The position numbers and the translations under genes were made by a program. 64,000 nt of DNA from an uncultured Victivallales bacterium. GTDB lineage: Bacteria > Verrucomicrobiota > Lentisphaeria > Victivallales > UBA1829. The stretch lies in contig CAYWZD010000001.1 in the NCBI GenBank assembly GCA_964462755.1, positions 1,957 to 65,956 on the forward strand. The letters are read 5' to 3'. Positions 1 through 64,000 of this stretch are shown one piece after another (positions within the stretch are counted from its first letter, which is position 1; every line of letters begins with the position of its first letter). The notes under the pieces are model-generated. The model saw only the letters and a list, made by a program, of their open reading frames with translations. It had not been told where the DNA came from and ran no database searches.

Positions 1-543
1 GAAAACAAGTGCCTGAAACATCCGGTCGGAAGCATGTCCCTCGTCCGTAAAAATCAGACTTTTTCCATCCGCGCCGACCTCAAATTTCTCTCCGGATGAA
101 CTCTTGCAGACAATATGTTCTCCGTCGGAATCGTTTTTCAAGACGGAAAATGCATGCAGTGTCGGAAAGGTGAAGTCTACGCTGAAATTTTCCAGGGAAC
201 AGCCGGAACAAGCGATTACGGCGACCGGCAGAATTCCGCCATGAAAATAAAATGAGGAGCCTTTTCCGTCGATTGTCACGTTGCGGAGATTTTCCAGAAG
301 AATCGCCACCCTGCGGGATTTCTCCTGAAAATGGTTGGAGATGAAACAGGTTTTCTCAAAAGCGCCCTCTTCAAAGAAATCATACCGTCCCGGAGGAAAA
401 ACGATCCGAACCGGCGAACTGTCCTTCGGAAGGACGTCGAGAAGCCTCCTGAACGCCGGAACGGCATTCATGCCGGTTCCGGGACCGATTCCGAAAGAAT
501 CCAGGGACAATACGGTTTCCTTCATGGATGTTCCATCCTGCAT
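1..543 (-). CDS. right-handed beta-helix glycosidase-like protein (GH110-like by eye), N-terminal 181 aa only; C-terminus lies beyond the window edge
   Basis: Not in the supplied track because it runs off the window. My reverse-strand translation from ATG at 543 (alternative ATG at 525) stays open to position 1: MQDGTSMKETVLSLDSFGIGPGTGMNAVPAFRRLLDVLPKDSSPVRIVFPPGRYDFFEEGAFEKTCFISNHFQEKSRRVAILLENLRNVTIDGKGSSFYFHGG... The N-terminal layout matches the 54026..55735 protein (FPxGxYxF...NxxxxxKxxxxxLxxxxNxTxxG...FxFHG). It sits 10 nt downstream of the 554..1348 gene on the same strand. Confidence 0.55.
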   Translation of the reverse strand, partial: MQDGTSMKETVLSLDSFGIGPGTGMNAVPAFRRLLDVLPKDSSPVRIVFPPGRYDFFEEGAFEKTCFISNHFQEKSRRVAILLENLRNVTIDGKGSSFYFHGGILPVAVIACSGCSLENFSVDFTFPTLHAFSVLKNDSDGEHIVCKSSSGEKFEVGADGKSLIFTDEGHASDRMFQALVF

Positions 544-553
544 AAAACCGACC

Positions 554-1348
554 TTACCGGAAAGTGGTGGTTCCGTAGAACCAGTCGAGATAATTTTTCA
601 GCCATTGAATCTGTTCGCGGTGATCGTGACGGCAGAACCATCCGTTTTGGAGGATCACCCAGCCGTCGATGTTTTTCCGTTGGATTTCCTCGGAAATCTT
701 GCGGCACTGAAGCTGGAGTTTGTCCATGGGGATCGGATCGCCGTAATCCTCTCCGTAGTTGTGGATGAAAGTGCCTTGAAGAATCGGTTTGTTGAAAAGG
801 CGTTTCATCTTGAGGATATCCGGATGATAAGATGCGCTCCATGCATGTTCGGTGGAAACCCAGATCCAGTAGCAGATGCCGTCAAAGAAATCCGCATAAG
901 GGAGGATGACGTTCTGGTCCTGGTGGTCGTAGCGGACCACGAAGAGTTTCAGAGCCGGATTCCTGCTTTTGAGCTCCCGCTGGATGGTTTTCAGTTCCGC
1001 TACCGTCATGTTCCGGCTGGGACCGATGCCGTCGTAAAAATCGTCGATGATGGCGCCGCAGATATTGGGATGCGTGAGGGAGAACCCGCTGAGCGCCTCC
1101 GCCGATTCGAGATACTGCCCGTGCGTCAATCCACAGAGCACGTTTTGATACTTGGAAACATACTGGAACCTGTTGTCGTGAAGGGCGCCGATGTCAAGGG
1201 AAGAGTCCATGTATACGATGTTCTCCGCCTCCAGATAATCGGCGGCCGTCTCGATGCTGCAATGCGTCGGACGATCCACGAACGGCATTTCCGAGGGGAT
1301 TTTGTCCAGAGTGTATCCCCACACCCACAGATTGCTTTTTTTCATCAT
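554..1348 (-). CDS. hypothetical cytoplasmic protein (264 aa), possibly a glycoside-hydrolase-like TIM-barrel protein
   Basis: Track ORF with protein-like composition and no signal peptide. It is tightly packed in the minus-strand operon, 26 nt after the upstream stop. I do not recognise any catalytic motif. Confidence 0.7.
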   Translation of the reverse strand: MMKKSNLWVWGYTLDKIPSEMPFVDRPTHCSIETAADYLEAENIVYMDSSLDIGALHDNRFQYVSKYQNVLCGLTHGQYLESAEALSGFSLTHPNICGAIIDDFYDGIGPSRNMTVAELKTIQRELKSRNPALKLFVVRYDHQDQNVILPYADFFDGICYWIWVSTEHAWSASYHPDILKMKRLFNKPILQGTFIHNYGEDYGDPIPMDKLQLQCRKISEEIQRKNIDGWVILQNGWFCRHDHREQIQWLKNYLDWFYGTTTFR

Positions 1349-1374
1349 GAGTCCATTTTCCTGTCTGCGTTTGT

Positions 1375-4300
1375 TTATGGCCGGTTCTGAAAGGGAGGAA
1401 CCGGAATCCGGATTCCCGCCGTCAGAATCATGAAATCATTTTTCCCGAGTCTGACTCGGCCGCCGGGGCATTCCTCGCCCGTCTCGGCATTGCAGAAACG
1501 TGTCCCCGGAGCGAGGCCGAGTTTCTTTGCATCTGCGGTGAAGGCAAAATGTTTTTCTTCGCCGGAATTGCCGAAGATCAGCAAGACCTTCCCCGGACGG
1601 CGGTACGTTGCGAAAGTCACCCCTTCCGGGACTCCGGCGATCGCCCCGTCCGTCTCATAATAAGGAACGTATTTGCAATCTGGTTCCCAGATTCGGAATG
1701 CGGCGAGGATAGCGTATGTCCGGTAGAGCGTGGGACGGTGCATCCCGGCATCCGGCGGCATTCGAAGCCACGGTTTGAGATCGTGCGGAAGCATCACGGA
1801 CAATGCGCTCCGGGTGAGCTGTTCGAAAGTGCCGCCATCCCAAGTTTTCTTGTCGATTTTGTTACGGACGATTCCGTCCAGCACGACCCCTTCCGTCCCG
1901 ATCTGGGTGCCGAGCGATTCCGCACGGACGAAGTCATCGGGGAACCGCTTCTGGAAAACCTCTTCCCCGTAATGGTCCTCCCAGTCAAGGGTGCTGGTCG
2001 CGAAAGAGAAAACCGGAACGATCAAGGCATTGGTCATATGAACCTGAAGGAATCGCGGATTCAGGCCTTTTTCATACTGCATGACAGCAGCGCGTTTAAC
2101 CAGTTCCCGCATCTGGAGAAGTCCCGTCTGCGCGTGAAGGATTCCCTCCTCGTCCACTTTTGCCGCCGTATCGGGGTTCCGGCAGGTGAAGAAAAACATG
2201 TCATCGAAGTAAAGTCCTTCCAGCCCCGCATTCAGTTCGTCCCGATAAACGGCAAGGATGTAGTCCATATAGCTTGGGACATAGAACATCCGGCTGGCTC
2301 CGATGTAGTGGGACGGCTGGGAAATCCATTCGGACTTGAAATACTGCACGCCCTCGTCCTTGTATCCGGAAAGACTCGGATCGGAATATCTGACCGGCAG
2401 CGCGGGGCCCTGGAGAATTTTCGCGTCATGGATATAACTTTTCCGGCAGGAAAAATACCATCGGACATAGCTTTCCCTGCCGACATCCGGCAGATCGGAA
2501 TACTCTTTCGACACCTGATTCTTGTGACGATCGTCCCATTTCATTACTTCATTTTCGATTCCGATGTCCCGCCCCGTTTTATATTGACGGACCACGAAAC
2601 GGTACAAATCCCAGTCATCTTTGTAAGGACGCCGCTCCCATGTATTGGCGAATCCCATTGCCGGAGCATGAATCACGCAGATTTTCTTCATGTCCGGAAG
2701 GGCATTGGAAAAATAGGTCTGAAAATATTCCCTCCATTCGCCGCGATACGTTTTGACCGGCGTCGCATGGAGTCCGAAAGCCAGACGGTGCCCGTTCCCG
2801 AGCCGGACCGGACGGTTGATGAAGTCCGCTTCCAGAAACAGCTTTCCCTGTCGCCGGACAATCCGGACGGCGGGATCTTTTTCCGACAGTTTCATCCCGT
2901 AGGAATCCTGAAAGAAAAGACTCAGTCCGCGCTTTTCCGCTCCCAGCCACACATACGGGACAAACTGGGGGAGGACCGTGAGTTCGCCTTTCAGCGTCGG
3001 ACGGTGCAACAGGGTTCCGTCCCAGACGGTTCCCTGCCCGCCCGGCACTTTTCCGGACGGATTCCGGCGGATGGTGTCCGCTGCGATCACGTGAAAAAGC
3101 GGCGCTTCCGCATCCTCCAGAGGGATGACCAGAGTCAGCTTCTCCACCACTTTCCCCGCCACGTTTTCCAGACACAATTCGTTCCAGTAGAATCCGTCAT
3201 ATTCCAGCCGTCCCCTGGATGTCAGCGCCATCCCCTCCGGAGAAACCGCCTTCGATTCGATTTCCGCACAATAGCCGTCGCCCCGGACCGTAATGGCGGG
3301 AACTTTTCCTTCCAGACGGTAATTCTTCCCGCCGACCCGCAGTTCGTAATGCATCGGCTCCGCGAGCATTTCCCGTCCAAGACACTGAAGTGACTTGAGA
3401 AGTCCGTCTCCTCCAAACTCGTATCTCCGCAGAATGACTTCAAGCGCATTGTTCTTGCGGACGATTCCTTTGAATGGAGGAAGAATGATCTCCTTCTTTC
3501 CAAACGAATTGTTCTGCCACGGAAATGTTTTCTTTTCCAGAACCAGCACATTTTCGATGATTTTCCGCTTCCCGTCTTCCATTTCGAAACACAGCGATAC
3601 GGGATACCGTCCCGCGACGGGCGGAGTCCGGATCATTCCATTCCAATCGCCGTTTTTCTTTGACAGCGGATCACTTTTTCCGGCGCAGAGGGCCGTTACG
3701 CTCCGGACTTTCCGGTTCCCGGGGACGGCCAGATTGAGCCGGGCCGAATTCATGGAAGGATACTGGAAGCATTGACCGAACCCGAATTCCTTCAGATCGA
3801 ACTCATGGCTCGGAGGAATCAGACCGGAGGTGCTGCCGCGCTTTGCATAAAAACAGCGATGGAAAAACATCCGGCCGTCGGCGCAATCCCGGGCCGTGAC
3901 CTCCAGCGAGTAGAGGTTACGCCCGTTGACGCCGTATTCAAACGAGAGCGTTCCCGGTTTGGAAAACGTTCCGGATGCCAGTTTCAGAATTTGACCGCTG
4001 TCGTTCCTTGCGGCATGCTCCTTGAGAACAGCGTCGACACGGATTTTCTTCCCGGGAGGCAGAAACCCCACCCGGATTTCCGGAGACCAGAAACCATCCT
4101 GTATATTTCCGGTCCGGACAATCTGGACGGCGGGAGTCTCTTTCCGGAGATTGAATTCCAGCAGGGTCGAAGGATGAAAGTAGTTGGAGGTCGAGTTCAG
4201 GGCGGATGCCCCGGTTCCGGACCAGTTCCGTCCGATATTCATCCGGATTTTCTCCGAGGGAGAACCGATGGACTTGCGGGGAATGCGGAACTCGATCTCC

Positions 4301-4827
4301 CACCACCCGCTTTTGGCTTCACTGCCAATCCTCAGTCCGGGACAGTCCCATGTCAGGTCAAACGAATGCGGAACCCGTGTGAATCTCCGGTCGAAAACGA
4401 CCCCGCTGCTGTTGGCGATGATGTGATATGCTGTATTGGAATCGGAATCGCTCTGAAGGACCAGTTCAATGGAGTCGTCGCTGTAGACATCCCCGTCCCG
4501 CTGCCGTGCGGCCGAGGTCAAGCCTCCGCCCGGATCGTTGTTCTTCGCCATGCTGCGGACCGCCACATACAGATTCTCATCATCGGCGCAAAGATAAACA
4601 TATCCCTCTTTTCCGCTGAGCAGCAGCCCGTCGAAAAGCTGCACAAAACCAGTGGTGCAAAGACTTTTCGACCATTCCCCCGGACGGATTGCGCCGTCTA
4701 TGACGGGAGCCTCTTCCCGTCCGATCAGCGGAATGTCCGTGAAATCGGCGGAAAGAATTTTCCCCGCCCCCGCCCAGAACAATAAAACCAGCATCCATGC
4801 GGCTTTTTTCAAAGGAATGCTTCCCAT
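1375..4827 (-). CDS. large secreted protein (1150 aa) with an N-terminal CBM9/DOMON-like carbohydrate-binding module; catalytic function unknown
   Basis: Signal-peptide-like N-terminus MGSIPLKKAAWMLVLLFWAGAGKILSA. The module PVIDGAIRPGEWSKS...LYVAVRS...YSDDSIELVL...YHIIANSSG resembles family-9 CBM-like domains. The gene starts 3 nt after the stop of the pseudopilin-like gene. Confidence 0.85.
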   Translation of the reverse strand: MGSIPLKKAAWMLVLLFWAGAGKILSADFTDIPLIGREEAPVIDGAIRPGEWSKSLCTTGFVQLFDGLLLSGKEGYVYLCADDENLYVAVRSMAKNNDPGGGLTSAARQRDGDVYSDDSIELVLQSDSDSNTAYHIIANSSGVVFDRRFTRVPHSFDLTWDCPGLRIGSEAKSGWWEIEFRIPRKSIGSPSEKIRMNIGRNWSGTGASALNSTSNYFHPSTLLEFNLRKETPAVQIVRTGNIQDGFWSPEIRVGFLPPGKKIRVDAVLKEHAARNDSGQILKLASGTFSKPGTLSFEYGVNGRNLYSLEVTARDCADGRMFFHRCFYAKRGSTSGLIPPSHEFDLKEFGFGQCFQYPSMNSARLNLAVPGNRKVRSVTALCAGKSDPLSKKNGDWNGMIRTPPVAGRYPVSLCFEMEDGKRKIIENVLVLEKKTFPWQNNSFGKKEIILPPFKGIVRKNNALEVILRRYEFGGDGLLKSLQCLGREMLAEPMHYELRVGGKNYRLEGKVPAITVRGDGYCAEIESKAVSPEGMALTSRGRLEYDGFYWNELCLENVAGKVVEKLTLVIPLEDAEAPLFHVIAADTIRRNPSGKVPGGQGTVWDGTLLHRPTLKGELTVLPQFVPYVWLGAEKRGLSLFFQDSYGMKLSEKDPAVRIVRRQGKLFLEADFINRPVRLGNGHRLAFGLHATPVKTYRGEWREYFQTYFSNALPDMKKICVIHAPAMGFANTWERRPYKDDWDLYRFVVRQYKTGRDIGIENEVMKWDDRHKNQVSKEYSDLPDVGRESYVRWYFSCRKSYIHDAKILQGPALPVRYSDPSLSGYKDEGVQYFKSEWISQPSHYIGASRMFYVPSYMDYILAVYRDELNAGLEGLYFDDMFFFTCRNPDTAAKVDEEGILHAQTGLLQMRELVKRAAVMQYEKGLNPRFLQVHMTNALIVPVFSFATSTLDWEDHYGEEVFQKRFPDDFVRAESLGTQIGTEGVVLDGIVRNKIDKKTWDGGTFEQLTRSALSVMLPHDLKPWLRMPPDAGMHRPTLYRTYAILAAFRIWEPDCKYVPYYETDGAIAGVPEGVTFATYRRPGKVLLIFGNSGEEKHFAFTADAKKLGLAPGTRFCNAETGEECPGGRVRLGKNDFMILTAGIRIPVPPFQNRP

Positions 4828-4830
4828 GTC

Positions 4831-5565
4831 TCAGTCCCTGTCCCAATAGTTGTTTGCGGCCCCGGAATTTGTGGTTTTCCCATTGTCGAGCACCCCCGAA
4901 TAATAACTGATTCCGAGCTGTTTCTGATTCGAGGCGTTCCCCTCCGCCCAGAGAATGTTGCAGGTTCGCCCGTGGCGGTAAAAGGGGATGTTGTCGTTCG
5001 TGGGCGGATTCGTCTGCCAGGAATAAGCGATATACCACCCTTCCTCCCCGGTGGAACTCCCCGTCTTATAGGCGGAATCCACCAGCAGGACAGTGGCGGA
5101 CGGTTTCCGGATATTCTGTATTTTCGGCGGTTTGATCTGTCCCCACGCTCCGCCGTAGTAGGAGGTGAACGTTCCGCCCAGATAACAGGCGTTGTATCCG
5201 TAAATTCCGCCGGTAAAGCTCTCCACGCTGATCCGGTTCCCGGCAGGGTCCGACGGACAGCGCAGCATGTGACGCGTGCTTTTCCAGTTGACCGGTTTGA
5301 AATATCCGAGCGCCAGCAGCATCTTTCCCCAGGGATACTGGGTGGTCAATACCGAATCGTGTACCGGAGGAAAGTAGTCATTCTGGTCCCCGATATACTG
5401 ATGCATCACTATTCCCGCCTGTTTCTGGTTGTTTGTGCAGGCAATCGTCTGAGCCCGGATTTTCGCCGCATTCAGCGCAGGAAGAAGCATCCCTGCCAGT
5501 ATCGCGATGATTGCAATAACGATAAGAAGCTCTATCAGCGTAAAACTGTTCCCGTTTCGTTTCAT
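4831..5565 (-). CDS. prepilin-type N-terminal cleavage/methylation domain protein, H-X9-DG family (DUF1559-like), with a variant H-X9-EG motif
   Basis: N-terminus [35 protein letters not shown]. The C-terminal motif is RHGRTCNILWAEGN (His, nine residues, then EG). A GGAGA RBS lies upstream of the ATG at 5565. Confidence 0.9.
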   Translation of the reverse strand: MKRNGNSFTLIELLIVIAIIAILAGMLLPALNAAKIRAQTIACTNNQKQAGIVMHQYIGDQNDYFPPVHDSVLTTQYPWGKMLLALGYFKPVNWKSTRHMLRCPSDPAGNRISVESFTGGIYGYNACYLGGTFTSYYGGAWGQIKPPKIQNIRKPSATVLLVDSAYKTGSSTGEEGWYIAYSWQTNPPTNDNIPFYRHGRTCNILWAEGNASNQKQLGISYYSGVLDNGKTTNSGAANNYWDRD

Positions 5566-5568
5566 GGT

Positions 5569-6099
5569 TTATTCTCCTTTTTCCGTGATTGAACATCTGA
5601 AATCGCTGAGCGTCACTTCCGAACCGCTCCTTACCTCCATATAAAGAAGCATCTTCGCAATTCCTTTTCCTCCGGACACCGCTTGCAGGGGCATGGCGAT
5701 TTCCACATTTTTCCGGACAGACGACACCGGAAGCCATTTTCCGCATACCCCCAGCGGTTTTCCGTTCTCCGTATAGAGATAGGCCCCCGCGGAAAACGAT
5801 CCTTTTCCGGAAACGTCCGCTCTGATTTTCAGCAAGGCGCCTTCCCGCGCGGGAAAATACTGATAAGTAAAAACAGCACAGGCTTTTCCAGCCGGGGTCA
5901 GTGTGATTCCGGGATTGCCGTCGACCATGACCGGCGTCATGCTTCCGAGCGGCTGGAAACTTTTATCGGGATTCAGACGCCAGCCCGATACACAGCCTTT
6001 TCCATCCGCGGTGAAACGGTTGTCGACTTCCAGAAATTTCTCCCCCGCGGCAAGGCTGAACATTCCCGCCGCGAAAATCACTGCCATAAAACTTCTCAT
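5569..6099 (-). CDS. small secreted protein (176 aa), beta-sandwich/CBM-like by composition
   Basis: Signal-like N-terminus MRSFMAVIFAAGMFSLAAG. The start overlaps the LacI stop (ATGA-type overlap at 6096..6099). The body is Gly/Val/Ser-rich and beta-type. Confidence 0.65.
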   Translation of the reverse strand: MRSFMAVIFAAGMFSLAAGEKFLEVDNRFTADGKGCVSGWRLNPDKSFQPLGSMTPVMVDGNPGITLTPAGKACAVFTYQYFPAREGALLKIRADVSGKGSFSAGAYLYTENGKPLGVCGKWLPVSSVRKNVEIAMPLQAVSGGKGIAKMLLYMEVRSGSEVTLSDFRCSITEKGE

Positions 6100-7124
6100 A
6101 CCGTCATCTCCTCCTTATTTCTGCCGCTGTTATTCCGGGAACAAGGAAACCGCCCCGGTTCCATGCAGGACTCCCGTACAATGAAGTCCGGGACCAGTTT
6201 CCGTATCATGACCTTTCTTTGCTCCGGAAATTCCAGCGTGTTCATCAGCATTCCGACCAGCCTCTCCGAAGCAATATCCGGATTGATTCCATAAGTGGTA
6301 AGCGGAGGCAGCATCAGCGGAGAGTCGTCCGTGTTGTCGAACCCGATCACGGAGACATCTTCCGGGATGCGGAGTCCCGCCTTCGCCAAGGCATGATACA
6401 GGCAGAACGCCACGTTGTCGTTGTGCGCGATGACGGCCGTGATTCCCTTCGCTTCGGGGGAACGGAAAAAGTTCAAGGCGGTCTCCATGATCGTCCGTTT
6501 TTCCGATATCCGCGGAATGAGTATCTTCGTAAGACCGAGTTTCCGCTTTTTCGCATACCCGTCGGTAAAGTCGCACCGGGGGCCTTCCGCCACGCCGAGA
6601 TAGGCGATTTTCGTGTGCCCGAGTTTCTTCAGATAATCGATGCTGTTCCGGACGGAGAATTCCACATCCACGGTCACTGTCGAATTCTTTCCGGACGAAT
6701 CGCCCCATACAACATAAGGAATCCCTTCCGTTTCCAGGGAAGCGTGCGCATACCAGGAGATGATCCCATCCACATTCTGGGAAAAGATTCTTTCCATGAC
6801 CTCGTCGATTTCGTCATCCGCGTGCCAGAAGGAAAACAGCGGCATATATCCGTGACTTTGCAGGGATTTCTGGACCGCCAGAATCATCCGGGAGTAGTAC
6901 GGATTCACCGGTTCCGGCATGGCAACCCCGATGGAGCCGTGCTTTTCCGTACGGAGAGCCTTTCCGAAAAGATTCGGACGATAGTTGTTTTCTCTGGCCA
7001 GGTCGCGGATCATTTTCTGCCTGGCAGGAGAAATCCGTCCGTCGGCTTTCCCGTTCAGGACAAGGGAAACGGCGCAGATGGACATCCCTATTTTCCCCGC
7101 CAATTCTTTGATTGTGATTCCCAT
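6096..7124 (-). CDS. LacI-family transcriptional regulator
   Basis: HTH MGITIKELAGKIGMSICAVSLVLNGK plus a periplasmic-binding-protein-like C-terminal domain. The track ORF begins at a TTG (7130); I prefer the ATG at 7124. Confidence 0.9.
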   Translation of the reverse strand: MGITIKELAGKIGMSICAVSLVLNGKADGRISPARQKMIRDLARENNYRPNLFGKALRTEKHGSIGVAMPEPVNPYYSRMILAVQKSLQSHGYMPLFSFWHADDEIDEVMERIFSQNVDGIISWYAHASLETEGIPYVVWGDSSGKNSTVTVDVEFSVRNSIDYLKKLGHTKIAYLGVAEGPRCDFTDGYAKKRKLGLTKILIPRISEKRTIMETALNFFRSPEAKGITAVIAHNDNVAFCLYHALAKAGLRIPEDVSVIGFDNTDDSPLMLPPLTTYGINPDIASERLVGMLMNTLEFPEQRKVMIRKLVPDFIVRESCMEPGRFPCSRNNSGRNKEEMTV

Positions 7125-7143
7125 GCGCAAGCCCTTCAGAACG

Positions 7144-7155
7144 TTAAACGTTTAA
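7144..7155. promoter_or_regulatory. candidate LacI-type operator: perfect 12-bp palindrome TTAAACGTTTAA with a central CG
   Basis: Read directly from the sequence. The 18-mer ACGTTAAACGTTTAATGT pairs at 8 of 9 positions. It lies 20 nt upstream of the LacI start (7124) and 11 nt downstream of a candidate -10 box. Confidence 0.55.
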
Positions 7156-7166
7156 TGTTTTTAATT

Positions 7167-7194
7167 AAATTATCGTTCATTTTTCATTTGTCAA
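7167..7194 (-). promoter_or_regulatory. candidate sigma70-type promoter, TTGACA-16-TAATTT, for the LacI-led minus-strand operon
   Basis: The reverse strand reads ccTTGACAaatgaaaaatgaacgaTAATTTaatt. This rests on the motif match only. Confidence 0.4.
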
Positions 7195-7663
7195 GGTTTA
7201 AAAATAAAAAAAACAATTTTTTTGCGAAAAGCCAAGGGAAAAAGACAATCGCCCTGCATATATCAGACCCGAATACAGCCTTATCATTTCACAGTCACAT
7301 CTTCCGAAAACATTTCGGAATCTGAACGCCCATATGCGGGACCGCTTTGGAAAATATAAAGCATTCCAAGTTCAGGTGTATTAAGATTCGACCTTTTTCC
7401 AATTCGGATAGGAGTTCCGCAAGACCTGATGCAGGGTGTCCGTTGATACGGCGGAGAACGTCTTTGTGATCGGTCAGTGCGTTGAGGTCCATGTACGGGC
7501 CAGGCTGCCCCAGACTTTTATGACTGTCATTCTGACAGACCATGAAAAAAGTTCGAGAAAGCTTTTTTGCAATCGGTCGTAATGTTTTGTCAAAATTCAG
7601 GAAAAAGCAGGACTTGCCCAGCGTTGATTTTCAGCGGGTAGCAAATTGACTCGTTGACTTCAT

Positions 7664-7698
7664 GCCATTTCCTCTCGGTCGGAGAGCGATGGCTTTTT
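7664..7698 (+). terminator. intrinsic-terminator-like hairpin with a T5 tract (plus strand)
   Basis: GCCAT-ttc-CTCTC ggtcg GAGAG-cg-ATGGC followed by TTTTT. There is no annotated plus-strand gene upstream. Confidence 0.4.
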
Positions 7699-7853
7699 GC
7701 ACCCCAAGGTTGGATTGTGAACGTAACACGTCAAGATTTTTAGTCTCAAAACGGCGAAAGTTTGACCTGGAGTCCGAACGGAAAAACGGATGTCCGTCCG
7801 GGATACGAACCGTTCGGTAAACCATGATGTTTCACCGGTTGATGAAACGTTAG

Positions 7854-7889
7854 CCAACGGGATCTGCCTGAGATTCCTCTTGGTTTTTT
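7854..7889 (+). terminator. intrinsic-terminator-like hairpin with a T6 tract (plus strand)
   Basis: CCAA-c-GGGATCT gcctg AGATTCC-tc-TTGG followed by TTTTTT, about 11 bp including one G-U pair. It lies 18 nt upstream of the candidate -35 box of the LacI/GRE operon. Confidence 0.4.
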
Positions 7890-7906
7890 GAAGACATCCG
7901 ATTCCC

Positions 7907-7934
7907 TTGAAAATGTGGAAAGAACTATTATATT
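7907..7934 (+). promoter_or_regulatory. candidate sigma70-type promoter, TTGAAA-16-TATATT, for the LacI/GRE operon
   Basis: Sequence ccTTGAAAatgtggaaagaactatTATATTcc lies 25 nt upstream of the ATG at 7959, with a GGGAG RBS in between. Confidence 0.4.
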
Positions 7935-7958
7935 CCTTCTATATCGGGAGCGGTATTA

Positions 7959-8948
7959 ATGCAGAAAGTCACAATCAGCGATGTCGCACATGAGGCTGGA
8001 TGTTCCAAAGCCACGGTTTCCTATGTGATCAATCGGACACGGCCGATCAGCGAACAAGTGCGAAAAAAAGTTCTGGATGCGGCGGAGCGTCTTGGGTATC
8101 ACCCTTCCGGAAAACGGAATACACCGCAGAGACGTTCCATTGCCCTGCTGGTCCGCGGAGATTTCCGGGTCGGGGACGAACCGGCGTTTACATTTCATCA
8201 TGAGATTCTCCGCAGAGGTTATATCCCGCAGATTTTCATGTGCGGACCGGATGTGGAATCCTTGAAACTGGTACTCGCCGCGATTGGAAACGACCGGAAT
8301 GTCGCCGGCGTCATCAATGCCGTCCCGACGATTGGAAGCTTGAACCTGCTGAAATATTGCCGGGAACTCCCTTCTTTTGTCTTTGCACGCAACGGATGCA
8401 TGCTTTGCTCCGTCCACTGCAATTATACACATCGAATGCGTCTGGCGCTTTCGCATCTGCATTCCCTCGGACACCGTAAAGTCATATTTTTCATAGACTC
8501 TTCCACCGTGGATAAGCCGCAGATGATCAGCAATATTACATTTCTCCAAGAATATTCTCAATCGGTTGAAATGGGAACGCGAATTGTAACACATCCGGAA
8601 CAGCGGGACAATCGGGCCCTTTTCCCGAAGCTGGATAAAGTATGGAAGGATGGCTTTACCGCGGTTCTTGCATGGAATGATTTTTTTGCCGAAATGATAT
8701 ACCAATGGGCTTATGAACGGAACATTCGAATTCCGGATGCTCTGTCGATCCTGGCTTTCTGCGATGAATTCAGGGCACAGGGATTTGCTCCGCCGCTGAC
8801 TTCCGTGCAGATTCCGCTCGAGAAGCTCGTGCATTATACCGTGGATGCGCTTCTCGCACGGATCGAAGACCGCAAAACGGAAGAAGTCCTTCTGCATCCT
8901 TTCCTTTCTCCCGGTGCCTCCACCGGTCCCGCATTGAAAAAACATTGA
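7959..8948 (+). CDS. LacI-family transcriptional regulator
   Basis: HTH MQKVTISDVAHEAGCSKATVSYVINRTRPISEQVRKKVLDAAERLGYHPS plus a sugar-binding-type C-terminal domain. Confidence 0.9.
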   Translation: MQKVTISDVAHEAGCSKATVSYVINRTRPISEQVRKKVLDAAERLGYHPSGKRNTPQRRSIALLVRGDFRVGDEPAFTFHHEILRRGYIPQIFMCGPDVESLKLVLAAIGNDRNVAGVINAVPTIGSLNLLKYCRELPSFVFARNGCMLCSVHCNYTHRMRLALSHLHSLGHRKVIFFIDSSTVDKPQMISNITFLQEYSQSVEMGTRIVTHPEQRDNRALFPKLDKVWKDGFTAVLAWNDFFAEMIYQWAYERNIRIPDALSILAFCDEFRAQGFAPPLTSVQIPLEKLVHYTVDALLARIEDRKTEEVLLHPFLSPGASTGPALKKH

Positions 8949-8987
8949 ACGAAATCAGATTCTTTTCCATCTCCCCGCCGTTTTCTT

Positions 8988-9036
8988 GAAACCGGTTCGC
9001 TCCTTTGATATTTTATTTCTTCAAAGGAGCGGTTTC
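8988..9036 (+). promoter_or_regulatory. strong hairpin that sequesters the Shine-Dalgarno sequence of the activase gene
   Basis: GAAAC-(cggtt bulge)-CGCTCCTTTGA [tattttatttct] TCAAAGGAGCG-GTTTC gives 11 + 5 perfect base pairs. The 3' arm contains the AAGGAG SD (9024..9029), which ends 8 nt before the ATG at 9038. No U tract follows. Confidence 0.5.
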
Positions 9037-9037
9037 C

Positions 9038-9940
9038 ATGAACGGAATCATTACTGAAATTCAGCATGGGGCGGTGCATGACGGACCCGGCTTGAGAAGC
9101 GTTGTATTCCTCAAGGGGTGCCAGATGCACTGTTTCTGGTGTCACAACCCGGAGACAATTTCATCCGGGCGCCAGCTCTCTCTCGACGAGTTGAAGTGTC
9201 TTGGATGCGGACGATGTTTTTCCCTCTGTTCCGCACACAAACTTCTTGACGGACGACACCGGATCGAACGGGAGCTCTGCAACGGCTGTTTCCATTGTGT
9301 ACAAGAGTGCCTCTCGGGAGCGCTGAGCATTTGCGGATGCGAAATCTCCGTCGATGAAGTTATGAATGACATTCTTGACGACATGGTGTTTTACAAGGAA
9401 TCCGGCGGAGGAGTTACCGTTTCCGGCGGGGAACCGGGATGTCAACCCGGATTTACGGCGGAAATTCTGCGTCGCTGCCGCGAAAAATGGATTCACACAG
9501 CCATCGAAACCAACCTCGGATATTCACTCTCCGTCCTTGAAACGCTTACCGCCGATTGCAATCTGGTGATGGCGGACTTGAAGCATATCGATCCGCAAAA
9601 ACACCGTGCCGGAACAGGATGCGACAACCGGCAGGTAATGGAAAACCTCCGTTCGTTGACGGTGCCGCTGATTCTGCGGACTCCCATCGTTCCCGGATTC
9701 AACGATCATTCCGAAACCATCCGGAAGATCGCGGAATTCGCGGCGGGTCTGGACACCCTCGAATATTATGAACTGCTGACCTATCATCCACTCGGCCGCG
9801 GAAAGGCCGAATGTCTTGGAATGGCGGAGCGGACAACGCGGCTGCCCGCCCTCCGGAAGGAAACAATAGACAATCTGGTGAAAGCCGCTTCCGAAACCGG
9901 AGTGACGCTTTTCCTCAATGGGAGCCCCATTGCAAAATGA
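9038..9940 (+). CDS. glycyl-radical enzyme activating protein (radical SAM with two extra ferredoxin-like 4Fe-4S motifs)
   Basis: MNGIITEIQHGAVHDGPGLRSVVFLKGC28QMHC32FWC35HNPE carries the CX3CX2C motif. Two CX2CX2CX3C motifs follow (CLGCGRCFSLC and CNGCFHCVQEC). The track start at 9005 is a non-ATG extension, and 9038 has the SD. The stop overlaps the GRE start (ATGA at 9937..9940). Confidence 0.9.
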   Translation: MNGIITEIQHGAVHDGPGLRSVVFLKGCQMHCFWCHNPETISSGRQLSLDELKCLGCGRCFSLCSAHKLLDGRHRIERELCNGCFHCVQECLSGALSICGCEISVDEVMNDILDDMVFYKESGGGVTVSGGEPGCQPGFTAEILRRCREKWIHTAIETNLGYSLSVLETLTADCNLVMADLKHIDPQKHRAGTGCDNRQVMENLRSLTVPLILRTPIVPGFNDHSETIRKIAEFAAGLDTLEYYELLTYHPLGRGKAECLGMAERTTRLPALRKETIDNLVKAASETGVTLFLNGSPIAK

Positions 9941-12087
9941 ATAAATTTGAACTCAAAAAATATGCCGGACGAATCGAACGTCTCGTGACGAAAAAAAAAG
10001 AACAGGTGCTGGAGAAATACCGCAGGATCGGAAAAGCGGATGAGGATGACTATGGGTATGTCCTTCCACCGGAGGAGTTCGTAAAGAAGTTCCGTTTTCC
10101 GGTCGTCGATGAAAACGGTTCGTTCCACGGGGTTTCCGCATGGGCGAAAAATTACCGGGCTTTGCTGGAAGCGCATCCGGTTTACGTCGACCCCGACGAC
10201 GCACTCGCGGGACGCTGGATGTTCATGATGTCACGCATGCGCGCAGGCTATAAACTCTCGCTTGCGCCGTTTCCTGTGGATTACTCGTTTCTGCATCACG
10301 ATCAGGAACTTTACGACTTGACCCACGGGATCGGCAAAGACGCCCATTTTGCACCGGACTACCGGATCGGACTCGCTCTCGGATGGGGCGGTCTGGCGCG
10401 AAAAGTGGAAGTGTCGCTCAAGATGCACAAAGACGATCCAGAAGCCGTTGAGCTGCTGAATGCCGAACTGGAGGCGCTGGCCGGAATCCGCAACTGGATT
10501 CACCGCACGGCAATGGCGGCGGACGGCGAAATGCGTCGCATCAACCTCAAACTGGAAACCGATCCGCCGGAAACACTCCGGGAGGCGTGTCAATGGATCG
10601 CATGGTTCAACATGGCGTCGCGCACCTACAACCGCGACGGCGCCGGAGGACAGCTCGACGAGATCCTCCGTCCGTATTATGAACGGGACATCGCCGCCGG
10701 ACGGATCGACGACGAGGATGCCGTTTTTTACATCGCGTGTCTTCTGCTGAACGATCCGCACTATTACCAGATCGGTGGGCCGGACCGCGACGGCGAGGAT
10801 CGGACAAGCCGTATTTCATATTTGATTCTCGAAGCCGCCCATGCACTGAAGATTTCCTGCAATCTGACGATCAGGGTCCATGACAGAATGGACGAAAAAC
10901 TGTTCCGGCGCGGAGTGGAAATCCTGTTGGAAGACAATCTCGGGTATCCACGTTTTTCCGGCGACAACGCATTGATCGAAGGGTTCATGAACAACGGATA
11001 CCCCATCGAGCTGGCCCGTGAACGGATCGCTCTTGGATGCAACTGGATGAGCATTCCGGGACGCGAATATACGCTCAACGACACCGTTAAAGTCAATATG
11101 ATGAAAGTTTTCGAAGTCGCGTTCGATGAATTTTCAGAGACAAAGAATTTTTCGCTCGATCTCCTTCATGAAACCTATAAAAAACATCTGGCCCGCGCCG
11201 CACTCTGCATCGCCAGGGGGCTTGATTTCCATCTGGCGCACCAGTATAAAAACGAGCCTGAACTGTTGTTGAACCTGCTGTGTTACGGCCCGATCGAAAA
11301 GGGACGGGACGCCTCGCACGGCGGCATCGAGTTCTACAACATGTGCTGCGACGGCGCGGGACTTGCCGTAGTCGCGGATTCCTTCGCCGCGATTCAGACT
11401 CAGGTCGTCGAGAAAAAGAGGATTACCTGGGAACAATGCGTTGAAGCCGTTCACAGCGACTTCAAAAATGAAAATGGAGAAATGATCCGCCGTCTGCTTG
11501 CGTCTTCCCCGCGCTTCGGATGCGGAGGGACCTGCGCCGACACATGGGCGGTTACACTGACGCGAGACTTCACGGAAGCATTTCCAAACATCCGTCACAC
11601 GCCGGAGGGACATCTGATCATTCCGGGTCTTTTCTCGTGGGCGGATACGCTCCGTTTCGGAAAAACAGTCGGTGCGACTCCGAACGGCAGACATGCCGGA
11701 GAACCGTCGTCGCACGGGGCGAACCCGTGTCCCGGATTCCGCAAAGACGGCGCGGCAACGGCCGTCGCAAAAGCAGTCGCCTCGGTCCAGTGCGGATACG
11801 GCAACACCTCCCCGCTCCAGCTGGAGATCGATGCCTCATTCGTGAACTGCGGGAATCCGGTCGAAAGACTGATGGCGTTGTTCATCGCGCACTTCAAACT
11901 GGGGGGTACGCTCATCAACGTGAATATCGTCGATGCGAAAACACTCCGGGCGGCACAAAAGGAGCCTGAAAAATTCCCAGACCTGATCGTACGTGTGACG
12001 GGGTTCACTTCCTATTTCATCATGCTTTCTCCCGAATTCCGGGATTTTGTAGTCAAACGCATCATAGAGGAAAAACAATATGCGTAG
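9937..12087 (+). CDS. glycyl-radical enzyme, PFL-like/dehydratase-like fold (716 aa), with a non-canonical Cys loop
   Basis: The C-terminal Gly-radical loop is DLIVRVTG689FTSYF. Family landmarks ATPNGRHAGEP and GLAVVADSFAAI are present. The Cys loop reads ERIALGC368NWMSIPG. The track ORF from 9811 is an upstream extension that would overlap the activase. The ATG at 9937 is in frame and translationally coupled. Confidence 0.9.
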   Translation: MNKFELKKYAGRIERLVTKKKEQVLEKYRRIGKADEDDYGYVLPPEEFVKKFRFPVVDENGSFHGVSAWAKNYRALLEAHPVYVDPDDALAGRWMFMMSRMRAGYKLSLAPFPVDYSFLHHDQELYDLTHGIGKDAHFAPDYRIGLALGWGGLARKVEVSLKMHKDDPEAVELLNAELEALAGIRNWIHRTAMAADGEMRRINLKLETDPPETLREACQWIAWFNMASRTYNRDGAGGQLDEILRPYYERDIAAGRIDDEDAVFYIACLLLNDPHYYQIGGPDRDGEDRTSRISYLILEAAHALKISCNLTIRVHDRMDEKLFRRGVEILLEDNLGYPRFSGDNALIEGFMNNGYPIELARERIALGCNWMSIPGREYTLNDTVKVNMMKVFEVAFDEFSETKNFSLDLLHETYKKHLARAALCIARGLDFHLAHQYKNEPELLLNLLCYGPIEKGRDASHGGIEFYNMCCDGAGLAVVADSFAAIQTQVVEKKRITWEQCVEAVHSDFKNENGEMIRRLLASSPRFGCGGTCADTWAVTLTRDFTEAFPNIRHTPEGHLIIPGLFSWADTLRFGKTVGATPNGRHAGEPSSHGANPCPGFRKDGAATAVAKAVASVQCGYGNTSPLQLEIDASFVNCGNPVERLMALFIAHFKLGGTLINVNIVDAKTLRAAQKEPEKFPDLIVRVTGFTSYFIMLSPEFRDFVVKRIIEEKQYA

Positions 12088-13156
12088 TCAGTCAAAATTG
12101 CGGGTGGCCGTCATCGGCTGCGGAATGATCTATGCGGAACACATGCAGGCTTTCCGGGAATTGGCCGACAAAGTCGAAATCGTGGCGGCTGTGGACAGGG
12201 AACGGCGCTGTCTGGACATCATGCGGGACCGCTGGGGACTGCCGGAAACCTCGTTGTTTTCGGACTGGAAAACGATGCTTGCCGAGGTGAAACCGGATGC
12301 GGTGGACATCTGTCTGCCGAATTACGAGCATTTCCCAGCGGCCATGGATGCCATCGGAGCGGGTTGCCATGTCTATTGTGAAAAACCGCTTGGAATGAAT
12401 GTTTCCGAATGCGAGCGGATAATCGACGCAGCCAAAGAGAAATCGGTAAAACTGGGAGTCGGGTTCCAGCAGGAATACAACCCCGGTACCGAAATACTCG
12501 TCAATGCCCGGAATGCCGGGTTCTTCGGCGACCTGCGGTATGTTCACGGTTCGCTCCTGCGCCGCCGCGGGACCCCGAACTGGGGCACCTATTGCCGACA
12601 CGAACTCGGAGGCGGACCGATTCTCGACATTGCCGTTCATCTGCTGGATGCCGTCACCTACGTCTGCGGCAGACCGGAGCCGAAACGCATTACGGCATCC
12701 TGCTTCTACGGAGAAGGGAAAAATCCATGCAGTGTTTTTTGCGGCACTCCGAACTGGAACAACCACGACTACAATGTGGAAGACCTTGCCGCCGCGCATA
12801 TCACATTCGCGGACGGTCTGGTCGTCCAGCTGGAGACCTCCTATGTCAACCACATCCGGGAAGACTGCGTGTATGACTTCAAATTAAGCGGGGCCAAAGG
12901 CGGCGCCTGGTGGCAGTCCGGAAAAGCGCCGGAACTTTATGCGGATATGTTCGGGGCAATGATGAATATCTCACCGGCGTTCATGCCCTCGCAGGGACGT
13001 CCGGAAATGTTCCGGAAAAAACTCGACAACTGGGTGAATGCCTGCCGGACGGGAAGCGAACTTCTCCTCCCCGGTGAAGTCGGCCTTTACATCCAGCGCA
13101 TCCTGGACGGCATTGCGCTGTCGGCAATAAAGAAGAATGAAATCGAACTCAAATAA
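12080..13156 (+). CDS. Gfo/Idh/MocA-family NAD(P)-dependent oxidoreductase
   Basis: N-terminal Rossmann segment KLRVAVIGCGMIYAEHMQAF, then EKPL...EC and the typical C-terminal alpha/beta domain. It overlaps the GRE stop by 8 nt. Confidence 0.85.
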   Translation: MRSQSKLRVAVIGCGMIYAEHMQAFRELADKVEIVAAVDRERRCLDIMRDRWGLPETSLFSDWKTMLAEVKPDAVDICLPNYEHFPAAMDAIGAGCHVYCEKPLGMNVSECERIIDAAKEKSVKLGVGFQQEYNPGTEILVNARNAGFFGDLRYVHGSLLRRRGTPNWGTYCRHELGGGPILDIAVHLLDAVTYVCGRPEPKRITASCFYGEGKNPCSVFCGTPNWNNHDYNVEDLAAAHITFADGLVVQLETSYVNHIREDCVYDFKLSGAKGGAWWQSGKAPELYADMFGAMMNISPAFMPSQGRPEMFRKKLDNWVNACRTGSELLLPGEVGLYIQRILDGIALSAIKKNEIELK

Positions 13157-13180
13157 CCTCTTATTACGGAAAAAAGCATT

Positions 13181-14419
13181 ATGAAACTCTCACAGTCTTT
13201 CGGCGATGGAATCCACGACGATACCGCAGCAATTCAATCCATGCTGGACAGCCGGGCGTCCTTTGTCTATCTGCCTCCTCCAAAGGCGCATTACCGCATC
13301 AGCAAAACGCTGGTTTTGCATTCCGGCCAGGAATTGAAACTGGACCGTTTCACCCTGATCAGGCTCGCTCCGGCCAGCAACTGTCTCATGCTGACGAATG
13401 ACGACTATGCGAACGGCAACAGGGATATTGCCGTTTCCGGCGGCATCTGGGATTGCAACAACCGGGAACAAGCTCCCAATTACCAGCTTACCGGACGGGC
13501 CCATCCATCCACCCCGGACAAAAAAGTACCGGGCGCCCTCTGCGACTTCCAACAGCCTTATTCTCCCGATCTTTATCATGGAATCGCATTCCTTTTCATC
13601 AATGTCGAAAATTTTACCATGAAGGAACTGACATTCCGTGATCCGGTCACTTACGCTTCGCAGTTTGCCCGTCTGCGGTATTTCACAATTCGAGACATCT
13701 TTTTCGACTACCGGCATTGGAATCCGGCACCGAACAACATGGACGGAATTCATCTCGACGGAGGATGCCGTTTCGGAAAGATATCAAACCTGAAAGGGAC
13801 CTGCTATGACGATCTGGTCGCGCTGAATGCAAACGACAGTCTGAATGAATCCCCTTGCCAGGGACCGATTTCGGACATCGAAATCGACGGCATTTTCGCC
13901 GAGAAATGTCACAGTGCCGTCCGGCTCCTGTCTTTCGAGGCGCCCGTCAAACGGATCCATATCCGCAACGTTTACGGCACATTCTATCGCTATGCCATCG
14001 GCCTTACGCACTGGACCGGCAGCGGCCGAGGCGTTTTCGACGATATTCTACTGGAAAATATTTTCATCGGAAAAGCCATTCCGCGCAAGGAGGATTTCAA
14101 TACGCCGATGCTGCCGGAATACCCGCCTGTGTTCATTGAACGCGGGGGAGATATCGGACGGCTCGACATACGGAATCTGCGGCGGGAGGAATGCACCGTG
14201 GCGGTTCCGACCATCGAGATCGAAAAGGACGTCACGATCGATCGGTTGGCAATTCGGGATTCCGGATGTAAAAACCATTTGCCGAACCCCTTCGATTTCC
14301 TGGTCAACAATGGAAATATTAAGCATCTGGTTCTGAATGAAGTCTCGCTGTCGGACCCCCATGGAAAAACGCTCGCCGGAAGCGGAACCGTTCAAACCTT
14401 GCAGAGCGATGGAGACTGA
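13181..14419 (+). CDS. cytoplasmic right-handed beta-helix protein (pectate-lyase-3 / GH28-related type)
   Basis: The N-terminus FGDGIHDDTAAIQSMLDSRASFVYLPPPKAHYRISKTLVLHSG is typical of the pectate_lyase_3 domain. Repetitive beta-helix-like segments follow. There is no signal peptide. Confidence 0.75.
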   Translation: MKLSQSFGDGIHDDTAAIQSMLDSRASFVYLPPPKAHYRISKTLVLHSGQELKLDRFTLIRLAPASNCLMLTNDDYANGNRDIAVSGGIWDCNNREQAPNYQLTGRAHPSTPDKKVPGALCDFQQPYSPDLYHGIAFLFINVENFTMKELTFRDPVTYASQFARLRYFTIRDIFFDYRHWNPAPNNMDGIHLDGGCRFGKISNLKGTCYDDLVALNANDSLNESPCQGPISDIEIDGIFAEKCHSAVRLLSFEAPVKRIHIRNVYGTFYRYAIGLTHWTGSGRGVFDDILLENIFIGKAIPRKEDFNTPMLPEYPPVFIERGGDIGRLDIRNLRREECTVAVPTIEIEKDVTIDRLAIRDSGCKNHLPNPFDFLVNNGNIKHLVLNEVSLSDPHGKTLAGSGTVQTLQSDGD

Positions 14420-14479
14420 CGACGTTTCAGATCACCGTTTATTCTTGAATATCTCAACAAAAATAAAGGAAATGCAATC

Positions 14480-15565
14480 ATGAAAAGACTCAATGTCGCC
14501 CTTGTCGGGTGCTGGCATCCGCATGTTCCCCGTTACTATCCGATTCTGCAGAAACGTCCGGACACAGCCCTGACTTGTGTCTGGGATTCATCCGCCGAAC
14601 GCGGGAATGAATGGGCGAAAAAACTGGAGGTCCCGTTTTTTGCGGATTATGATGAACTGCTCAAACGTCCCGACGTCGATGCCGTGTGCATCGTCGCGGA
14701 GACAAACCGTCACGCGGAACTGATGAGGAAAGCCGCCGAGGCAGGCAAACATATCTTTACGGAAAAAACGTTCACGATTACGACCGAAGAAGCCGCGGCC
14801 GTCCGCGAGACGGTCATCAAGAACGGCGTTAAATTCGGCATTGCCTACATTCGTGCGACAACGCCCGCATTTGTGCTCGGCAAACAGCTGATGGACGCGG
14901 GATTGCTCGGCGAAGTCAACATGGTCCGCATCCGCAACGGCGTCGATGCCTCCAGAATGAACGATCTGCCGCCGGACTGGTTCGACAGAAAAATCGCGGG
15001 CGGCGGAGCCTGGATCGATCTGGGATGCCACCAGATGTATCTGATGGACTGGATGCTGGGAGAACCGCTGGACATTTCCGTCAACGCGATCCGTTATTAC
15101 GGCCGGGATGTGGAAGACAACGTCTGTGCGGCGGTCCGTTTCAGGAACGGGACTCTCGGAGTCGCGGAGTCAACCTGTTCCACGTTCTATTCTCCTTACA
15201 TGTTCGAAATCTACGGACGGAAGGGCTCTTATATCTGCCGCATCGATGCTCCGGAATCCGAAATACAGCTGGAAGCGGAAAACCTGGAAAAACTCAATGC
15301 TCTTCTGCCCGGAATCCGGCGACAGGAAAAAATTCTTGGAGGAACCGTCAGCAATGCATCCGTCAACTCGCTTTTCGGGGCAAGAGCCGTTGTGCAAGTG
15401 CCGGTTGCCGAATTGCCTCAGGGGAAGGAACCGATCGAACTCTGGCTGGATGAAATCCTTTACGGCAAGAAAAATCCGTTCGGCATCGACTGCGGATATC
15501 GTCTGACACGACTGATGGAGGGCGGCTGCCGTGCCCTTGCGGAAAAGCGAACCATAACGTTTTGA
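14480..15565 (+). CDS. Gfo/Idh/MocA-family oxidoreductase (second copy, divergent)
   Basis: MKRLNVALVGCWHPHVPRYYP...EKTF... follows the family layout. An AAAGGA RBS is present. Confidence 0.8.
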   Translation: MKRLNVALVGCWHPHVPRYYPILQKRPDTALTCVWDSSAERGNEWAKKLEVPFFADYDELLKRPDVDAVCIVAETNRHAELMRKAAEAGKHIFTEKTFTITTEEAAAVRETVIKNGVKFGIAYIRATTPAFVLGKQLMDAGLLGEVNMVRIRNGVDASRMNDLPPDWFDRKIAGGGAWIDLGCHQMYLMDWMLGEPLDISVNAIRYYGRDVEDNVCAAVRFRNGTLGVAESTCSTFYSPYMFEIYGRKGSYICRIDAPESEIQLEAENLEKLNALLPGIRRQEKILGGTVSNASVNSLFGARAVVQVPVAELPQGKEPIELWLDEILYGKKNPFGIDCGYRLTRLMEGGCRALAEKRTITF

Positions 15566-15573
15566 GGAGCCGG

Positions 15574-16497
15574 ATGAAATCTGCCGCGATTCTTTCTGCC
15601 GGAAGTCTTTTTCTGGTGTCGCTTTGCGCCCTTGCTGAGCCATGCACGTCACAGCAGACAAAACTGCTGGAAATGCGTATGAAGTCGCTCCGAATGCAGC
15701 TCAACCGTGCCATTTTGAAACACCCGGAAGACTATTCCGCGGACCGGAAAGAACATGCACTGAAAGATCTTGCCGAAACGCAACGTGACTGGCGGATGGC
15801 AAAAGAGTGGACCCTGCCCGCGCCGGAGTTCACCCTTCCCCGCCTGCCCCGGGCGCCGATCATAGACGGCCGGGCGGAAGAAACGGTCTGGCGTTCGGCA
15901 CGCGTCTGGCGCGGCAGTTTCCCCTGCTCTTCGGACAGGCATTCCGAGGACGGAACTGTCTGGCGGCTCGCATGGCATGGAACTTCTCTTTACGGCAGCG
16001 TATTCTTCCCCGATCGCGACATCACTTTTTACAAAGGACGGCAGGGCGAACCGCGGACACAGAAACGCATCTGGCAGGGGGATTGTCTGGAAGTTTTTAT
16101 TCAGCCGGATGAAAAAATTCCCTATTATGCGGAATTTCTCCTGCGTCCCGACGATACGGCATGGGTTCTGGATCACGTTCTGCCGGAAAGCGGGTTCTGG
16201 ACTACAATCCATTTCCATTTTCAGACGGAAGTGCGGGTCGCAGGACGAATCGTTGACGGAGGGTATGAACTGGAGTTCGGAATCGATCTCGCCGGCCTCG
16301 GTTCACGCTGGCGCAGACAGCCGCCCGGACGCGGGGAAACTCTGCGGATGACCATGGTCCGCATGAATCTGGATCTACGGCATCAGGGGGATCAGCCCCT
16401 TCAAAGTTCCTTTTATCCGCTCCTGCATTCCGGACACAACATTTTCGGATATGCGTCAATGGTTCTTTCCGACGCGGCGCCATTGAAAAATCATTGA
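15574..16497 (+). CDS. secreted CBM9/DOMON-like carbohydrate-binding protein
   Basis: Signal peptide MKSAAILSAGSLFLVSLCALA. Module IIDGRAEETVWRSA...WRLAWHGTSLYGSVFF...GDCLEVFIQP...YYAEFLL. The track start at 15562 is a TTG; the ATG at 15574 has a GAGGAG SD 4 nt upstream. Confidence 0.7.
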   Translation: MKSAAILSAGSLFLVSLCALAEPCTSQQTKLLEMRMKSLRMQLNRAILKHPEDYSADRKEHALKDLAETQRDWRMAKEWTLPAPEFTLPRLPRAPIIDGRAEETVWRSARVWRGSFPCSSDRHSEDGTVWRLAWHGTSLYGSVFFPDRDITFYKGRQGEPRTQKRIWQGDCLEVFIQPDEKIPYYAEFLLRPDDTAWVLDHVLPESGFWTTIHFHFQTEVRVAGRIVDGGYELEFGIDLAGLGSRWRRQPPGRGETLRMTMVRMNLDLRHQGDQPLQSSFYPLLHSGHNIFGYASMVLSDAAPLKNH

Positions 16498-16534
16498 ACA
16501 GAAAAACTTTTTTTCCTAATAGGAAGAACGCGTA

Positions 16535-16563
16535 TTGTAAAAAAACTGTTTCCTGCATATAAT
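16535..16563 (+). promoter_or_regulatory. candidate sigma70-type promoter, TTGTAA-17-TATAAT
   Basis: Read directly: cgtaTTGTAAaaaaactgtttcctgcaTATAATtat. It would give a roughly 290-nt leader before the ATG at 16854. Confidence 0.5.
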
Positions 16564-16853
16564 TATATCATGAGGATGCATTGCAGCCTCCGGCATTCGA
16601 AAGTTTTGTATGGACTAACGGGGGGCCGTTCAAAACATCGTAGTGGAAAAGGGTGATTTCATGTAAACAGGAGGCACCAATGGAATTGCAGACATACAGG
16701 GGAAGGAAAGCAGACACTTGAAAACAGACTTTTTGTGACTTTCCAGGAAAGAAATGGATTTGAGCGGCAATATGGGGCCCGCTTTTAGAATAGGTTTTTT
16801 CAGAAAAAACAAAACATTTGAAATTGGTCCAACAAAGAGAGAAGGAAACGGAA

Positions 16854-17633
16854 ATGAAAAATGTCACTGCGGCAAACCAAGGAAGACACGATCGCGGCAA
16901 TTTCACTCTTATAGAACTCCTCGTTGTCATCGCGATCATTGCGATTCTCGCCGGGATGCTGCTTCCCGCACTGAACGCGGCAAAGGAAAAAGCTCGAACG
17001 ATATCATGCGTAAGTAATAAGAAACAGGTCATGATGGGTCTTCTTTCCTATGACTCGGATTATGGCTATATTCCTTTCTATGTGAGCAGCAAAAGATGGA
17101 ACCAGCATCTGATCAACTACAGAAACTCGACCAGTTTTCCCGCCCCCGGTTATGTTACATGGTCGGCACTGCTCTGTCCCGAAATGGTGGCAAAAGGAGT
17201 TTCCACAAAGCCGACGACCATTCAGGAAATCACGAACAGCGGTTGGTGGGATTGGGGAACTTTCGGAATGTGGGAACCCTTCGGAAATTCAGCGGGAGAA
17301 ACGATATTTCAAACGGATCAGGAGCCTACGGTCGGCGCCATTTATCAGCGCACAAGCGTCACACAGGTATTCAATCTGAAGAGGGCCAAGAAGATTTCCG
17401 ATACCTATATCCTGGCGGATGCCGCAAAACTGAATGTGCTGAATAAGGCCTTGTATTATTTCCGGTCGAACGGGTATGTGGATACACTTCTGCATACAGC
17501 GCATTCCAATCTTTCCACAGTGGCGTTTTTAGACGGGCATGCAAAAACAGTGAGCCCTCAGGAAGCCAAAAGGACCGCCACCGGATGTCTTTTCTATTTG
17601 GACCGTGCGTATGTCAGGAGGAGCACTCCCTGA
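16854..17633 (+). CDS. prepilin-type N-terminal cleavage/methylation domain protein, H-X9-DG family
   Basis: [44 protein letters not shown] at the N-terminus. Canonical C-terminal motif [23 protein letters not shown] is present. The track start at 16818 is an upstream extension. Confidence 0.9.
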
Positions 17634-17680
17634 TTTTTGAATATAGCCGACTCAAAACTCCATTTGCAAAAGGTCATAAC

Positions 17681-20600
17681 ATGAAATACAGGATTACGGG
17701 ATTATTGTATCTGCTCACCCTTTCCCTCTTGGCTGACATCCGCATCGACAAAAATGCATATTCTCTGCGAATCAGTGACGATGGAACCAGATTTCTGGGG
17801 ATCACCGGAAAAACCACGGGTGTAACATTCGCTGAAAACGCCGAGCTTTGGGAGATGCAATTCAACAACGGCATGAAACTGAATGCATCGCAGTTCATGA
17901 AAGCGCCCTTCAACGGCAAATTCTCTTCTGAAAAGACCGGCGACAAACTCACTTTGCACTACACCTCTTCCGCCTGCGGATTCGAGATCGTCTTCAATTT
18001 CCATGAAGAGGCATTCGATTACAGGGTAATGAACCTCAAAAACAGAGAAGCTTCCGTCATGATGATGGCGGTTCCGGCACAGCTGACATTCCCCCTGAAC
18101 AACATGAAACGTTTCCTGTATCCGACGCAGGCCAACTGGTCCATGGGAATCTGTTTCCTTCCATCGTTCTTTGAAAAACGCACCGAAAATGATGCCATCT
18201 ACAAACCTGCCGACGCACCTTTCAATGGCATGCGGAAGCTTTTCGACAGCAAGAACATTCCGCTGAAAAACAATGAATACAAGCAGAAGGACCGCGCGGT
18301 CCCGGCTCGCTTCGGCGAAACGTTCTACAATGCTTCGGAAAAGTCGGAAATCCTGAAGAACGTTATTTTCAGCATTTCGAAAAAGCAGGAAAAAAAAGGA
18401 AGTTTTGAACTTGAATTTCTCTGTCTGCAGAATAATTCCAATCCGCTGCTGGCGGCAACACAATTCGGCGGGAAAGGGTATCTGTTCCAGATGTTCGCCT
18501 CGAACCAGAACGCGGAGCAACGCGTTCCGGGCATGCGGACAATTTTTCAATGCACCGTGAGCGCGCTTCTGCGCCATTCTCCGGAGATGTTCAAAGGAAA
18601 ACACATTGTCCTGCTTGATTATCCGAATATGCCGAGACTCATCACCGGATTCGATCCGGTTTCCAACAATCTTCATGAGTGGAAGGAAAATCTAAGCGCC
18701 TTTTCAAAGAAATTCAACATTCCCGTAAAGTACGCAAAGAATCCGGACGAAATGCGCGTGGCCCTGAACGATGATTCCGTCGGACTCATCGTCAATCCAT
18801 ACGGCAATGTCTTTCCTTCCGACGAACCGGCAAGATTCGCCGCGGACCTCGAGTCCGTCAGAAAATATGTCAAACGCGGCGGGATCTGGTGGGAGGCCGG
18901 TTCCCAGAGCTTCGACACGCTGATCAGGAAACTTTATTATTCCGAATATGACCGTGAGGCGCGTTATCCCTCGGCCGCCGCGGACTATGCCTGTGCGGAA
19001 TATGCAAACGGTTCGATTGCCATGTTCGGAATTCAGCCGACCATGCGTTTCCCGTATGACCGCGAACGCGCCGCCATTCCGGCCTCCTATGATTTGAGAG
19101 GCTCGGACCAGGGCGCCGCTTTCACTCACCGCTGGGTATTGTGGGCAAACAGTGAATCGAAACGCCCCTGGGATTCCTCCCCCTACCGCATCAGCTTCAA
19201 GTATAAAACGCCTCGGGAGGGGCTGGCCGCTTATGAAAAGACGCTTGAACTTCATGCCAAACTGACGGATAAAGTCAAACCTGAAACTCTGGATAAGCTG
19301 AAAAGCGCCATGCTGGTCTGTATCTGGCACGAAACCGCCGCGGACAACATCAAGTCGTTCAAGATCATGCCTCCAAACAATATTGCGCACTTCATCGGCG
19401 CGCTGGCGAGCCGTTTCGACGCCAATTATCCGGAACATCTGCCGCCGGACCCGAAATGGGGAACGCTTGAGGATCTGCGCAATATGGTTGAGGAGGGACA
19501 CAAATCCGGACATCTTCTCATGCCCTACACAAATACGACATGGTGGCTGCCGCATGAAAACGGAACGCCGTCTCCCAGCCAGCAGAAATGGATGAACAAA
19601 AAAGAGGAGGTCATGAAATTAACCGTCGCCGGAACTCCTGAATTTCGGCGGGGGCGTACCGGGATCGGCTGGGCGCTCAACTTCTACCACCCTTACGTTC
19701 AGGAAGCCAGCTTGAAAGTCACCAAACAATTTACCTCTTACGGCTGCGATATGATTTTCATGGACGAAATGGGGGGCCACCCGTGGACATATGACTTCAG
19801 CCCGCGGGAACCGCGGCCCGCGACGGCGCTCGACGGACGGATTTCCATGTGCTGGGACTCCTCGAAGGTTCTGCCGACCGCAACGGAAGAAGGCCATGAC
19901 CGTCTGTTGAACTTCAACACCCTGTTCTGCGGCGGCACATGGAAGACGTTTCCCAACGGCAATTTTGAAACACAGCGCTACGTGCATCAATACCGTCCGC
20001 AGGACTGGCAGTACTGGCCGGTTTTCATCTATCTCGGACATGACAAAGCCCTCTTCACGATTCATGATCTGCTGGTGCGTTATGCGGGATTTGAAGAAAT
20101 CTCTCTGGCCTTGTCGCTCGGGTATAAAATGAAAGATGTCTTCGGATGGAGGAGCCCGGAATCCCGCCTCGATTGGCTGCACTATCTGGATGCGATCCAG
20201 AAAACGGTCGCAAAAGAATACGAAGGGCAGTCCCTCCTGAAATTCGTCTATCCGTTTGAAGCGGAAAAGCTCCCATACAGCAATCAGGTGGTCTATTCCG
20301 AATTTGCCGGAGGTGTGCGCATGATCTGCAATCACAGCGACAAGGAAGTACCTCTGAAAAACATCGATCTGCCGTTCCCCGCAACGGAACTTGAATGGCT
20401 GCGCGGACAGTCACTCCCGCCATACGGCTTCTATGTCTCGACCGCCAACGGGAAATGCGCCTATCTGAATCAGAATAAAAACCTCTTCGGATTTGCTCTC
20501 GCCATGGAAAAGGGAACATACCGCGGAGTCTTCTTCACCCGTTCAAAAGAGTCCGTCTACACACTGCCGGACACCCCAGCATGGCAAACCGGATCGTTTG

Positions 20601-21313
20601 CCGGGAGCTCCGGGAAATTGAATATTCACCGACGCGGGGGACGCCTGGAATTCACCGTTCCCTTTGCCGGCACTCCGGAGAAAATTTCCTGGTGGTTCTC
20701 CCATTATGATCCGAATAAGGCAAAAGCGGCGTGGACTCTGCCACTTATCCTGAACGGCAAGGCAGACACATCGGACAAGAAAATCTCCGTTTTGTCACGG
20801 AACGGCGTAAAAGAGGAGAACGGAGCCATGATTTTCGGCGATATACCGAAACGGAAATTGCTTCTGCGTCTGCCGGAAAACTTTGGAACGATGACGCTGG
20901 CGGCGGATATAACGGTGTCCGCACTGCCTGAAAAGGGACTTGCGCCCATTGTCGTCCGCCCGGGATGCAACAGCATCTTCGGCATCAACACCTACGGACA
21001 AGTGATGCTCTCCATATGGTATGCCGACCGGAAAACACAGAACCATGTCATTTCAGGAATCCGTTTGAAATCCGGAGAGAAAGCACGGATCGCCGCCGTG
21101 GTCGATTGCAAAGATCAACAGACGACTTTGAAGCTGATCGTCAACGGGAGAGAGGAAGCCTCACTGACAACAGCGCAGAAACCGTATCCTTACGGTCCGC
21201 TGTTGAATATCGCCCCATGGGGCCGGAAAGAGAACTCTTTCATCGGGTCCGTCAGGAATTTATTCATTTCAAACCAGGCGTTGAGTCCGGAAGCGGTCAT
21301 GGCATTGCAGTGA
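17681..21313 (+). CDS. giant secreted protein (1210 aa) of unknown function with a C-terminal LamG/concanavalin-like module
   Basis: Signal peptide MKYRITGLLYLLTLSLLA from the ATG at 17681 (in frame with the track ORF). The C-terminal roughly 170 aa (…LKLIVNGREEASL…NSFIGSVRNLFISNQALS) are LamG-like. I recognise no catalytic signature. Confidence 0.85.
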   Translation: MKYRITGLLYLLTLSLLADIRIDKNAYSLRISDDGTRFLGITGKTTGVTFAENAELWEMQFNNGMKLNASQFMKAPFNGKFSSEKTGDKLTLHYTSSACGFEIVFNFHEEAFDYRVMNLKNREASVMMMAVPAQLTFPLNNMKRFLYPTQANWSMGICFLPSFFEKRTENDAIYKPADAPFNGMRKLFDSKNIPLKNNEYKQKDRAVPARFGETFYNASEKSEILKNVIFSISKKQEKKGSFELEFLCLQNNSNPLLAATQFGGKGYLFQMFASNQNAEQRVPGMRTIFQCTVSALLRHSPEMFKGKHIVLLDYPNMPRLITGFDPVSNNLHEWKENLSAFSKKFNIPVKYAKNPDEMRVALNDDSVGLIVNPYGNVFPSDEPARFAADLESVRKYVKRGGIWWEAGSQSFDTLIRKLYYSEYDREARYPSAAADYACAEYANGSIAMFGIQPTMRFPYDRERAAIPASYDLRGSDQGAAFTHRWVLWANSESKRPWDSSPYRISFKYKTPREGLAAYEKTLELHAKLTDKVKPETLDKLKSAMLVCIWHETAADNIKSFKIMPPNNIAHFIGALASRFDANYPEHLPPDPKWGTLEDLRNMVEEGHKSGHLLMPYTNTTWWLPHENGTPSPSQQKWMNKKEEVMKLTVAGTPEFRRGRTGIGWALNFYHPYVQEASLKVTKQFTSYGCDMIFMDEMGGHPWTYDFSPREPRPATALDGRISMCWDSSKVLPTATEEGHDRLLNFNTLFCGGTWKTFPNGNFETQRYVHQYRPQDWQYWPVFIYLGHDKALFTIHDLLVRYAGFEEISLALSLGYKMKDVFGWRSPESRLDWLHYLDAIQKTVAKEYEGQSLLKFVYPFEAEKLPYSNQVVYSEFAGGVRMICNHSDKEVPLKNIDLPFPATELEWLRGQSLPPYGFYVSTANGKCAYLNQNKNLFGFALAMEKGTYRGVFFTRSKESVYTLPDTPAWQTGSFAGSSGKLNIHRRGGRLEFTVPFAGTPEKISWWFSHYDPNKAKAAWTLPLILNGKADTSDKKISVLSRNGVKEENGAMIFGDIPKRKLLLRLPENFGTMTLAADITVSALPEKGLAPIVVRPGCNSIFGINTYGQVMLSIWYADRKTQNHVISGIRLKSGEKARIAAVVDCKDQQTTLKLIVNGREEASLTTAQKPYPYGPLLNIAPWGRKENSFIGSVRNLFISNQALSPEAVMALQ

Positions 21314-21322
21314 GACTGCCGT

Positions 21323-22543
21323 ATGGAGAACTACAATATGAACGACTATGATATTGCTGTGGTTGGCGGCGGAGTCGCCGGTGTTGCGGCCGCCGTGCAG
21401 GCAGCCCGGCTCGGAATGAAAACCGCGCTGATCGAAAAAACGGCGCTGGTCGGCGGACTCGCCACAAGCGGACTGATCAACGTTTTCCTGCCGCTCTGCG
21501 ACGGAAACGGGCATCAGGTCACGTTCGGCATCTGCGAAGAAATGATCCGCAAGAGCATTGAATACGGCCCGGGCGAAATCCCGCCCGGCTGGAAAAATGA
21601 AAGGAACGGAACCGAGCGCCGCCGTTTCATCAGCGTGTTTTCCCCGGCCTCATTTGTGCTGGCTCTCGATGAAATGCTCGAAGCGGCGGGCGTCGACATC
21701 TGGCTCGATACGCTGGTCTGCGATGCACTGGAGGAGAATGGGAAAGTCACCGCCGTTACCGTGGAAAATGAAAGCGGCCGCCATACCGTCCGGGCCAAAC
21801 AGTTCATCGATGCCAGCGGCGGCGCGATCCTTGCACGCCGTCTCGGAATTCCGTGCTTCGAGGACGACAACTATCTTTCGCTCTGGTCCCTGGAATTCGT
21901 GCGTGACAAAGTCGACATGTTCATCGGAGCGGTTTACGGCGACGGCAAACCGACCGGAAAGGTCGGAAACGACGCCCTCGCGTCGGTCGGCCTTTCTCTT
22001 GAAAAGCTCGCACGGGTTGTCCAGCGCGGCATTTCAGGGAAGCAGGTTTCTGAATATCTCATGACGACCCGGCGCTATCTGCGGGCCTACTACCGGAATT
22101 GTTATGAAAGCGGGAAATCCGACCGACGCACCCACTACCCGCTCAAACTGCCGATCATGCCGCAATACCGGAAAATCTGTGCCATCAAAGGGAAACACCT
22201 CATGGCGGACGGTGAATACGGGAAATACGCAGAGGATTCGATCGGCCTGACAGCCGACTGGCGGAAAGCCGGATTCGTCTGGGAAGTCCCGTTTTCCGCA
22301 CTGTATCCTTCAGACGGTCCGGACGGAATTCTGTTCGCCGGACGCTGCATTTCTGCCGTCGGCGACGCATGGGAAGTCATGCGCGTCATTCCCGCCGCGG
22401 CCATGACCGGACAAGCCGCCGGCCTTGCCGCCGCTCTTGCCGTCGGGCAGGATGCGGAACCACGGCTACTGAATGTACATCAGATCCAGCGGGAACTTCA
22501 CGACAGGAAAATCCCGGTTCACTTGGACGAGGTTGGACTGTAA
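21323..22543 (+). CDS. FAD-dependent oxidoreductase (GIDA/FAD_oxidored-like)
   Basis: Dinucleotide fold YDIAVVGGGVAGVAAAVQAARLGMKTALIEKTALVGG. An alternative start at 21338 (MNDYD) has a GGAGA SD 8 nt upstream. Confidence 0.85.
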   Translation: MENYNMNDYDIAVVGGGVAGVAAAVQAARLGMKTALIEKTALVGGLATSGLINVFLPLCDGNGHQVTFGICEEMIRKSIEYGPGEIPPGWKNERNGTERRRFISVFSPASFVLALDEMLEAAGVDIWLDTLVCDALEENGKVTAVTVENESGRHTVRAKQFIDASGGAILARRLGIPCFEDDNYLSLWSLEFVRDKVDMFIGAVYGDGKPTGKVGNDALASVGLSLEKLARVVQRGISGKQVSEYLMTTRRYLRAYYRNCYESGKSDRRTHYPLKLPIMPQYRKICAIKGKHLMADGEYGKYAEDSIGLTADWRKAGFVWEVPFSALYPSDGPDGILFAGRCISAVGDAWEVMRVIPAAAMTGQAAGLAAALAVGQDAEPRLLNVHQIQRELHDRKIPVHLDEVGL

Positions 22544-22544
22544 C

Positions 22545-25500
22545 ATGCCGGAACGTCTTCTGAAAAAACTGCGGACCCTTCCGGCCGAAACACGCGGAAT
22601 CCCCTTCTGGGCGTGGAACAGCCGTCTTGAGCCGGAGCGTCTCCGGGAACAGATCCGTTCCATGGGGCAAATGGGATTCGGCGGGTTCTTCATGCATTCC
22701 CGGTTCGGGCTGAAGACGCAATATCTCGGAAAGGAGTGGTTCGACTGCGTCCGGGCATGCATTGACGAAGCGGAAAAAACGGGTATGCACGCGTGGCTTT
22801 ACGACGAGGACCGCTGGCCGTCCGGAACAGCAGGCGGAAAAGTGACCGCAAACCGGGAATACGCCATGCGCGGACTGGACTATGAAATTCTCGACCGGGC
22901 GGATTTCCATTCCGGCGACCTGGCTCATTTTGCCTTGTCCTACCGGAACGGCGCTGTCGATTCATGGCGCCGTATAACACATGAAAATGAAATGCGTCCG
23001 GAAGAAAAATTCATCCGTTTCACCGTCAGGACCGCGCCTTCTTCGCCGGCCGGCAACCGACAGCCTTATCTGGACACCATGAATCCGGAAGCGGTAAGGG
23101 AATTCATTCACATTACTCATGAAACCTATAAAGCGAAACTGGGAGAGGCTTTCAGGAAGATCCCCGGCATCTTCACCGATGAACCGACTTACAGTTCTTT
23201 CCATTTCAAGCAAATCTGGACGGCTTCCTTGCCGGAACTCTTCCGGGCAAGATACGGGTATGAGCTGCTGGATCATCTGCCGGAACTTTTTTTCGAACCG
23301 CACGGATGCAGGACATCCAGAGTCCGTCTGAATTTCTACAACCTCGCCGCGGAACTGTTCGTAAATGCCTACGCAAGGCAGATGGGGAAATGGTGCGAAA
23401 GGAATGGACTTGCATTCACCGGACATGTTCTCGGGGAAGATAATCTGTTTTCTCAGATGCAATCCGTGGGGTCAGCCATGCGTTTTTATGAACATATGCA
23501 GATCCCCGGCATGGATGTTTTGAGCGAGCGCTGGAACCTTTACGCTGCGGCTAAACAATGTTCTTCCGTCGCGCACCAGATGGGACGTCCTCAACGGCTA
23601 TGCGAGCTTTACGGCTGCACCGGCTGGGATTTTCCCTTCGAAGGACACAAGGCCGTCGGCGACTGGCTGGCCGCACTGGGGATCAATCTCCGGGTGCATC
23701 ATCATTACTGGTATTCGATGGAAGGCGAATCGAAACGGGATTATCCCGCCAGCATTTCACCGCATTCCCCGTGGCATGGGAAATACCGTTTCGTGGAGGA
23801 TTATTTTGCCCGGATCAACGCGGTCCTTTCCGAAGGGGAGGAGGTCCGTCACATTCTTGTCATTCATCCGATCGAATCGACATGGTTCGGGCGGCCGCTC
23901 GAATGCTACGGGAAAGAGGAACAGATCAATGTGAACGGATATTTTGTTCACACCGGAGAGGAAAAGCGGAAGGAGATGTCGCGTCTCCAGTCAATCACGG
24001 ACCTTCTTCTGCGGGAGCATCTCGACTTTGACTACGGCGATGAAGAACTTCTGACGCGTCACGCAAAGGTCGGGAAGAAAACTTTCCGGGTGGGAACAGC
24101 CGCCTATGGAACCGTCGTTCTTCCGGAACTTCTGACGGTCAGAAAAACAACCCTCGAGTTGCTCCGGCAATTCGCCGGGAATGGAGGCTCCGTTTTTTAC
24201 CTCGGGCAAATCCCGGAATTCGCGGACGGGGAACCTTCGCTGCTTCCCTTGAAATATTATGCTCTTTTCCGTCATGTGAATCTGACCGGCCTCCCGGCAG
24301 AACTGCATGCCGGTTTTCGCGAAGTTTCACTTCTATCGGAAAACAGGGAAGCCGGAGCCCTGTTGTATAACCTGCACCGGACACCTGGAATGGAATCGCT
24401 TTTCATCTGCAATACTTCCATGCTCCCGTCTGCGGATATTCATCAGTCTCCGCGAACGGCGGAACGACGGATCGAGTATCCCGATGTAAGGATTGCGTGG
24501 AAAATTTCCCGGTCCAGATCTGTTTACGAACTGGATTTGAATACAGGAAATTTCAGAACGGTATCATTTGACTTTACGGAAGGACGTGCCGTTTTTCATG
24601 TCCCGTTCCCGCGTCTGGCGTCCCGACTTTTTATTGCTTTGGAAGAAAAGATTCCGACGGGGCCGGTTCTTCTGGAAAATTCCGGTTCCGTATGGAACAT
24701 CCTGTCCGGAAATTTTGAGTATGAAATGAGCGAGGACAACCTGCTGGTTCTGGATTCGCCGGAATCCTCGTTCAACGGCGAGGAATACCGTGAGAAGGAA
24801 TACTTTCTCCGTCTTGATGAAAAAATCCGGCATACACTGAATCTGCCTCTCCGCAGCATCATGGCCCCACAGCCATGGGTTGAATGTGAAAAGAGTCGAA
24901 AAACGCTCTTTCTCCGTCTGCGCTATCGCTTCCGCTGTCGGAAAATTCCTGAAAAAGTGTTTCTGGGAGTTGAAAATCCTTCCCTATGGAAATTCTTTCT
25001 GAATGGAGTCCCATTCCAGCATATGGATTGCGGCTGGTGGTGCGATCCGGCGATCCGGAAAATCGCCCTGCCCCGTTTGTCCGAAGGCGAAAACCGGTTG
25101 GAGATGGAATCGGAATACGGCAATGATTCCGGACTGGAGTCCTTGTTTCTGCTCGGACGCTTCAGTGTCGATGACAAAGAGGTTCTGGACCCGCTGCCGA
25201 CGACATTGAAGTATGGGAGCTGGACGTTGCAGGGCTTTCCATATTACGCGGGAAACATGACCTATCAGACTGTTTTCAACTCGGGAGGGGAACCGCTCTT
25301 ATTGAAGTTTACGGAATGGAACGGTTCGGCGCTGGGAGTCCGCGTTAATGGCGGCAGTGAAAGCCTTTTGGGGTGGCCGCCATATGAGTTGCAGATATAT
25401 CCGGAAAAAGGAAAGAATGAGTTGCGGATCACGGTTTACGGACATCGCCGGAATGCGCTGGGCCCGTTTTACGCGGAACGGAATCCGTATCTGATTACCC

Positions 25501-25601
25501 CGAGGACATTTCGAATCTGGGAAAACGGACGGAAGCAATTGGTCCCCTGCGGACTGATGGCCCCTGTGGTATTTTACGGGATGGCGACAAGCAAAACCTG
25601 A
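22545..25601 (+). CDS. cytoplasmic putative glycoside hydrolase (1018 aa) of the 'PFWAWN...GGFFMH' jelly-roll type, often annotated GH106-like
   Basis: MPERLLKKLRTLPAETRGIPFWAWNSRLEPERLREQIRSMGQMGFGGFFMHSRFGL...WLYDEDRWPSGTAGG. The ATG at 22545 lies 1 nt after the upstream stop. The family assignment is from memory of similar N-termini. Confidence 0.75.
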   Translation: MPERLLKKLRTLPAETRGIPFWAWNSRLEPERLREQIRSMGQMGFGGFFMHSRFGLKTQYLGKEWFDCVRACIDEAEKTGMHAWLYDEDRWPSGTAGGKVTANREYAMRGLDYEILDRADFHSGDLAHFALSYRNGAVDSWRRITHENEMRPEEKFIRFTVRTAPSSPAGNRQPYLDTMNPEAVREFIHITHETYKAKLGEAFRKIPGIFTDEPTYSSFHFKQIWTASLPELFRARYGYELLDHLPELFFEPHGCRTSRVRLNFYNLAAELFVNAYARQMGKWCERNGLAFTGHVLGEDNLFSQMQSVGSAMRFYEHMQIPGMDVLSERWNLYAAAKQCSSVAHQMGRPQRLCELYGCTGWDFPFEGHKAVGDWLAALGINLRVHHHYWYSMEGESKRDYPASISPHSPWHGKYRFVEDYFARINAVLSEGEEVRHILVIHPIESTWFGRPLECYGKEEQINVNGYFVHTGEEKRKEMSRLQSITDLLLREHLDFDYGDEELLTRHAKVGKKTFRVGTAAYGTVVLPELLTVRKTTLELLRQFAGNGGSVFYLGQIPEFADGEPSLLPLKYYALFRHVNLTGLPAELHAGFREVSLLSENREAGALLYNLHRTPGMESLFICNTSMLPSADIHQSPRTAERRIEYPDVRIAWKISRSRSVYELDLNTGNFRTVSFDFTEGRAVFHVPFPRLASRLFIALEEKIPTGPVLLENSGSVWNILSGNFEYEMSEDNLLVLDSPESSFNGEEYREKEYFLRLDEKIRHTLNLPLRSIMAPQPWVECEKSRKTLFLRLRYRFRCRKIPEKVFLGVENPSLWKFFLNGVPFQHMDCGWWCDPAIRKIALPRLSEGENRLEMESEYGNDSGLESLFLLGRFSVDDKEVLDPLPTTLKYGSWTLQGFPYYAGNMTYQTVFNSGGEPLLLKFTEWNGSALGVRVNGGSESLLGWPPYELQIYPEKGKNELRITVYGHRRNALGPFYAERNPYLITPRTFRIWENGRKQLVPCGLMAPVVFYGMATSKT

Positions 25602-25677
25602 CCGGTTCAAGTTTCAGATAGGCTGAACGGGTTTTGCGTCCATCGCAAAAAGGAAATCTGAACGGGAGTTCTAAATC

Positions 25678-26034
25678 ATGGAAATCTTATTCCGCTTTTT
25701 ATTTGGACTGTCTCTGTCGGCCTCTCACGCATGGGGCGCGGAGGGACGGAAAGGAGCACCGGCAAAACGTTTCCCAAAGTATATACAAACAGTCTGGCAT
25801 TATTTCTCCGGCGAGCCGGATTGCATCGGAACAGCGGCGCTGCCGCATGGCTTTCCTGAAGTCGCAGGAATAAAGGACAAGGTCGGGTCCGCATCGTGGC
25901 CGACGGTTCCGATGAAGGGTTTCATCCGCGTACCGTTTTCCGAGCGTGTCAGAGAATCTGCTATTGTTCCTGAACTGGGAAAGCTGCGTTCACGCAGGAT
26001 GAAACGGGGCGGATTCAACCTCACCTGCGATTGA
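25678..26034 (+). CDS. possible small secreted protein (118 aa), weakly supported
   Basis: Signal-like start MEILFRFLFGLSLSASHAWGA, with GGGAG 9 nt upstream of the ATG. It is the only plausible ORF in a 511-bp gap. No recognisable domain. Confidence 0.3.
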   Translation: MEILFRFLFGLSLSASHAWGAEGRKGAPAKRFPKYIQTVWHYFSGEPDCIGTAALPHGFPEVAGIKDKVGSASWPTVPMKGFIRVPFSERVRESAIVPELGKLRSRRMKRGGFNLTCD

Positions 26035-26112
26035 CCTGGAATCCGTTGCGGTGATTGATGCAAAGGGTGTTTTGAGATTCAAAAGGAAGATACAGAAAGT
26101 GGAGAATGAAAA

Positions 26113-28080
26113 ATGAGACTTGTCAGCATTGCCCCAATGTTCATTGAGCATAAAACCCCCGTCTGTCTGGACCTGGCGGAACTCGAACGGAACGGGAGCA
26201 TTACGGAAACGGCCTTCATGATGAAACTGAATCCGGAAGGCACGCCTCCTGCGGATGCGGTGACTCCTGCGGGCCAACGGTTCACGGAAATGCGCGATGA
26301 ATTGCGTAAGTATTCTTCCATGCCGGTCGGAATTCTGATTCAGGCGACCATCGGGCATGGATACTGGCGGGATACGCCGCCGGATAACTTCCAACGCATG
26401 GTCACGCTTGCGCCGGAGAATCCGGAAGGATTGAGACATATCGTCTGTCCGCTCGATCCCGGATTCAGGAAATATTTTCAGGAGGTGGCGCGTAAGCTGT
26501 CCGCCTTGAACCCGGATTTCTTGATGATCGATGACGATTACAGAATCTTTACCGGGCGTTTCGGCTGTCTCTGCCCCCTGCATATTGCAGAATACAACCG
26601 TCTGCGGAAAACGCGGTATACGAGAGAAACGCTTTCCGAAGTAATACGAAAAGACCGGGAAACGGCGCTGGACTACGAGGGCTTCCTCGGCGTGACGTTT
26701 GCCGAGGTCTTGAGCGACTTCCGGGCGGCACTGAACGAACAGACTCCCGATATGAATGTTTATTACTGTTCGTGCACCAAGGATGTCAAGGTCGCCGCGG
26801 ATTTTGCCGAACGGCTTGCCGCCAACGGCGGGAAACCGGTAATCAGACTGAACAACGGGAGGTATTCCCGCGAAACCATGCGCGATTTTCCGTTGAAAAT
26901 GTACACTTCGGCGGCGATGATCGCGTATCTGGGAGGAACGGATCGATTTGAACTGTTGTCTGAAGCGGACACCTGTCCGCACAATCAATATGCGACTTCC
27001 GCGGCACTGCTGAACTGTCACATGGCGGGATCGATCGCGGAGGGCTGCAGCGGCGCCAAGCATTGGCTCACCACCCTGACGGCTCATGAACCGGAAAGCG
27101 GCCTTGCCTACCGGAGAATTCTGGCGGAATATCGAGGTTTTTACCGGGAACTTGCAGAACTCCGGTCCCAAAAAAGCGATCTTGGAATCACAATTCCCGT
27201 GCCGGGGAAACTTTTCCGGGAACATTCTGTTTTTCAGAATGAAACGATCGATGCACAAGCGGAGTTCATTGTCGCATTGACGCGTCTGGGGGTGCCGGCA
27301 AATTACGGCATCGCTGCGAAAACCCCGGTCGTAATCAACCGGGAATTCGCGGACAGCTGGTCCGATGACGAGATACGCGTCATGCTCTCCCACGGCGCGA
27401 TTCTGGAAGGCAGTATGGCGTTGTTGCTGGCAAAACGCGGATTTTCGGAACTGATGGGAGTAGAGGTCACACCGTTTCCCGCGATCAAGGCCACGGTTGA
27501 AAAATTGAACGATGGCCGGAATCTGCGTCCACAGGCGGGCAGTGAACTGGTGTTCCTGAAGTCTTTGTCTGACAAAACGGAGGTCCTGTCCGTCCTTTAT
27601 GTGGAAGGGTTGAACGGGGTTGAACGGGGAACGAAAGCGGTTGCTCCAGGCATGACATTCTTCCGGAATGCCGGAGGCGGGTATGTGCTGGTCTTCGCCG
27701 GTTCTCCCGTACGCCATGTTCACTGGCCGGATTCCACGGCATTTCTGACCCTGACCCGAAAGGAAATCCTGCTCAAACAGCTGAAGATTATGGCGGACCT
27801 GCCGGCGATCTATGCCGGTCCGGACGACATTTACAGCAAACTGTGGCGGTGCGGAGACGAGGTCGTCATGCCGTTGATCACTCTGGGACGTGATGACATT
27901 CCGGAGCTGGAACTGGATGTAAAATGCCACCCCGTCAAGGTGGAATTCCTGCTGCCATCCGGGACCTGGAAGAAAATTCCGTTCCGGGAAAAGGGGGACC
28001 GGCGAATCATACTGGAACAGGAATTCCGCGCGACCCGCCCCTTTGTCCTGAAGTTTTTCTTTCCGGAAGTCCGGAAATGA
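26113..28080 (+). CDS. hypothetical cytoplasmic protein (655 aa), function unknown
   Basis: Track ORF with ordinary protein composition and a GGAGA RBS. It lies directly upstream of the symporter. The 646-aa antisense ORF (25990..27930) is Arg-rich shadow. Confidence 0.8.
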   Translation: MRLVSIAPMFIEHKTPVCLDLAELERNGSITETAFMMKLNPEGTPPADAVTPAGQRFTEMRDELRKYSSMPVGILIQATIGHGYWRDTPPDNFQRMVTLAPENPEGLRHIVCPLDPGFRKYFQEVARKLSALNPDFLMIDDDYRIFTGRFGCLCPLHIAEYNRLRKTRYTRETLSEVIRKDRETALDYEGFLGVTFAEVLSDFRAALNEQTPDMNVYYCSCTKDVKVAADFAERLAANGGKPVIRLNNGRYSRETMRDFPLKMYTSAAMIAYLGGTDRFELLSEADTCPHNQYATSAALLNCHMAGSIAEGCSGAKHWLTTLTAHEPESGLAYRRILAEYRGFYRELAELRSQKSDLGITIPVPGKLFREHSVFQNETIDAQAEFIVALTRLGVPANYGIAAKTPVVINREFADSWSDDEIRVMLSHGAILEGSMALLLAKRGFSELMGVEVTPFPAIKATVEKLNDGRNLRPQAGSELVFLKSLSDKTEVLSVLYVEGLNGVERGTKAVAPGMTFFRNAGGGYVLVFAGSPVRHVHWPDSTAFLTLTRKEILLKQLKIMADLPAIYAGPDDIYSKLWRCGDEVVMPLITLGRDDIPELELDVKCHPVKVEFLLPSGTWKKIPFREKGDRRIILEQEFRATRPFVLKFFFPEVRK

Positions 28081-28126
28081 ACAGCAATAACAATAATAAT
28101 GACAGGCCGTTGGAAAAGGGATTGTA

Positions 28127-30409
28127 ATGAGTTGGATCGATTATCTGATTGTGCTTCTTCCCGTTGCCGGAGTTCTCCGGCTGGCATTTTACTCGCGAAA
28201 ATATGTGCGGGGAGTGGTTGACTTTCTGGCCGCGGGCCGCGTCGCCGGACGCTATGTCATATCCGTCGGAGATATGGCTTCATCCCTTTCGGTCATCTCG
28301 CTGGTGGCGATCTGCGAACAGAACTACCAGACCGGTTTCGGAATCGCCTTCTGGAACAATATCATGTTCCCGATTGGAATTGTCCTCGCCCTGACCGGAT
28401 ATTGCACCTACCGCTGGCGTCAGACGCGCTGTCTCTCCAAGGGACAATTCATTGAAATGCGCTATGGGAGCAGGAGTTTCCGCATTGTGACCGCTGTCAT
28501 CAGCAATATGTCCGAGATGATCGCCAACGCCATCGGTCCGGCGATTGCGGCAAAATTTTTCATCTACTATCTCGGACTGCCGCACAAAGTCATGTTTCTG
28601 GGAATCAGCCTGCCGTGCTACGGCATTATTGTCACGATGTGTCTCTGTCTGGCCTTATTGCTGATCTTGCCGGGCGGACGCATTTCTCTGCTTGTCACGG
28701 ACTGCGTCCAGGGGCTCATTTCATATCCGATCTTTGTCATCTTCGTCGGTTTCATCCTTTTGAAATTCGGATGGAACGTCAATCTCATGCCGATTCTTTG
28801 TGATCGTGTGCCGCAACAAAGCTTTCTCAACCCGTATGATGTCGCTCAACTCAGGGACTTCAATCTTTTCGCATTGGTTGTCACGCTGACGACCACCATT
28901 TTGAATCGTGCCAGCTGGATCGGCAACGACACATGCAATTCAGGACGCTCCCCGCACGAACAGAAGATGGCAGGAGTGCTCGGCACCTGGCGCAACGGCT
29001 TCTCCTGGATCATCATCGTCCTGCTCGGCGTAATGGTTTATGCATTCATGAACAGCGCCAACTTTTCAGGACACGACAGCCGGAACCGCTTCAAAGTTAC
29101 CAATAACGAAATCCGGCAGGAACTTTCAAAACGCGTCCTCGCGGAAGTCGTCCCCGAGAAGAGCCGTTACGATGAGCTTGCCGCCGCCGTTGGAAAAATT
29201 CCTCCGGCCGGACATGTCATCGGAAAGGATGCGCCGCTGTCACAGCAGAAAAACCTTGATACCCGGTATTTTTCCGTCGTGCGCGGAGAACTGGGAGATA
29301 CCCCCGAAGCCAGACGCGAATTTCAGCAGTACCGTTCCATCTACCGCCAGATGCTGATGCCGACGGTCATGCGGAAAATCCTGCCCGTCGGGCTGGCGGG
29401 GCTGTTCTGTCTGCTGATGGTTATGTTGCTGGTCTCCACGGATGACTCCCGTATCTTCAACGCCGCCAGCGGCATCGTTCAGGACATCATCCTGCCTTTC
29501 ATGAAGAAACGGCTTTCCCCGGAAAAACATCTGGCTCTCCTGCGTTGGACATCGGTCTGCGTATGCATTTTCTTTTTCATCGTCTCGTGTTTCTTTTCCC
29601 AGATGGACTACATCGTCATGTTTACGACGATCGTATGCGCCCTGTGGCTGGGCGGCGCGGGTCCGATCATGGTATTCGGACTTTACAGCCGTTTCGGAAA
29701 CCTGACCGGAGCCTGGTGTTCCATCATCTTCGGCACGGGAACCTCCCTGTTCGGCATGATCTGTCAGTACAACTGGGCGCAGACGATCTATCCTTTTCTG
29801 GAGAGCCGGGAGTGGGTTTTGCCGCTGGAGAATTTTTTGCATGCCGTCAGTTCTCCATTCGAACCGTGGATTCACTGGCAGATGGATTCCGTAAGGTTCC
29901 CGATCAATTCCTATGAGATTTTTTTCATCGCCATGCTCCTGGCAGTGAGCGGTTACATCATCGGTTCTTATGCAACCTATCAGCCGTTTGACCTTGACAG
30001 GCTTCTGCACCGGGGAAAATACAGCGACGGAGAAAGCAATTTGAAGCCGTCCGCAAGCTGGAGCCCGCTGGCGCTGGTCAAAAGAGTGGTCGGCATCGAT
30101 TCGGAATACACGCTGGGAGACAAGATCATTGCCTGGTCGGTGTCCATCTATTCGTTCGGCTATGTCTTCGGTTTGAACTTCATCACGGTCCTGACATGGA
30201 ATGCCTTTGACAGATGGCCGCTTCCCTGGTGGAGCCGATATTTCTTCATCACATCTCTTGTCATACCGGGAATCATCGGGGTTATTTCCACCGTTTGGTT
30301 CATGATCGGCGGCGCAAGGGACACCATACGTCTGTTCAAGGAGTTGAAAATCCAGGTGGAAGACCAATCCGACAATGGACAGATCATCCATACCGGAACG
30401 GAAAACTAA
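28127..30409 (+). CDS. sodium:solute symporter (SSF)-type transporter (760 aa) with a large hydrophilic insert
   Basis: At least 13 hydrophobic segments and an N-terminal SSF-like FLAAGRVAGRY segment. Residues ~309-417 are hydrophilic, lying between GFSWIIIVLLGVMVYAF and ILPVGLAGLFCLLMVML. Confidence 0.8.
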   Translation: MSWIDYLIVLLPVAGVLRLAFYSRKYVRGVVDFLAAGRVAGRYVISVGDMASSLSVISLVAICEQNYQTGFGIAFWNNIMFPIGIVLALTGYCTYRWRQTRCLSKGQFIEMRYGSRSFRIVTAVISNMSEMIANAIGPAIAAKFFIYYLGLPHKVMFLGISLPCYGIIVTMCLCLALLLILPGGRISLLVTDCVQGLISYPIFVIFVGFILLKFGWNVNLMPILCDRVPQQSFLNPYDVAQLRDFNLFALVVTLTTTILNRASWIGNDTCNSGRSPHEQKMAGVLGTWRNGFSWIIIVLLGVMVYAFMNSANFSGHDSRNRFKVTNNEIRQELSKRVLAEVVPEKSRYDELAAAVGKIPPAGHVIGKDAPLSQQKNLDTRYFSVVRGELGDTPEARREFQQYRSIYRQMLMPTVMRKILPVGLAGLFCLLMVMLLVSTDDSRIFNAASGIVQDIILPFMKKRLSPEKHLALLRWTSVCVCIFFFIVSCFFSQMDYIVMFTTIVCALWLGGAGPIMVFGLYSRFGNLTGAWCSIIFGTGTSLFGMICQYNWAQTIYPFLESREWVLPLENFLHAVSSPFEPWIHWQMDSVRFPINSYEIFFIAMLLAVSGYIIGSYATYQPFDLDRLLHRGKYSDGESNLKPSASWSPLALVKRVVGIDSEYTLGDKIIAWSVSIYSFGYVFGLNFITVLTWNAFDRWPLPWWSRYFFITSLVIPGIIGVISTVWFMIGGARDTIRLFKELKIQVEDQSDNGQIIHTGTEN

Positions 30410-30499
30410 ATTTGCATTCACCGTACGGATGATCCAAAGTCGAGAGATGTCCCTTGTCCATGCGGAACCCCGCATTATGCAGCGGAAACTCACATCCGC

Positions 30500-31585
30500 T
30501 TATTCATTTTGTCTGCGGAAGGCCGCATTGTATTTCAGCAGGAGGGTCGGTTCGACTTCGATGGAGGATGCGGGCGGTTTTCCGAGCGTGAGGTATTGAA
30601 AAACAGCATTCATTCCAACGCGGCCCTGCTGGAAAAGATTCTCATCGATGGCAAACTGAACGGCATCGTTGCGGAGAGCGGCAAGGACCGGTTTCGAATA
30701 ACCGGTTGCGATACACCGGACTTTTCCCGTCAGAGAGTGTTCTTCAAAGTAGGAAAGCACTCCGGAGATGTTCTCGGTCCCGATGTACAGCAGAGAAATG
30801 TCCGGGGCGGCCCGGAAAAGGTTCTCTACCGCACGATACGCGTCATTCTCCCGGTCAAGGGACTCTCCGATCCCGGCGAAATGCACCGGGGTTTTCCGCA
30901 GGACATCCCGGAATCCTTCGATTTTCCGGCGGTGGTCCTCCAAATCCATCCGGCCGATGATGACGGCGGCCGTTCCCCCTTCTGGAAACAACACGGCGGC
31001 CAGATTTCCGGCCATACTTCCACAGTGGAAGCTGTTCTGCTTCACATGACACAAAATTTTGCAATCAGGAACGAATCCCCCACCCAGCAGCAGAACCGGA
31101 CACGCCATGCGTGCCGCCTGATCGGTCAAGGCGGCGGATTCTTCTTGCGGGAATGTGCCTGTCAATAGAATCAGCGCATCGAGTTTGTGCATGGAAGCGT
31201 CAGCTAACGCCGCCGTGCAGCCGCGACTGTCGGAAAAATCAGAGTAATGGAACGAGATTACTTCGATGCGGTAATCCTGCAATTCCTTCGCTCTGTCGAA
31301 AACTCCCCGAATGATATTTTTATAGTAGCTCGGCCAGGCTTCTGGAGAAATGACGGCAATCCGCAACGGATTCCGTGCCATGGAACGGGCCAGCAGATTG
31401 GGCCGGTATCCAAGCTTTTTGGACAATTCCATTACTCTGGCCCGCATAGCGGGACTTACTTTCGGTTTATCATGCAGCGCCTTGCTGACCGTGCATTCCG
31501 ACGTGCCAAGCAACTCCGCAAGTTTTTTCAAGGAAACCCGGCAACCGGGATCCGAATCGGGGGAAACAGGTTTTTCTTTTTTCAT
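30500..31585 (-). CDS. LacI-family transcriptional regulator (with a ~15-aa N-terminal extension)
   Basis: VSLKKLAELLGTSECTVSKALHDKPKVSPAMRARVMELSKKLGYRPN plus a sugar-binding domain. It is divergent from the 31754 operon. Confidence 0.9.
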   Translation of the reverse strand: MKKEKPVSPDSDPGCRVSLKKLAELLGTSECTVSKALHDKPKVSPAMRARVMELSKKLGYRPNLLARSMARNPLRIAVISPEAWPSYYKNIIRGVFDRAKELQDYRIEVISFHYSDFSDSRGCTAALADASMHKLDALILLTGTFPQEESAALTDQAARMACPVLLLGGGFVPDCKILCHVKQNSFHCGSMAGNLAAVLFPEGGTAAVIIGRMDLEDHRRKIEGFRDVLRKTPVHFAGIGESLDRENDAYRAVENLFRAAPDISLLYIGTENISGVLSYFEEHSLTGKVRCIATGYSKPVLAALRNDAVQFAIDENLFQQGRVGMNAVFQYLTLGKPPASSIEVEPTLLLKYNAAFRRQNE

Positions 31586-31653
31586 TCAGCCTCTTTTCAC
31601 TTTCTTTAAAATTACTGCCGTTCTTATGCTTTTTCAAGTCATCCGCATTGAAA

Positions 31654-31669
31654 GGATAAGCGATTATTC
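31654..31669. promoter_or_regulatory. candidate LacI operator O1, GGATAAGCGATTATTC (CG-centred pseudo-palindrome)
   Basis: 6 of 8 half-site pairs match. It shares a 13-nt core (GGATAAGCGATTA) with O2, 58 bp downstream, and abuts the candidate -35 box. Confidence 0.55.
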
Positions 31670-31670
31670 C

Positions 31671-31698
31671 TTGACTTTTGATTTTCGTGGTTTATATT
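31671..31698 (+). promoter_or_regulatory. candidate sigma70-type promoter, TTGACT-16-TATATT, for the transketolase operon
   Basis: Sequence TTGACTtttgattttcgtggttTATATT lies between the two operator copies, about 55 nt upstream of the ATG at 31754. Confidence 0.45.
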
Positions 31699-31711
31699 TA
31701 TAAAAAGAGAA

Positions 31712-31727
31712 GGATAAGCGATTACCC
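31712..31727. promoter_or_regulatory. candidate LacI operator O2, GGATAAGCGATTACCC
   Basis: 6 of 8 half-site pairs match, with a central CG. It lies 14 nt downstream of the candidate -10 box, a classic roadblock position. Confidence 0.55.
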
Positions 31728-31753
31728 TTCTTAAACACAAGGAAATTCATTAA

Positions 31754-32710
31754 ATGAAAAGTTTTCCGGCGATTATCAGCGAATCCTCTTACAAGGATAT
31801 TCCGTCCGTCTTATTTGAGAACGAATTTATCCGGTTGCTTTTCCTTCCGGAACACGGCGGGAAAGCCGCCTCCCTTCTGGACAGGAAATCCGGACGGGAA
31901 TTTCTACTTCAGGCCCCCAATGCGGCATACAGGAAACAGCCGTATGATGGCGACTACACCACCGGAGAATGCAGCGGATTCGACGATATGTTTCCAACAA
32001 TCGATCCCGTTCCATATCCGGACTTTCCCTGGAAGGGAGCCGGTATGCCGGACCACGGCGAAGTCTGTGCGCTTCCGTGGCAATGGCGGCGGAACGGCGA
32101 CAGTTTGGAGATCTCCGTCGACGGAGTCCGGTTCCCTTACACGTTGACCAAACGTATTTCCTTCATTGGCGAACGCCGGATTCGAATCGCCTATTGTGCG
32201 CAAAACCGGAGCGGATATCCGTTCGAATACATTTACGCTTCCCATTTGATGCTCAATGTGGAAGACGGCGGGGAAATCCTTCTGCCCGGCGCCGGAAAGG
32301 CGACATGGGGCTTCTCCCGTTTTCCAAAAGGCGCTTCTTATGGCGACAAGCTGGAATGGCCGATCGCCATACTGCCGGACGGTCGTGCAAGTCTTGACCG
32401 AACCCCGGAATTAAATCCGGACGGCAATAACTATAAGTTCTTTCTGGAGGGTGCATTGAATTCCGGATGGTGCGGATATCGGTATCCGGACGGAACGCTT
32501 TTCCGTCTGAATTTTTCTCCGGAGGAGCTGCCGGCATTCTGCCTGTGGGTAAACGAAGGTTCCTTCCACGGGTTCCGCAACATCGCACTGGAGCCGTGCA
32601 GCGCCGCCTATGACCGGATTGACATTGCGAGGCTTCACGGTCAACGGAGCATCATAGCTCCTTTCGGATGCCGGGAATGGACGCTGGAACTAGAGATATC
32701 CGCTCAATGA
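31754..32710 (+). CDS. aldose 1-epimerase (galactose mutarotase)-like fold protein
   Basis: FENEFIRLLFLPEHGGKAASLLDRKSGREFLLQ...MPDHGEVCALPW...YASHLMLN follows the mutarotase-superfamily pattern. An AAGGAA RBS is present. Confidence 0.65.
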   Translation: MKSFPAIISESSYKDIPSVLFENEFIRLLFLPEHGGKAASLLDRKSGREFLLQAPNAAYRKQPYDGDYTTGECSGFDDMFPTIDPVPYPDFPWKGAGMPDHGEVCALPWQWRRNGDSLEISVDGVRFPYTLTKRISFIGERRIRIAYCAQNRSGYPFEYIYASHLMLNVEDGGEILLPGAGKATWGFSRFPKGASYGDKLEWPIAILPDGRASLDRTPELNPDGNNYKFFLEGALNSGWCGYRYPDGTLFRLNFSPEELPAFCLWVNEGSFHGFRNIALEPCSAAYDRIDIARLHGQRSIIAPFGCREWTLELEISAQ

Positions 32711-34527
32711 ACTCCGTGGAATTGAATGCGTTGGCAGGGAAATGCCGTATCGATCTTCTCCGGATGATTCAGAACGCAGGTTCCGGACACACAGGCGGCT
32801 CGCTTTCATCCGTCGATCTGCTGCTCGCTCTCTTTACGGATTGTCCGGATGACCGGATTGTCGTCAGTCACGGGCATATCGCGGCAGCGCTCTATTCCGT
32901 GCTGGGGAATACGGGTTTTTTCGACATTGAGGAGACCATCCGCGGTTTCAGACGCGCCGGGAGCCGGTTTGAAGGGCATCCGAACCCCAAGATTCCGGGC
33001 GTGGAATGGTGCAGCGGCGCTCTTGGACAGGGGGTATCGGTCGGGACCGGACTGGCTGCTGGGGAACGGCTTGCCGGAAGCGGAAAGCATGTGTGGGTCG
33101 TCACTGGCGACGGAGAACAGAATAAAGGCCAGATTCAGGAAGCACGCTGTCTTGCCGCAAAGTTCGGATTGTCGAACCTCAGCGTGATCGTTGACGCAAA
33201 CGGCTTGCAAGCCTCCGGAACAACGGCGGAAATTATGCCGTCCGATCCGGCAGAAGCATACAGGCTTGCCGGATGGTTCGTTCTCGAAACGGACGGCCAT
33301 GATTTTGCCGGACTGGAAAGGGCCCTTTCACTTTGTCGCACGGCAAAACAGCCTTCAATGATTTGGGCGCATACCGTGATGGGCAAAGGAGTCCCGGAAA
33401 TTGAAAACCGATATGAATATCATGGCAAAGTTCTTTCATCGTCCCTTTTCGAAGCGGCTGTAAAGCGACTGGAACCTGTCGCCGCGCAGGCCCCGACGCC
33501 GATTCCCCGTGAATCCAGAACGGAAAATTCCCCACAGCCGCTTTCCCTCCCGCCTTTTCTGGAATACGGCGGCCCCACTGAATGCCGGAGCGCATTCGGT
33601 GCGGCGCTGGCTGAAATTGCGACGACGAATCCCGGACGCACCGCCGCCATCGATTGCGATCTGGCCGCATCCGTCAAGCTCGACCATTACGCACAGGTTT
33701 CTCCGGATACTTTTTTCGAATGCGGCATTGCGGAGCATAACGCAGCCTCGTTCGCCGCCGGACTTTCCCGATTGGAACCGTCCACATTCTTTGCGGATTT
33801 CGGCGTGTTCGGCATGACGGAAGTTCTCAGCCAGTTGCGGATGGCCGACTTCAATCATACATCGCTCAAGGTCATATGCACGCACTGCGGCGCAGATGTC
33901 GGCGAGGACGGCAAAACACATCAGGCCGTGGACTATCTGGCGCTTGCCAGAACGTTGCCGTCGTTCCGGCTTTTGGCCCCGGCGGATGCCAATCAGTGCG
34001 AACATCTGGTCCGGTATGCCGCCTCGCAAACCGGGAATTTTTTCATCGTCATGGGACGTTCCATACAGCCAGTCATCCGAAAACCGAACGGCAAACTGTT
34101 TTTCGGTGCGGATTATCGTTTCCAATACGGCAGAGCGGACATTCTCAGAATGTCTGATGAGGATTGCGGGACGATTATCACCTATGGGAATTTTGCTCCG
34201 GCGGCAGTGATTCTTTCCGACAAATTGAAAAGCGGCCGGAACATGGCTTTGCGCGTGATCTGCTTGAGCAATCCGCTGGAATTTGATGAAAGGGCTCTTG
34301 GTCTGGCGGCGGAAACAGGAAACATTGCCGTGTGGGAAGATCACCGTACCGCAGGCGGGCTGGGAACGAGCTTGGGCAACTGGTTTTTTGAACACACCAT
34401 CCACTGCCGCTTCCGCATTTTCGGCCTGACCCTGAACGGAATTTCAGCTTCTCCCGCCGAACATTACCGTTATCAGAAAATAGCTCCTGAATACATAGAA
34501 CAATACTTCATCAATCAAGAAAGGTAA
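32707..34527 (+). CDS. transketolase-family protein (single 606-aa chain: TPP-binding N-terminal part fused to Pyr/C-terminal part)
   Basis: GSGHTGGSLSSVDLLLALF and GDGEQNKGQIQEA (the GDG...N TPP motif), then ...ECGIAEHNAASFAAGL in the second half. The ATG at 32707 overlaps the upstream stop (ATGA). Confidence 0.85.
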   Translation: MNSVELNALAGKCRIDLLRMIQNAGSGHTGGSLSSVDLLLALFTDCPDDRIVVSHGHIAAALYSVLGNTGFFDIEETIRGFRRAGSRFEGHPNPKIPGVEWCSGALGQGVSVGTGLAAGERLAGSGKHVWVVTGDGEQNKGQIQEARCLAAKFGLSNLSVIVDANGLQASGTTAEIMPSDPAEAYRLAGWFVLETDGHDFAGLERALSLCRTAKQPSMIWAHTVMGKGVPEIENRYEYHGKVLSSSLFEAAVKRLEPVAAQAPTPIPRESRTENSPQPLSLPPFLEYGGPTECRSAFGAALAEIATTNPGRTAAIDCDLAASVKLDHYAQVSPDTFFECGIAEHNAASFAAGLSRLEPSTFFADFGVFGMTEVLSQLRMADFNHTSLKVICTHCGADVGEDGKTHQAVDYLALARTLPSFRLLAPADANQCEHLVRYAASQTGNFFIVMGRSIQPVIRKPNGKLFFGADYRFQYGRADILRMSDEDCGTIITYGNFAPAAVILSDKLKSGRNMALRVICLSNPLEFDERALGLAAETGNIAVWEDHRTAGGLGTSLGNWFFEHTIHCRFRIFGLTLNGISASPAEHYRYQKIAPEYIEQYFINQER

Positions 34528-34529
34528 AC

Positions 34530-35954
34530 ATGATGCTGACAACGAAAATTGGTTTTCTGCCCTCCAACTGGGAATCATGGGACGGGAATGCCGCGACAGG
34601 GAAATGGGCGGGTAAAATGCGCGACCGCTGTGTGACAGCCCTGAAAAAGATTCCCGGACTGGATCTGGTTGTTCCGGGAACGGAATTGACGGAGGATGGC
34701 TGTGTAGGCAGTTATGAAGATGCGCTCAAAACCGCCGAACTTTTCCTGAAAGAGAACATTCAGGGACTGATCATCGGCAATATGACCTTCGGAATGGAAA
34801 CCGCCGTGGGAACCTTGCTGAGCAAAATGCGTAAAGATCTGCCGATTCTTCATTTTGCCACCAAAAGCGGGCCCATCGGTGAAGACGGCTCCCGTTCGAC
34901 TGATACATGGTGCGGCAGTTTCATGACCGCAAGTGCAATCAAGCGGAGAGGGTTCAAGTTCATCCATATTCTGCCGTGCAATCCGGAAGAGGAAACCTTT
35001 GTTTCTCAAGTGTCGCTGTTCTCCCGGGCGGTCAACGCCATTGTCCGATTCAAAGGAGCAAGATTTGCCCAGATCGGGACACGCCCCACGTTGTTTGAAT
35101 CGCAGTTTTTCAGCGAGGAAAATCTCCAGCGGCAGTTCATGCAAATGCTGGTGCCGATGGATCTGGCGACCGCCTTCTCCCGTCTGGATGCGGTCAGGGA
35201 CGATGACCCGGAAGTGCTGGCAACGATTGCGGAAATCCGGGAGGGTGCGGAGATCGGAGATGAATATACGGACCGTTCCATTCTCAATCAGGCACGCTAT
35301 GAGATTTCTTTGCAGCGCATTATGAAAGAGCTGAATGCCGACGCAATGACAGTGAACTGCTGGACCGAAATCCAATCCCGCTACGGGATTTCCGCCTGTT
35401 CCACCTTTGCCCGGCTGAACGAAAAAGGGTTTACGACCGCCTGCGAAGTCGATTTGCTGGGCGCCGCAACCATGTATGTGATGAATTGTCTGGCGCTGAA
35501 TGAGTCAAAAACCGACTTCATCGACTGGACGGATCTGCATCCGTCCGAGAAGAATGTGTGGCTGGCCTGGCATTGCGGCAACGCGGCTCCGAGTCTCTGC
35601 GCCTGCAGCTGCAAGAAGAAACTGTTGCGCAATGAACGCATGATCCAGTGGAATCCCGCTTGTCACGGAGCCTTGGAATTCCGCCTGAAAGAAGGACCGG
35701 TCACCTGTTCACGCATGGTGGAATATGACGGACAGTACACCTTCTTTACCGGAACCGGAACCGTCATCAATATTCCGCCCTTTGTCCGGGGCGGATACGG
35801 ATGGGTCAAGGTGAATGATCTGGCGGATTGGGAAATGAAGATGGTGGATTGCGGCATTATTCACCATGGAACGCTGATCCATGATCCCATAGTCGCAGAC
35901 GCGCTTGAAATGTTCTGCAAATTCCTGAATATCAATTATGTGAGAGGGAAGTAA
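34530..35954 (+). CDS. L-fucose/L-arabinose isomerase-family protein (~470-aa type)
   Basis: Size and layout fit (MMLTTKIGFLPSNWESW...; C-terminal ...HHGTLIHDPIVADALEMFCKFLNI). Assigned by resemblance from memory only. Confidence 0.65.
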   Translation: MMLTTKIGFLPSNWESWDGNAATGKWAGKMRDRCVTALKKIPGLDLVVPGTELTEDGCVGSYEDALKTAELFLKENIQGLIIGNMTFGMETAVGTLLSKMRKDLPILHFATKSGPIGEDGSRSTDTWCGSFMTASAIKRRGFKFIHILPCNPEEETFVSQVSLFSRAVNAIVRFKGARFAQIGTRPTLFESQFFSEENLQRQFMQMLVPMDLATAFSRLDAVRDDDPEVLATIAEIREGAEIGDEYTDRSILNQARYEISLQRIMKELNADAMTVNCWTEIQSRYGISACSTFARLNEKGFTTACEVDLLGAATMYVMNCLALNESKTDFIDWTDLHPSEKNVWLAWHCGNAAPSLCACSCKKKLLRNERMIQWNPACHGALEFRLKEGPVTCSRMVEYDGQYTFFTGTGTVINIPPFVRGGYGWVKVNDLADWEMKMVDCGIIHHGTLIHDPIVADALEMFCKFLNINYVRGK

Positions 35955-35955
35955 A

Positions 35956-36993
35956 ATGTTTCGTATTGTTCTGACGGCTCCCCGTGAACTTAGAAAAGAG
36001 CTGGTTTCCGTGCCGGAACCGAAACCGGGGGAAATCCGGGTGGCGGTCCGCCGGGTAGGAGTCTGCGGCTCCGATCCGACCATCTTCCGTGGATTGCATC
36101 CATATGTAAAGTATCCGGTGGTTATGGGGCATGAGTTTTCCGGCTATGTGGATAAATTGGGCGCGGAAGTGATTGCCCCGGCGGTCGGCAGCCGAGTGAC
36201 GGTTATTCCGCATCTGGTTTGCGGTCACTGTCCGGCCTGCAAAAAAAAGATATACAATTTCTGCGAATCGCTGCGCTGTACGGGTGCGGAGGCAGACGGC
36301 GCCCATTGTGAATACATTTGTATGCCGCAGGAAATGGTAATGTCTGTTCCGGATGCCATGTCATTGGAAGATGCCGCCATGGTGGAACCTGCCAGTGTCG
36401 CCTGGCATGGAGCCAAACGGGGAGAGGTGCGGAAGGACGACGTCGCGCTGATTGTAGGCGCGGGGCCTATCGGCCTGTTCTGCATGCAGAGTGTCAAGGC
36501 TTTGGGGGCGGAAAAAGTGCTGATCGCAGATCTGGACGCATGGCGCCTTGGGTTGGCGCAAAAACTGGGCGCGGACGGAATCATTGATCTGAATCAGGAA
36601 ACACTGGATCAGGGAGTGGCGCGACTGGCGGGATCGATAAAAGACATATCGCTCTTTTATGATTGTGTCGGCGGCAAAGGGCAGATACTCAATCAGTTGA
36701 TCGTTATGGCACGGCGCGGCAGCCGCATTGTCATGATCGGAGTTTTGCAGAAAGAATATGTCATTCCAAACCTGCCGGACTTTGTTCAGCATGAACTGCG
36801 ACTGTCCGGAACAACCATGTACACACCGGCGGATTACCGGGAGGTGATTCAGCGGATGGGACAAAAAATCATCCGGACCACCGGAATGGTCACCCATCAT
36901 TTTCCACTTTCCGAAACTCCGCAGGTGTTTGAAATGATGATCAAGAAACGCAAGGAGCCGTATTTCAAAATCATGCTGGTCAATGGAGATTGA
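35956..36993 (+). CDS. zinc-dependent medium-chain dehydrogenase (sorbitol/threonine dehydrogenase-like)
   Basis: GVCGSD...GHEFSG catalytic zinc motif, CGHCPACKKKIYNFC structural zinc lobe and GAGPIGL NAD fold. Confidence 0.9.
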   Translation: MFRIVLTAPRELRKELVSVPEPKPGEIRVAVRRVGVCGSDPTIFRGLHPYVKYPVVMGHEFSGYVDKLGAEVIAPAVGSRVTVIPHLVCGHCPACKKKIYNFCESLRCTGAEADGAHCEYICMPQEMVMSVPDAMSLEDAAMVEPASVAWHGAKRGEVRKDDVALIVGAGPIGLFCMQSVKALGAEKVLIADLDAWRLGLAQKLGADGIIDLNQETLDQGVARLAGSIKDISLFYDCVGGKGQILNQLIVMARRGSRIVMIGVLQKEYVIPNLPDFVQHELRLSGTTMYTPADYREVIQRMGQKIIRTTGMVTHHFPLSETPQVFEMMIKKRKEPYFKIMLVNGD

Positions 36994-36998
36994 ATCCG

Positions 36999-38453
36999 AT
37001 GAGTCTGTTGGGAATTGACATTGGAACCTCCGGATGCAAAGCCGTATTGTTCAATGAACAAGGAGGAATGCTCCACCGAGCATACCGTGAATATCCGGTT
37101 CTGCGTCCATTCCCCGGCGTGGCGGAGCTGGAAATCACTGTCGTGGAAACGGCGGTGATGGAAACCATCCGTGAATGTGCGGATCATGCGGACAGAGATC
37201 TTCCGGCCGCATTGGCAGTCACCTCTTTCGGCGAGAGCTGTTTACCAGTAACAGCGGACGGACGGGTTGCCTGCCGTTGCTGTATATTGCCGGAGGATCG
37301 GCGGTCGGAGGAAGTCAAAGAGGCTCTGATCCGTCCATTTTCCAGCGATGCCATGCAGCAGCGTACCGGAATCCGGCCTGAATCCTGTTATTCACTCCCT
37401 CTTCTGATGCGGCAATTCCGGAATTCCCGGGAGTTGCGGGAACACTGTGCGATATTGCTGGACTGGAGCGATTATATTGCTTTCCGGTTGAGCGGCGAAG
37501 CGGTATTCAACACCTCTTCGGCTTCGCGGACTCTGGCCCTGGATGTTCATACGATGCAATGGATTCCGGAATACATTGAGGCGGCGGGACTGGAAAGCAA
37601 CCTGTTTCCGCCATTGGTCAGTCCGGGTACTGTTTTGAGAACCATCCGTCTGGAGATGGCACAGCAGCTGGGATTGCCGCGACAGACAAAGGTCGTTGCG
37701 GGAACCCATGATCAATGTGCCGCCGCCATTGGGTGCGGCGCCGCTTCCGGTTCGGATATGATGCTTGGCTTGGGCAGTTATGCCTGTGCGGTCTTCTGCC
37801 GAAAAAATGGATCGCAACCACCGGAAGCATTCAGACATGCGCTCAATATAGAACCCCATGCCATGCCGGGACACTTTGCCAGTTTTCTGTTTCACAGCGG
37901 GTGCGGGATGTTGCTGGAATGGCTTGCGTCCACCCTTTTTCCGGAATACACCGGACCGGACCGTTTTCAGCGCATCTTCCGCTTGGTTCCGGACTGGGAG
38001 CCGCGTCCGACGCCGGTCGTGCTGCCGGAATTCGGACAGGGACGGGGGATGATCGGCGGAATTTCTTTCGGAAATGACCGGACCGATATTCTGCGGGGAG
38101 CCTGCGAAGGCATACTCTTCTATTTCCGCGAATGCGTCGGCCGGGAAAAATGCGAACATCATCTGCGGCGAATTCTGGCTTCCGGAGGAGGCAGCCGCAC
38201 CCCGGAAATCCTGCAACTGGCCGCGAACATTCTGGAACTGCCGGTCCGACTGAATGATACACCCGAGGCCGGCGCACTCGGCTGTGCCATGCTGGCCGGG
38301 AGTGGCTGCGGTATCTATACGTCCATCATGGAAGCGTCGGAGCAGCTGCCGCGTTGTCTGGCGATTTTCGAGCCGAAACGTGACTTTGCGGAACCATATC
38401 GCAAATGGCATTCTGTTTTTCAACCCATGCTTGCCGGGAAGTTTTCCATATGA
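36999..38453 (+). CDS. FGGY-family carbohydrate kinase (xylulokinase-like)
   Basis: MSLLGIDIGTSGCKAVLF at the N-terminus and ...GGGSRTPEILQLAANIL... near the C-terminus. The track start at 36990 is a TTG; the ATG at 36999 has a GGAGA SD 9 nt upstream. Confidence 0.9.
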   Translation: MSLLGIDIGTSGCKAVLFNEQGGMLHRAYREYPVLRPFPGVAELEITVVETAVMETIRECADHADRDLPAALAVTSFGESCLPVTADGRVACRCCILPEDRRSEEVKEALIRPFSSDAMQQRTGIRPESCYSLPLLMRQFRNSRELREHCAILLDWSDYIAFRLSGEAVFNTSSASRTLALDVHTMQWIPEYIEAAGLESNLFPPLVSPGTVLRTIRLEMAQQLGLPRQTKVVAGTHDQCAAAIGCGAASGSDMMLGLGSYACAVFCRKNGSQPPEAFRHALNIEPHAMPGHFASFLFHSGCGMLLEWLASTLFPEYTGPDRFQRIFRLVPDWEPRPTPVVLPEFGQGRGMIGGISFGNDRTDILRGACEGILFYFRECVGREKCEHHLRRILASGGGSRTPEILQLAANILELPVRLNDTPEAGALGCAMLAGSGCGIYTSIMEASEQLPRCLAIFEPKRDFAEPYRKWHSVFQPMLAGKFSI

Positions 38454-38630
38454 CCGGATGTTATCATCGTATGTACCGGCGACTTGGAAAACCTGAAAAT
38501 CAACGACATTGACATCAACACACGAGTCATGAAGAGGGTATGCGAAGAGTTTTCCCCTTGCCGATTTCAGTCACGAAATGAGGGATTCCGGAATCATTTC
38601 TGATATCCGAAAAATCCGACGGGAAGTCTT

Positions 38631-39992
38631 TCAGTTGAAAAACCGGGGATCGATTTCATCGCGAAGGACGTCGAAAAGTTCATCCGTCATCACTTGAATC
38701 TCCCGGAGGGAACAGACCGCCGCTGTCAGAGGGTCTACGGCGATGGCCTGAAAAATTCTCCGCCGGCTGCACGCAAGGGCGCCTTCCGCCGCCACCATCT
38801 GAACATTGATCATTCCGCGGTTGAGTGCGGCAAGAGATTCCGGGTAGTTTTCGATCCGTCCCGGGAAAATACCGGCGCCGTTGACCAGACAGGGGACTTC
38901 GACCGCGCATTCCGGGGGAAGAGTCGGAATCAAGCCGTGGTTGATGACATTCAAGTTTGCGGAGAAAGGAATATTGTTTTCAATTGCGGCGACAAGACGC
39001 ATGGCATATTCCGCACTGGGCGTCAGATCCGGCTTTGTCTTTCCGGACAGCAGATCGTTCAACTGTTTCTCATATCCCGCCTGAAGCTGACGGTTGATGC
39101 CTACAGCAGCTCCGCTGACGCCTGAAACCATCGTTCCGTAGTCAATGCCGTCCGCTTCGAAAGGGACATCGCAGCGGCAGAACTTTTCCAACAGGTCCCG
39201 GCGTTTGCGGAAATAAGGAACATATTCGCTGGCATGTCCGCTGGATTCCGTCGGAAAATAATCGAAGTGACGCATCAGTTCGAACCGCACCTTTTCCATC
39301 TTATATTCGCGGCAGTCCGGATCGTTCATGATCCGCCGGAGGCGCGGATACAGATCGATCCCGTCCGCTTCCAGTTTCAGCATGAACGCCTGATGGTTCA
39401 CGCCCGCGCAGAGAAAATGCAGTTTCTCCGGGGGGACCCCGGCAAATGCAGCCAATCGGCGGCTGGTTCCCTGAACTCCGTGACAAAGTCCGAACACCTG
39501 AACTGTTTTCGCCCGTCTGGAGAGCGCAATGGTGTTCAACGACATCGGGTTGACATAGTTGAAAAGATATGCGCCGGGACAATGGGTTTCCATGGAATCC
39601 ACGATCGGGAACAAGGCTTTGAGTGTGCGCAACCCGCGGAAAACCCCGCCCGGTCCGAGGGAGTCGGCAACCACCTGATCGACCCCGTATTTCATGGGGA
39701 TTTCATATTCGGCAATCTGATGTTTCAGTTCTCCCGTCCGAATGACCGTGACCACATACTTCGCTCCGTCGAGGGCTTCCGCCAAATCGGTGGTTGCGCG
39801 ACAGCGGAACTCCGCATGCAACGTTCCGGCGAACATCCGGGCAAATTCGGACGCTTGCGCCAGCCGCTCTTTCGAGATGTCCATGAGGGTGATTTCCGTT
39901 GTCTCGCGTAGAGATTCATCCTGCAGGAAGTCTTTGAGGAAATTTCTTGTAAATCCAACACTTCCGGCTCCGATCAATGTGATTTTTGTCAT
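38631..39992 (-). CDS. GH4-family NAD/Mn-dependent glycosidase (alpha-galactosidase/alpha-glucosidase type)
   Basis: MTKITLIGAGSVGFTRNFLKDF and the FGLCHGV motif. The track ORF to 40097 is an extension that would overlap the upstream gene. Confidence 0.85.
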   Translation of the reverse strand: MTKITLIGAGSVGFTRNFLKDFLQDESLRETTEITLMDISKERLAQASEFARMFAGTLHAEFRCRATTDLAEALDGAKYVVTVIRTGELKHQIAEYEIPMKYGVDQVVADSLGPGGVFRGLRTLKALFPIVDSMETHCPGAYLFNYVNPMSLNTIALSRRAKTVQVFGLCHGVQGTSRRLAAFAGVPPEKLHFLCAGVNHQAFMLKLEADGIDLYPRLRRIMNDPDCREYKMEKVRFELMRHFDYFPTESSGHASEYVPYFRKRRDLLEKFCRCDVPFEADGIDYGTMVSGVSGAAVGINRQLQAGYEKQLNDLLSGKTKPDLTPSAEYAMRLVAAIENNIPFSANLNVINHGLIPTLPPECAVEVPCLVNGAGIFPGRIENYPESLAALNRGMINVQMVAAEGALACSRRRIFQAIAVDPLTAAVCSLREIQVMTDELFDVLRDEIDPRFFN

Positions 39993-40003
39993 TTTCACAA
40001 TCC

Positions 40004-42595
40004 TTATTTCTGAACAAATATTCCGGTGTATGTCGGATGGTGATAACGCAATTCCAGACGGAGTATGGATTTCCGGTCCCCGGGACGGCGCGGCCATGCA
40101 TCGTAGAGATATTCGAAATCGTGAGGCCCCTCCGCACAGGAAACGCTTCCGGAAAGTTCGGGATAAGGGGATAAAAATTCCGCTTCAAACAGGGTATCGC
40201 TGCTCCATCGTGCATAAAAGCATCCCAGATGATCCCGAATCACTCCGGATTTTTTGAAGGACAGAAATCGAACCGCTTCCGAAAGGGATCGGTCGCAAAG
40301 GGCCAGTTCGAATACGCGCGGTTCATTGCCGCCCATCGTTTCCAGAAAGAATTTAAGATGTCCCTTTCCGGAAAGTTTTTCCAGTTTCCAGCGAAAGGTG
40401 CGGTTCTGCATCCGCTGTCCGAAAACGGCTTGTCGCCGCGGCGGCATCCGCGGAACAGGGGAAGGACCGCTCAGTTGCACCAACAGCTTTTCCATGGGAG
40501 GAATGCTCTCGACGAGCATTTCCCGAGTATAAAGATACCCTTCCGCCTCGGGATGGAAGCCGAGACAGGGGTTTCGATCACACAAGTCCGCCAGTTCCCG
40601 GCGTCCGGCAATTTCTTCCGAGACAAGAATCCGCATGACGGGAAGTGCTTCCGGGATGAAATGCCTTCTCAGTTCGTAAAACCGGAGGACGCGGGCGGTC
40701 GATGCAAACTGGATTTCGAGTGCGTGAGCCGATTCCAGAGAGGCTTCCCGGTCCCGGTCATACGGAAGCGATTGTACCGCATCTCGCAATTTCCGAACCC
40801 CTTCCGTCCATTTTTCCGACAGGGTTTGTGTCAGGACGACAGCCTCGCACAGAGTGTGCTCCCGCAGGCATTCCCCGATGGCGTCACCCTCACGGGAATT
40901 ACTGGGATGCCAGGTCGGCGCCAGCGGTTTCAGCCGGAAATCGAACTGCCACTCCCATACCGTACCGGCATGGGCCGGGCCATAATATTGGAACATGTTT
41001 GAAAGCGGATAGTTTTCATAGGCCTCCGCGAAGAGGGTCCAGGCTTCGACCACCGTTTCCGTCGCATTTCCCCAGACCGGCCGTGCGAGTTCACGCAGAA
41101 AATCCATTTCCGTTCCGGAGAATTCCTCGAAGGCCAGATGTCCGGCCGCTCCGTTCATGAGTCCCGGATGGTTTCCGAAATACCAGCACTGCATGACGTG
41201 GGTTACATTCATTTCGCGCATTTTCCGGTATTTTCGGTAGAGAATGCCGGGGACGGGAACGACGGGAACCGTTACGACTTCATGCGAACATCCGACCTGA
41301 AGTTTGGCGGAAAACCCGGAATGGTGTTCCTTTGCGGAAAGGGCCATTTTTTCAAAGTCGCGGGAAGGTCCGACTTGAGAGAGCCAATAGTCTCCGCCGT
41401 TTCGAAGTTTCCCGAGCTGGACAGCATCGATATTCGATTCGAAATTGTATTGGAGAATCACTCCCTCCGGGATATTTTGAGCGAGCGAGAACACCCACTC
41501 CGCCCGTTCTTTTCCCTGCGGCATATAGAGCCAGGAAATGAGATCCGCGTCCGGGGAAGATTCTTTCATTCCATCACGCATGGTTTCGACGGCGCGTATC
41601 CAGAGGTCCGTGTTTGAAAAACCGCAAGTCTCCCCGCAGACCGGGCGGACCTCCTGCGTGCAGGGACATGCGCTCAAACAGGTGGTCGGCCGTTCGCCGT
41701 GGGAGATATTGATCATTCCGCCCAGTTCCGGAACGGCCCGGAAAATCGATCCGACGCTCTCCCGGATATATTGCAGGGCGCCGTCGGTTTTCAGGCAGAA
41801 AGAGCGTTTCCCGAAAACTTCGCATCCGCCGAATTCGGGATGTTCTTTCAAAAAGGATGAATCCGGAGCAAACGCGGCCGGTTCGATGCAGAATACGAAA
41901 ATCCGGATTCCGTATTCCAGGCACCGGGCCGCAACGGATCGGAGCTTTGAAAGTCTGCGTTCCCTGTCCGCGGACGGCTTTGTGAAGGAAGTCGAGGCGA
42001 GTTCCTTCCATTCGATCGTGATCCAGAGTCCATTGATTCCTTCCGAAGCCAGCCGCTCAAGATAGGCTTCCGGATAATAATCAAAATCATCCGCCAGTTC
42101 ATCCCGGAAATGGGGGGCGCGCTTGATCGGGGAAAAAAAACAGCGTGAAATCCGGTTTTTCAGCCATGGTTTCCGGGAGAATGCTCCCGTTTTCAGGTAG
42201 GGGGCGTCCGCGGAAAGGAAAAGAGACTCCAGATGGTAGAGCGCACGCCGGATTCCTTCGGAGTCCCCCGCCCGAACCTCGATGCCGTGCCCGGAAACAG
42301 CAATCTCGTATGATTCGAACAAGGATTCTTCCTGAATGGAAAAACGGAGCGGGAGAGAGTTTCCAGAAGACCTTGCGGGCCAGCTTTCAAGAAACCGCTT
42401 GAAATTTTTCCAGACTGTTGCCAGACGTGGAAACGGAGCTTGTTCCGGGAAAAGGATTCCGGAGGAAAAATCGATTTCTTCCGCCAATGGTTCACGGTCG
42501 TGCCAGCGAAACTCGAAAGATGGTTCATGGCGGAGCTCTTCGACAAATTTCCATTCGGGTTCGTTGCGTTCTTTCATTAACTCTGCTTTCTTCAT
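40004..42595 (-). CDS. hypothetical cytoplasmic protein (863 aa): GH20b-like N-terminal domain plus a putative TIM barrel, with a Cys-rich cluster
   Basis: There is no signal peptide. The segment GHGIEVRAGDSEGIRRALYHLESL resembles the small N-domain of GH20/67/115-type enzymes. The Cys-rich cluster is C306LSAC310PC312TQEVRPVC320GETC324. It overlaps the upstream gene by 4 nt. Confidence 0.8.
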   Translation of the reverse strand: MKKAELMKERNEPEWKFVEELRHEPSFEFRWHDREPLAEEIDFSSGILFPEQAPFPRLATVWKNFKRFLESWPARSSGNSLPLRFSIQEESLFESYEIAVSGHGIEVRAGDSEGIRRALYHLESLFLSADAPYLKTGAFSRKPWLKNRISRCFFSPIKRAPHFRDELADDFDYYPEAYLERLASEGINGLWITIEWKELASTSFTKPSADRERRLSKLRSVAARCLEYGIRIFVFCIEPAAFAPDSSFLKEHPEFGGCEVFGKRSFCLKTDGALQYIRESVGSIFRAVPELGGMINISHGERPTTCLSACPCTQEVRPVCGETCGFSNTDLWIRAVETMRDGMKESSPDADLISWLYMPQGKERAEWVFSLAQNIPEGVILQYNFESNIDAVQLGKLRNGGDYWLSQVGPSRDFEKMALSAKEHHSGFSAKLQVGCSHEVVTVPVVPVPGILYRKYRKMREMNVTHVMQCWYFGNHPGLMNGAAGHLAFEEFSGTEMDFLRELARPVWGNATETVVEAWTLFAEAYENYPLSNMFQYYGPAHAGTVWEWQFDFRLKPLAPTWHPSNSREGDAIGECLREHTLCEAVVLTQTLSEKWTEGVRKLRDAVQSLPYDRDREASLESAHALEIQFASTARVLRFYELRRHFIPEALPVMRILVSEEIAGRRELADLCDRNPCLGFHPEAEGYLYTREMLVESIPPMEKLLVQLSGPSPVPRMPPRRQAVFGQRMQNRTFRWKLEKLSGKGHLKFFLETMGGNEPRVFELALCDRSLSEAVRFLSFKKSGVIRDHLGCFYARWSSDTLFEAEFLSPYPELSGSVSCAEGPHDFEYLYDAWPRRPGDRKSILRLELRYHHPTYTGIFVQK

Positions 42596-45105
42596 TTCCC
42601 GCGTTCAGAAGAATGACGGTCGAGGAAATCGCCGATCCGGTTTCGGAGCGTCGCCATTTTTTCCCCGTTCTGAATGGGGGAGAAGAGGTTTCCCCATGAT
42701 GAAGAAAGCCGCCGGACCTCGGCAAGCAGAGTTCCCGCTTCGGCGGCGGCCTTTGCGTCGCCGTTTTTTCGGAGCGCATCCTGTGATTTCTCCAGCAGGA
42801 CAAGCATCTCGAAATCTTCTCCACCCGCACGGCTCATTTCCATCCGCATGGTCGAACGCAAACCGTCCGTCTGCGGGATCATCCAGGTGGCGTTGTTGAA
42901 GGCATTCCAGCCGGGGGCGTTGTCGAAGGACGGCCACAGGGTGACGCACCATTGGAGCATCCCCCGGGCTCCGGAACGCCACATCCACCAGTAGAGGCCG
43001 CGCATTCCCGAATAAGCGGAGATATTTTCATAGAAGCCGGGGTTGTAGACCATCAGTTCGGCGTTCGTGGATTTGAGGTGCCGCAGGAGTTCCGGCGAAC
43101 ATGCCGTTGCCTCCGGGTACAGAAGAATCATCCAGATGTCGATCAGACCGTCCAGACGAGGAGTATAGTGCATGGGCGCGGAAAGTTTCACACCGGGGGC
43201 GTTTGCCCGGAAAACAGTCAGGTTTTCCCGAAGGTATCCGATCCATTCATCAGAGGGTTCGTCGAAAACATCCAGGACGATGGTGTCCAGCAGATTTTTT
43301 TCTTTCAGGTAAGCGTGAAAAGCTTTCGCGAAACCGGCGACGCGCTTTTTCCAGACTTCCGTACCGACTTCCTCCTTCGTTCCCCAGAAGCTTTTTTTCT
43401 GCGGAACGCCTCCCACTCCGAAACGGGCAAAGGAATTGAACACGCGGGGGGCTTTGGACTGTTTCAACACTTCCTGAAGTTCCGCTTCGAAAGCACGAGT
43501 ATCCATTTTCACAACATTGCCGTCTTTATCCCATTCCACCTCCGGCCCCTTGCGACAGTACCATGTGCCGCGGGCGTCCGCCACATAGCGGAAAACATTT
43601 TTCCCAGCCTCCTTCGCCATTTCCGGATTTTTCGGATAGGCCTTCGAAGTCCGGAAGCACCATGGATTCAGAATGGAGGTAATTGTATTTTTATCTGGGA
43701 GGGCAAACTTCCAGACTTTCAGCCGAAGAGGTATATCCGCCAGTTTTTTTCCGTCGGATAAGACACGGATGTGACCGTCATACACTCCTGACGGGGCATC
43801 GGGAGGCACCTGAAGCCGGATCAGGAACGGTTGAGTTTTCCCGGCCGGACAGTCGATGGGAAGCATCTTCCCGAGGATGTCGCCGACTTCCCCTTCCAGC
43901 GTCGGTCCGGAGAGGATGTCCGCCTCGTTGCGGACGAACTCCAGCGGATGCCATGAAAATCCGCCTGTCTTGATTTTCCTTCCGCCGGTCGTAACGAGAT
44001 CGCTGATTTCCAGACTTACCTTCGGGAGCGTTTTTTCTCCGGCTCTGACCGCTGTCTGGAAAATTACGCTCGCATTTTTTGCCGTATTGAGGACAATCGC
44101 GGATTCTCTGGAGCGGGGTGCTTTTTCATCGCGGAAAATCCAGGTGTCCGCACGGTCGAACCAGATATCCGCCTCTCCGGTTCTCCTCACGAGACGCCCC
44201 GTGTCCTGTTTATATGGGATGATATCCGCTGTTTTGAGTTTTTCCAGGTAACCGTCCGACAGCAATTTTTCCGCATTCTGCCGGATGTCTCCATGGAAAG
44301 GAGTGATGCAGAAATGTGCGGAGCGTGAGACCCATTTGTCTTTGCCGGGCCCCATACCGCCGCAACGCAATCCGATGAATGTGTTTTCCGTTCCGCCTCC
44401 CATCAGCAGGGAATCGGTTCCCGCGTCGGGCAGGAGGGTGAAGACGATTCCCGTGCCGATTGTTTTGTCATACTGTCCGATCAGCGCAAATGAATTCCAT
44501 GTTGAGAACTCTCCGGAAACGGTTTTCCTTTTTTTGAGTTTGCGGTCATAGAACGGAGATTCTTCGAAGATTCTCACCTTATATTGAATCCCGCCGTTTT
44601 CTTCGACCGGATTCAGGCGGAACCAGGTCCGCGCATCATTTTTCATGTTGAAGAGGGAAAGATACCCCCATTCGGCCATGATAAGTCCGCGTGTTTCAAG
44701 GCGGACAGAGGTTTCCAGCGATGGGCTGTCTTTCCGGACCGTGCGGATTCTTGTGAAACGGAGATTTTTCCCTTCTGAAATGGCCTTGACCGTGATGCTT
44801 TCCTGAGATTTTTCGATGCGGATTTGAATGGGTCCCGCATTTTCTTTCCATGGGATGGAGGATTCGGTCCACCATTTATAGCTGTCTCTTGTACGCAATG
44901 CGACTTCCTCATTTTCCAGCCAGAGTTTTTTCCCGTCGAATGAAGAACTTTTGAGGCGGATCATTTGTTTTTTATCGAGAACGTATTCGGAGCCGCCGCT
45001 TCGGAGAATGACCGCATCGGCATTCTCCGAGACCTGCGGTTCTGTGGAAAATACCGCCGCCGCGAGGGAAAAAAGAACAAAAGAGAGCTTGAATGTGCCG
45101 GGCAT
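42592..45105 (-). CDS. secreted protein (837 aa) of unknown function, possibly DUF4091/GH123-like
   Basis: Signal peptide MPGTFKLSFVLFSLAAAVFS. The segment ...LRLKVWKFALPDKNTITS... recalls DUF4091-type proteins (memory only). It lies immediately downstream of a pseudopilin-like gene. Confidence 0.8.
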   Translation of the reverse strand: MPGTFKLSFVLFSLAAAVFSTEPQVSENADAVILRSGGSEYVLDKKQMIRLKSSSFDGKKLWLENEEVALRTRDSYKWWTESSIPWKENAGPIQIRIEKSQESITVKAISEGKNLRFTRIRTVRKDSPSLETSVRLETRGLIMAEWGYLSLFNMKNDARTWFRLNPVEENGGIQYKVRIFEESPFYDRKLKKRKTVSGEFSTWNSFALIGQYDKTIGTGIVFTLLPDAGTDSLLMGGGTENTFIGLRCGGMGPGKDKWVSRSAHFCITPFHGDIRQNAEKLLSDGYLEKLKTADIIPYKQDTGRLVRRTGEADIWFDRADTWIFRDEKAPRSRESAIVLNTAKNASVIFQTAVRAGEKTLPKVSLEISDLVTTGGRKIKTGGFSWHPLEFVRNEADILSGPTLEGEVGDILGKMLPIDCPAGKTQPFLIRLQVPPDAPSGVYDGHIRVLSDGKKLADIPLRLKVWKFALPDKNTITSILNPWCFRTSKAYPKNPEMAKEAGKNVFRYVADARGTWYCRKGPEVEWDKDGNVVKMDTRAFEAELQEVLKQSKAPRVFNSFARFGVGGVPQKKSFWGTKEEVGTEVWKKRVAGFAKAFHAYLKEKNLLDTIVLDVFDEPSDEWIGYLRENLTVFRANAPGVKLSAPMHYTPRLDGLIDIWMILLYPEATACSPELLRHLKSTNAELMVYNPGFYENISAYSGMRGLYWWMWRSGARGMLQWCVTLWPSFDNAPGWNAFNNATWMIPQTDGLRSTMRMEMSRAGGEDFEMLVLLEKSQDALRKNGDAKAAAEAGTLLAEVRRLSSSWGNLFSPIQNGEKMATLRNRIGDFLDRHSSERGK

Positions 45106-45120
45106 GATGCATTCCTTTCT

Positions 45121-45846
45121 TTAGCGTGTCGTCTGTGTGAAAATATTCGGGTAAGCCACGGCGCTGATATAGGTCAGAAACCGGCTTGCCTCATAGGCAA
45201 CATAGGTTTTGTGTCGTGCGATAGAAGTTGCGGGAAACGCTTCGGCATGACCGTCGGCCATGATGCCGTTTGCAATCTGATTGTGCACAAGATAGAGAGA
45301 GCCGAAAGAATTCGGGGTGGACGTCTTGTAGGTCAGGAAATTGTGCCATTGCACATCCTGTTCAATGGAACGCACATCCCCTGCCAGAATGATTTGAGAC
45401 GGAGCGACAGGGTTGCCAAGCTGATCCGTCCTGTAATAAGCAGCGCGCAAATGAGCCCCGACGGTTCCCGTGGAAGGCGTCCCGTAGGTGCTGGCATAAT
45501 CCCAATCCCCGCCATAAACGGCGACAGGAGTCACCGGACAGCGGATGGACTTGATATTGTTCAGCATTCCGGAGCGCTTCAGTTTCAACCCCCAGTAAAC
45601 CTTGTTGTCAAGGTCGGTAATGCCGGCCACCCCGCAGAAGACCCAGTCGTCGTAAGAATCGCGGTAAAGCTGGAAGGCGAGTCCGGTCTGTTTCAGGTTG
45701 GAAGTGCAGCTGATGGCCTGCGCCTTTTGTTTTGCCTTGTTCAGAGCGGGCAGCAGCATTCCCGCCAGAATCGCGATGATCGCAACAACAACGAGGAGTT
45801 CGATCAATGTAAAACTCATGGCATTCCAAATTTTTCCGGCTTTCAT
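45121..45846 (-). CDS. prepilin-type N-terminal cleavage/methylation domain protein, H-X9-DG family
   Basis: [39 protein letters not shown] at the N-terminus. Canonical motif [13 protein letters not shown]. In-frame alternative starts exist at 45876 and 45819. Confidence 0.9.
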
Positions 45847-46069
45847 AACAGCGACCTCCCTGCAGAATGATTTCATGTTTTTCTGTTAATCAATTATACC
45901 AAAACGGAGAGGATTTGCAATTCGAACAAGCGGGGAAAATACTTTTTTTTTGAATAAGTTCAGAATTTCAGAGAATCTATTTGCCGGAGGAAGATTTCCC
46001 GAGGATATTGGATTTGACAGGAGGCTCATGAAAAACTATATTTTCAGGAGAACACAGGGAACCGGTAAA

Positions 46070-47203
46070 ATGAATATCGCTGCGACGAAAATCTACAGGA
46101 CCTTGCTGGGCAGAATCCGGGAAGGCGTCTATCCGCCCGGAAGCCGTCTGCCGTTCGAAAAGGAACTGGCCGCCTCATTCAAAACCAACCGGATGAACGC
46201 GAAACGGGCGGTTGAACGTCTGGCGGGGGAAGGACTGGCTGTCCGGATTCGCCGCAAGGGCTCCTTTGTAACATCATCCGGCGCCGTATCGGCTCAGGCG
46301 GAAGAATTGCTCTCCTTGAGTGAAAAGCGGGTCGTGTTTCTGTATTCGGAACATCCAACGAACATTCATTGGAACAAAGCCACGCTTCAGAGTTTCCGTG
46401 AATGCGCAGACAGCTTCGGGTATGACGTTCATTATGAGGCCGTGCCGATTGACCGGGGACGCGGCGCCCTTGCAGACATGATGCGTTCCATTGCCAGACT
46501 GCGTCCGGCGGGTCTTGTCATGTTTCTCGATAATTTTGAATATCTTTTCATGAGCGCGAATTCGGATCTCTTCGGACTTTTCACGTGTCCGGTAATATCC
46601 CTGAACCGCACGGGAGCCCCCATCTGCATCAAGGATATCATCACGATCGATCTGGACCATTACGGCGACGGAGTCCAGGCGGCGGAACTTCTGCTGGCGA
46701 ATCAGATTTCGGAAGTCATGTTTTACTATACAGAATCTTTTAAAGCACTTTCGTGGTTTCAGCAGCGCAGGGAAGGCATAGTAAAAACGCTGTCCTTTTC
46801 CGGAGTCAGAACGGAACTGTTTGAAGCAGGGCGTCACGATGCTTCCAGACTGAAGAATTTCGTGCTTAAAAACGGTCCCGGGAGCATGGTCGTCGCCATC
46901 AACAACGATCATGCCGAACAGATAGTCAAAATGCTTGCGCTTTCCAGTCTGGCCGCGGGAAAAGACTATCGATTGCTGGCTTTCGATGATTATCCGCCTT
47001 TTCACAAATACCGTCTGACCTCGTTCGGAATCGATACGGAACGTCTGGGGGTTCTTGCCGCCAAACTGATATGTTCCAATCGGCGGAATCGGGAAATGTC
47101 CGGAAATTGTTCCATCCGTGTGAAGTCGATTCTTTTCATCAGGGATTCCTTCCGTCCCGCCGTTCTCCCCGCGGATCTCCGGAATGGAATGGCAGACGCC
47201 TGA
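46070..47203 (+). CDS. GntR-HTH regulator with a LacI/PBP-like sugar-binding C-terminal domain (AraR-type architecture)
   Basis: MNIAATKIYRTLLGRIREGVYPPGSRLPFEKELAASFKTNRMNAKRAVERLAGEGLAVRIRRKGSFV followed by a ~300-aa PBP-like domain. The track ORF from 45950 starts at a TTG. ATG options are 46028 and 46070. Confidence 0.8.
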   Translation: MNIAATKIYRTLLGRIREGVYPPGSRLPFEKELAASFKTNRMNAKRAVERLAGEGLAVRIRRKGSFVTSSGAVSAQAEELLSLSEKRVVFLYSEHPTNIHWNKATLQSFRECADSFGYDVHYEAVPIDRGRGALADMMRSIARLRPAGLVMFLDNFEYLFMSANSDLFGLFTCPVISLNRTGAPICIKDIITIDLDHYGDGVQAAELLLANQISEVMFYYTESFKALSWFQQRREGIVKTLSFSGVRTELFEAGRHDASRLKNFVLKNGPGSMVVAINNDHAEQIVKMLALSSLAAGKDYRLLAFDDYPPFHKYRLTSFGIDTERLGVLAAKLICSNRRNREMSGNCSIRVKSILFIRDSFRPAVLPADLRNGMADA

Positions 47204-47276
47204 TTTCAGGAAAGACGGACAGGACCGTCGAAAATCTGCGCCGGATGGAAAAAACCTATATCTGTTGAGAAGGAAG

Positions 47277-47305
47277 AGATTATTCTGCCTGAAGCTGAAT
47301 AATCT
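47277..47305. terminator. AT-rich hairpin between convergent genes (candidate bidirectional terminator)
   Basis: AGATTATTC [tgcctgaagct] GAATAATCT forms 9 perfect base pairs. Flanks are T-rich on the plus strand and T/C-rich on the minus strand. Confidence 0.35.
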
Positions 47306-47311
47306 TTCTTC

Positions 47312-48535
47312 TTACTTAAGAGGAAAATTCAACCGTTTCAGGAGGTCTGCTTTCGTCAGAACTTTCCCTGCCCCATTCCGGAAAATGATCCGGAGATGAG
47401 GATCATTCACTTCTTTGCGGAAGACGAGTTCCTGTGCAAATTCTTTTTCAGGAGCAAGTGTTCCCGGTGTAAAATGTATTTTTTCCACAGGATTACCGTT
47501 GTCCAGCAGTTCAGCCTCTGCGGTTACGTTCTTCAGAATGGTGATTCCGCCGATAGAGAGAATCGCCTTTTTCTTTCCGGACCATTCACAGGAAATGACC
47601 GCATTTTTGTCCAGATAGTCCACGGGATGTGTCCATTCCCGGACTAGAAGTGTCTGATGATGAAATCGCTTCGTTCCCTGCGGGAGTTCCCGTCCCCCGT
47701 AGACCGTTTCGAGACTCAGGTCTCCTGCCTTGTTCAGCCCGATATAGTTGTAAAAAAGACCGTCTGGCGAAAGTTCTTCCAGCGGCGTAATAGAGCCGAG
47801 AAGAAGTCCGTTCACAGCATAAGCCCGCCACGGTTGAGCGGGCAGAAACATATCGCTCATGCTCTCCGGCATGACAACCGCCATTCGGCTCACAATACAG
47901 TCATAAGGGACCTGCTGCATCAGTGTCCCGGAACGCTGATGCTTTTCCTCAGGCTTCCGGGTGGGCAGATAAAGCCGGACTTTATTGTGGTCGCCTGTCC
48001 GGTCCGGATCGATCATGATATGAGACCAGTAGGAAACCGTATTCTTTTTGATATCCTTCTGAGGGACCCCCGTCAAAATCGTTTCAATTTCCATAGCGGC
48101 AGAACCAGTCCGGAGGGTCATTACCCTTTCAAGAAGTCCGGCCCCTTTCCGGCAGCGGACCGAAAGGGAACACTCTTCCGGACTTTTTTTCAAAATCCTG
48201 ACCTGATACACCACATACTGTTTAATGGAGCCTTCTTCCCAGATCCAGTCTTCATACCCGGCAAAGTTGCTTCTGGAAACAACGAAAACCCCTTCTGTCA
48301 GTTCCAGCGCCTTATACTCCAGCGCCGGAAAGCAGTGCCGCTCCCCCTTTTTCAGCATGAACTCGGCAATGCGTCCGCTGGAGGACGGCGTTATGACCGC
48401 ACGGATGTATTCATTTTCCAGGACAAATACCTCTCGTCCGGAGTCATCTTCTTTTGTATCCAGCGTACATTGCGCCCGGAGAGGCAGAGCAATCCCGCAG
48501 CAGACGGCAAAAAGGAACAGACAGAATTTTTTCAT
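47312..48535 (-). CDS. secreted hypothetical protein (407 aa), mutarotase-like beta-sandwich by eye
   Basis: Signal peptide MKKFCLFLFAVCCGIALPLRA from the ATG at 48535, 1 nt after the upstream stop. The segment VFVLENEYIRAVITPSSSGRIAEFMLK recalls the aldose-epimerase-like fold. Confidence 0.75.
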   Translation of the reverse strand: MKKFCLFLFAVCCGIALPLRAQCTLDTKEDDSGREVFVLENEYIRAVITPSSSGRIAEFMLKKGERHCFPALEYKALELTEGVFVVSRSNFAGYEDWIWEEGSIKQYVVYQVRILKKSPEECSLSVRCRKGAGLLERVMTLRTGSAAMEIETILTGVPQKDIKKNTVSYWSHIMIDPDRTGDHNKVRLYLPTRKPEEKHQRSGTLMQQVPYDCIVSRMAVVMPESMSDMFLPAQPWRAYAVNGLLLGSITPLEELSPDGLFYNYIGLNKAGDLSLETVYGGRELPQGTKRFHHQTLLVREWTHPVDYLDKNAVISCEWSGKKKAILSIGGITILKNVTAEAELLDNGNPVEKIHFTPGTLAPEKEFAQELVFRKEVNDPHLRIIFRNGAGKVLTKADLLKRLNFPLK

Positions 48536-48536
48536 T

Positions 48537-49355
48537 TTATTTTCCTGGAATAAAATCAGTTTTGCAGCGGACGTTATCAGAAATCCGCAATTCGTCAATC
48601 AGACAGGGCAGCGCATAGTTCCCGGCGCCGTAACTGCCGCCGATGAAGAGCCGGTTGGCTGGTTCTTTCAGAATGCCGTCGAAACGGGTATTCTGGGAAT
48701 TCACCAGTTTCCCGTCCACAAAGAGTTGGATTTGTTTCTTGTTCCAGGTCAAAGCGACATGATGCCACTCTTTTTCAGTCCATGACTCAATGGGGCATTT
48801 GCCCCGGACCGCCCGAATACTATTTTTGTTCCAGTCGGAGCCCTTGAATTCCCGGGGAGTGTCTTTGTCATTGATTTCGAATTCCAGATACCATTTCGTT
48901 TTAATGGTTGACCAGTGGTTATACACCAGACGAAGGGTCGCCCATTCCGCTATCTGTCCAAAGTTATCGCCTCGTGCCAGAAGAAAGAGAACGGTAAAAA
49001 GTTCAGCCTTGGGCATTTGGTTTTTTCTTGCTTCTCCCAGTTTGACCCACATTTCCACCGTGCCGGTCTTTGCATTGTAATTCCCTTTGGGCTGAGCCTG
49101 CAGGAACTTGTACGGGCCGTTTATTTCGGAGGGGCTGACGCATTCCGCATTGCGAACGATCAAGGCTTCTCCGGCCTTTCCTCCCTTGTTTTCCGTTATG
49201 GCGGCATGTCCTTTCAGAGAGGTGCCCCCAGCGGCGCTGTCCGCTTCCAGTTTCTGGTCGAAAGAACAGTAGAAAAGGGTGTGTTCATCGATCCCATCCG
49301 CGCAGACTTCAAGTCCCGCACAGAAGGCGCACATGGTCAAAAATTTTTTAATCAT
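48537..49355 (-). CDS. secreted LamG/concanavalin-like domain protein (272 aa)
   Basis: Signal peptide MIKKFLTMCAFCAGLEVCA. LamG hallmarks GTVEMWVKL...EWHHVALTWNKKQIQLFVDGKLV...LFIGG...LIDELRISD. Confidence 0.8.
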   Translation of the reverse strand: MIKKFLTMCAFCAGLEVCADGIDEHTLFYCSFDQKLEADSAAGGTSLKGHAAITENKGGKAGEALIVRNAECVSPSEINGPYKFLQAQPKGNYNAKTGTVEMWVKLGEARKNQMPKAELFTVLFLLARGDNFGQIAEWATLRLVYNHWSTIKTKWYLEFEINDKDTPREFKGSDWNKNSIRAVRGKCPIESWTEKEWHHVALTWNKKQIQLFVDGKLVNSQNTRFDGILKEPANRLFIGGSYGAGNYALPCLIDELRISDNVRCKTDFIPGK

Positions 49356-49390
49356 TTTCAGTTTCCTCCCGGTTGATTTTTTTGAATTCA

Positions 49391-52087
49391 TCACATTCCG
49401 GGCCAATTGGCCCCTTTGCCTATTCCGCCTTTCGTCCGCATTTCCTGTGTGGCCGGGTCCCGGGCATAGGCAGATCCGGGATCAGCGAATTTGCCGAAGT
49501 AGAAATACTTCCGGTCCAGAAGACGCATCACTTTGAAGGTAAGTTCAAACCGATCTTTTGCCGTGGGGCCTGAGATCAGCAGAGACTTGTCCGGAGAAAG
49601 CGTAACCCCCGGATTCCCGGTAATAAAACGGATGGCTCCGGGGACCGGATTTGTCCCCGGCATGATCTGCGGAGCCCCCATTGTCCCGCCTGTGACTTTA
49701 TCATAAAATTTGAAATACTCCGCCAGATGCTTTGCCGCGTACCGGTCATATTTATCAGCGTTGGTGGGAAGGTAGATGAGCGCTTTCCCGAATGGGAAAT
49801 CCAACAGTTCCTTTACGCTTAACCGATAGATCGAGGACTTCCAGATAAATTCCAGTTTTCCGGAAGAGGCAGACTGAAGAGTCCAATGGTCCGTGCCTTC
49901 AGCCACCGTTTTTCCGTTGAAGCGGATCTCCACACCTTCACATGCTTCCGGAAGGCGGAAGGTGATTTTTCCGGAAACCGGTTTCCCAGCAGTAAATTCC
50001 ACCGTGGAGGTTCCCCCGGTAAAATCCGCTTTAAAGAAGGCTTTCGCACGGACATCTTTCACGCCGGCGGGGAAGGCCATCACCGGACGGAACAGGAAAA
50101 TCTCCTTGCTGGACATTCTTTTTTCCAGCTTTGTAAAACGTTCGTTCAATGTATTATCCAGCGCTTTCCCATCCATGCAGGCAAAGGCATAGTCGTCATT
50201 TCCAAGATACTTGCAGTCCACCGTCGCAACCGCTTCTTTCGCCTTCAGGGACTGATTGCCGATGAAGAAGCAGGTGTTCAGGCCTTTGCCGTATCGGCTG
50301 AACCAGAGTTTTCCGGATACACGGATCGCCGGAATTGTCTGATATCCCTGATTGATAACCTCCTGTGCAATGGGCAGATACCGAACAATCTTTTCACAGC
50401 CCCATGCGCCGTTGGGATATGGGTAATAGGCATAGCGGAACATGAAAAGAATGACATTGTCCCGGAGGGCATTGTAGACTTCACGAATCTTTTCCGGTGA
50501 ATAATCACGCCATGGCATGACGGTTCCGTATTTTTCCGCATCGAAGTCATTACAGTAGTTGAACGGCTTGTTTCCGCACATGAATCGCATCACCTCCTGA
50601 TCCCCCGGAGAAGTGAAGGCATCGGAGAAGGAGCCGTCGTTGTTGAGTGCGTCAGAACGGATGGAGGTATAGTAAAGGCTCTTGCCGCCGCCCGCCATAT
50701 TGCCTACCGTCCCAAGAATATAGGGTCCTTTCCGGAGGGAGTGGACCACATCCATCCACATAGCGGTTGCTACTGCCTCCCTGACAAAGACCCCCTCTTT
50801 GTCCCAGGCGCGTCCCGGAGATGTCTGGACCCCCGGCTGTTTCCGGGCAATCCCCGGCGCAGCGGAACAGTCAAACGCAAACCCTCGAACATCAAGATTA
50901 TCATTGATCTGCTTTATCGCCTTGACTGTATCCTCGCCAAACTTGTTATTCCAACCCCAGATCCGGCACTCTACACTTTTCCCGAAGACCCATGGCGTGA
51001 TCCGGTTACTTGTGTTTTTATCCGTAATCCAGCAGTCCGGATAGGAATGTTTCATCAATTTTTCATCGCAGAAGGTAATGATGTAGTAAAAGAATGCCTG
51101 ATTGTATTCTTCGTGCATGTCAATAGCCTTTTTCCGGCGAGCGATGAATTCGTCATAGTCGGGGATTTCCAGAGTGTTTGTATGAAGATTCTTGTCTTCG
51201 GTCACTTCCCGCCGTCCATACCAATCTCCGGTGGCATGGAATGGCGCATATCCCCAGACCCAAGAACCGCTCTGACGTCGTACATATTCCCGAACAATAT
51301 CGCCACGGTTCCAAAGTTTTTCATAGTAGATCCGATCTCCGCTCAAAGATCCCTTGGTGAGGCGGGGGTCCACCTTCGGATTGATTGCATAGTTTCCGTC
51401 GGAAGCATCCTGAAATTCCGCAACGGCATTGCGATAGCCATAATCCGGTACAAAATCAAAGGCAAGGAACTCGACTTTCTCACTCTTCTTCGGGTCCACC
51501 ACAAGTTTGACGCCATAGTAGACTCTGCGGGACCCGCCATTGACCTGGACTCCATTTTCTATATGGTTGAAAATCTGCATCGGTTCAATTCCAATGGCAA
51601 AGCCTTGCTTTTCTGTATATACACACCCCATTGGGAAAGAGTTGTAAAGTTCACTATTCTCTGAATTACGGGATACCTTTTCCAGAAGCTGACGGCCATT
51701 CCAATACCGGAACCCCGTTTCAGGAAGTCCCATATTTTGACGGACCAACAGAAAAAGCTGATCGTCGGAAAGGTTTTTCACCGTGACGATATTCCGCAGA
51801 ATTTTACCGGTATTACACCATGAACTTGTGATCTCCATGGCAGGGGAAACGGTTTTATATCGGAGAATTGTATTTCCATTCATCCGGCTGATTTCCGGTT
51901 TTCCAAGCGTAACGATGGCATTTCCGGCCTTGCCATTCATGATCTCCAACGGAATCATGGTTGGAAAAGCCGTTTTTCCCGAAGTCTGATAAAGAACTTT
52001 TCCGTCCGGCTGGAAGATCGCCTCAAGGGCCATCAGTCCGGTGGCGGTCAGCATCATTGCCGCTGCTGTCAATAGTTTTTGTTTCAT
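49391..52087 (-). CDS. giant secreted protein (898 aa) of unknown function
   Basis: Signal peptide MKQKLLTAAAMMLTATGLMA from the ATG at 52087. No motif I recognise. It is flanked on both sides by LamG genes. Confidence 0.85.
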   Translation of the reverse strand: MKQKLLTAAAMMLTATGLMALEAIFQPDGKVLYQTSGKTAFPTMIPLEIMNGKAGNAIVTLGKPEISRMNGNTILRYKTVSPAMEITSSWCNTGKILRNIVTVKNLSDDQLFLLVRQNMGLPETGFRYWNGRQLLEKVSRNSENSELYNSFPMGCVYTEKQGFAIGIEPMQIFNHIENGVQVNGGSRRVYYGVKLVVDPKKSEKVEFLAFDFVPDYGYRNAVAEFQDASDGNYAINPKVDPRLTKGSLSGDRIYYEKLWNRGDIVREYVRRQSGSWVWGYAPFHATGDWYGRREVTEDKNLHTNTLEIPDYDEFIARRKKAIDMHEEYNQAFFYYIITFCDEKLMKHSYPDCWITDKNTSNRITPWVFGKSVECRIWGWNNKFGEDTVKAIKQINDNLDVRGFAFDCSAAPGIARKQPGVQTSPGRAWDKEGVFVREAVATAMWMDVVHSLRKGPYILGTVGNMAGGGKSLYYTSIRSDALNNDGSFSDAFTSPGDQEVMRFMCGNKPFNYCNDFDAEKYGTVMPWRDYSPEKIREVYNALRDNVILFMFRYAYYPYPNGAWGCEKIVRYLPIAQEVINQGYQTIPAIRVSGKLWFSRYGKGLNTCFFIGNQSLKAKEAVATVDCKYLGNDDYAFACMDGKALDNTLNERFTKLEKRMSSKEIFLFRPVMAFPAGVKDVRAKAFFKADFTGGTSTVEFTAGKPVSGKITFRLPEACEGVEIRFNGKTVAEGTDHWTLQSASSGKLEFIWKSSIYRLSVKELLDFPFGKALIYLPTNADKYDRYAAKHLAEYFKFYDKVTGGTMGAPQIMPGTNPVPGAIRFITGNPGVTLSPDKSLLISGPTAKDRFELTFKVMRLLDRKYFYFGKFADPGSAYARDPATQEMRTKGGIGKGANWPGM

Positions 52088-52106
52088 GTTTTTCTCCTGA
52101 TGTATG

Positions 52107-52925
52107 TTATTGAAGAAGTGAATCAGCAACGTTGTCTGTGTCAAGAATTTGAAAATCGTCCAGAACGCAGCGGAATAGCGGTTGTTGACGGCGCATGACA
52201 CCGCCTACCGCAAGCTGGCGCGCTCCCGGAACCAGCGAGGGATCATTCAAAGGACAGGTCCCTCTGGCGGCAAGTTTGCCATCCAGGTAGAGACAACGGT
52301 CTTTGCCGCCGTTTGTCCAGGAAACCGCCGCATGATGCCATTCTCCGTCTTTCCAGCGGACGGGAGCAGAAATCATATATTTTTCATGGTCGGGAGAAAC
52401 AAAACCGCCGAGATCATATTTGACTCTGCCCCGGTATTCGGCAAACAAAAATTTCAAAACTCCTTTTTTCCGCTCCAGTGCAAGGAATGCATAAGCATTG
52501 CATCCTTCCAGAGCCCACTCAGCACCGGGAAGGACCACCCAGTCAGTCACTCCGGCGAAGGGCAGCAGGAAATCCCGTCCATCCTCCGGAATGCCGCACA
52601 ATTTAACATAAAATCCAATTCGCCCTTTTTGCGAGAAGAAGTTCCCTTGGGTCTTGAAAAGAAGAGGAGAATAGAGAACCTGACTGCCGTTTTCCGTTTC
52701 CGTCATGCCGGGGGTCATATTGAGACCCGGTGTTCCGTTACGCCCGTCCTTTCCTTCAGTCATCCCGGCGGTGATGAGAGTCTCCCCGCTGCCGTCCCGG
52801 GATTCCGCGCAAACCGTTTCATTGAAATCCGCCCTGAGCAAGACGTGTTTTTCTGTATCCGAAGCAGACAGTTCAGAAAGAATCGCCAGCAGCAATAGGG
52901 ATGTCAGCAATTTTTCGATACGCAT
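52107..52925 (-). CDS. secreted LamG/concanavalin-like domain protein (272 aa), a divergent paralogue of 48537..49355
   Basis: Signal peptide MRIEKLLTSLLLLAILSELSA. LamG hallmarks GRIGFYVKL...EWHHAAVSWTNGGKDRCLYLDGKLA...LAVGG...VLDDFQILD. It has the same length (819 nt) as the other LamG gene. Confidence 0.8.
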   Translation of the reverse strand: MRIEKLLTSLLLLAILSELSASDTEKHVLLRADFNETVCAESRDGSGETLITAGMTEGKDGRNGTPGLNMTPGMTETENGSQVLYSPLLFKTQGNFFSQKGRIGFYVKLCGIPEDGRDFLLPFAGVTDWVVLPGAEWALEGCNAYAFLALERKKGVLKFLFAEYRGRVKYDLGGFVSPDHEKYMISAPVRWKDGEWHHAAVSWTNGGKDRCLYLDGKLAARGTCPLNDPSLVPGARQLAVGGVMRRQQPLFRCVLDDFQILDTDNVADSLLQ

Positions 52926-52967
52926 AGAACTTATCTCCTCCTTTTAAAGAAATTGAAGAAGTATCTT

Positions 52968-53729
52968 TTATTGTTTGTAGAAGAAGCAGACATTGTAAAA
53001 ACCTACATCATCAACTGTATTTTTATAAGTTGCGCTGAGTTCTGCTCCGCTCATCGGTTGGACGTGTCCGTCGATCATCAACAGATGCGCCCGTTTAGAA
53101 TGGGCAAGCAAAGAACCCGGGTAGTTTCCAAAGGAACCTCCGTTCAGCGGAGAAAGGCGGGCAAGGTCTTTGTCCAGTTCGATACAATGCGCTTGTATTG
53201 CTTTGCTTCCACTCCAGGAATCAGAAATCCACCCGAAGGAGGAGGGACGAGTGATCGCCCTCACCAAAATACCGTACCGGTTGCCCGAATACATCTGATA
53301 ATTAACCGTCTGAACTTTCACATTGCTGATCCCGTACCATGAGAACATTCCGTAAGAAGCCAGTTGAAGATTTGTGGTTCCTTTATTCTCAATATCCGGA
53401 CAGGTGAGCTGAGATTTCTGGAGTTTTGCCCAGATCGCTGATCCACTGCCGTAGCCCCACTTACCGGTCTTGCTCAAGTATCCCGTTTCAAAGAGACCAT
53501 GGGCCCAGGAGCTTGCGGCATAGAAACCGCGGTCGGGGACGGAATAGCCGTTATTTTCATCCGCATAGTTATTGAGGGCGAGAAAGACCTGTTTCTGCCG
53601 TCCGATGCAATCAGCGGCTTTTGCCTTGTTTCTGGCATTGTTCAGTGCGGGCAGGAGCAATCCAGCCAGAATCGCAATGATGGCGATGACAACCAGGAGC
53701 TCGATCAGTGAGAAAGTTTTTTTCTTCAT
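52968..53729 (-). CDS. prepilin-type N-terminal cleavage/methylation domain protein, H-X9-DG family
   Basis: [36 protein letters not shown] at the N-terminus. Canonical motif [13 protein letters not shown]. The track start at 53840 is an upstream extension. Confidence 0.9.
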
Positions 53730-53777
53730 CTTCCGTGTTTCCTTAATTAAAGTTTTCCTGTTTTTCAGATTTGTTTT

Positions 53778-53808
53778 TGAACAGTCTCCGCTGATCGGAG
53801 ACTGTTCA
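53778..53808. repeat. perfect 13-bp inverted repeat with a 5-nt loop (operator or U-less terminator)
   Basis: TGAACAGTCTCCG ctgat CGGAGACTGTTCA, read directly. It lies between the GH110-like gene end (54026) and the pseudopilin-like gene start (53729). Confidence 0.6.
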
Positions 53809-54025
53809 CGAATTTTGCGCCTGTTCCGGCATCGTTCCAAGAAAATAATTGCTTTTTTTCAGATGAAAAATCGTGGACAAAACGGACAATATTTCCGGTT
53901 CGCATACTGTTGTCCATTCTGCGTCATGTTCTTGCCATTCCGGCGCATTTTGTAGCATCTTTCTCAATTCCTCCAGCATTGCCACTGCCGTTCCTTTTGG
54001 TTTCTTTCTATATATCTTCGAAAAA

Positions 54026-55735
54026 CTAAAATTCAACATCACAGAGGGGGAAACGGCTTTCCTGCGGAAGAATATTGTTCGTCAAAGTTATTTCCCCGCA
54101 GTTGGAAAGTTCTATTGCTTTGCCCGGTTTCTGGCTGTGATAGGTATCGTCTTTTATCCAGCGGTTTCCAGCAAATACGAGATCGTCAGTCCAACTGGCT
54201 TTCAGCATTCGCCCGTGGGAGTCTTTGAATTCGTTGTCCAGAATTCGGATATGACGATGATAGAAACTGTCCAACATATCCATTGAGGGATGAAATGCTA
54301 TGACCGCCTGGGCGGCTCCGGAACAGCCGAGGTAAAAACAATTATCAAAGAGATTGTTCCGGATCAGCATATCATTCACCGGCCCCGCCTCAAACCAGTA
54401 ACTGGAATCTCCCGCGACATAAATGGCGGCCCCCGGAGTATGAAAAACATTGTTTTCTATGACAGCATGTCCTCCACTGGAACAGAGAACCCCGCGAGGC
54501 TGATTTCCCCGAAACACACAGTCCCGGATCAGCACATCGGGTTGTCGGTCCAGATTCAGAACTGGAGCCGCAAAAGGGGTATCTTCCGGAATGGGTTCGG
54601 CGGTATCAAACCAGGCATACTGTTTACCGTCTTCGAGAAAACTCACGGTATAACATCTGCCGTCAATCAGCAGGTGTTCCCCCACTTCCGCAAAAGGGAC
54701 CCCGAACTGCTGGTAATGTCCCGCACGCAGAAAATGAACCTTATTTTCCCGGGGGATGTATGAACGATAGACTCCGTGGATATTGACAGCATCGTCCCAC
54801 TGATTCTCAAAACAGCAATTCCGCAGGACGATCCGTCCGCCGCAGTTGGCAAAATGAACGGCATCATCGGAAACGGAGACGGATCTGCCGCTTCCGGGGC
54901 GGCCCCCCACACGGACTTGCTCCAGTGCAATGTCAAAGGAGTTCTGGGCCACCACCCCCATGCCGCTGGCTGAATGGATTGTCAGATCTCTGATCGCCAC
55001 CTGACGACAGGCATCCAGAACGATTCCGGGCGTCAGACGAGCTTCCGGCTTCATGACAATCCGTTCTCCCGGAAAAGCTTTACCATACCGGTTGGGGAAA
55101 CGGACCAATCCGGGCGCGATCTCCTGAACGGTAATGTCAACCAAGCCGGATTCCCGCCCTTCCATCCGTTCCCGGCGGACCGTATCGAAGACCTCCCAAG
55201 GGAAGGAGTCCTTCATGAATTTGAAGTCATCATTGATGAAACATATCTTGCCGTCAAGAATCCAGTAGGGGCGTTCCTTTGGGAAACGGAGGGTAATAGA
55301 ACTGTCATCACAGGATTCCACGTCGGCTTCCACCATGGAGGGGATCGCAAAATCAATGGTGATTCCGCTGAGTCTGAGGTTCAGGACACGGAAAAAGCGA
55401 AACGGAACCACTCGTCCGTGAAAGATAAATTCCGCATGATCGCCTTCAAGGGTAAAACCGTCCCTGTCTTCGACATGAAAGATCAGTTTTTTCAGACCTT
55501 CATCATTATTGGTGACATAGACATACCTTGTCTCCGCGCCCTCCGGATAAAAATGATAAGCCCCTTCCGGAAAAAAGATTCCCTCTTTTTCCGAACGGAG
55601 CGCTTCTGCAACGGCAGGGGTCCAGTTCTCCCCGGATTTGAAACTGCTGAAGTCCTGAATATTTTTCTTCAATATCGTCATTTCTGCACTGTTCCCGGTA
55701 TAATTTTTAAACGCGGAAGAGCTGTCCTTCTGCAT
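54026..55735 (-). CDS. cytoplasmic right-handed beta-helix glycosidase (GH110-like alpha-galactosidase type, tentative)
   Basis: IFFPEGAYHFYPEGAETRYVYVTNNDEGLKKLIFHVEDRDGFTLEGDHAEFIFHGRV, followed by repeated beta-helix turns (NNVFHTPG...IRNNLFDNC). An alternative start at 55681 (MTILKK) would remove the 29-nt overlap with the upstream gene. Confidence 0.8.
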   Translation of the reverse strand: MQKDSSSAFKNYTGNSAEMTILKKNIQDFSSFKSGENWTPAVAEALRSEKEGIFFPEGAYHFYPEGAETRYVYVTNNDEGLKKLIFHVEDRDGFTLEGDHAEFIFHGRVVPFRFFRVLNLRLSGITIDFAIPSMVEADVESCDDSSITLRFPKERPYWILDGKICFINDDFKFMKDSFPWEVFDTVRRERMEGRESGLVDITVQEIAPGLVRFPNRYGKAFPGERIVMKPEARLTPGIVLDACRQVAIRDLTIHSASGMGVVAQNSFDIALEQVRVGGRPGSGRSVSVSDDAVHFANCGGRIVLRNCCFENQWDDAVNIHGVYRSYIPRENKVHFLRAGHYQQFGVPFAEVGEHLLIDGRCYTVSFLEDGKQYAWFDTAEPIPEDTPFAAPVLNLDRQPDVLIRDCVFRGNQPRGVLCSSGGHAVIENNVFHTPGAAIYVAGDSSYWFEAGPVNDMLIRNNLFDNCFYLGCSGAAQAVIAFHPSMDMLDSFYHRHIRILDNEFKDSHGRMLKASWTDDLVFAGNRWIKDDTYHSQKPGKAIELSNCGEITLTNNILPQESRFPLCDVEF

Positions 55736-57884
55736 CCGTTCGGAGTGTAGCTGTTTCTCCTTTCCGGAGCGGAATCGTCAGCAAATTTTCTGAATCCGCT
55801 GTACGGATGCGGATCTCCGTATTTCTGGAAGCCGTCAGAACAAGGGATTTTGTATGCCCTTTTTCATATCGTCCGGAAGCCCGAATGCCGCCCGGCAATC
55901 TCATCTCTTTCATCTCCGCATAGGTCCATTTTTTGGGAATCCCGTAGAAGAAATGCAATTCTCCATCCTCGGAATTGGTCAGAAGGTCCTGAACCGCCGT
56001 GACCGCCCCCATGGCTCCGTCCATCTGCATGATTTCCCCCCGGAGATCGGCGATGAAGGTCAGTCCCGGAAACCACGCGTCATGGAGGGAACCGCCGCCT
56101 TCATTGTTGAAACATTTCTTCCAGAGTTCCAAAATCAGTACCGCCATCTCGGAGTGCTTCATCCGGCTGCGGATTTGAGAAGCCCAAGGCATACACCAGC
56201 CGGTCCAGGTTCCCATCCCGCTTTTGGTCCATTGGAAAATTGAGTTGTCGATGACTTTTTTCCAGTAGGGGTCGCGAATATTCAAAATGTCAAAAGGAAC
56301 CAGTCCGCCCAAATGGGAATGATGGCGGTGGCTTTCCCGCAGTTTCAGTCCTTTCCATAATGCGATCTCCGCTTGGTCTCCCCGGCCGGAAATCGCGCAG
56401 AGTGGAAGTTTTTCCTCCACTTCAAGCCAGAAAGGATCCGGCTCGACATCAAGCCACCGGGCCGCTGTCAGCAGGTTTCTGGCCAGCCGGTGAACAGCGG
56501 CCAGCTGAAAACTGGAATTAATGCCCCATGCATTCATTCCTGCATCCCGGTACTCCGGAGAAACGCTGACGGGAAGTTCCAGCGTCCCGTTCTTTTTCCG
56601 GATGATCATTTTCCGGAAGACCCGCATCGTGCCGCACATGAAATCAAAGACTTTATCCCGGAGATAATCCCGATCGCTGTTCATATCGCAGTAGTCGAAC
56701 ATCATTTGAGAAATCCATGCGGCGCAGGCATGATTGATGCTGCCGGTCCAGAAATTGCCCATGCAAGTGCAGCGGTCATCCACCGCATGGGGCAGCATGT
56801 ATCCGTCATTGATTCCCGCAAAACACTTTGCGTTGTGCCGAAGGATCTCCCTCCAGGAGAAGATCATCTCGAAGAGAAGTTTCAGATGGTCTCCGAGCCC
56901 CGCCTTCAATCCGGGAGAATTGCACAACTGCACATTGATATTGAAATGGTAGTCCCCCTGCCATGGCGGCAACCGGTCATCTTCTATCCATGGCCCCTGA
57001 AGTCCGGGGGAAGTCCCCGCGGGATTTGTCATAATGCCGTATTTATACATTCCGTGATAATAGATTTCCTCCAGATCGGGATGGTCAAGAGCGATCATGG
57101 GGACCCGTTCCCAGTAATTGTTCCACCAGGAACTTCCCGAGGCGAAGATTTCAGCAAAAGAGGGAAGAGATTTTTCCGCGTAATCTTTCAGCGGCGCATT
57201 CCCCCGAAACAGCGAAAAAGCAAACTCATCTCCATTTTGTTTCATGACCGCAATACAAGCCGGATCTTCCGGGAGCTCCTGACGGAATCCCTGGACCGAT
57301 CCGGCATTCAGCCGTTCCGGAGGGGAAAACCCGTGTTCTTCCAGTGAATTGTGCTCACAAAGTTCATGTTGTTTAAAATCCCGGCCGCGGAAAATATCCC
57401 AGGAGGGAATCAGTCGGACTTCGGCTTTCTCGGGAACCCCCTGACAGACGAGTCCGTCCCGGCACAACATGTCGCAGCAGAAACGGAGGCATTTCTCTAT
57501 TTCCTCCGGAGTTTTGAAGATGACTTCAGTCATCCCGGTTTCCAAAGTCAATTCATGACGCAAGAGAACGGAACCTTCCGGCAGGGTGATGCTGATGCGT
57601 CCCACCGGGATCAGACTCGGACAAGTCACGGTTCCGGCCTTATCCCGAGCAAAAATCCGGTTTATCTCCGCCTGATCTTTGCGTTGCAATGCCTCGCAGA
57701 CAGCCTCCCAGTTCTGCCGATCCCGGATAGGCATGCCGCCCCGATGATCCCACAGATCCCCGCAGCCCGCCGTTATATGGAGTGTATTGTTTTCTCCCCA
57801 TAAAAGAAAGCCGAGTTTTCCGTTGCCCAGCATGGCACCGCACTGAATCCTCGGAAGAGGAAAAGCTTTTGTGATGACAGTCAT
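55707..57884 (-). CDS. cytoplasmic GH95-like six-hairpin glycosidase (alpha-L-fucosidase/galactosidase type, tentative), 725 aa
   Basis: MTVITKAFPLPRIQCGAMLGNGKLGFLLWGENNTLHI at the N-terminus, and GDYHFNINVQLCNSP, which resembles the GH95 (D/N)xNINxxMNYW segment. The ATG at 57884 has an AAGGAGG SD. The track ORF to 58172 is an Arg/Ser-rich extension overlapping the upstream gene. Confidence 0.75.
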   Translation of the reverse strand: MTVITKAFPLPRIQCGAMLGNGKLGFLLWGENNTLHITAGCGDLWDHRGGMPIRDRQNWEAVCEALQRKDQAEINRIFARDKAGTVTCPSLIPVGRISITLPEGSVLLRHELTLETGMTEVIFKTPEEIEKCLRFCCDMLCRDGLVCQGVPEKAEVRLIPSWDIFRGRDFKQHELCEHNSLEEHGFSPPERLNAGSVQGFRQELPEDPACIAVMKQNGDEFAFSLFRGNAPLKDYAEKSLPSFAEIFASGSSWWNNYWERVPMIALDHPDLEEIYYHGMYKYGIMTNPAGTSPGLQGPWIEDDRLPPWQGDYHFNINVQLCNSPGLKAGLGDHLKLLFEMIFSWREILRHNAKCFAGINDGYMLPHAVDDRCTCMGNFWTGSINHACAAWISQMMFDYCDMNSDRDYLRDKVFDFMCGTMRVFRKMIIRKKNGTLELPVSVSPEYRDAGMNAWGINSSFQLAAVHRLARNLLTAARWLDVEPDPFWLEVEEKLPLCAISGRGDQAEIALWKGLKLRESHRHHSHLGGLVPFDILNIRDPYWKKVIDNSIFQWTKSGMGTWTGWCMPWASQIRSRMKHSEMAVLILELWKKCFNNEGGGSLHDAWFPGLTFIADLRGEIMQMDGAMGAVTAVQDLLTNSEDGELHFFYGIPKKWTYAEMKEMRLPGGIRASGRYEKGHTKSLVLTASRNTEIRIRTADSENLLTIPLRKGETATLRTDAEGQLFRV

Positions 57885-57981
57885 CGGAAAACACCTCCTT
57901 TCTGAAGGTTCTGCTGTTTTTAATTTCCATGGGATCGCGGATTGATGCCGTATCGCAAAATACAGAAAAATGTCCTTCCCG

Positions 57982-59004
57982 TTAGAAATCGTAATGGATG
58001 CGCTCCGGCGTGCCGGTTTCCGCCGAACGGATGGCGGCTTCCGCGAAGGCGACGGTACAAGTTCCTTCGCGTTCATCGGTCGGAAATGGCTTTCCGGCGG
58101 CGATGTGATCGACGAAATCCGCCAGTTCGTCCCGGACATTGTGCGACTGAACCCGGACCGGTATTTCGGCAAATGCCGCTTCTCCTGACGCCATCGTCAC
58201 GGACTCTTCGCAAATTTGAATTTTGCTGCTTGTATTGTCGCAGATGATGGTTCCGGCGGTGCCGTAAATCACCGTCCGCATCGTATAGGGACGTTTGACG
58301 CCGATGGAAACGAAGAGACGCCCGATGACGGAATCCGGAAATTTGACGACGGCTTCCGCCGTGTCCGCCGTCGGCCACGACGGGAGGAATTTATGGTTCA
58401 TGTAGGCGAACACCTCCAGCGGGTTTCCGGCAAGCCAGCGCATCAGATCGAGCGCATGACATCCGCCGCCGAGGAATCCCTGCCGGCGGATGTCCGGGGA
58501 ACAGCGCCAGTTCTGCCATCCGGGGCAGAGGGAATAATCATGAGCGTATTCACTTTCCAGCGCAACCAGTTCCCCGATTCGTCCGGAACCGAGTAACTGT
58601 TTCGCCAGCTTGAAGCCCGGAGCATACCGGCAGACCTGTCCTGTCATGAAGGAACGGGAGGTCTTTTTTACCGCCGCGAGGATTTCCCGGCATTCAGCCA
58701 CCGTCGGCGCCAACGGCTTTTCACAGATGACATGTTTGCCGGCATGCAGGGCCCGGACAGCCTGTTTCATGTGAAGGTGATCCGGCGTGGCAACCACGAT
58801 GATATCGGCGTCGGAATTATAAATCTCCTCTTCCGAAGCGGCCAGCGGAATTCTCTTTTCCCTGAAATATTCGCGGTTGATCCGCGGATTCGAATCGAAG
58901 GCCGGATCAAAAACTTTAATAAGCCGTGTTTGCGGCAAGTCAACCGCCGCTTGTCCCCACGCATCCCCCATGCCCAATCCAAGAACCGCCACGCGGTATT
59001 CCAT
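57982..59004 (-). CDS. Gfo/Idh/MocA-family oxidoreductase (third copy)
   Basis: MEYRVAVLGLGMGDAWGQAAV...ICEKPLA... follows the family layout. The ATG at 59004 has a GGAGGA SD 9 nt upstream (alternative start 59019). The track start at 59157 is an extension. Confidence 0.85.
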   Translation of the reverse strand: MEYRVAVLGLGMGDAWGQAAVDLPQTRLIKVFDPAFDSNPRINREYFREKRIPLAASEEEIYNSDADIIVVATPDHLHMKQAVRALHAGKHVICEKPLAPTVAECREILAAVKKTSRSFMTGQVCRYAPGFKLAKQLLGSGRIGELVALESEYAHDYSLCPGWQNWRCSPDIRRQGFLGGGCHALDLMRWLAGNPLEVFAYMNHKFLPSWPTADTAEAVVKFPDSVIGRLFVSIGVKRPYTMRTVIYGTAGTIICDNTSSKIQICEESVTMASGEAAFAEIPVRVQSHNVRDELADFVDHIAAGKPFPTDEREGTCTVAFAEAAIRSAETGTPERIHYDF

Positions 59005-59156
59005 GCCGACATCCTCCATGCTTTCTTTCTGTTTCCCGATTTCCCATGTCCGAATCCGGAAAGAAGTCTCTTCGGATTCATTCTGGGTATAAGGTAGTCC
59101 GGCACGGGAATGAATGCAACCATTTCCGATTGTATTATATTCCTTTTTTATTGCCA

Positions 59157-59184
59157 TTGATTATGACTGAAAAACGTGTATATT
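59157..59184 (+). promoter_or_regulatory. candidate sigma70-type promoter, TTGATT-16-TATATT, for the AraC gene
   Basis: Sequence caTTGATTatgactgaaaaacgtgTATATTtt lies about 40 nt upstream of the ATG at 59225. Confidence 0.4.
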
Positions 59185-59224
59185 TTATAATATCAACGAA
59201 AAAGAAGGATTTATTGATTTGCTT

Positions 59225-60097
59225 ATGTTATCAGATTCAGTAAAAGTCAGGAATTACCGGAGGGTTCGGCATCCCTTCAACGGGTCCAACGCTTTTGAAC
59301 TGCTGGACATCGTGGAAAACGGTCCGCTGGAACCACAGGGAGACACCCATTTCGATCCGCAGATCATTCTTGTGCTGTCGGGGGAATTCGAAATGCGTTA
59401 TCAGGATTTCAGCCGGGTCTGCCGCAGCGGCGAACTCTGTCTGACCGGGATCTGGGAGCCGCATTCGGCCAGACTGAGGCCGGGCCGGGTAAGATACCTG
59501 GTCATTACCATGGATTTGAATCTGATCGGAACGGTTTCTCCGTTTCACGACATCGATTGGCTTCGTCCGTTTCTGCTGAAACCTTCGGAACGTCCCGGAA
59601 CCGGTTCCCGCCGGGAACGTGCCGGATTACTGTTGACCGCTCGAAGATTATTGCATCTGCGGCGAAGCCGGATTGCCGGGTATCGGACCGGGCAATGGCT
59701 GGAGATTCACCGTCTGCTCTGGCAGTTGACGACCCAAATACCGCCAGTGGAAAACGTGTCAGCGACGTCCCTGCTGCAAATCTATCCGGCTCTGCTTTTA
59801 GCCAGAAACGAAGTGAATCGGGTCATTCCTCTGAATGAGGCGGCAGGTGTCTGCGGACTGAGCCGCAGTCGTTTCTGTGCCGTATTCAAATCTCACATGG
59901 GATTGTCGTTCTGGAATTTTGCCCTGCATGGAAGAGTTGTTTGCGCCGCCCGGAAATTGTTGACCTGTTCCGGAATTTCCATGAAACAGATTGCCTTCGA
60001 GCACGGGTTTACCGATGTCAGTCATTTCTACCGGTCATTCCGGAAGATATTTGGCTGTACTCCAAAACGCTTCATCGTCCGCGGCAACGGAAAATGA
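59225..60097 (+). CDS. AraC-family transcriptional regulator (cupin sensor domain plus two HTH motifs)
   Basis: The C-terminal segment EAAGVCGLSRSRFCAVFKSHMGLSFWNFALHGRVVCAARKLLTCSGISMKQIAFEHGFTDVSHFYRSFRKIFGCTPKRF is the AraC signature. The track start at 59219 is a TTG. Confidence 0.9.
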   Translation: MLSDSVKVRNYRRVRHPFNGSNAFELLDIVENGPLEPQGDTHFDPQIILVLSGEFEMRYQDFSRVCRSGELCLTGIWEPHSARLRPGRVRYLVITMDLNLIGTVSPFHDIDWLRPFLLKPSERPGTGSRRERAGLLLTARRLLHLRRSRIAGYRTGQWLEIHRLLWQLTTQIPPVENVSATSLLQIYPALLLARNEVNRVIPLNEAAGVCGLSRSRFCAVFKSHMGLSFWNFALHGRVVCAARKLLTCSGISMKQIAFEHGFTDVSHFYRSFRKIFGCTPKRFIVRGNGK

Positions 60098-60233
60098 CCA
60101 TTCATTTTTAAATTGTCCCTTGACGGTTAGGTTGCGGCAAAGCCATGGACATCGGCGCACGGAATGTATTTGAATTTGATACAGTGTTTGTTCCGCTCCA
60201 GAACATTATCGACATTTTTTTCAAGAATCAACT

Positions 60234-60261
60234 TTGACAAGACAGATCCCCCGGATATAAT
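60234..60261 (+). promoter_or_regulatory. near-consensus sigma70-type promoter, TTGACA-16-TATAAT, for the GH9 gene
   Basis: Read directly: cTTGACAagacagatcccccggaTATAATag, about 50 nt upstream of the ATG at 60313. Confidence 0.5.
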
Positions 60262-60312
60262 AGTGCTCATGGAAAACCAATGCTGAATGCTCAACGAAAA
60301 AGGGGATACTAC

Positions 60313-63300
60313 ATGCAAACCTCAGTCAAAAAAAGATTCATCGCCATTCTTTGGACGTGTGTTACGTTTTCCGTGACGGCGGCGCCGAACCTGGTTCTCA
60401 ACCCATCCATCGACAAGGAGGCTCTCGCGCCGGAATTCGCGATTGTGGAAGATCCAGGCAGCTGCAAACTCACCAGATTCGTCGAGGAAAACGGAAATTC
60501 TGCGCTGAAGTTTGAACTCACAAAAATCCGTGCCAAGGACAACCGCCGGATGGTGAATGTAAGTTTCCGGATCGGCGGCGACAAACAGGGAGACGGTTTT
60601 CCATGCAAGCCGGACACGGTTTACAACATCTCCTTCTCCATGAAAGGCACGATCAACCGCTGCATGGGATGTTTCTTCGAGTGGGACGGACTGCCAACCT
60701 CGTGGAAAAACCGCAAGAAAATCCGCATCCAGCAAATTCACCTGATGCATCCGAAAGACGGCTGGGTCACCTGCAAAGCCTCCTTCAAGACGGGTCCGAA
60801 CGCAAAACGCGTTGCGCCGGGTCTCTGTTTCTGGGCCGACGCCCCCTCCATTCAGGAAAAGGAAGGCGACTACATTCTCGTTGACAACATCGTCGTCGAA
60901 GAGGCCGAGAGCGCCGCGGCATCCCCTGCTCCGGCTCCGGGAAAACCGCCGACGGCTGCCGGAAACGCACAGAAGGCCGTGGAGGAAAATCTTGTTCAAA
61001 ATCCGTCTTTCGATGGAACGGCTCCGGGGGTGCCCCCGACCGGCTGGCAGATTTCCAAAGCCAACCTTTCCTTTTTGACGGTTCGGGACGGCATTGCACA
61101 CATCGTCATGCCGAATGAAAAGGAGTTCAACTTACGTAGTTCCCTGATTACGCTCAATCAAAAAGTTCCGAAACCGATCCGGTTCGGGCTCACGATGAAG
61201 GGAGAAACCGCCCCTTCCGATTGGCGGTACGGTCTGATTCTGGATGCGCTGGAATATCAGGACGGGAGCAAAGGCGGCTGGTCGGACACCCATTTCATAT
61301 TCCAGACGTCTTCCAGAGCATGGCTTCCGCAAACCACTATTTTTGAACCGAAAAAGCCGATAAAATCGTTTCGTCTTCTGTTTCTCTGTTCCAATGCGAC
61401 CGACCTTCAGATCAAGGATATCTTTGCGAAGGAAATCGAGCCTCTTCGTTCCACCCCCAACGCCGGACTGAATTATGACGGCAGCCATCCGACAAACCTC
61501 GTCTCCAACGGCAATTTCGAGATCGTTTCCAAAGGCACTCCCAAAAACTGGATTCCCTTTTTCAACACGCATCCGCTCTACCGCCAGCTTCCGGCGCGGA
61601 TCAATGCCGCGGTGGATGACAAGACACGGCATTCCGGCGACTCATCCCTGCTCCTTTCAGATTCCGGACAGTCTATCGCGGGCGTTGAAAACTACATTTT
61701 CTCGACCATCGACTCCACCCGGAAATTCCGGCTGTCCGGCTGGGTCAAAGCCGACAACGCCACCGGCATGACCTTTCTGGAAGTTCTTTTTTACCGCTGC
61801 TGGCTTCCAATGGGATTCGGGTCCCTTACCGAACACCGGAATTACGGCTCTTACTGGAATATGATCGAACTCGCCGGCTCCCTCCGGACTCCGGTCACGT
61901 CCGGTACTCACGACTGGAAAGAACTGTCCGTCGAGGGCTCGGCTCCGGCGGGGGCGAATCTGGTCCGTTTCCGCATTTACAGCATCAACAATACAGGCAA
62001 AGTCTGGGTGGACGACCTTTTCTTCGACGGTTTCGGCATTGCCCCCATGGAGCTCGTCATGAATCAGTCCGGCTTCCCGGAAAACGGTGAAAAACGGGCA
62101 TTCGTCCGCACCTCTCTGCCGGACACGGAAGGAACATTCCAGCTGAAACAGAACGCCAAAACAGTCTACAGCGGAAATCTGCTTCCGCTCGGAAGAGGGG
62201 AATGGGGACGGAACAACTTTGCCGCCGATTTCTCCAAATTCCGGAAAGAAGGAACCTATACGATCGAGTTCAAAATCGGCAGGGAATGCCTTGAATCAGG
62301 ACCGTTCACCATCTCGAAGGACTTTTTCCGCCAGTTTGCGGAGGAAAGCCGTAAAATGATGTTTTTCCAGCGCTGCGGCTGCGAGGTTCCGGGCGTCCAC
62401 AAGGCCTGCCATCTGGACGACGGACAGCTCCGAAGCAAGCGCGATCTCACAAAAGGCGGAAAGGTCACGGGACACCTCGATCTTTCCGGCGGCTGGCACG
62501 ATGCGGGCGATTATGACAAGTATGTCGCCTGCGAAGTTCTCCCGGTCATCACCCTGCTCCGGCTTTCCGAACGATTCCACTCACCGGAATTTTATGACGA
62601 GGCCTCCTGGGGCGCGGCGCACATCATGAAAGCAGTCCAGCCCGACGGAAAAATCTATTGGGCGGTCGAACGGACCAACCGTTTCGGCGATATCCGGATG
62701 GATCAGATCTCTCCCGACAAGGAAACGGACAATATCGTCGGCAACGAGGATGACCGGCTGGCGATCGGTCCCGGCTACTGTATCCGCACCCCGTTGGCGC
62801 TCACGGAATATCACCTTTATGCCAAAGACAGGAACAAGTCGAAAGCCGAAGAAGCTCTCCGCAAAGCGTTTCTGTCACGCAACGCCTTCATGAAGAATTT
62901 CCGGTTCAATGAGAAGAGCACATGGGTCCTCCACATGCCGCTGGTCGTCCAGACCGAATGCAACTTCTACAAAATCACCGGCAAGAAAGAATATCTGGAC
63001 TCCGCCCGGAAATACCTCAAAATCATTCTGGACAACATCGAACGGTGCAACCGGACGGGAGACTGGAAAAACGTGGAACTGGACTCCCATTATTATCCAT
63101 ATGCCGCCCTTGGCGTTCCGATGCGTTTTGCGCTGGCATATCCGGACGATCCGCTCGTGCCTGAAATCAAAAAAGCGGTCAGGGGATACATCGACCTCGA
63201 AATTCTGCCGTCGGTGAAAAGCACGACTTTCGGAATTCTGGACGCCCGTAAAAAAATGGAACAGGGAAGAACCACCAATCACACCTCGATCTGGCAGCTC

Positions 63301-63750
63301 GGCGCGGCTTCGACTATGGCCGTCGCGGCGGAGCTTTTCCGCGATAAGGATTATCTGACAGATGCCGAACGGCTTTATCAATATGTGTTCGGGGTGAATC
63401 CGGCGGGAATGTCTCTCGTTACCGGACACGGCTGGAAAGCCATGCCGATCATGTCCGCCGCCAGCGGAATTCCCGGACGCACCAACGGAACGGTTGTGCC
63501 GGGCGCGATTTACAAGGGAATCCGCCGCGGACTCGGCAATGCGCCCTATGCAAGCGCGGCCAATCTCAATAACGGGTTCTTCTACAATAATCTGGACCAT
63601 CCGCGCGGATACCCTGTCTCGGCTGTCGCGCACAACATGCCGATCTGGGGAATTGACTTCGGACAGGAATTGTGGGAAGCCACCAACGCCGTCTTCATGA
63701 TGGCGACCGATGATATTCTTTCCGCCCGGAAAGCCTTGAACATTCAATAG
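60313..63750 (+). CDS. secreted multi-modular GH9-family glycoside hydrolase (1145 aa): three CBM4/9/22-like modules, an Ig-like (CelD_N-type) module and a GH9 catalytic domain
   Basis: Signal peptide MQTSVKKRFIAILWTCVTFSVTA. Three module starts NLVLNPSID.., NLVQNPSFDGT.., NLVSNGNFE.., and a Pro/Ala linker AAASPAPAPGKPPTAAG. GH9 signature DLSGGWHDAGDYDKY, with the C-terminal acid region GQELWEATNAVF. An AGGGGA RBS is present. Confidence 0.85.
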   Translation: MQTSVKKRFIAILWTCVTFSVTAAPNLVLNPSIDKEALAPEFAIVEDPGSCKLTRFVEENGNSALKFELTKIRAKDNRRMVNVSFRIGGDKQGDGFPCKPDTVYNISFSMKGTINRCMGCFFEWDGLPTSWKNRKKIRIQQIHLMHPKDGWVTCKASFKTGPNAKRVAPGLCFWADAPSIQEKEGDYILVDNIVVEEAESAAASPAPAPGKPPTAAGNAQKAVEENLVQNPSFDGTAPGVPPTGWQISKANLSFLTVRDGIAHIVMPNEKEFNLRSSLITLNQKVPKPIRFGLTMKGETAPSDWRYGLILDALEYQDGSKGGWSDTHFIFQTSSRAWLPQTTIFEPKKPIKSFRLLFLCSNATDLQIKDIFAKEIEPLRSTPNAGLNYDGSHPTNLVSNGNFEIVSKGTPKNWIPFFNTHPLYRQLPARINAAVDDKTRHSGDSSLLLSDSGQSIAGVENYIFSTIDSTRKFRLSGWVKADNATGMTFLEVLFYRCWLPMGFGSLTEHRNYGSYWNMIELAGSLRTPVTSGTHDWKELSVEGSAPAGANLVRFRIYSINNTGKVWVDDLFFDGFGIAPMELVMNQSGFPENGEKRAFVRTSLPDTEGTFQLKQNAKTVYSGNLLPLGRGEWGRNNFAADFSKFRKEGTYTIEFKIGRECLESGPFTISKDFFRQFAEESRKMMFFQRCGCEVPGVHKACHLDDGQLRSKRDLTKGGKVTGHLDLSGGWHDAGDYDKYVACEVLPVITLLRLSERFHSPEFYDEASWGAAHIMKAVQPDGKIYWAVERTNRFGDIRMDQISPDKETDNIVGNEDDRLAIGPGYCIRTPLALTEYHLYAKDRNKSKAEEALRKAFLSRNAFMKNFRFNEKSTWVLHMPLVVQTECNFYKITGKKEYLDSARKYLKIILDNIERCNRTGDWKNVELDSHYYPYAALGVPMRFALAYPDDPLVPEIKKAVRGYIDLEILPSVKSTTFGILDARKKMEQGRTTNHTSIWQLGAASTMAVAAELFRDKDYLTDAERLYQYVFGVNPAGMSLVTGHGWKAMPIMSAASGIPGRTNGTVVPGAIYKGIRRGLGNAPYASAANLNNGFFYNNLDHPRGYPVSAVAHNMPIWGIDFGQELWEATNAVFMMATDDILSARKALNIQ

Positions 63751-63764
63751 CTTCCGACAGACAA

Positions 63765-63792
63765 GGCCGCAAGCCGTCAGATTCTTGCGGCC
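63765..63792. terminator. GC-rich hairpin between convergent genes (candidate bidirectional terminator)
   Basis: GGCCGCAAG [ccgtcagatt] CTTGCGGCC forms 9 perfect base pairs. The loop contains the stop codon of the minus-strand gene. There is no strong U tract. Confidence 0.4.
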
Positions 63793-64000
63793 TGTTCCAG
63801 ATGACAGAGGGACAGCGCCTTCCGCAATTCTTCGGCGGATACCTTTTCCTTCGATTCAAAGAAAAGAATCACCTCGCGTCCGGGCATCACAGGAAGGCTG
63901 TTGTCGCTGAAGCGGCCCGGAATTCCGGCAGTCTCGAGCGTAACGAAAAAGGCGGGGGCATTTGAAGTCAGCCGTACGGCGGGACGGTCTTCCAGAATCA
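63777..64000 (-). CDS. C-terminal fragment of a glycosidase (GH2 beta-mannosidase-like tail, tentative); N-terminus lies beyond the window edge
   Basis: Not in the track. My reverse-strand translation is ...ILEDRPAVRLTSNAPAFFVTLETAGIPGRFSDNSLPVMPGREVILFFESKEKVSAEELRKALSLCHLEQAARI*. The pattern 'G.FSDN.L...PGE' is typical of the last domain of GH2 beta-mannosidases (from memory). Confidence 0.45.
   Translation of the reverse strand, partial: ILEDRPAVRLTSNAPAFFVTLETAGIPGRFSDNSLPVMPGREVILFFESKEKVSAEELRKALSLCHLEQAARI

Follow-up and report, generated by a model that had tools for sequence, protein, structure and literature searches.

What does a prepilin-type gene do in a cluster of genes for glycan breakdown? 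A 64,000-nucleotide stretch of DNA from an uncultured Victivallales bacterium, here called the window, raises this question four times over. A six-frame scan for FTLIELL-type ORFs finds exactly four prepilin-type genes in the window (4831-5565, 16854-17633, 45121-45846 and 52968-53729), the same four that a preliminary description had placed in cassettes (i) to (iv). In each unit, the gene next after the pilin gene encodes a signal-peptide protein, as had been claimed, with gaps of 3, 44, 15 and 42 bp; signal peptides are present in 10 of the 35 non-pilin genes of the window, which makes four out of four improbable by chance (p = 0.004). Further, profile matches recover the LamG_3, FAD_oxidored, GH106-like (1018 aa) and GH4 proteins named as unit contents, together with the LacI, GntR/PBP and AraC regulators. 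The architecture is common to the units while the genes differ, with other enzymes and with pilin heads that are 22-25% identical, and the wording 'same cassette' holds for the former only. The secreted giants, whose function had been called unknown, are distantly glycoside-hydrolase-like: two resemble GH123, one combines DUF6259 with LamG, and the fourth has a fold of the GH36/31/101 type. Among the scanned ORFs of the 64-kb window, no SusC/SusD, ABC transporter, T2SS or pilus-assembly family is matched, in agreement with the description, and no secretin, ATPase, platform or prepilin-peptidase gene lies within it. A sodium:solute symporter that had gone unmentioned is found at 28127-30409, distant from the cassettes. 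Overall, the earlier observation is partly confirmed.

Unit (i), on the minus strand, begins with a LacI-family regulator (6096-7130; Peripla_BP_3 E = 2e-24, Peripla_BP_1 E = 1e-15, and a LacI HTH match with E = 5e-6 that falls just under the gathering score). The regulator gene overlaps by 4 bp a co-directional ORF for a 176-aa signal-peptide protein (5569-6099; hydrophobic N-terminus MRSFMAVIFAAGMFSLAAG), for which a Pfam search returned no match and no family, and which stops 3 bp ahead of the pilin gene. The unit is therefore not pilin-led, and the 'fixed lead position' once ascribed to the pilin gene fails here and in many loci with a co-directional upstream regulator. In the second cassette of locus L001 of the comparison set, the order is pilin, 177-aa ORF and DUF4838, the 177-aa ORF following the pilin gene and having no signal-peptide-like N-terminus. 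The unit (i) pilin (4831-5565, 244 aa; N_methyl E = 9e-8, TIGR02532 above cut-off) carries an H-X9-EG variant of the motif, HGRTCNILWAEG; its orthologue in L091 is 36% identical and has H-X9-AG. Next comes a 1150-aa secreted protein (1375-4827; signal peptide), whose former label, CBM9-like, has no Pfam support; it matches GH123_N instead (E = 6e-8, above the gathering score), its homologues carry PF19543, and a 39%-identical homologue stands behind LacI and pilin genes in L091/L092. The unit continues with a 264-aa cytoplasmic protein (554-1348; no significant Pfam match, no signal peptide, no family) and with the 5′ part of a cytoplasmic gene leaving the window (1-543, an open frame up to the edge). 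By eye, the N-terminus of the latter product resembles that of the beta-helix protein at 54026-55735.

Unit (ii), on the plus strand, has a promoter-like site at 16535-16563, within the 356-bp gap upstream of its pilin gene (16854-17633). The 259-aa product has an N_methyl match, H-X9-DG at residue 217 and a SBP_bac_10/DUF1559 score of 26.4 bits, which passes the gathering score of 23.3. It is followed by a 1210-aa secreted protein (17681-21313; signal peptide) with DUF6259 (E = 2.5e-6) and a C-terminal LamG domain (Laminin_G_3, E = 7e-6), both matches being just under the gathering score, and with no match in a PDB sequence search; by an FAD-dependent oxidoreductase with no signal peptide (21323-22543; PF12831, E = 1e-55), a family that likewise adjoins a cassette in L087; and by the 1018-aa cytoplasmic GH106-like protein (22545-25601; Glyco_hydro_106 E = 1.7e-16, no signal peptide).

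Unit (iii) is transcribed from the minus strand, divergently from a GntR/PBP hybrid regulator on the plus strand (46070-47203; GntR E = 5e-15, Peripla_BP_3 E = 7e-9), with a divergent promoter-like pair at 45920-45893 (minus) and 46014-46042 (plus). The regulator is kept in L001 and L002. The 241-aa pilin (45121-45846; N_methyl match, H-X9-DG at residue 188) has orthologues of 83% and 55% identity, and its AF2 model (pLDDT 86, pTM 0.81) combines a long N-terminal helix (residues 14-64) with a beta-sheet head. Downstream are an 837-aa secreted GH123-like enzyme (42592-45105; signal peptide; GH123_cat at E = 6e-8 and GH123_N at E = 4e-6, each passing the gathering score), which weakly matches the solved GH123 beta-N-acetylgalactosaminidases 5l7v, 8q8h and 8p4l; an 863-aa cytoplasmic protein of no family (40004-42595; no Pfam, NCBIfam or PDB match), present in L001 at 81% identity and missing from L002; and a cytoplasmic GH4 glycosidase (38631-39992; Glyco_hydro_4 E = 2e-47, Glyco_hydro_4C E = 5e-47).

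In unit (iv), also on the minus strand, a promoter-like site (53916-53888) precedes the gene for the 253-aa pilin (52968-53729; N_methyl match, H-X9-DG at residue 210), whose TIGR04294 score of 13.1 bits is below the cut-off of 19. Four secreted proteins follow this one pilin, and the pilin-to-enzyme ratio is thus not fixed across units. They are two 272-aa LamG proteins (52107-52925, Laminin_G_3 E = 1.5e-7; 48537-49355, E = 1.3e-15), an 898-aa protein between them (49391-52087), and a 407-aa protein of no family (47312-48535; signal peptide, no Pfam or NCBIfam match). The 898-aa protein has no Pfam family and 351 cluster representatives at E ≤ 1e-3; its AF2 model (pLDDT 92, pTM 0.93) has a glycoside-hydrolase-like fold of the GH36/GH31/GH101 type, with Foldseek matches to 8x1b (E = 2e-19) and 4fnr (E = 5e-17) at probability 1.0 and 8-12% identity. 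The unit is kept as a five-gene block adjoining a hydrogenase operon in L085, where the orthologues of the pilin, the two LamG proteins and the 407-aa protein are 59%, 54%, 55% and 52% identical.

All four pilins exceed the cut-offs of N_methyl (PF07963) and TIGR02532. They resemble the H-X9-DG/DUF1559 prepilin-type proteins of PVC bacteria (TIGR04294, PF07596) in their N-terminus, their length (240-260 aa), the C-terminal motif and a massive paralogy restricted to PVC bacteria, but they mostly miss the curated cut-offs, PF07596 being passed by unit (ii) only and TIGR04294 by none. The motif itself reads H-X9-DG to the letter in three copies, (ii), (iii) and (iv), with E replacing D in (i). 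JGI labels homologues of 32-36% identity as H-X9-DG proteins, and a search for this family type returned at least 7958 matches. Across 60 homologues, F+1, E+5 and H188 are invariant, N193 and D198 are kept in at least 90%, and a Cys pair is nearly invariant. Moreover, the first 45 mature residues are 62-78% identical among the window paralogues, as opposed to 22-25% for the heads; third codon positions have diverged, and the near-identity of the stem therefore reflects selection and not recent duplication. At the cleavage site, position -1 is S, N, S and T in the four pilins, neither Gly nor Ala. It is Gly in only 2 of 32 Lentisphaerota copies, compared with Gly or Ala in 56 of 59 other PVC copies, and because of this non-canonical residue canonical prepilin-peptidase processing is uncertain. 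Type IV pilins and GspG are the only PDB entries to which H-X9-DG-type pilins show similarity. The literature leaves the family without a function (PMC10632474), and the literature searched contains no cassette context for it.

Other genomes also contain cassettes (i), (iii) and (iv) as units, amid unrelated neighborhoods. Of 31 pilin genes at 27 independent Lentisphaerota loci, 11 have as their next non-pilin gene one that runs in the same direction, encodes 500 aa or more and is signal-peptide-like, compared with 12 of 206 control genes (odds ratio 8.9, p = 1.5e-5, from crude ORF calling, heuristic detection of signal peptides and controls drawn from the same loci). By the same measure, Verrucomicrobia and Planctomycetota loci show no significant enrichment (5/55 versus 16/451, p = 0.07). 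The proposed association with secreted-protein genes accordingly stands for Lentisphaerota, and 'PVC-type' is too broad a term. In at least 14 of the 27 Lentisphaerota loci, the neighboring upstream gene encodes a LacI, GntR/PBP or AraC regulator, relative to a background of about 13% (p = 1e-6). The genes found downstream are CAZyme-like, with the families DUF4838, LamG, CBM4_9, CBM9, GH42, sulfatase, rhamnosidase, GH123_N and heparinase. In its smallest form, the module has three genes, for a sugar regulator, a pilin-like protein and a single secreted enzyme; it stands among housekeeping genes in L088 (GntR/PBP, pilin, PL8 lyase), L091 (LacI, pilin, GH123_N protein) and L002 (GntR, pilin, GH123-like protein). 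In a full-text literature search, no description of this arrangement was found. Pilin and partner-enzyme identities in orthologous pairs are 83 versus 83%, 55 versus 45%, 59 versus 64% and 36 versus 39%, and pilin heads and enzymes thus evolve at about the same rate.

These results partly support the earlier interpretation. Its polysaccharide-utilization reading fits the sugar-type regulators, the secreted CAZyme-like and LamG proteins and the cytoplasmic sugar enzymes, and the pilin-like gene, being non-randomly placed and conserved with its unit, is a real part of the cassette. Each unit would then be a Lentisphaerota-style glycan-utilization cassette with a sugar regulator of the one-component type (LacI, GntR/PBP or AraC), one prepilin-type H-X9-DG protein, at least one Sec-exported CAZyme-like or LamG protein and, often, cytoplasmic enzymes that would act on the released sugars. 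We tentatively prefer, at somewhat less than an even chance, to see the pilin-like protein as a pseudopilin specific to its cassette. Its near-invariant stem (F+1, E+5 and the hydrophobic helix) would allow all paralogues to be handled by one shared type IV filament or T2SS-like machine with genes outside the cassettes, and its divergent head, specific for the co-encoded enzyme set, would pass the enzymes to that machine or keep them on a short fiber at the cell surface. Adjacency, enrichment, adjoining regulators, minimal modules, the preserved unit (iv) block, matched pilin and enzyme divergence, conserved stem residues, the AF2 fold, the PDB similarity to pilins, and paired layouts such as L021 (pilin, enzyme, pilin, enzyme) and L008 (two pilin genes with two DUF4838 enzymes) favor such a pseudopilin; the lack of assembly genes in the window, the non-canonical -1 residue, the unfixed pilin-to-enzyme ratio, and the loci L093 and L090, where relatives of the unit (i) and unit (iv) enzymes (41% and 40% identical) occur without a pilin gene, weaken it. 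If it holds, the module recurring in related genomes offers a testable job for a very large uncharacterized protein family.

The T2SS exports folded periplasmic hydrolases. Its major pseudopilin GspG gives the best NCBIfam match for each of the four copies, along the N-terminal helix and, in (i), as far as profile position 97, and a search with the family profile also finds the solved GspG 5wda; however, the matches reach 25-33 bits where the cut-off is 88.85, the window heads are about twice as large and unrelated, and the window pilins lie outside any gsp operon as many paralogues, each tied to its own enzyme set. A second parallel is provided by CofB-CofJ of ETEC (PMC6048534) and TcpB-TcpF of Vibrio cholerae (PMC9565799, PMC10120004), in which a pilin binds a secreted protein encoded with it and exports that protein through the pilus machine. 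The cassettes likewise encode a pilin-family protein with a specialized head alongside a Sec-exported soluble protein. Those pairs sit inside a pilus-assembly operon, one per system, whereas here there are no linked assembly genes, many pairs per genome, and glycan-degrading enzymes as putative cargoes.

Nearly as likely, though itself doubtful, is the earlier reading of a surface or periplasmic fiber or bindosome-like display, in which lectin-like heads on pilin stems would capture the target polysaccharide or its oligosaccharides for the co-regulated enzymes, similar to SusD/E/F or the archaeal bindosome. It fits the same architecture and conservation data, and heads that diverge between cassettes would suit differing glycan specificities. 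Precedents include dextran-binding pili-like fibers of unknown subunits in Planctomycetes (PMC5394234), cellulose adhesion via type IV pilin-like proteins in Fibrobacter and Ruminococcus (PMC4704652), and Sulfolobus sugar-binding proteins with pilin-type (class III) signal peptides, which require the pilus-like Bas assembly system (PMC3047682); the latter are genuine binding proteins of ABC transporters, encoded together with the transporters they serve, in contrast to the small pilin-type heads here, which have no linked ABC transporter. The analogy to Bacteroidota Sus-like loci holds for the locus logic of a regulator-linked, substrate-specific cluster with surface or secreted glycan binding and cutting and downstream sugar catabolism, but the cassettes have no SusC/SusD pair or TonB-dependent transporter, their hallmark gene is pilin-like, and their regulators are cytoplasmic one-component proteins, not hybrid two-component or ECF/anti-sigma systems. 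Moreover, the cassettes already contain dedicated LamG and CBM modules, PDB comparison detects no solved lectin, CBM or binding protein that resembles the head, and the only transporter for a captured substrate would be the distant symporter. The alternating pilin and enzyme order of L021 is hard to square with one adhesin per glycan.

Less probable is an uncleaved accessory, for which the Lentisphaerota prepilin motif would have become a signal anchor, forming no filament, and the periplasmic head would chaperone, scaffold or retain the enzymes of its cassette. The Lentisphaerota-specific loss of Gly/Ala at -1 and the absence of assembly genes near every cassette examined agree with it, and the abundance of cytoplasmic GHs in the window suggests oligosaccharide import with final breakdown inside the cell. 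Nevertheless, F+1 and E+5 never vary, and a membrane anchor would require far less conservation than the first 45 mature residues show; in type IV pilins, these positions are the signature of processing, N-methylation and filament packing.

An adjacency without specific functional link, arising from sheer gene abundance and density or from shared regulation alone, is improbable to a further degree. The size of the family, its four copies within 64 kb, copies that are solitary or face other genes (L005, L012, L017, L068) and the lack of significant enrichment beyond Lentisphaerota speak for it, but the enrichment was measured against controls from the same CAZyme-rich loci, pilin and enzyme stay paired down to 36-39% identity in wholly changed surroundings, and three-gene modules persist among housekeeping genes. 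Finally, a periplasmic solute-binding protein feeding oligosaccharides to a transporter, as the Pfam name SBP_bac_10 and one paper's term 'solute-binding proteins' (PMC4807772) would have it, is very unlikely and already disfavored, as ABC/TRAP transporters are absent from the window and related cassettes, no such protein is among the sequence or fold matches, and the AF2 model shows a pilin-type helix with a small beta head instead of the two lobes of a binding-protein fold.

The ORF listing and family scans identify the window as part of a Lentisphaerota genome devoted to carbohydrate utilisation. Look-ups of window proteins by exact sequence gave no record; the closest relative, among the matches listed, is Lentisphaerae bacterium ADurb.Bin242 (80–83% protein identity). 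A six-frame motif scan of the window recovers exactly the four prepilin-type ORFs of the preliminary description, at 4831-5565 in unit (i), 16854-17633 in unit (ii), 45121-45846 in unit (iii) and 52968-53729 in unit (iv). All four contain F[TS]LIELL and pass the cut-offs of PF07963 (21.4–31.8 bits; cut-off 21.2) and TIGR02532 (20.4–21.8 bits; cut-off 16.3). The H-X9-DG motif claimed for them is literal in three, at residue 217 in (ii), 188 in (iii) and 210 in (iv), while the unit (i) protein has H-X9-EG. Membership of the window copies in the curated H-X9-DG/DUF1559 models is marginal. In particular, TIGR04294, the H-X9-DG model, matches only unit (iv), at 13.1 bits against a cut-off of 19; the test is weak because the model has 22 positions, and even homologues named H-X9-DG proteins by JGI score merely 14–15 bits. 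The 268-position profile of PF07596 (DUF1559/SBP_bac_10) gives 26.4 bits for (ii), with a gathering score of 23.3, and 17.7–19.7 bits for (i), (iii) and (iv), the matches spanning only positions 2–44. Yet homologues that are 32–36% identical carry the JGI name H-X9-DG protein, indicating that the window proteins are divergent members of that superfamily. The motif Asp is absent from the orthologue group of cassette (i), which has H-X9-EG in the window (4831-5565, minus strand) and H-X9-AG in another genome (locus L091, 7292-7984), so this Asp is not essential in every subfamily. The H-X9-DG/DUF1559 proteins form one of the largest groups of paralogues in PVC bacteria. The family is already known, but no function has been assigned to it (PMC10632474, PMC4807772); in Planctopirus limnophila it numbers 68 members, of which two are essential (PMC10632474).

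The gene right after each pilin gene encodes a signal-peptide protein in all four units, on the same strand and across gaps of 3, 44, 15 and 42 bp; the chance of four such followers is 0.004. Besides the pilins, the window has ten signal-peptide proteins, and all but two of them belong to the four units. The large secreted proteins had been regarded as giants of unknown function. Instead, GH-like family or fold matches were found for those of (i), (iii) and (iv), and DUF6259 together with a C-terminal LamG domain for the 1210-aa protein of (ii). In unit (i), the 1150-aa protein matches GH123_N; in unit (iii), the 837-aa protein matches GH123_cat (32.8 bits; gathering score 23.1) and GH123_N (25.4 bits; gathering score 22), with weak phmmer matches to solved GH123 beta-N-acetylgalactosaminidases. 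PDB sequence searches with the 1150-aa, 1210-aa and 863-aa proteins returned no match, and the CBM9 module proposed for the 1150-aa protein has no Pfam support at E<=0.01. The cytoplasmic partners (the FAD oxidoreductase, the GH106-like protein and GH4) and the regulators are as first described. Unit (i) is not led by its pilin gene as had been stated: the LacI gene overlaps a gene for a 176-aa secreted protein by 4 bp, and the latter stops 3 bp ahead of the pilin gene, with no promoter-like site between the LacI and pilin genes in a consensus scan. The best promoter-like sites, at consensus level only, are located in the gaps ahead of (ii), (iii) and (iv); taken as a whole, the scans for promoters and terminators did no better than chance, and only sites in intergenic gaps were recorded. 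Further, pilin-led cassettes have a neighbouring gene for an FAD-dependent oxidoreductase of family PF12831 in two places, at 21323-22543 (plus strand) in the window and at 8537-9721 in the unrelated locus L087; it may be a recurrent accessory gene.

The 898-aa secreted protein of unit (iv) (49391-52087, minus strand) has no Pfam family and no PDB sequence match; its close homologues number only three, but 351 distant cluster representatives exist, and family members are about 900 aa long. Its AF2 model (pLDDT 92, pTM 0.93) has a multidomain (beta/alpha)8 enzyme fold that matches GH36, GH31 and GH101 structures with E-values from 2e-19 to 1e-13 at 8–12% identity, making the family, on the basis of this model, a candidate new family of glycoside hydrolases. 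A distant relative likewise follows a pilin-like gene in locus L033. The module of regulator, pilin and enzyme offers a marker for new CAZyme families, examples being the GH36/31/101-like one and the many families without a Pfam match that are found after pilin genes.

Across 60 aligned homologues of the pilin-like proteins, F+1 (F12), E+5 (E16) and H188 are invariant, N193 and D198 are kept in at least 90%, and a Cys pair is nearly invariant. The AF2 model of the unit (iii) protein (pLDDT 86.4, pTM 0.81), whose best homologue among the matches listed is from ADurb.Bin242 (83% identity), consists of an N-terminal helix of about 50 residues (residues 14–64) and a beta-rich C-terminal head. The top PDB fold match of the model is the type IV pilin 6xxd, with a probability of only 0.89 and an E-value of 0.2; whether searched by sequence or by fold, the PDB gave matches to the helix alone, in type IV pilins and GspG, and none to the head. 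Among the window paralogues, the first 45 mature residues, here called the stem, are 62–78% identical, compared to 22–25% for the heads, while orthologous heads are about as conserved as the partner enzymes. At the sequence level, this contrast is the signature of a putative common stem for assembly or processing that is joined to cassette-specific heads. The DNA of the common stem is 61–70% identical and its third positions match at only 33–53%; this divergence rules out recent duplication or gene conversion as the source of the alike N-termini, indicating that the stem has been kept by selection.

The best-supported reading, adopted here tentatively, takes every pilin-like protein to be a pseudopilin dedicated to its own cassette. 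It would couple the co-encoded secreted enzymes to a single common machine, a type IV filament or a T2SS-like one, so that they are exported or retained at the surface; its leader would be cleaved, its stem would assemble, and its head would bind a ligand. Precedents are the type IVb minor pilins, each of which binds a secreted protein encoded alongside it and exports it (PMC6048534, PMC9565799, PMC10120004). As with CofB-CofJ and TcpB-TcpF, the window cassettes have the genes for a pilin and a Sec-exported soluble protein in one operon, and the pair of pilin and signal-peptide protein is kept in orthologous loci. The pilin-like genes differ from those of the T2SS pseudopilin GspG (TIGR01710), scoring 25.2–33.0 bits against an equivalog cut-off of 88.85, mainly over the N-terminal helix; GspG genes lie in a gsp operon with secretin, ATPase and platform protein, whereas the window genes do not, and no genes for these three components were found in the window or in cassette loci L001 (ADurb.Bin242), L002, L085, L087-L089 and L091. 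Genes for a prepilin peptidase or a type IV filament machine are likewise absent from the window.

PVC bacteria are major glycan degraders but are not known to have Sus-type systems. Like the Sus-like loci of Bacteroidota, the cassettes unite LacI, GntR or AraC regulators with GH123-like, GH36-like-fold, LamG, GH4 and GH106-like genes; in contrast, they lack the adjacent SusC-like TonB-dependent transporter and SusD-like lipoprotein. TonB-dependent receptor and SusD families have no match in any scanned window ORF, and the scans bear out the earlier remark that SusC/SusD, ABC transporter, T2SS and pilus-assembly families are missing there. The cassettes fit best a kind of polysaccharide-utilisation locus that is marked by a pilin-like gene instead of SusC/D, and a full-text literature search found no description of a cassette of regulator, pilin and secreted enzyme. 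In a more far-reaching and doubtful version, H-X9-DG pseudopilins would be cargo-specific adaptor pilins that define an undescribed locus type of Lentisphaerota, where a single type IV filament machine would serve all secreted CAZyme sets, each set having a pilin of its own for export or display (enzyme display on a pilus), and would process leaders without Gly at -1. If true, the adaptor reading would give a role to one of the largest uncharacterised paralogue families of PVC bacteria and possibly provide a new rule of cargo selection by type IV filament systems; the finding also bears on the route by which large secreted PVC enzymes exit the periplasm or remain attached to the cell.

The preliminary description instead proposed a glycan-binding fibre, which is possible and nearly as likely. 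Dextran-binding, pili-like fibres have been seen in Planctomycetes (PMC5394234), and both the archaeal bindosome (PMC3047682) and pilin-mediated adhesion to cellulose (PMC4704652) offer precedents. However, the cassettes already contain LamG and CBM modules for such binding. Bindosome-type proteins combine a periplasmic-binding-protein fold with an ABC transporter; the AF2 fold obtained here is pilin-like, there are no binding-protein matches, and no ABC transporter is present in the window.

The cleavage site bears on an improbable third reading, in which the protein is a membrane-anchored accessory that does not assemble. Prepilin peptidase sites are expected to have Gly, rarely Ala, at -1. 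The window leader peptides (5545-5565, 16854-16901, 45814-45846 and 53715-53729) have S, N, S and T there, and Gly is present in only 3 of 59 close homologues. Across loci L005-L084, Gly occurs in 2 of 32 Lentisphaerota copies and Ala in none, with R, S, K, T or N instead, compared to Gly or Ala in 56 of 59 copies from Verrucomicrobia and Planctomycetota. The residue before the prepilin Phe thus varies by lineage, while F+1 and E+5 stay invariant. The non-canonical residue in Lentisphaerota implies either a peptidase of different specificity or no cleavage; the odd site favors a membrane anchor, but the invariance of F+1 and E+5 argues against it.

Chance adjacency of pilin and enzyme genes is quite unlikely, given the enrichment and the conservation of the cassettes as units. 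A scan of GTDB species genomes yielded 80 PVC loci. In the 27 from Lentisphaerota, 11 of 31 pilin genes have, as the first non-pilin gene after them, one on the same strand for a signal-peptide-like protein of 500 aa or more, compared to 12 of 206 control genes in the same loci (OR 8.9, p = 1.5e-5). Moreover, at least 14 of these 27 loci have a LacI, GntR/PBP or AraC upstream neighbour, against a background of about 13% (p = 1e-6), and their downstream domains include DUF4838, LamG, CBM4_9, CBM9, GH42, sulfatase, rhamnosidase, GH123_N and heparinase. The expected enrichment upstream of signal-peptide genes therefore holds for Lentisphaerota but not for the Verrucomicrobia and Planctomycetota loci, where it is not significant (5 of 55 vs 16 of 451, p = 0.07). 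These figures are approximate because the ORF and signal-peptide calls are crude, with some window strands misassigned; Pfam-annotated loci nevertheless support the trend. In Verrucomicrobia and Planctomycetota (L030, L042, L056, L063, L075, L082 and others), a small ORF of 120–190 aa often follows the H-X9-DG gene, and the two may form a different conserved gene pair.

Of the four cassettes, three were found kept as units elsewhere. Cassette (iii) recurs in ADurb.Bin242 with its divergent GntR/PBP, pilin, GH123-like and 863-aa genes (80, 83, 83 and 81% identity to the window) and in L002-L004 with only the first three (42, 55 and 45%). All five genes of cassette (iv) are present in a rumen Lentisphaerae MAG (L085/L086; 52–64%), where they adjoin an Fe-hydrogenase operon and have no regulator. 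Cassette (i) is found in L091/L092 as LacI, a 230-aa pilin with H-X9-AG and a 1151-aa GH123_N protein (28, 36 and 39%), surrounded by housekeeping genes. Loci fetched for other reasons contained more cassettes: three inside 20 kb in L087, one additional cassette each in L089 and L001, and a second one in L002. Another, in L088 (8848-13603), stands alone in a 5.87-Mb contig with housekeeping genes on either side and comprises just three genes, for a GntR/PBP regulator, a pilin-like protein of 230 aa and a PL8 polysaccharide lyase of 949 aa. Of the minimal examples it is the cleanest one for experimental work, and the conserved three-gene module of regulator, pilin and enzyme is a compact, directly testable unit.

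A true solute-binding protein, the least likely reading, is rejected on the pilin-like AF2 fold together with the lack of binding-protein matches.

Several other window genes are of interest. The operon directly upstream of unit (ii) (7959-16497, plus strand) is headed by a LacI gene. Its products include a glycyl-radical enzyme and the radical-SAM activase for it, as well as two oxidoreductases of the GFO/IDH/MocA type, a protein resembling pectate lyases and a CBM9-like secreted protein of 307 aa. At 55707-59157 (minus strand), GH95 and beta-helix proteins are encoded without signal peptides; the longest GH95 ORF starts with TTG and shares 191 bp with the longest ORF of the upstream GFO/IDH/MocA gene, so GH95 probably has its true start codon at a later position. 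Finally, the stretch 26113-30409 (plus strand) encodes a family-less 655-aa protein and, after it, a sodium:solute symporter of unusual length (760 aa), which is the sole transporter found among the scanned window ORFs.

What the first reader, a model, noticed from the sequence alone, without database searches (positions are those of the whole stretch)
7959..16497. GRE and activase embedded in a LacI-controlled carbohydrate operon with two Gfo/Idh/MocA oxidoreductases, a cytoplasmic beta-helix glycosidase-like protein and a secreted CBM9-like protein
- Seen in sequence: the gene order is LacI, activase, GRE, oxidoreductase, beta-helix protein, oxidoreductase, CBM9-like protein. All are on one strand with overlaps or short gaps: ATGA at 9937, an 8-nt overlap at 12080, a 24-nt gap at 13157..13180 and an 8-nt gap at 15566..15573 (the previous stop is 15563..15565).
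- Seen in sequence: there is no microcompartment shell gene, aldehyde dehydrogenase, sulfonate gene or PTS gene nearby. Those are the usual partners of known GRE pathways.
- Established knowledge: Gfo/Idh/MocA enzymes oxidise or reduce sugar ring carbons. Examples are glucose-fructose oxidoreductase, inositol 2-dehydrogenase and 1,5-anhydrofructose reductase.
- Inference: the operon may encode an anaerobic route in which a glycoside is trimmed, oxidised to a keto or anhydro sugar, and then processed by radical chemistry (dehydration, deoxygenation or C-C/C-O cleavage).
- By recollection only, E. coli PflD/YbiW were linked to anhydrohexitol-phosphate dehydration. No kinase or PTS gene is present here.
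Basis: partly seen in the sequence, partly recalled or inferred. Interest (0 to 1): 0.7.

Follow-up and report, generated by a model that had tools for sequence, protein, structure and literature searches.

The report
Uncharacterised sugar-operon glycyl radical enzyme clade
A Victivallis sugar operon carries a glycyl radical enzyme from a widespread, unstudied clade that lacks the catalytic glutamate of all known relatives and sits in carbohydrate gene clusters across several phyla, which points to an undescribed oxygen-free radical step in sugar breakdown.

Summary
The + strand carries LacI, activase, GRE, Gfo/Idh/MocA-1, beta-helix protein, Gfo/Idh/MocA-2 and a secreted protein, with the stated overlaps and gaps. 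No microcompartment shell, aldehyde dehydrogenase or PTS genes lie in the 64 kb.

The 716-aa GRE keeps the glycyl-radical glycine (G689), the catalytic cysteine (C368) and the counterpart of glycerol dehydratase His164 (H137). Its Cys loop reads G-C-N-W, whereas every characterised eliminase or isomerase has C-x-E. It is about 20% identical to every solved GRE and falls far below all NCBIfam cut-offs.

It belongs to a 715-730 aa family found in Victivallales, Planctomycetota, Kiritimatiellia, Verrucomicrobiota, Armatimonadota, Anaerolineales and Clostridia. The C-x-W motif is present in all 57 full-length representatives.

In 30 of 54 dereplicated loci a Gfo/Idh/MocA gene lies within 4.5 kb, usually on the same strand. 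None does in 8 outgroup GRE loci. A DgpA-like sugar C3-oxidoreductase recurs in two unrelated operon layouts. Other recurrent partners are HpcH aldolase, a PF12831 flavoprotein, an N-acylglucosamine-2-epimerase-like protein, sugar transporters and glycosidases.

The substrate remains unknown. The most likely function is a radical C-O (or C-N) cleavage or isomerisation on a non-phosphorylated sugar derivative. I rate it a new variant of a known kind.

The parts
7959..8948 (+). LacI-family regulator (329 aa): HTH plus periplasmic-binding-protein-like sugar-sensing domain
   Evidence: Pfam PF00356 and PF13377 are above cut-off. No NCBIfam equivalog cut-off is reached. It is 79-83% identical and in the same position in L001, L003-L006 and L042. 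The equal-length antisense ORF 7956-8945 is a shadow ORF.
8986..9014 (+). Promoter-like element (TTGAAA, 17 nt, TATTTT) overlapping a LacI-type half-palindrome TGAAACCGGTTCGC (8987-9000) in the LacI-activase spacer
   Evidence: Consensus scan. The exact 14-mer occurs only once in the window. The block CTTGAAACCG[G/C]TTCGCT..TTTGATAT is conserved in V. vadensis L001 and in L042. Function is not tested.
9038..9940 (+). GRE-activating radical SAM enzyme (300 aa): C28-x3-C32-x2-C35 plus two ferredoxin-like CX2CX2CX3C motifs
   Evidence: TIGR02494 scores 305 bits (cut-off 174.35), with Radical_SAM and Fer4 domains. The sequence was read. It is 72% identical to the V. vadensis activase and 40-48% identical to activases beside distant family GREs. 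An activase is called next to the GRE in about 40 of 63 dereplicated loci.
9937..12087 (+). Glycyl radical enzyme (716 aa) of the C-x-W clade: H137, C368-N369-W370, D382, R686-V-T-G689-F
   Evidence: PFL-like and Gly_radical domains. TIGR01774 scores 229.8 bits against a cut-off of 678. The profile-PDB alignment puts H137 at GD His164, W370 at GD Glu435 and D382 at GD Asp447. The model has pLDDT 85.5, with TM about 0.8 to all eliminase and isomerase GREs at 18-22% identity.
12080..13156 (+). Gfo/Idh/MocA oxidoreductase 1 (358 aa), DgpA-like (sugar/glycoside C3-oxidoreductase type)
   Evidence: Pfam PF01408, PF22725 and PF02894. The best solved relative is DgpA 7xr9, E 2e-41 over the full length, against E 1e-20 for the next class. 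It overlaps the GRE stop by 8 nt. No NCBIfam equivalog cut-off is met.
13181..14419 (+). Cytoplasmic right-handed beta-helix protein (412 aa), GH28-like; lineage-specific insertion between the two Gfo genes
   Evidence: PF12708 scores 22.4 bits, below the cut-off of 27. There is no signal peptide. The model has pLDDT 92.5. Foldseek matches GH28 exo-polygalacturonases, PfbA, AlgE and tailspikes at 10-16% identity. N186, D188, G189 and H191 and the pair D210-D211 are invariant; they resemble the GH28 NTDG and GDDC motifs, which is my reading. Among the first 56 family loci a tblastn match was found only in L001.
14480..15565 (+). Gfo/Idh/MocA oxidoreductase 2 (361 aa), generic sugar dehydrogenase/reductase
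   Evidence: Pfam. The best solved relatives are levoglucosan dehydrogenase 6a3f and others at about E 2e-20. This subfamily is also found beside the GRE in Clostridia loci L022 and L051, at 38% identity.
15574..16497 (+). Small secreted protein (307 aa, signal peptide), weakly CBM9-like; restricted to Victivallales
   Evidence: CBM9_1 scores 20.6 bits, below the cut-off of 23.4. The signal peptide is MKSAAILSAGSLFLVSLCALA. Only 12 homologue clusters exist in 5.8 billion proteins; every one that carries a source name is from Victivallales. No PDB sequence match.
21323..22543 (+). PF12831 FAD-dependent oxidoreductase (406 aa) in the next transcription unit; a recurrent neighbour family of this GRE clade
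   Evidence: Pfam. The same family lies near the GRE in about 10 of 63 dereplicated loci from several phyla, for example directly after the GRE in L007, L068, L084 and L138. Whether it works with the GRE is not shown.
22473..25601 (+). GH106-like (alpha-L-rhamnosidase-like) 1042-aa protein; a recurrent neighbour
   Evidence: PF17132, E 2e-16. NCBIfam AlphaRhamBT4145 scores 54 bits, far below cut-off. Homologues lie beside the GRE module in L002 (directly upstream of the activase), L049 and the Clostridia locus L051.
28127..30409 (+). 760-aa sodium:solute symporter family transporter; possible uptake system
   Evidence: PF00474. It is 55% identical over its full length to the SSF gene in the Opitutaceae TAV4 GRE locus L065. 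SSF genes lie near the GRE in 7 dereplicated loci. Its link to this operon is not shown.

Best explanation
This is a sugar-inducible operon of a Victivallis-type anaerobe. It encodes a cytoplasmic, oxygen-sensitive sugar-conversion module.

Shown:
- A complete GRE and its own activase are translationally coupled to two Gfo/Idh/MocA sugar oxidoreductases.
- The GRE belongs to a distinct, widespread and uncharacterised clade defined by a G-C-[N/H]-W Cys loop.

Inferred mechanism:
- The activase installs a radical on G689.
- That radical generates a thiyl radical on C368.
- The thiyl radical abstracts a hydrogen atom from a hydroxylated carbon of a non-phosphorylated sugar or sugar derivative.
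- H137, the counterpart of glycerol-dehydratase His164, protonates a vicinal leaving group such as a ring or ether oxygen, a hydroxyl or an N-acyl group.
- The product radical takes the hydrogen back from C368, giving a deoxy-keto or ring-opened keto sugar.
- The glutamate base of all known eliminases and isomerases is replaced by W370. This Trp probably stacks on the sugar ring.
- The loss of the base suggests that deprotonation is substrate-assisted, or unnecessary because the substrate already carries an adjacent carbonyl or carboxylate.
- The Gfo enzymes (one DgpA-like, C3-specific) make or consume the keto intermediate, so that the route is redox-neutral.
- LacI represses the operon until the sugar appears.
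- In this lineage the beta-helix protein (a cytoplasmic GH28-like glycosidase) and the secreted protein are add-ons that feed the module.
For: Intact catalytic apparatus:
- Domains.
- RVTG689F and C368 are present in all 49 family sequences aligned; C368 and G689 are also invariant in the separate 30-sequence alignment A3.
- The activase scores above the curated cut-off and has CX3CX2C.
- The predicted fold has TM about 0.8 to solved GREs.

Active-site differences:
- C-x-W replaces C-x-E, while the His164 and Asp447 equivalents are kept.
- The roles of Glu435 and His164 are taken from PMC13450708.

Coupling in the window:
- The ATGA overlap and the 8-nt overlap.

Conserved linkage:
- Gfo lies within 4.5 kb in 30 of 54 dereplicated loci, against 0 of 8 outgroup GRE loci.
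- 60 of 68 Gfo genes are on the same strand.
- Density decays with distance from the GRE.
- At least three unrelated operon layouts exist, in Victivallales, in Planctomycetota, and in Kiritimatiellia, Anaerolineales and Clostridia.
- A DgpA-like partner occurs in two of these layouts.

Sugar context everywhere:
- MFS, ABC and SSF sugar transporters.
- Sugar-type regulators: LacI, XylR-like, GntR with a sugar-binding domain, and ROK proteins.
- GH130, GH2 beta-mannosidase, GH38, GH42, GH106-like and BNR_2 glycosidase-type genes.
- DUF1080 3-keto-disaccharide hydrolase and TAT-exported TIM-barrel genes.

Other points:
- No kinase or PTS gene lies in the operon.
- No BMC shell is present.
- Context types are intermixed on the GRE tree.
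Against: - No substrate, product or transcript data exist. All functional steps are inferred.
- The partner sets are heterogeneous: Gfo pairs, HpcH aldolase with a PF12831 flavoprotein and BNR_2, and an AGE epimerase. One common substrate is therefore not obvious, and subfamilies may differ.
- Gfo/Idh/MocA genes are abundant in PVC genomes (3 in this 64-kb window). Part of the linkage could be background.
- Loci within a phylum are not independent.
- Eliminations next to a keto or carboxyl group can be done without radicals. The need for a GRE alongside C3-oxidoreductases is therefore unexplained.
- The role assigned to W370 rests on sequence alignment only. I could not inspect the model coordinates.
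Confidence: 0.55

Rival explanations
1. A radical dehydratase in a non-phosphorylative oxidative sugar route. A Gfo enzyme oxidises an aldose (for example L-rhamnose, L-fucose or mannose) at C1 to the lactone. A lactonase opens the lactone. The GRE dehydrates the aldonate (or the lactone) to a 2-keto-3-deoxy acid. An HpcH/HpaI aldolase splits that acid into pyruvate plus an aldehyde. The substrate carboxylate would replace the missing Glu base.
For: - An HpcH/HpaI aldolase lies directly upstream of activase-GRE in L007, L068, L080 and L084. The same aldolase-(activase)-GRE order is seen in L044 and L065/L066, and HpcH lies nearby in L008, L047 and L138.
- An Amidohydrolase_2 protein lies beside the GRE in L009 and L080. 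From my own knowledge, this is the family of L-fucono- and L-rhamnono-lactonases.
- GH106-like genes recur.
- None of the neighbour genes that I annotated was an enolase-superfamily, IlvD or UxuA dehydratase.
- Several Arg residues are invariant in the family.
Against: - Aldonate dehydration is easily catalysed by non-radical enzymes, so a GRE seems unnecessary.
- The aldolase hits are generic, at about 105 bits against cut-offs of 369-441.
- The window operon has no aldolase or lactonase.
- The best-defined Gfo partner resembles C3-oxidoreductases, not C1-dehydrogenases.
Confidence: 0.14
2. A YbiW/PflD-like ring-opening isomerase that acts on an unphosphorylated anhydro-sugar (1,5-anhydroglucitol, 1,5-anhydromannitol, or a reduced form of 1,5-anhydrofructose). 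The Gfo enzymes would interconvert the anhydro-ketose and anhydro-alditols, or process the 1-deoxy-ketose product.
For: - PflD is the top sequence and structure match.
- 1,5-anhydrofructose reductases are Gfo/Idh/MocA enzymes and appear among the PDB hits of the partners.
- There is no PTS or kinase gene, which fits an unphosphorylated substrate.
- Mannose-related neighbours occur: GH130, GH2 beta-mannosidase, GH38 and AGE.
Against: - C-x-E, which deprotonates the C2-OH in YbiW and PflD (PMC13450708), is absent.
- Identity is only about 21%, and the match to PflD is no better than to CutC or glycerol dehydratase.
- NF007437 scores 195 bits against a cut-off of 1109.
- None of the neighbour genes annotated is a homologue of the fructose-6-phosphate-type aldolase that the known pathway uses downstream (the pathway step is from PMC13450708).
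Confidence: 0.12
3. A short-chain diol dehydratase (1,2-propanediol, glycerol or ethylene glycol). It would dispose of aldehydes or diols released from deoxy-sugar catabolism.
For: - Glycerol and propanediol dehydratases are among the closest solved relatives.
- Rhamnosidase-like and pyruvate-aldolase neighbours could yield lactaldehyde.
Against: - All known C-O eliminases keep C-x-E (PMC13450708). Here the position is Trp in all 57 full-length representatives.
- There is no microcompartment shell, aldehyde dehydrogenase or phosphotransacylase in the window. No shell genes occur in any of the 56 family loci.
- The enzyme is translationally coupled to sugar oxidoreductases.
Confidence: 0.05
4. 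The adjacency is incidental. The GRE/activase pair is a mobile two-gene module with an unrelated, non-carbohydrate substrate. It lands in the sugar-gene-rich genomes of PVC bacteria. Alternatively, it is a pyruvate formate-lyase, as the databases annotate it.
For: - Gfo genes are frequent in these genomes.
- Transposase genes flank the module in L017, L020, L039 and L070.
- Public names are 'pyruvate formate lyase family protein' and 'formate acetyltransferase'.
Against: - Start/stop overlaps link the GRE to a Gfo gene.
- The linkage decays with distance and is strand-biased.
- Linkage also occurs in Clostridia and Anaerolineales, with sugar ABC transporters.
- There is a single Cys rather than the Cys-Cys pair of PFL, and TIGR01255 scores 78 bits against a cut-off of 994.
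Confidence: 0.06

Closest known systems
PflD / YbiW (1,5-anhydromannitol-6-phosphate and 1,5-anhydroglucitol-6-phosphate C-O lyases/isomerases; PDB 8yjo, 8id0, 8id7)
   Same: - They are GREs acting on sugar rings, and PflD is the top sequence and fold match.
- They share a single catalytic Cys.
- The His at the GD-His164 position is aligned and present in PflD.
- They are not associated with microcompartments.
   Different: - Identity is about 21%.
- The window enzyme is about 60-100 residues shorter.
- It has C-x-W, not C-x-E.
- There is no PTS, kinase or aldolase context.
- Its partners are Gfo/Idh/MocA oxidoreductases.
- It is far below the NCBIfam cut-off (195 bits against 1109).
B12-independent glycerol dehydratase and 1,2-propanediol dehydratase (GRE C-O eliminases; 1r8w, 5i2a)
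   Same: - Same fold.
- The His164 and Asp447 equivalents are kept (H137, D382).
- The activase has two auxiliary ferredoxin-like clusters.
   Different: - The Glu435 base is replaced by Trp.
- The His281-Ser282 stretch of glycerol dehydratase falls in an alignment gap in the window enzyme.
- There is no microcompartment and there are no aldehyde-processing genes.
- The context is a sugar operon.
DgpA-DgpBC, BT2156-2160 and LgdA-C type '3-keto-sugar' pathways (Gfo/Idh/MocA C3-dehydrogenase, TIM-barrel lyase/hydratase, Gfo reductase)
   Same: - A DgpA-like oxidoreductase is paired with a second Gfo enzyme.
- In Planctomycetota loci of this layout, TAT-exported Gfo and TIM-barrel genes and a DUF1080 3-keto-disaccharide hydrolase lie in the same operon as the GRE; Kiritimatiellia loci have a TAT-exported Gfo, and DUF1080 also lies beside the GRE in Anaerolineales.
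   Different: - From my own knowledge of those pathways, none contains a radical enzyme.
- In Victivallales, Kiritimatiellia and Clostridia, the cytoplasmic gene set has the GRE where those pathways have TIM-barrel lyases.
- No NCBIfam equivalog cut-off is met (LevoglcsnDh, BT_2158 or BT_2159).
Sialic-acid (nan) type clusters
   Same: In some family loci the GRE sits with BNR_2 sialidase-like, GDSL esterase, SSF transporter, ROK, N-acylglucosamine-2-epimerase-like and pyruvate-aldolase genes.
   Different: - The aldolase is HpcH-type. From my own knowledge, the canonical NanA belongs to the DHDPS family.
- No role for a GRE is known in sialic acid catabolism.
- None of these genes is in the window.

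Membership tests
Glycyl radical enzyme superfamily (PFL-like) | PFL-like barrel domain plus C-terminal glycyl radical domain | tested here: met
   PF02901 E 2e-82 and PF01228 E 3e-13. The model has TM 0.77-0.83 to solved GREs.
Glycyl radical enzyme superfamily (PFL-like) | Fingerprint RVxG[FWY]x6-8[FL]x4Qx2[IV]x2R (PMC13450708) | tested here: met
   The sequence is R686-V-T-G689-F-TSYFIM-L-SPEF-R702-DF-V-VK-R708. Every position fits except the Gln, which is an invariant Arg in this family.
Glycyl radical enzyme superfamily (PFL-like) | Catalytic Cys on the Cys loop | tested here: met
   C368 aligns with PflD, glycerol dehydratase and CutC catalytic Cys. It is invariant.
Glycyl radical enzyme superfamily (PFL-like) | Dedicated radical SAM activase | tested here: met
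   The adjacent gene scores 305 bits on TIGR02494 (cut-off 174) and has CX3CX2C.
Glycyl radical enzyme superfamily (PFL-like) | Glycyl radical actually formed; catalytic turnover | not testable with these tools
   This needs EPR and activity assays on the reconstituted enzyme.
GRE 1,2-eliminases and isomerases (PFL2/glycerol dehydratase family) | C-x-E motif on the Cys loop, with Glu hydrogen-bonding to or deprotonating the substrate OH | tested here: not met
   The motif is G-C368-N-W370. W aligns with GD Glu435 and PflD Glu. W is present in all 57 full-length representatives.
GRE 1,2-eliminases and isomerases (PFL2/glycerol dehydratase family) | Curated family score (TIGR01774) | tested here: not met
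   229.8 bits against a cut-off of 678.2.
GRE 1,2-eliminases and isomerases (PFL2/glycerol dehydratase family) | Acid catalyst equivalent to GD His164 | tested here: met
   H137 aligns with GD H164, PD H166 and PflD H172 in the profile search. It is invariant.
YbiW/PflD anhydrohexitol-phosphate isomerases | Equivalog score, C-x-E, and a PTS/aldolase pathway context | tested here: not met
   NF007437 scores 195 bits against 1109. C-x-E is absent. No PTS component, kinase or aldolase lies in the operon.
Pyruvate formate-lyase / TdcE (the database annotation) | Cys-Cys pair on the Cys loop; equivalog score | tested here: not met
   There is a single Cys (GCNW). TIGR01255 scores 78 bits against 994.
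Microcompartment-associated GRE loci (GRM) | BMC shell genes and an aldehyde dehydrogenase nearby | tested here: not met
   tblastn with shell probes was negative in the window and in 56 family loci, and positive in the control locus L058. Pfam found no aldehyde dehydrogenase.
Gfo/Idh/MocA oxidoreductases (both partners) | N-terminal NAD-binding Rossmann domain plus the family C-terminal domain | tested here: met
   PF01408, PF22725 and PF02894 are above cut-off for both proteins.
DgpA-type glycoside C3-oxidoreductase (partner 1) | C3-specific oxidation of a glycosyl unit | not testable with these tools
   There is only sequence similarity: 7xr9 at E 2e-41 over the full length. No curated model exists in the libraries searched.
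GH28 glycoside hydrolases (beta-helix protein) | Pfam GH28 or pectate-lyase-3 score; catalytic Asp triad on a right-handed beta-helix | tested here: inconclusive
   There is no PF00295 hit, and PF12708 scores 22.4, below the cut-off of 27. The beta-helix fold is confirmed, with GH28 among the top matches. The invariant D188, D210 and D211 resemble the triad. Some homologues do carry PF00295.
CBM9 (last gene) | Pfam CBM9_1 gathering score | tested here: not met
   20.6 bits against a cut-off of 23.4. No PDB sequence match.
LacI-family repressor controlling the operon | LacI HTH plus a sugar-binding domain; operator binding relieved by a sugar | tested here: inconclusive
   The domains are present. 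A conserved operator-like site overlaps the -35 element. Binding and the inducer are not testable here.

The most novel reading that the evidence does not exclude
The C-x-W GREs may be a new mechanistic class that performs radical chemistry directly on sugar rings without the canonical glutamate base. They would form a radical branch of the oxidative '3-keto-glycoside' strategy. A DgpA-like enzyme first makes a 3-keto sugar. The thiyl radical then generates a stabilised alpha-hydroxy-keto (semidione-type) radical, which expels a leaving group with help from His137. This would cleave or deoxygenate a bond that acid/base TIM-barrel lyases cannot. It would allow anaerobic use of otherwise recalcitrant sugar derivatives, such as anhydro-, O-alkyl- or N-acyl-sugars from host or plant glycans.
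Probability: 0.27. Interest if true: 0.85.

Novelty: new variant of a known kind. Interest (0 to 1): 0.68.

Why it matters
Every GRE that cleaves C-O, C-N or C-S bonds characterised so far keeps the C-x-E motif. The only sugar-active GREs known (YbiW, PflD) act on phosphorylated anhydro-alditols in PTS-containing enterobacteria.

A large clade with an invariant C-x-W is tied to sugar oxidoreductases, sugar transporters and glycosidases. It occurs in gut and environmental glycan degraders: Victivallis, Kiritimatiellia, Planctomycetota, Opitutaceae and some Clostridia. That implies an unrecognised oxygen-independent step in carbohydrate catabolism and a variant of the GRE catalytic mechanism.

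The question is directly testable. The same operon is present in the cultured type strain Victivallis vadensis DSM 14823. The finding also corrects the misleading public annotation 'pyruvate formate lyase / formate acetyltransferase' carried by many of these proteins.

Tried and rejected
- My first activase coordinates (9039) were one base out of frame. This gave a spurious '45% identity' to V. vadensis. With 9038 it is 72% and there is no anomaly.
- Naive longest-ORF calling in GC-rich loci produced antisense shadow clusters. I replaced it with a GC3-aware caller.
- NCBIfam gave no equivalog-level assignment for any Gfo, aldolase, flavoprotein, epimerase or transporter.
- PDB sequence searches for the beta-helix and 'CBM9-like' proteins found nothing.
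- Rfam found no RNA element in the window.
- Terminator and promoter scans were not above shuffled background.
- Literature searches found no paper on this clade. The terms were GRE with Gfo/Idh/MocA, MocA, Planctomycetes or PVC taxa. One of these was badly posed and uninformative.
- Contexts of the more distant C-x-W sister clades were uninformative (P0277, P0289).
- I considered and rejected PFL, BMC-type diol dehydratase and sulfonate lyase assignments. The reasons were the Cys loop and the missing partner genes for the first two. For sulfonate lyases they were equivalog scores far below cut-off and the absence of C-x-E.
- I could not inspect model coordinates, so the spatial roles of W370, E377 and H137 are unverified.
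- I could not settle on one substrate. Candidates weighed were 1,5-anhydrohexitols, 3-keto-glycosides, (deoxy)aldonates, N-acetylhexosamines and sialic-acid derivatives, O-methyl sugars and inositols.

Full report
**Observation**

- ORF listing and domain scans confirm seven + strand genes:
  - LacI, 7959-8948.
  - GRE activase, 9038-9940. The ATG is at 9038, preceded by AAAGGAG.
  - GRE, 9937-12087.
  - Gfo/Idh/MocA-1, 12080-13156.
  - A 412-aa protein, 13181-14419.
  - Gfo/Idh/MocA-2, 14480-15565.
  - A 307-aa protein, 15574-16497.
- The junctions read exactly as reported:
  - ATGA at 9937.
  - An 8-nt overlap at 12080-12087.
  - A 24-nt gap at 13157-13180.
  - An 8-nt gap at 15566-15573.
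  - A 60-nt gap at 14420-14479, which was not mentioned.
- A spacer of about 355 nt follows 16497 before the next unit.
- The two least certain labels are below Pfam gathering scores. PF12708 scores 22.4 against 27, and CBM9_1 scores 20.6 against 23.4.
- The rest of the window is a series of glycan loci. It contains GH123-like, GH106-like, GH4, GH95, GH9 and beta-helix proteins, LacI/GntR/AraC regulators and prepilin-like N_methyl proteins. It contains no PTS component and no aldehyde dehydrogenase.
- No BMC shell was detected in the window or in 56 family loci. An outgroup locus served as positive control.

**The GRE and its activase**

- The GRE is 716 aa, shorter than the 760-850 aa of characterised relatives.
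- It has the radical glycine in RVTG689F and a single Cys in LGC368NW370MSIPG.
- Against NCBIfam it reaches only 229.8 bits on TIGR01774 (cut-off 678). It is far below every equivalog: PflD-type, HypD, CutC, sulfonate lyases, decarboxylases and PFL.
- Sequence and profile searches of the PDB put PflD, CutC and glycerol dehydratase on top with near-equal scores.
- An AlphaFold model (pLDDT 85.5) superposes on all eliminase and isomerase GREs with TM 0.77-0.83 at 18-22% identity.
- The profile alignment equates H137 with glycerol-dehydratase His164, W370 with Glu435 and D382 with Asp447.
- According to the 2026 review PMC13450708:
  - Every characterised C-O, C-N and C-S eliminase and every isomerase retains C-x-E.
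  - Glu435 deprotonates the substrate hydroxyl.
  - His164 protonates the leaving group.
- This enzyme therefore keeps the acid and has lost the base.
- The activase exceeds its curated cut-off (305 bits against 174). It has C28-x3-C32-x2-C35 and two ferredoxin-like motifs.

**The family**

- The 5.8-billion-protein search found hundreds of 715-730 aa relatives at 59% identity or more. Where sources name them, they come from Victivallis/Victivallales, Opitutaceae, Chthoniobacteraceae, Verrucomicrobiales and Armatimonadota. The exact window sequence (P0001) is on record from NCBI; the nearest named relative is a Victivallis vadensis protein at 89% identity.
- Scans of GTDB genomes and JGI metagenomes added Planctomycetota, Kiritimatiellia, Anaerolineales, Chthonomonadales and Clostridia.
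- This gave 141 family loci, or 63 after dereplication at 85% GRE identity.
- H137, C368, W370, D382, G689 and R702 are invariant in 49 sequences, allowing at most one exception. R702 replaces the fingerprint Gln.
- The motif is G-C-[N/H/S/Q]-W in all 57 full-length representatives.
- In the 50%-identity representative library the core family spans about ten full-length clusters at 40-51% identity.
- Sister groups at 27-34% identity also carry C-x-W (GCFW, GCQW and others). The next relatives revert to C-x-E.
- One family member is a natural activase-GRE fusion (P0262).

**Neighbourhoods**

- Gene calling, clustering and Pfam annotation of representatives were done. Six precomputed contexts were added.
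- The activase is adjacent almost everywhere.
- Gfo/Idh/MocA genes lie within 4.5 kb in 30 of 54 dereplicated loci that have enough flank.
  - 60 of 68 are on the GRE strand.
  - Their density falls from 0.9-1.7 per 10 kb within 3 kb to 0.36 at 6-8 kb and 0 at 8-10 kb.
  - None lies in the 8 outgroup GRE loci.
- At least three unrelated layouts exist:
  - Victivallales: LacI, activase, GRE, Gfo, Gfo.
  - Thermoguttaceae and Pirellulales: XylR-like regulator; TAT-exported Gfo; DUF1080 3-keto-disaccharide hydrolase; TAT-exported TIM barrel; NupG-like MFS; Gfo; Gfo; activase; GRE.
  - Kiritimatiellia, Anaerolineales and some Clostridia: TAT-Gfo, Gfo, Gfo, (MFS), activase, GRE. In Clostridia this comes with sugar ABC transporters and an AraC-type two-component system.
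- The common cytoplasmic core is therefore a transporter, two Gfo enzymes, the activase and the GRE.
- Gfo-1 of the window and the corresponding Kiritimatiellia enzyme both resemble DgpA, the C3-oxidoreductase of C-/O-glycoside catabolism. Their E-values are 2e-41 and 4e-53, far better than for any other solved Gfo enzyme.
- The second partner is generic.
- Other recurrent neighbours:
  - HpcH/HpaI aldolase directly upstream of activase-GRE.
  - A PF12831 flavoprotein.
  - BNR_2 sialidase-like proteins.
  - An N-acylglucosamine-2-epimerase-like gene in a conserved AGE-GRE-activase order.
  - SSF symporters, ROK proteins, Amidohydrolase_2, GH130, GH2 beta-mannosidase, GH38, GH42 and GH106-like proteins.
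- These context types are intermixed on the GRE tree. They look like parts of one pathway theme rather than separate subfamilies.
- In the window, the PF12831 flavoprotein (21323-22543), the GH106-like protein (22473-25601) and a 760-aa SSF symporter (28127-30409) lie just downstream. The symporter is 55% identical to the one in the Opitutaceae locus.

**Lineage-specific parts**

- The 412-aa protein has no signal peptide.
  - It models with pLDDT 92.5 as a right-handed beta-helix.
  - It resembles GH28 exo-polygalacturonases, AlgE epimerases and tailspikes at 10-16% identity.
  - Its family of 400-430 aa proteins has an invariant N-x-D-G-x-H and D-D. It sporadically scores as GH28.
  - In most Victivallales loci the two Gfo genes are adjacent without it.
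- The last protein has a signal peptide. It has only 12 homologue clusters, and every one that carries a source name is from Victivallales.
- The LacI-activase spacer holds a promoter-like element that overlaps TGAAACCGGTTCGC. This element is conserved in V. vadensis and in L042.

**Mechanism (inferred)**

- The catalytic apparatus for radical generation is intact.
- The closest relatives are all eliminases or isomerases that abstract H from a hydroxylated carbon and expel a vicinal group.
- The acid (His) is retained and the base (Glu) is replaced by an invariant Trp. Aromatic residues of this kind commonly stack on sugar rings in carbohydrate-binding sites (my own knowledge).
- The partners are sugar-ring oxidoreductases and sugar transporters.
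- There is no kinase or PTS gene.
- I therefore favour a radical C-O (or C-N) cleavage or isomerisation on a non-phosphorylated sugar derivative. The Gfo enzymes would make or consume the keto intermediate.
- The missing base could be explained if the substrate carries an adjacent carbonyl (a 3-keto sugar made by the DgpA-like enzyme) or a carboxylate.
- The alternatives are listed with their evidence:
  - An aldonate or lactone dehydratase feeding an HpcH aldolase.
  - A PflD-like ring-opening of unphosphorylated anhydro-alditols.
  - A diol dehydratase.
  - Chance adjacency, or PFL as annotated.
- None of these can be excluded without biochemistry.

**Known or new**

- The 2026 GRE review lists only YbiW and PflD as sugar-active GREs. 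It states that entire clades remain unvalidated.
- Full-text searches found no paper linking GREs to Gfo/Idh/MocA enzymes or describing this clade.
- Public records call these proteins 'pyruvate formate lyase family protein' or 'formate acetyltransferase'. The single Cys and the scores contradict that name.
- I class the finding as a new variant of a known kind. It is a bona fide GRE/activase pair. It belongs to an uncharacterised C-x-W clade with a new, conserved pathway context.

**Caveats**

- Loci within a phylum share ancestry.
- Gfo genes are common in these genomes (three in this window).
- My gene calls in fetched loci are heuristic.
- Residue roles rest on alignments, not on inspected coordinates.
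- There are no expression data.

Noticed in passing
P0262 (representative library; no window coordinates): A 1052-aa natural fusion of the activase (N-terminal) and a C-x-W GRE, 42% identical to the window GRE. It independently supports the functional pairing of the two genes.
   Followed up: partly
P0277, P0279, P0289, P0291, P0293, P0294, P0297, P0306, P0307, P0338: Sister GRE groups at 27-34% identity (677-764 aa) also have C-x-W (GCFW, GCQW, GCGW, ACPW, GCHW). The next-best relatives revert to C-x-E. The C-x-W trait therefore defines a much larger uncharted branch. Two context look-ups were uninformative.
   Followed up: partly
window 28127-30409: An unusually long (760 aa) sodium:solute symporter. 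It is 55% identical over its full length to the symporter in the GRE locus of Opitutaceae TAV4 (L065 15832-18132).
   Followed up: partly
window 30500-38453: A separate LacI-headed cluster. LacI is on the - strand. It is followed by an unknown 318-aa protein, a transketolase-like protein (619 aa), an L-fucose-isomerase-like protein (474 aa), a Zn-dependent alcohol dehydrogenase (345 aa) and an FGGY sugar kinase (487 aa). This is an uncommon combination for a sugar or polyol route.
   Followed up: no
window 7956-8945 (- strand): An ATG-started antisense ORF of exactly the same length (329 aa) mirrors the LacI gene. It is a shadow ORF and misled my automatic gene caller.
   Followed up: yes
window 8986-9014; L001 and L042 equivalents: A conserved block CTTGAAACCG[G/C]TTCGCT..TTTGATAT lies between LacI and the activase. 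It is -35/-10-like and has a LacI-type half-palindrome. It is a candidate operator.
   Followed up: partly
L017 316-1176, L020 109-798, L039; L070 11205-12521: IS200-like (Y1) transposase genes lie directly upstream of activase-GRE in three Planctomycetota loci. A DDE transposase follows GRE-activase in a SusC/SusD-containing locus. This hints that the two-gene module is mobile.
   Followed up: no
window 57982-59157 (-) with 55707-58172 (-) and 54026-55735 (-): A third Gfo/Idh/MocA gene lies in an operon-like run with a GH95-like fucosidase and a beta-helix protein. An AraC-family regulator gene (59219-60097, + strand) lies 61 nt away on the other side and is read divergently. This shows how dense Gfo genes are in this genome, which matters for background linkage.
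   Followed up: partly
window GRE residue 702 (codon at about 12040-12042): In the core family an invariant Arg occupies the position of the Gln in the published glycyl-radical-domain fingerprint. The sister C-x-W groups keep Gln.
   Followed up: partly
homologues of window 13181-14419 (for example P0171, P0189-P0195): Some members of the cytoplasmic beta-helix family are fused to PF04074 (YhcH/YjgK/YiaL; EbgC/NanQ-like).
   Followed up: no
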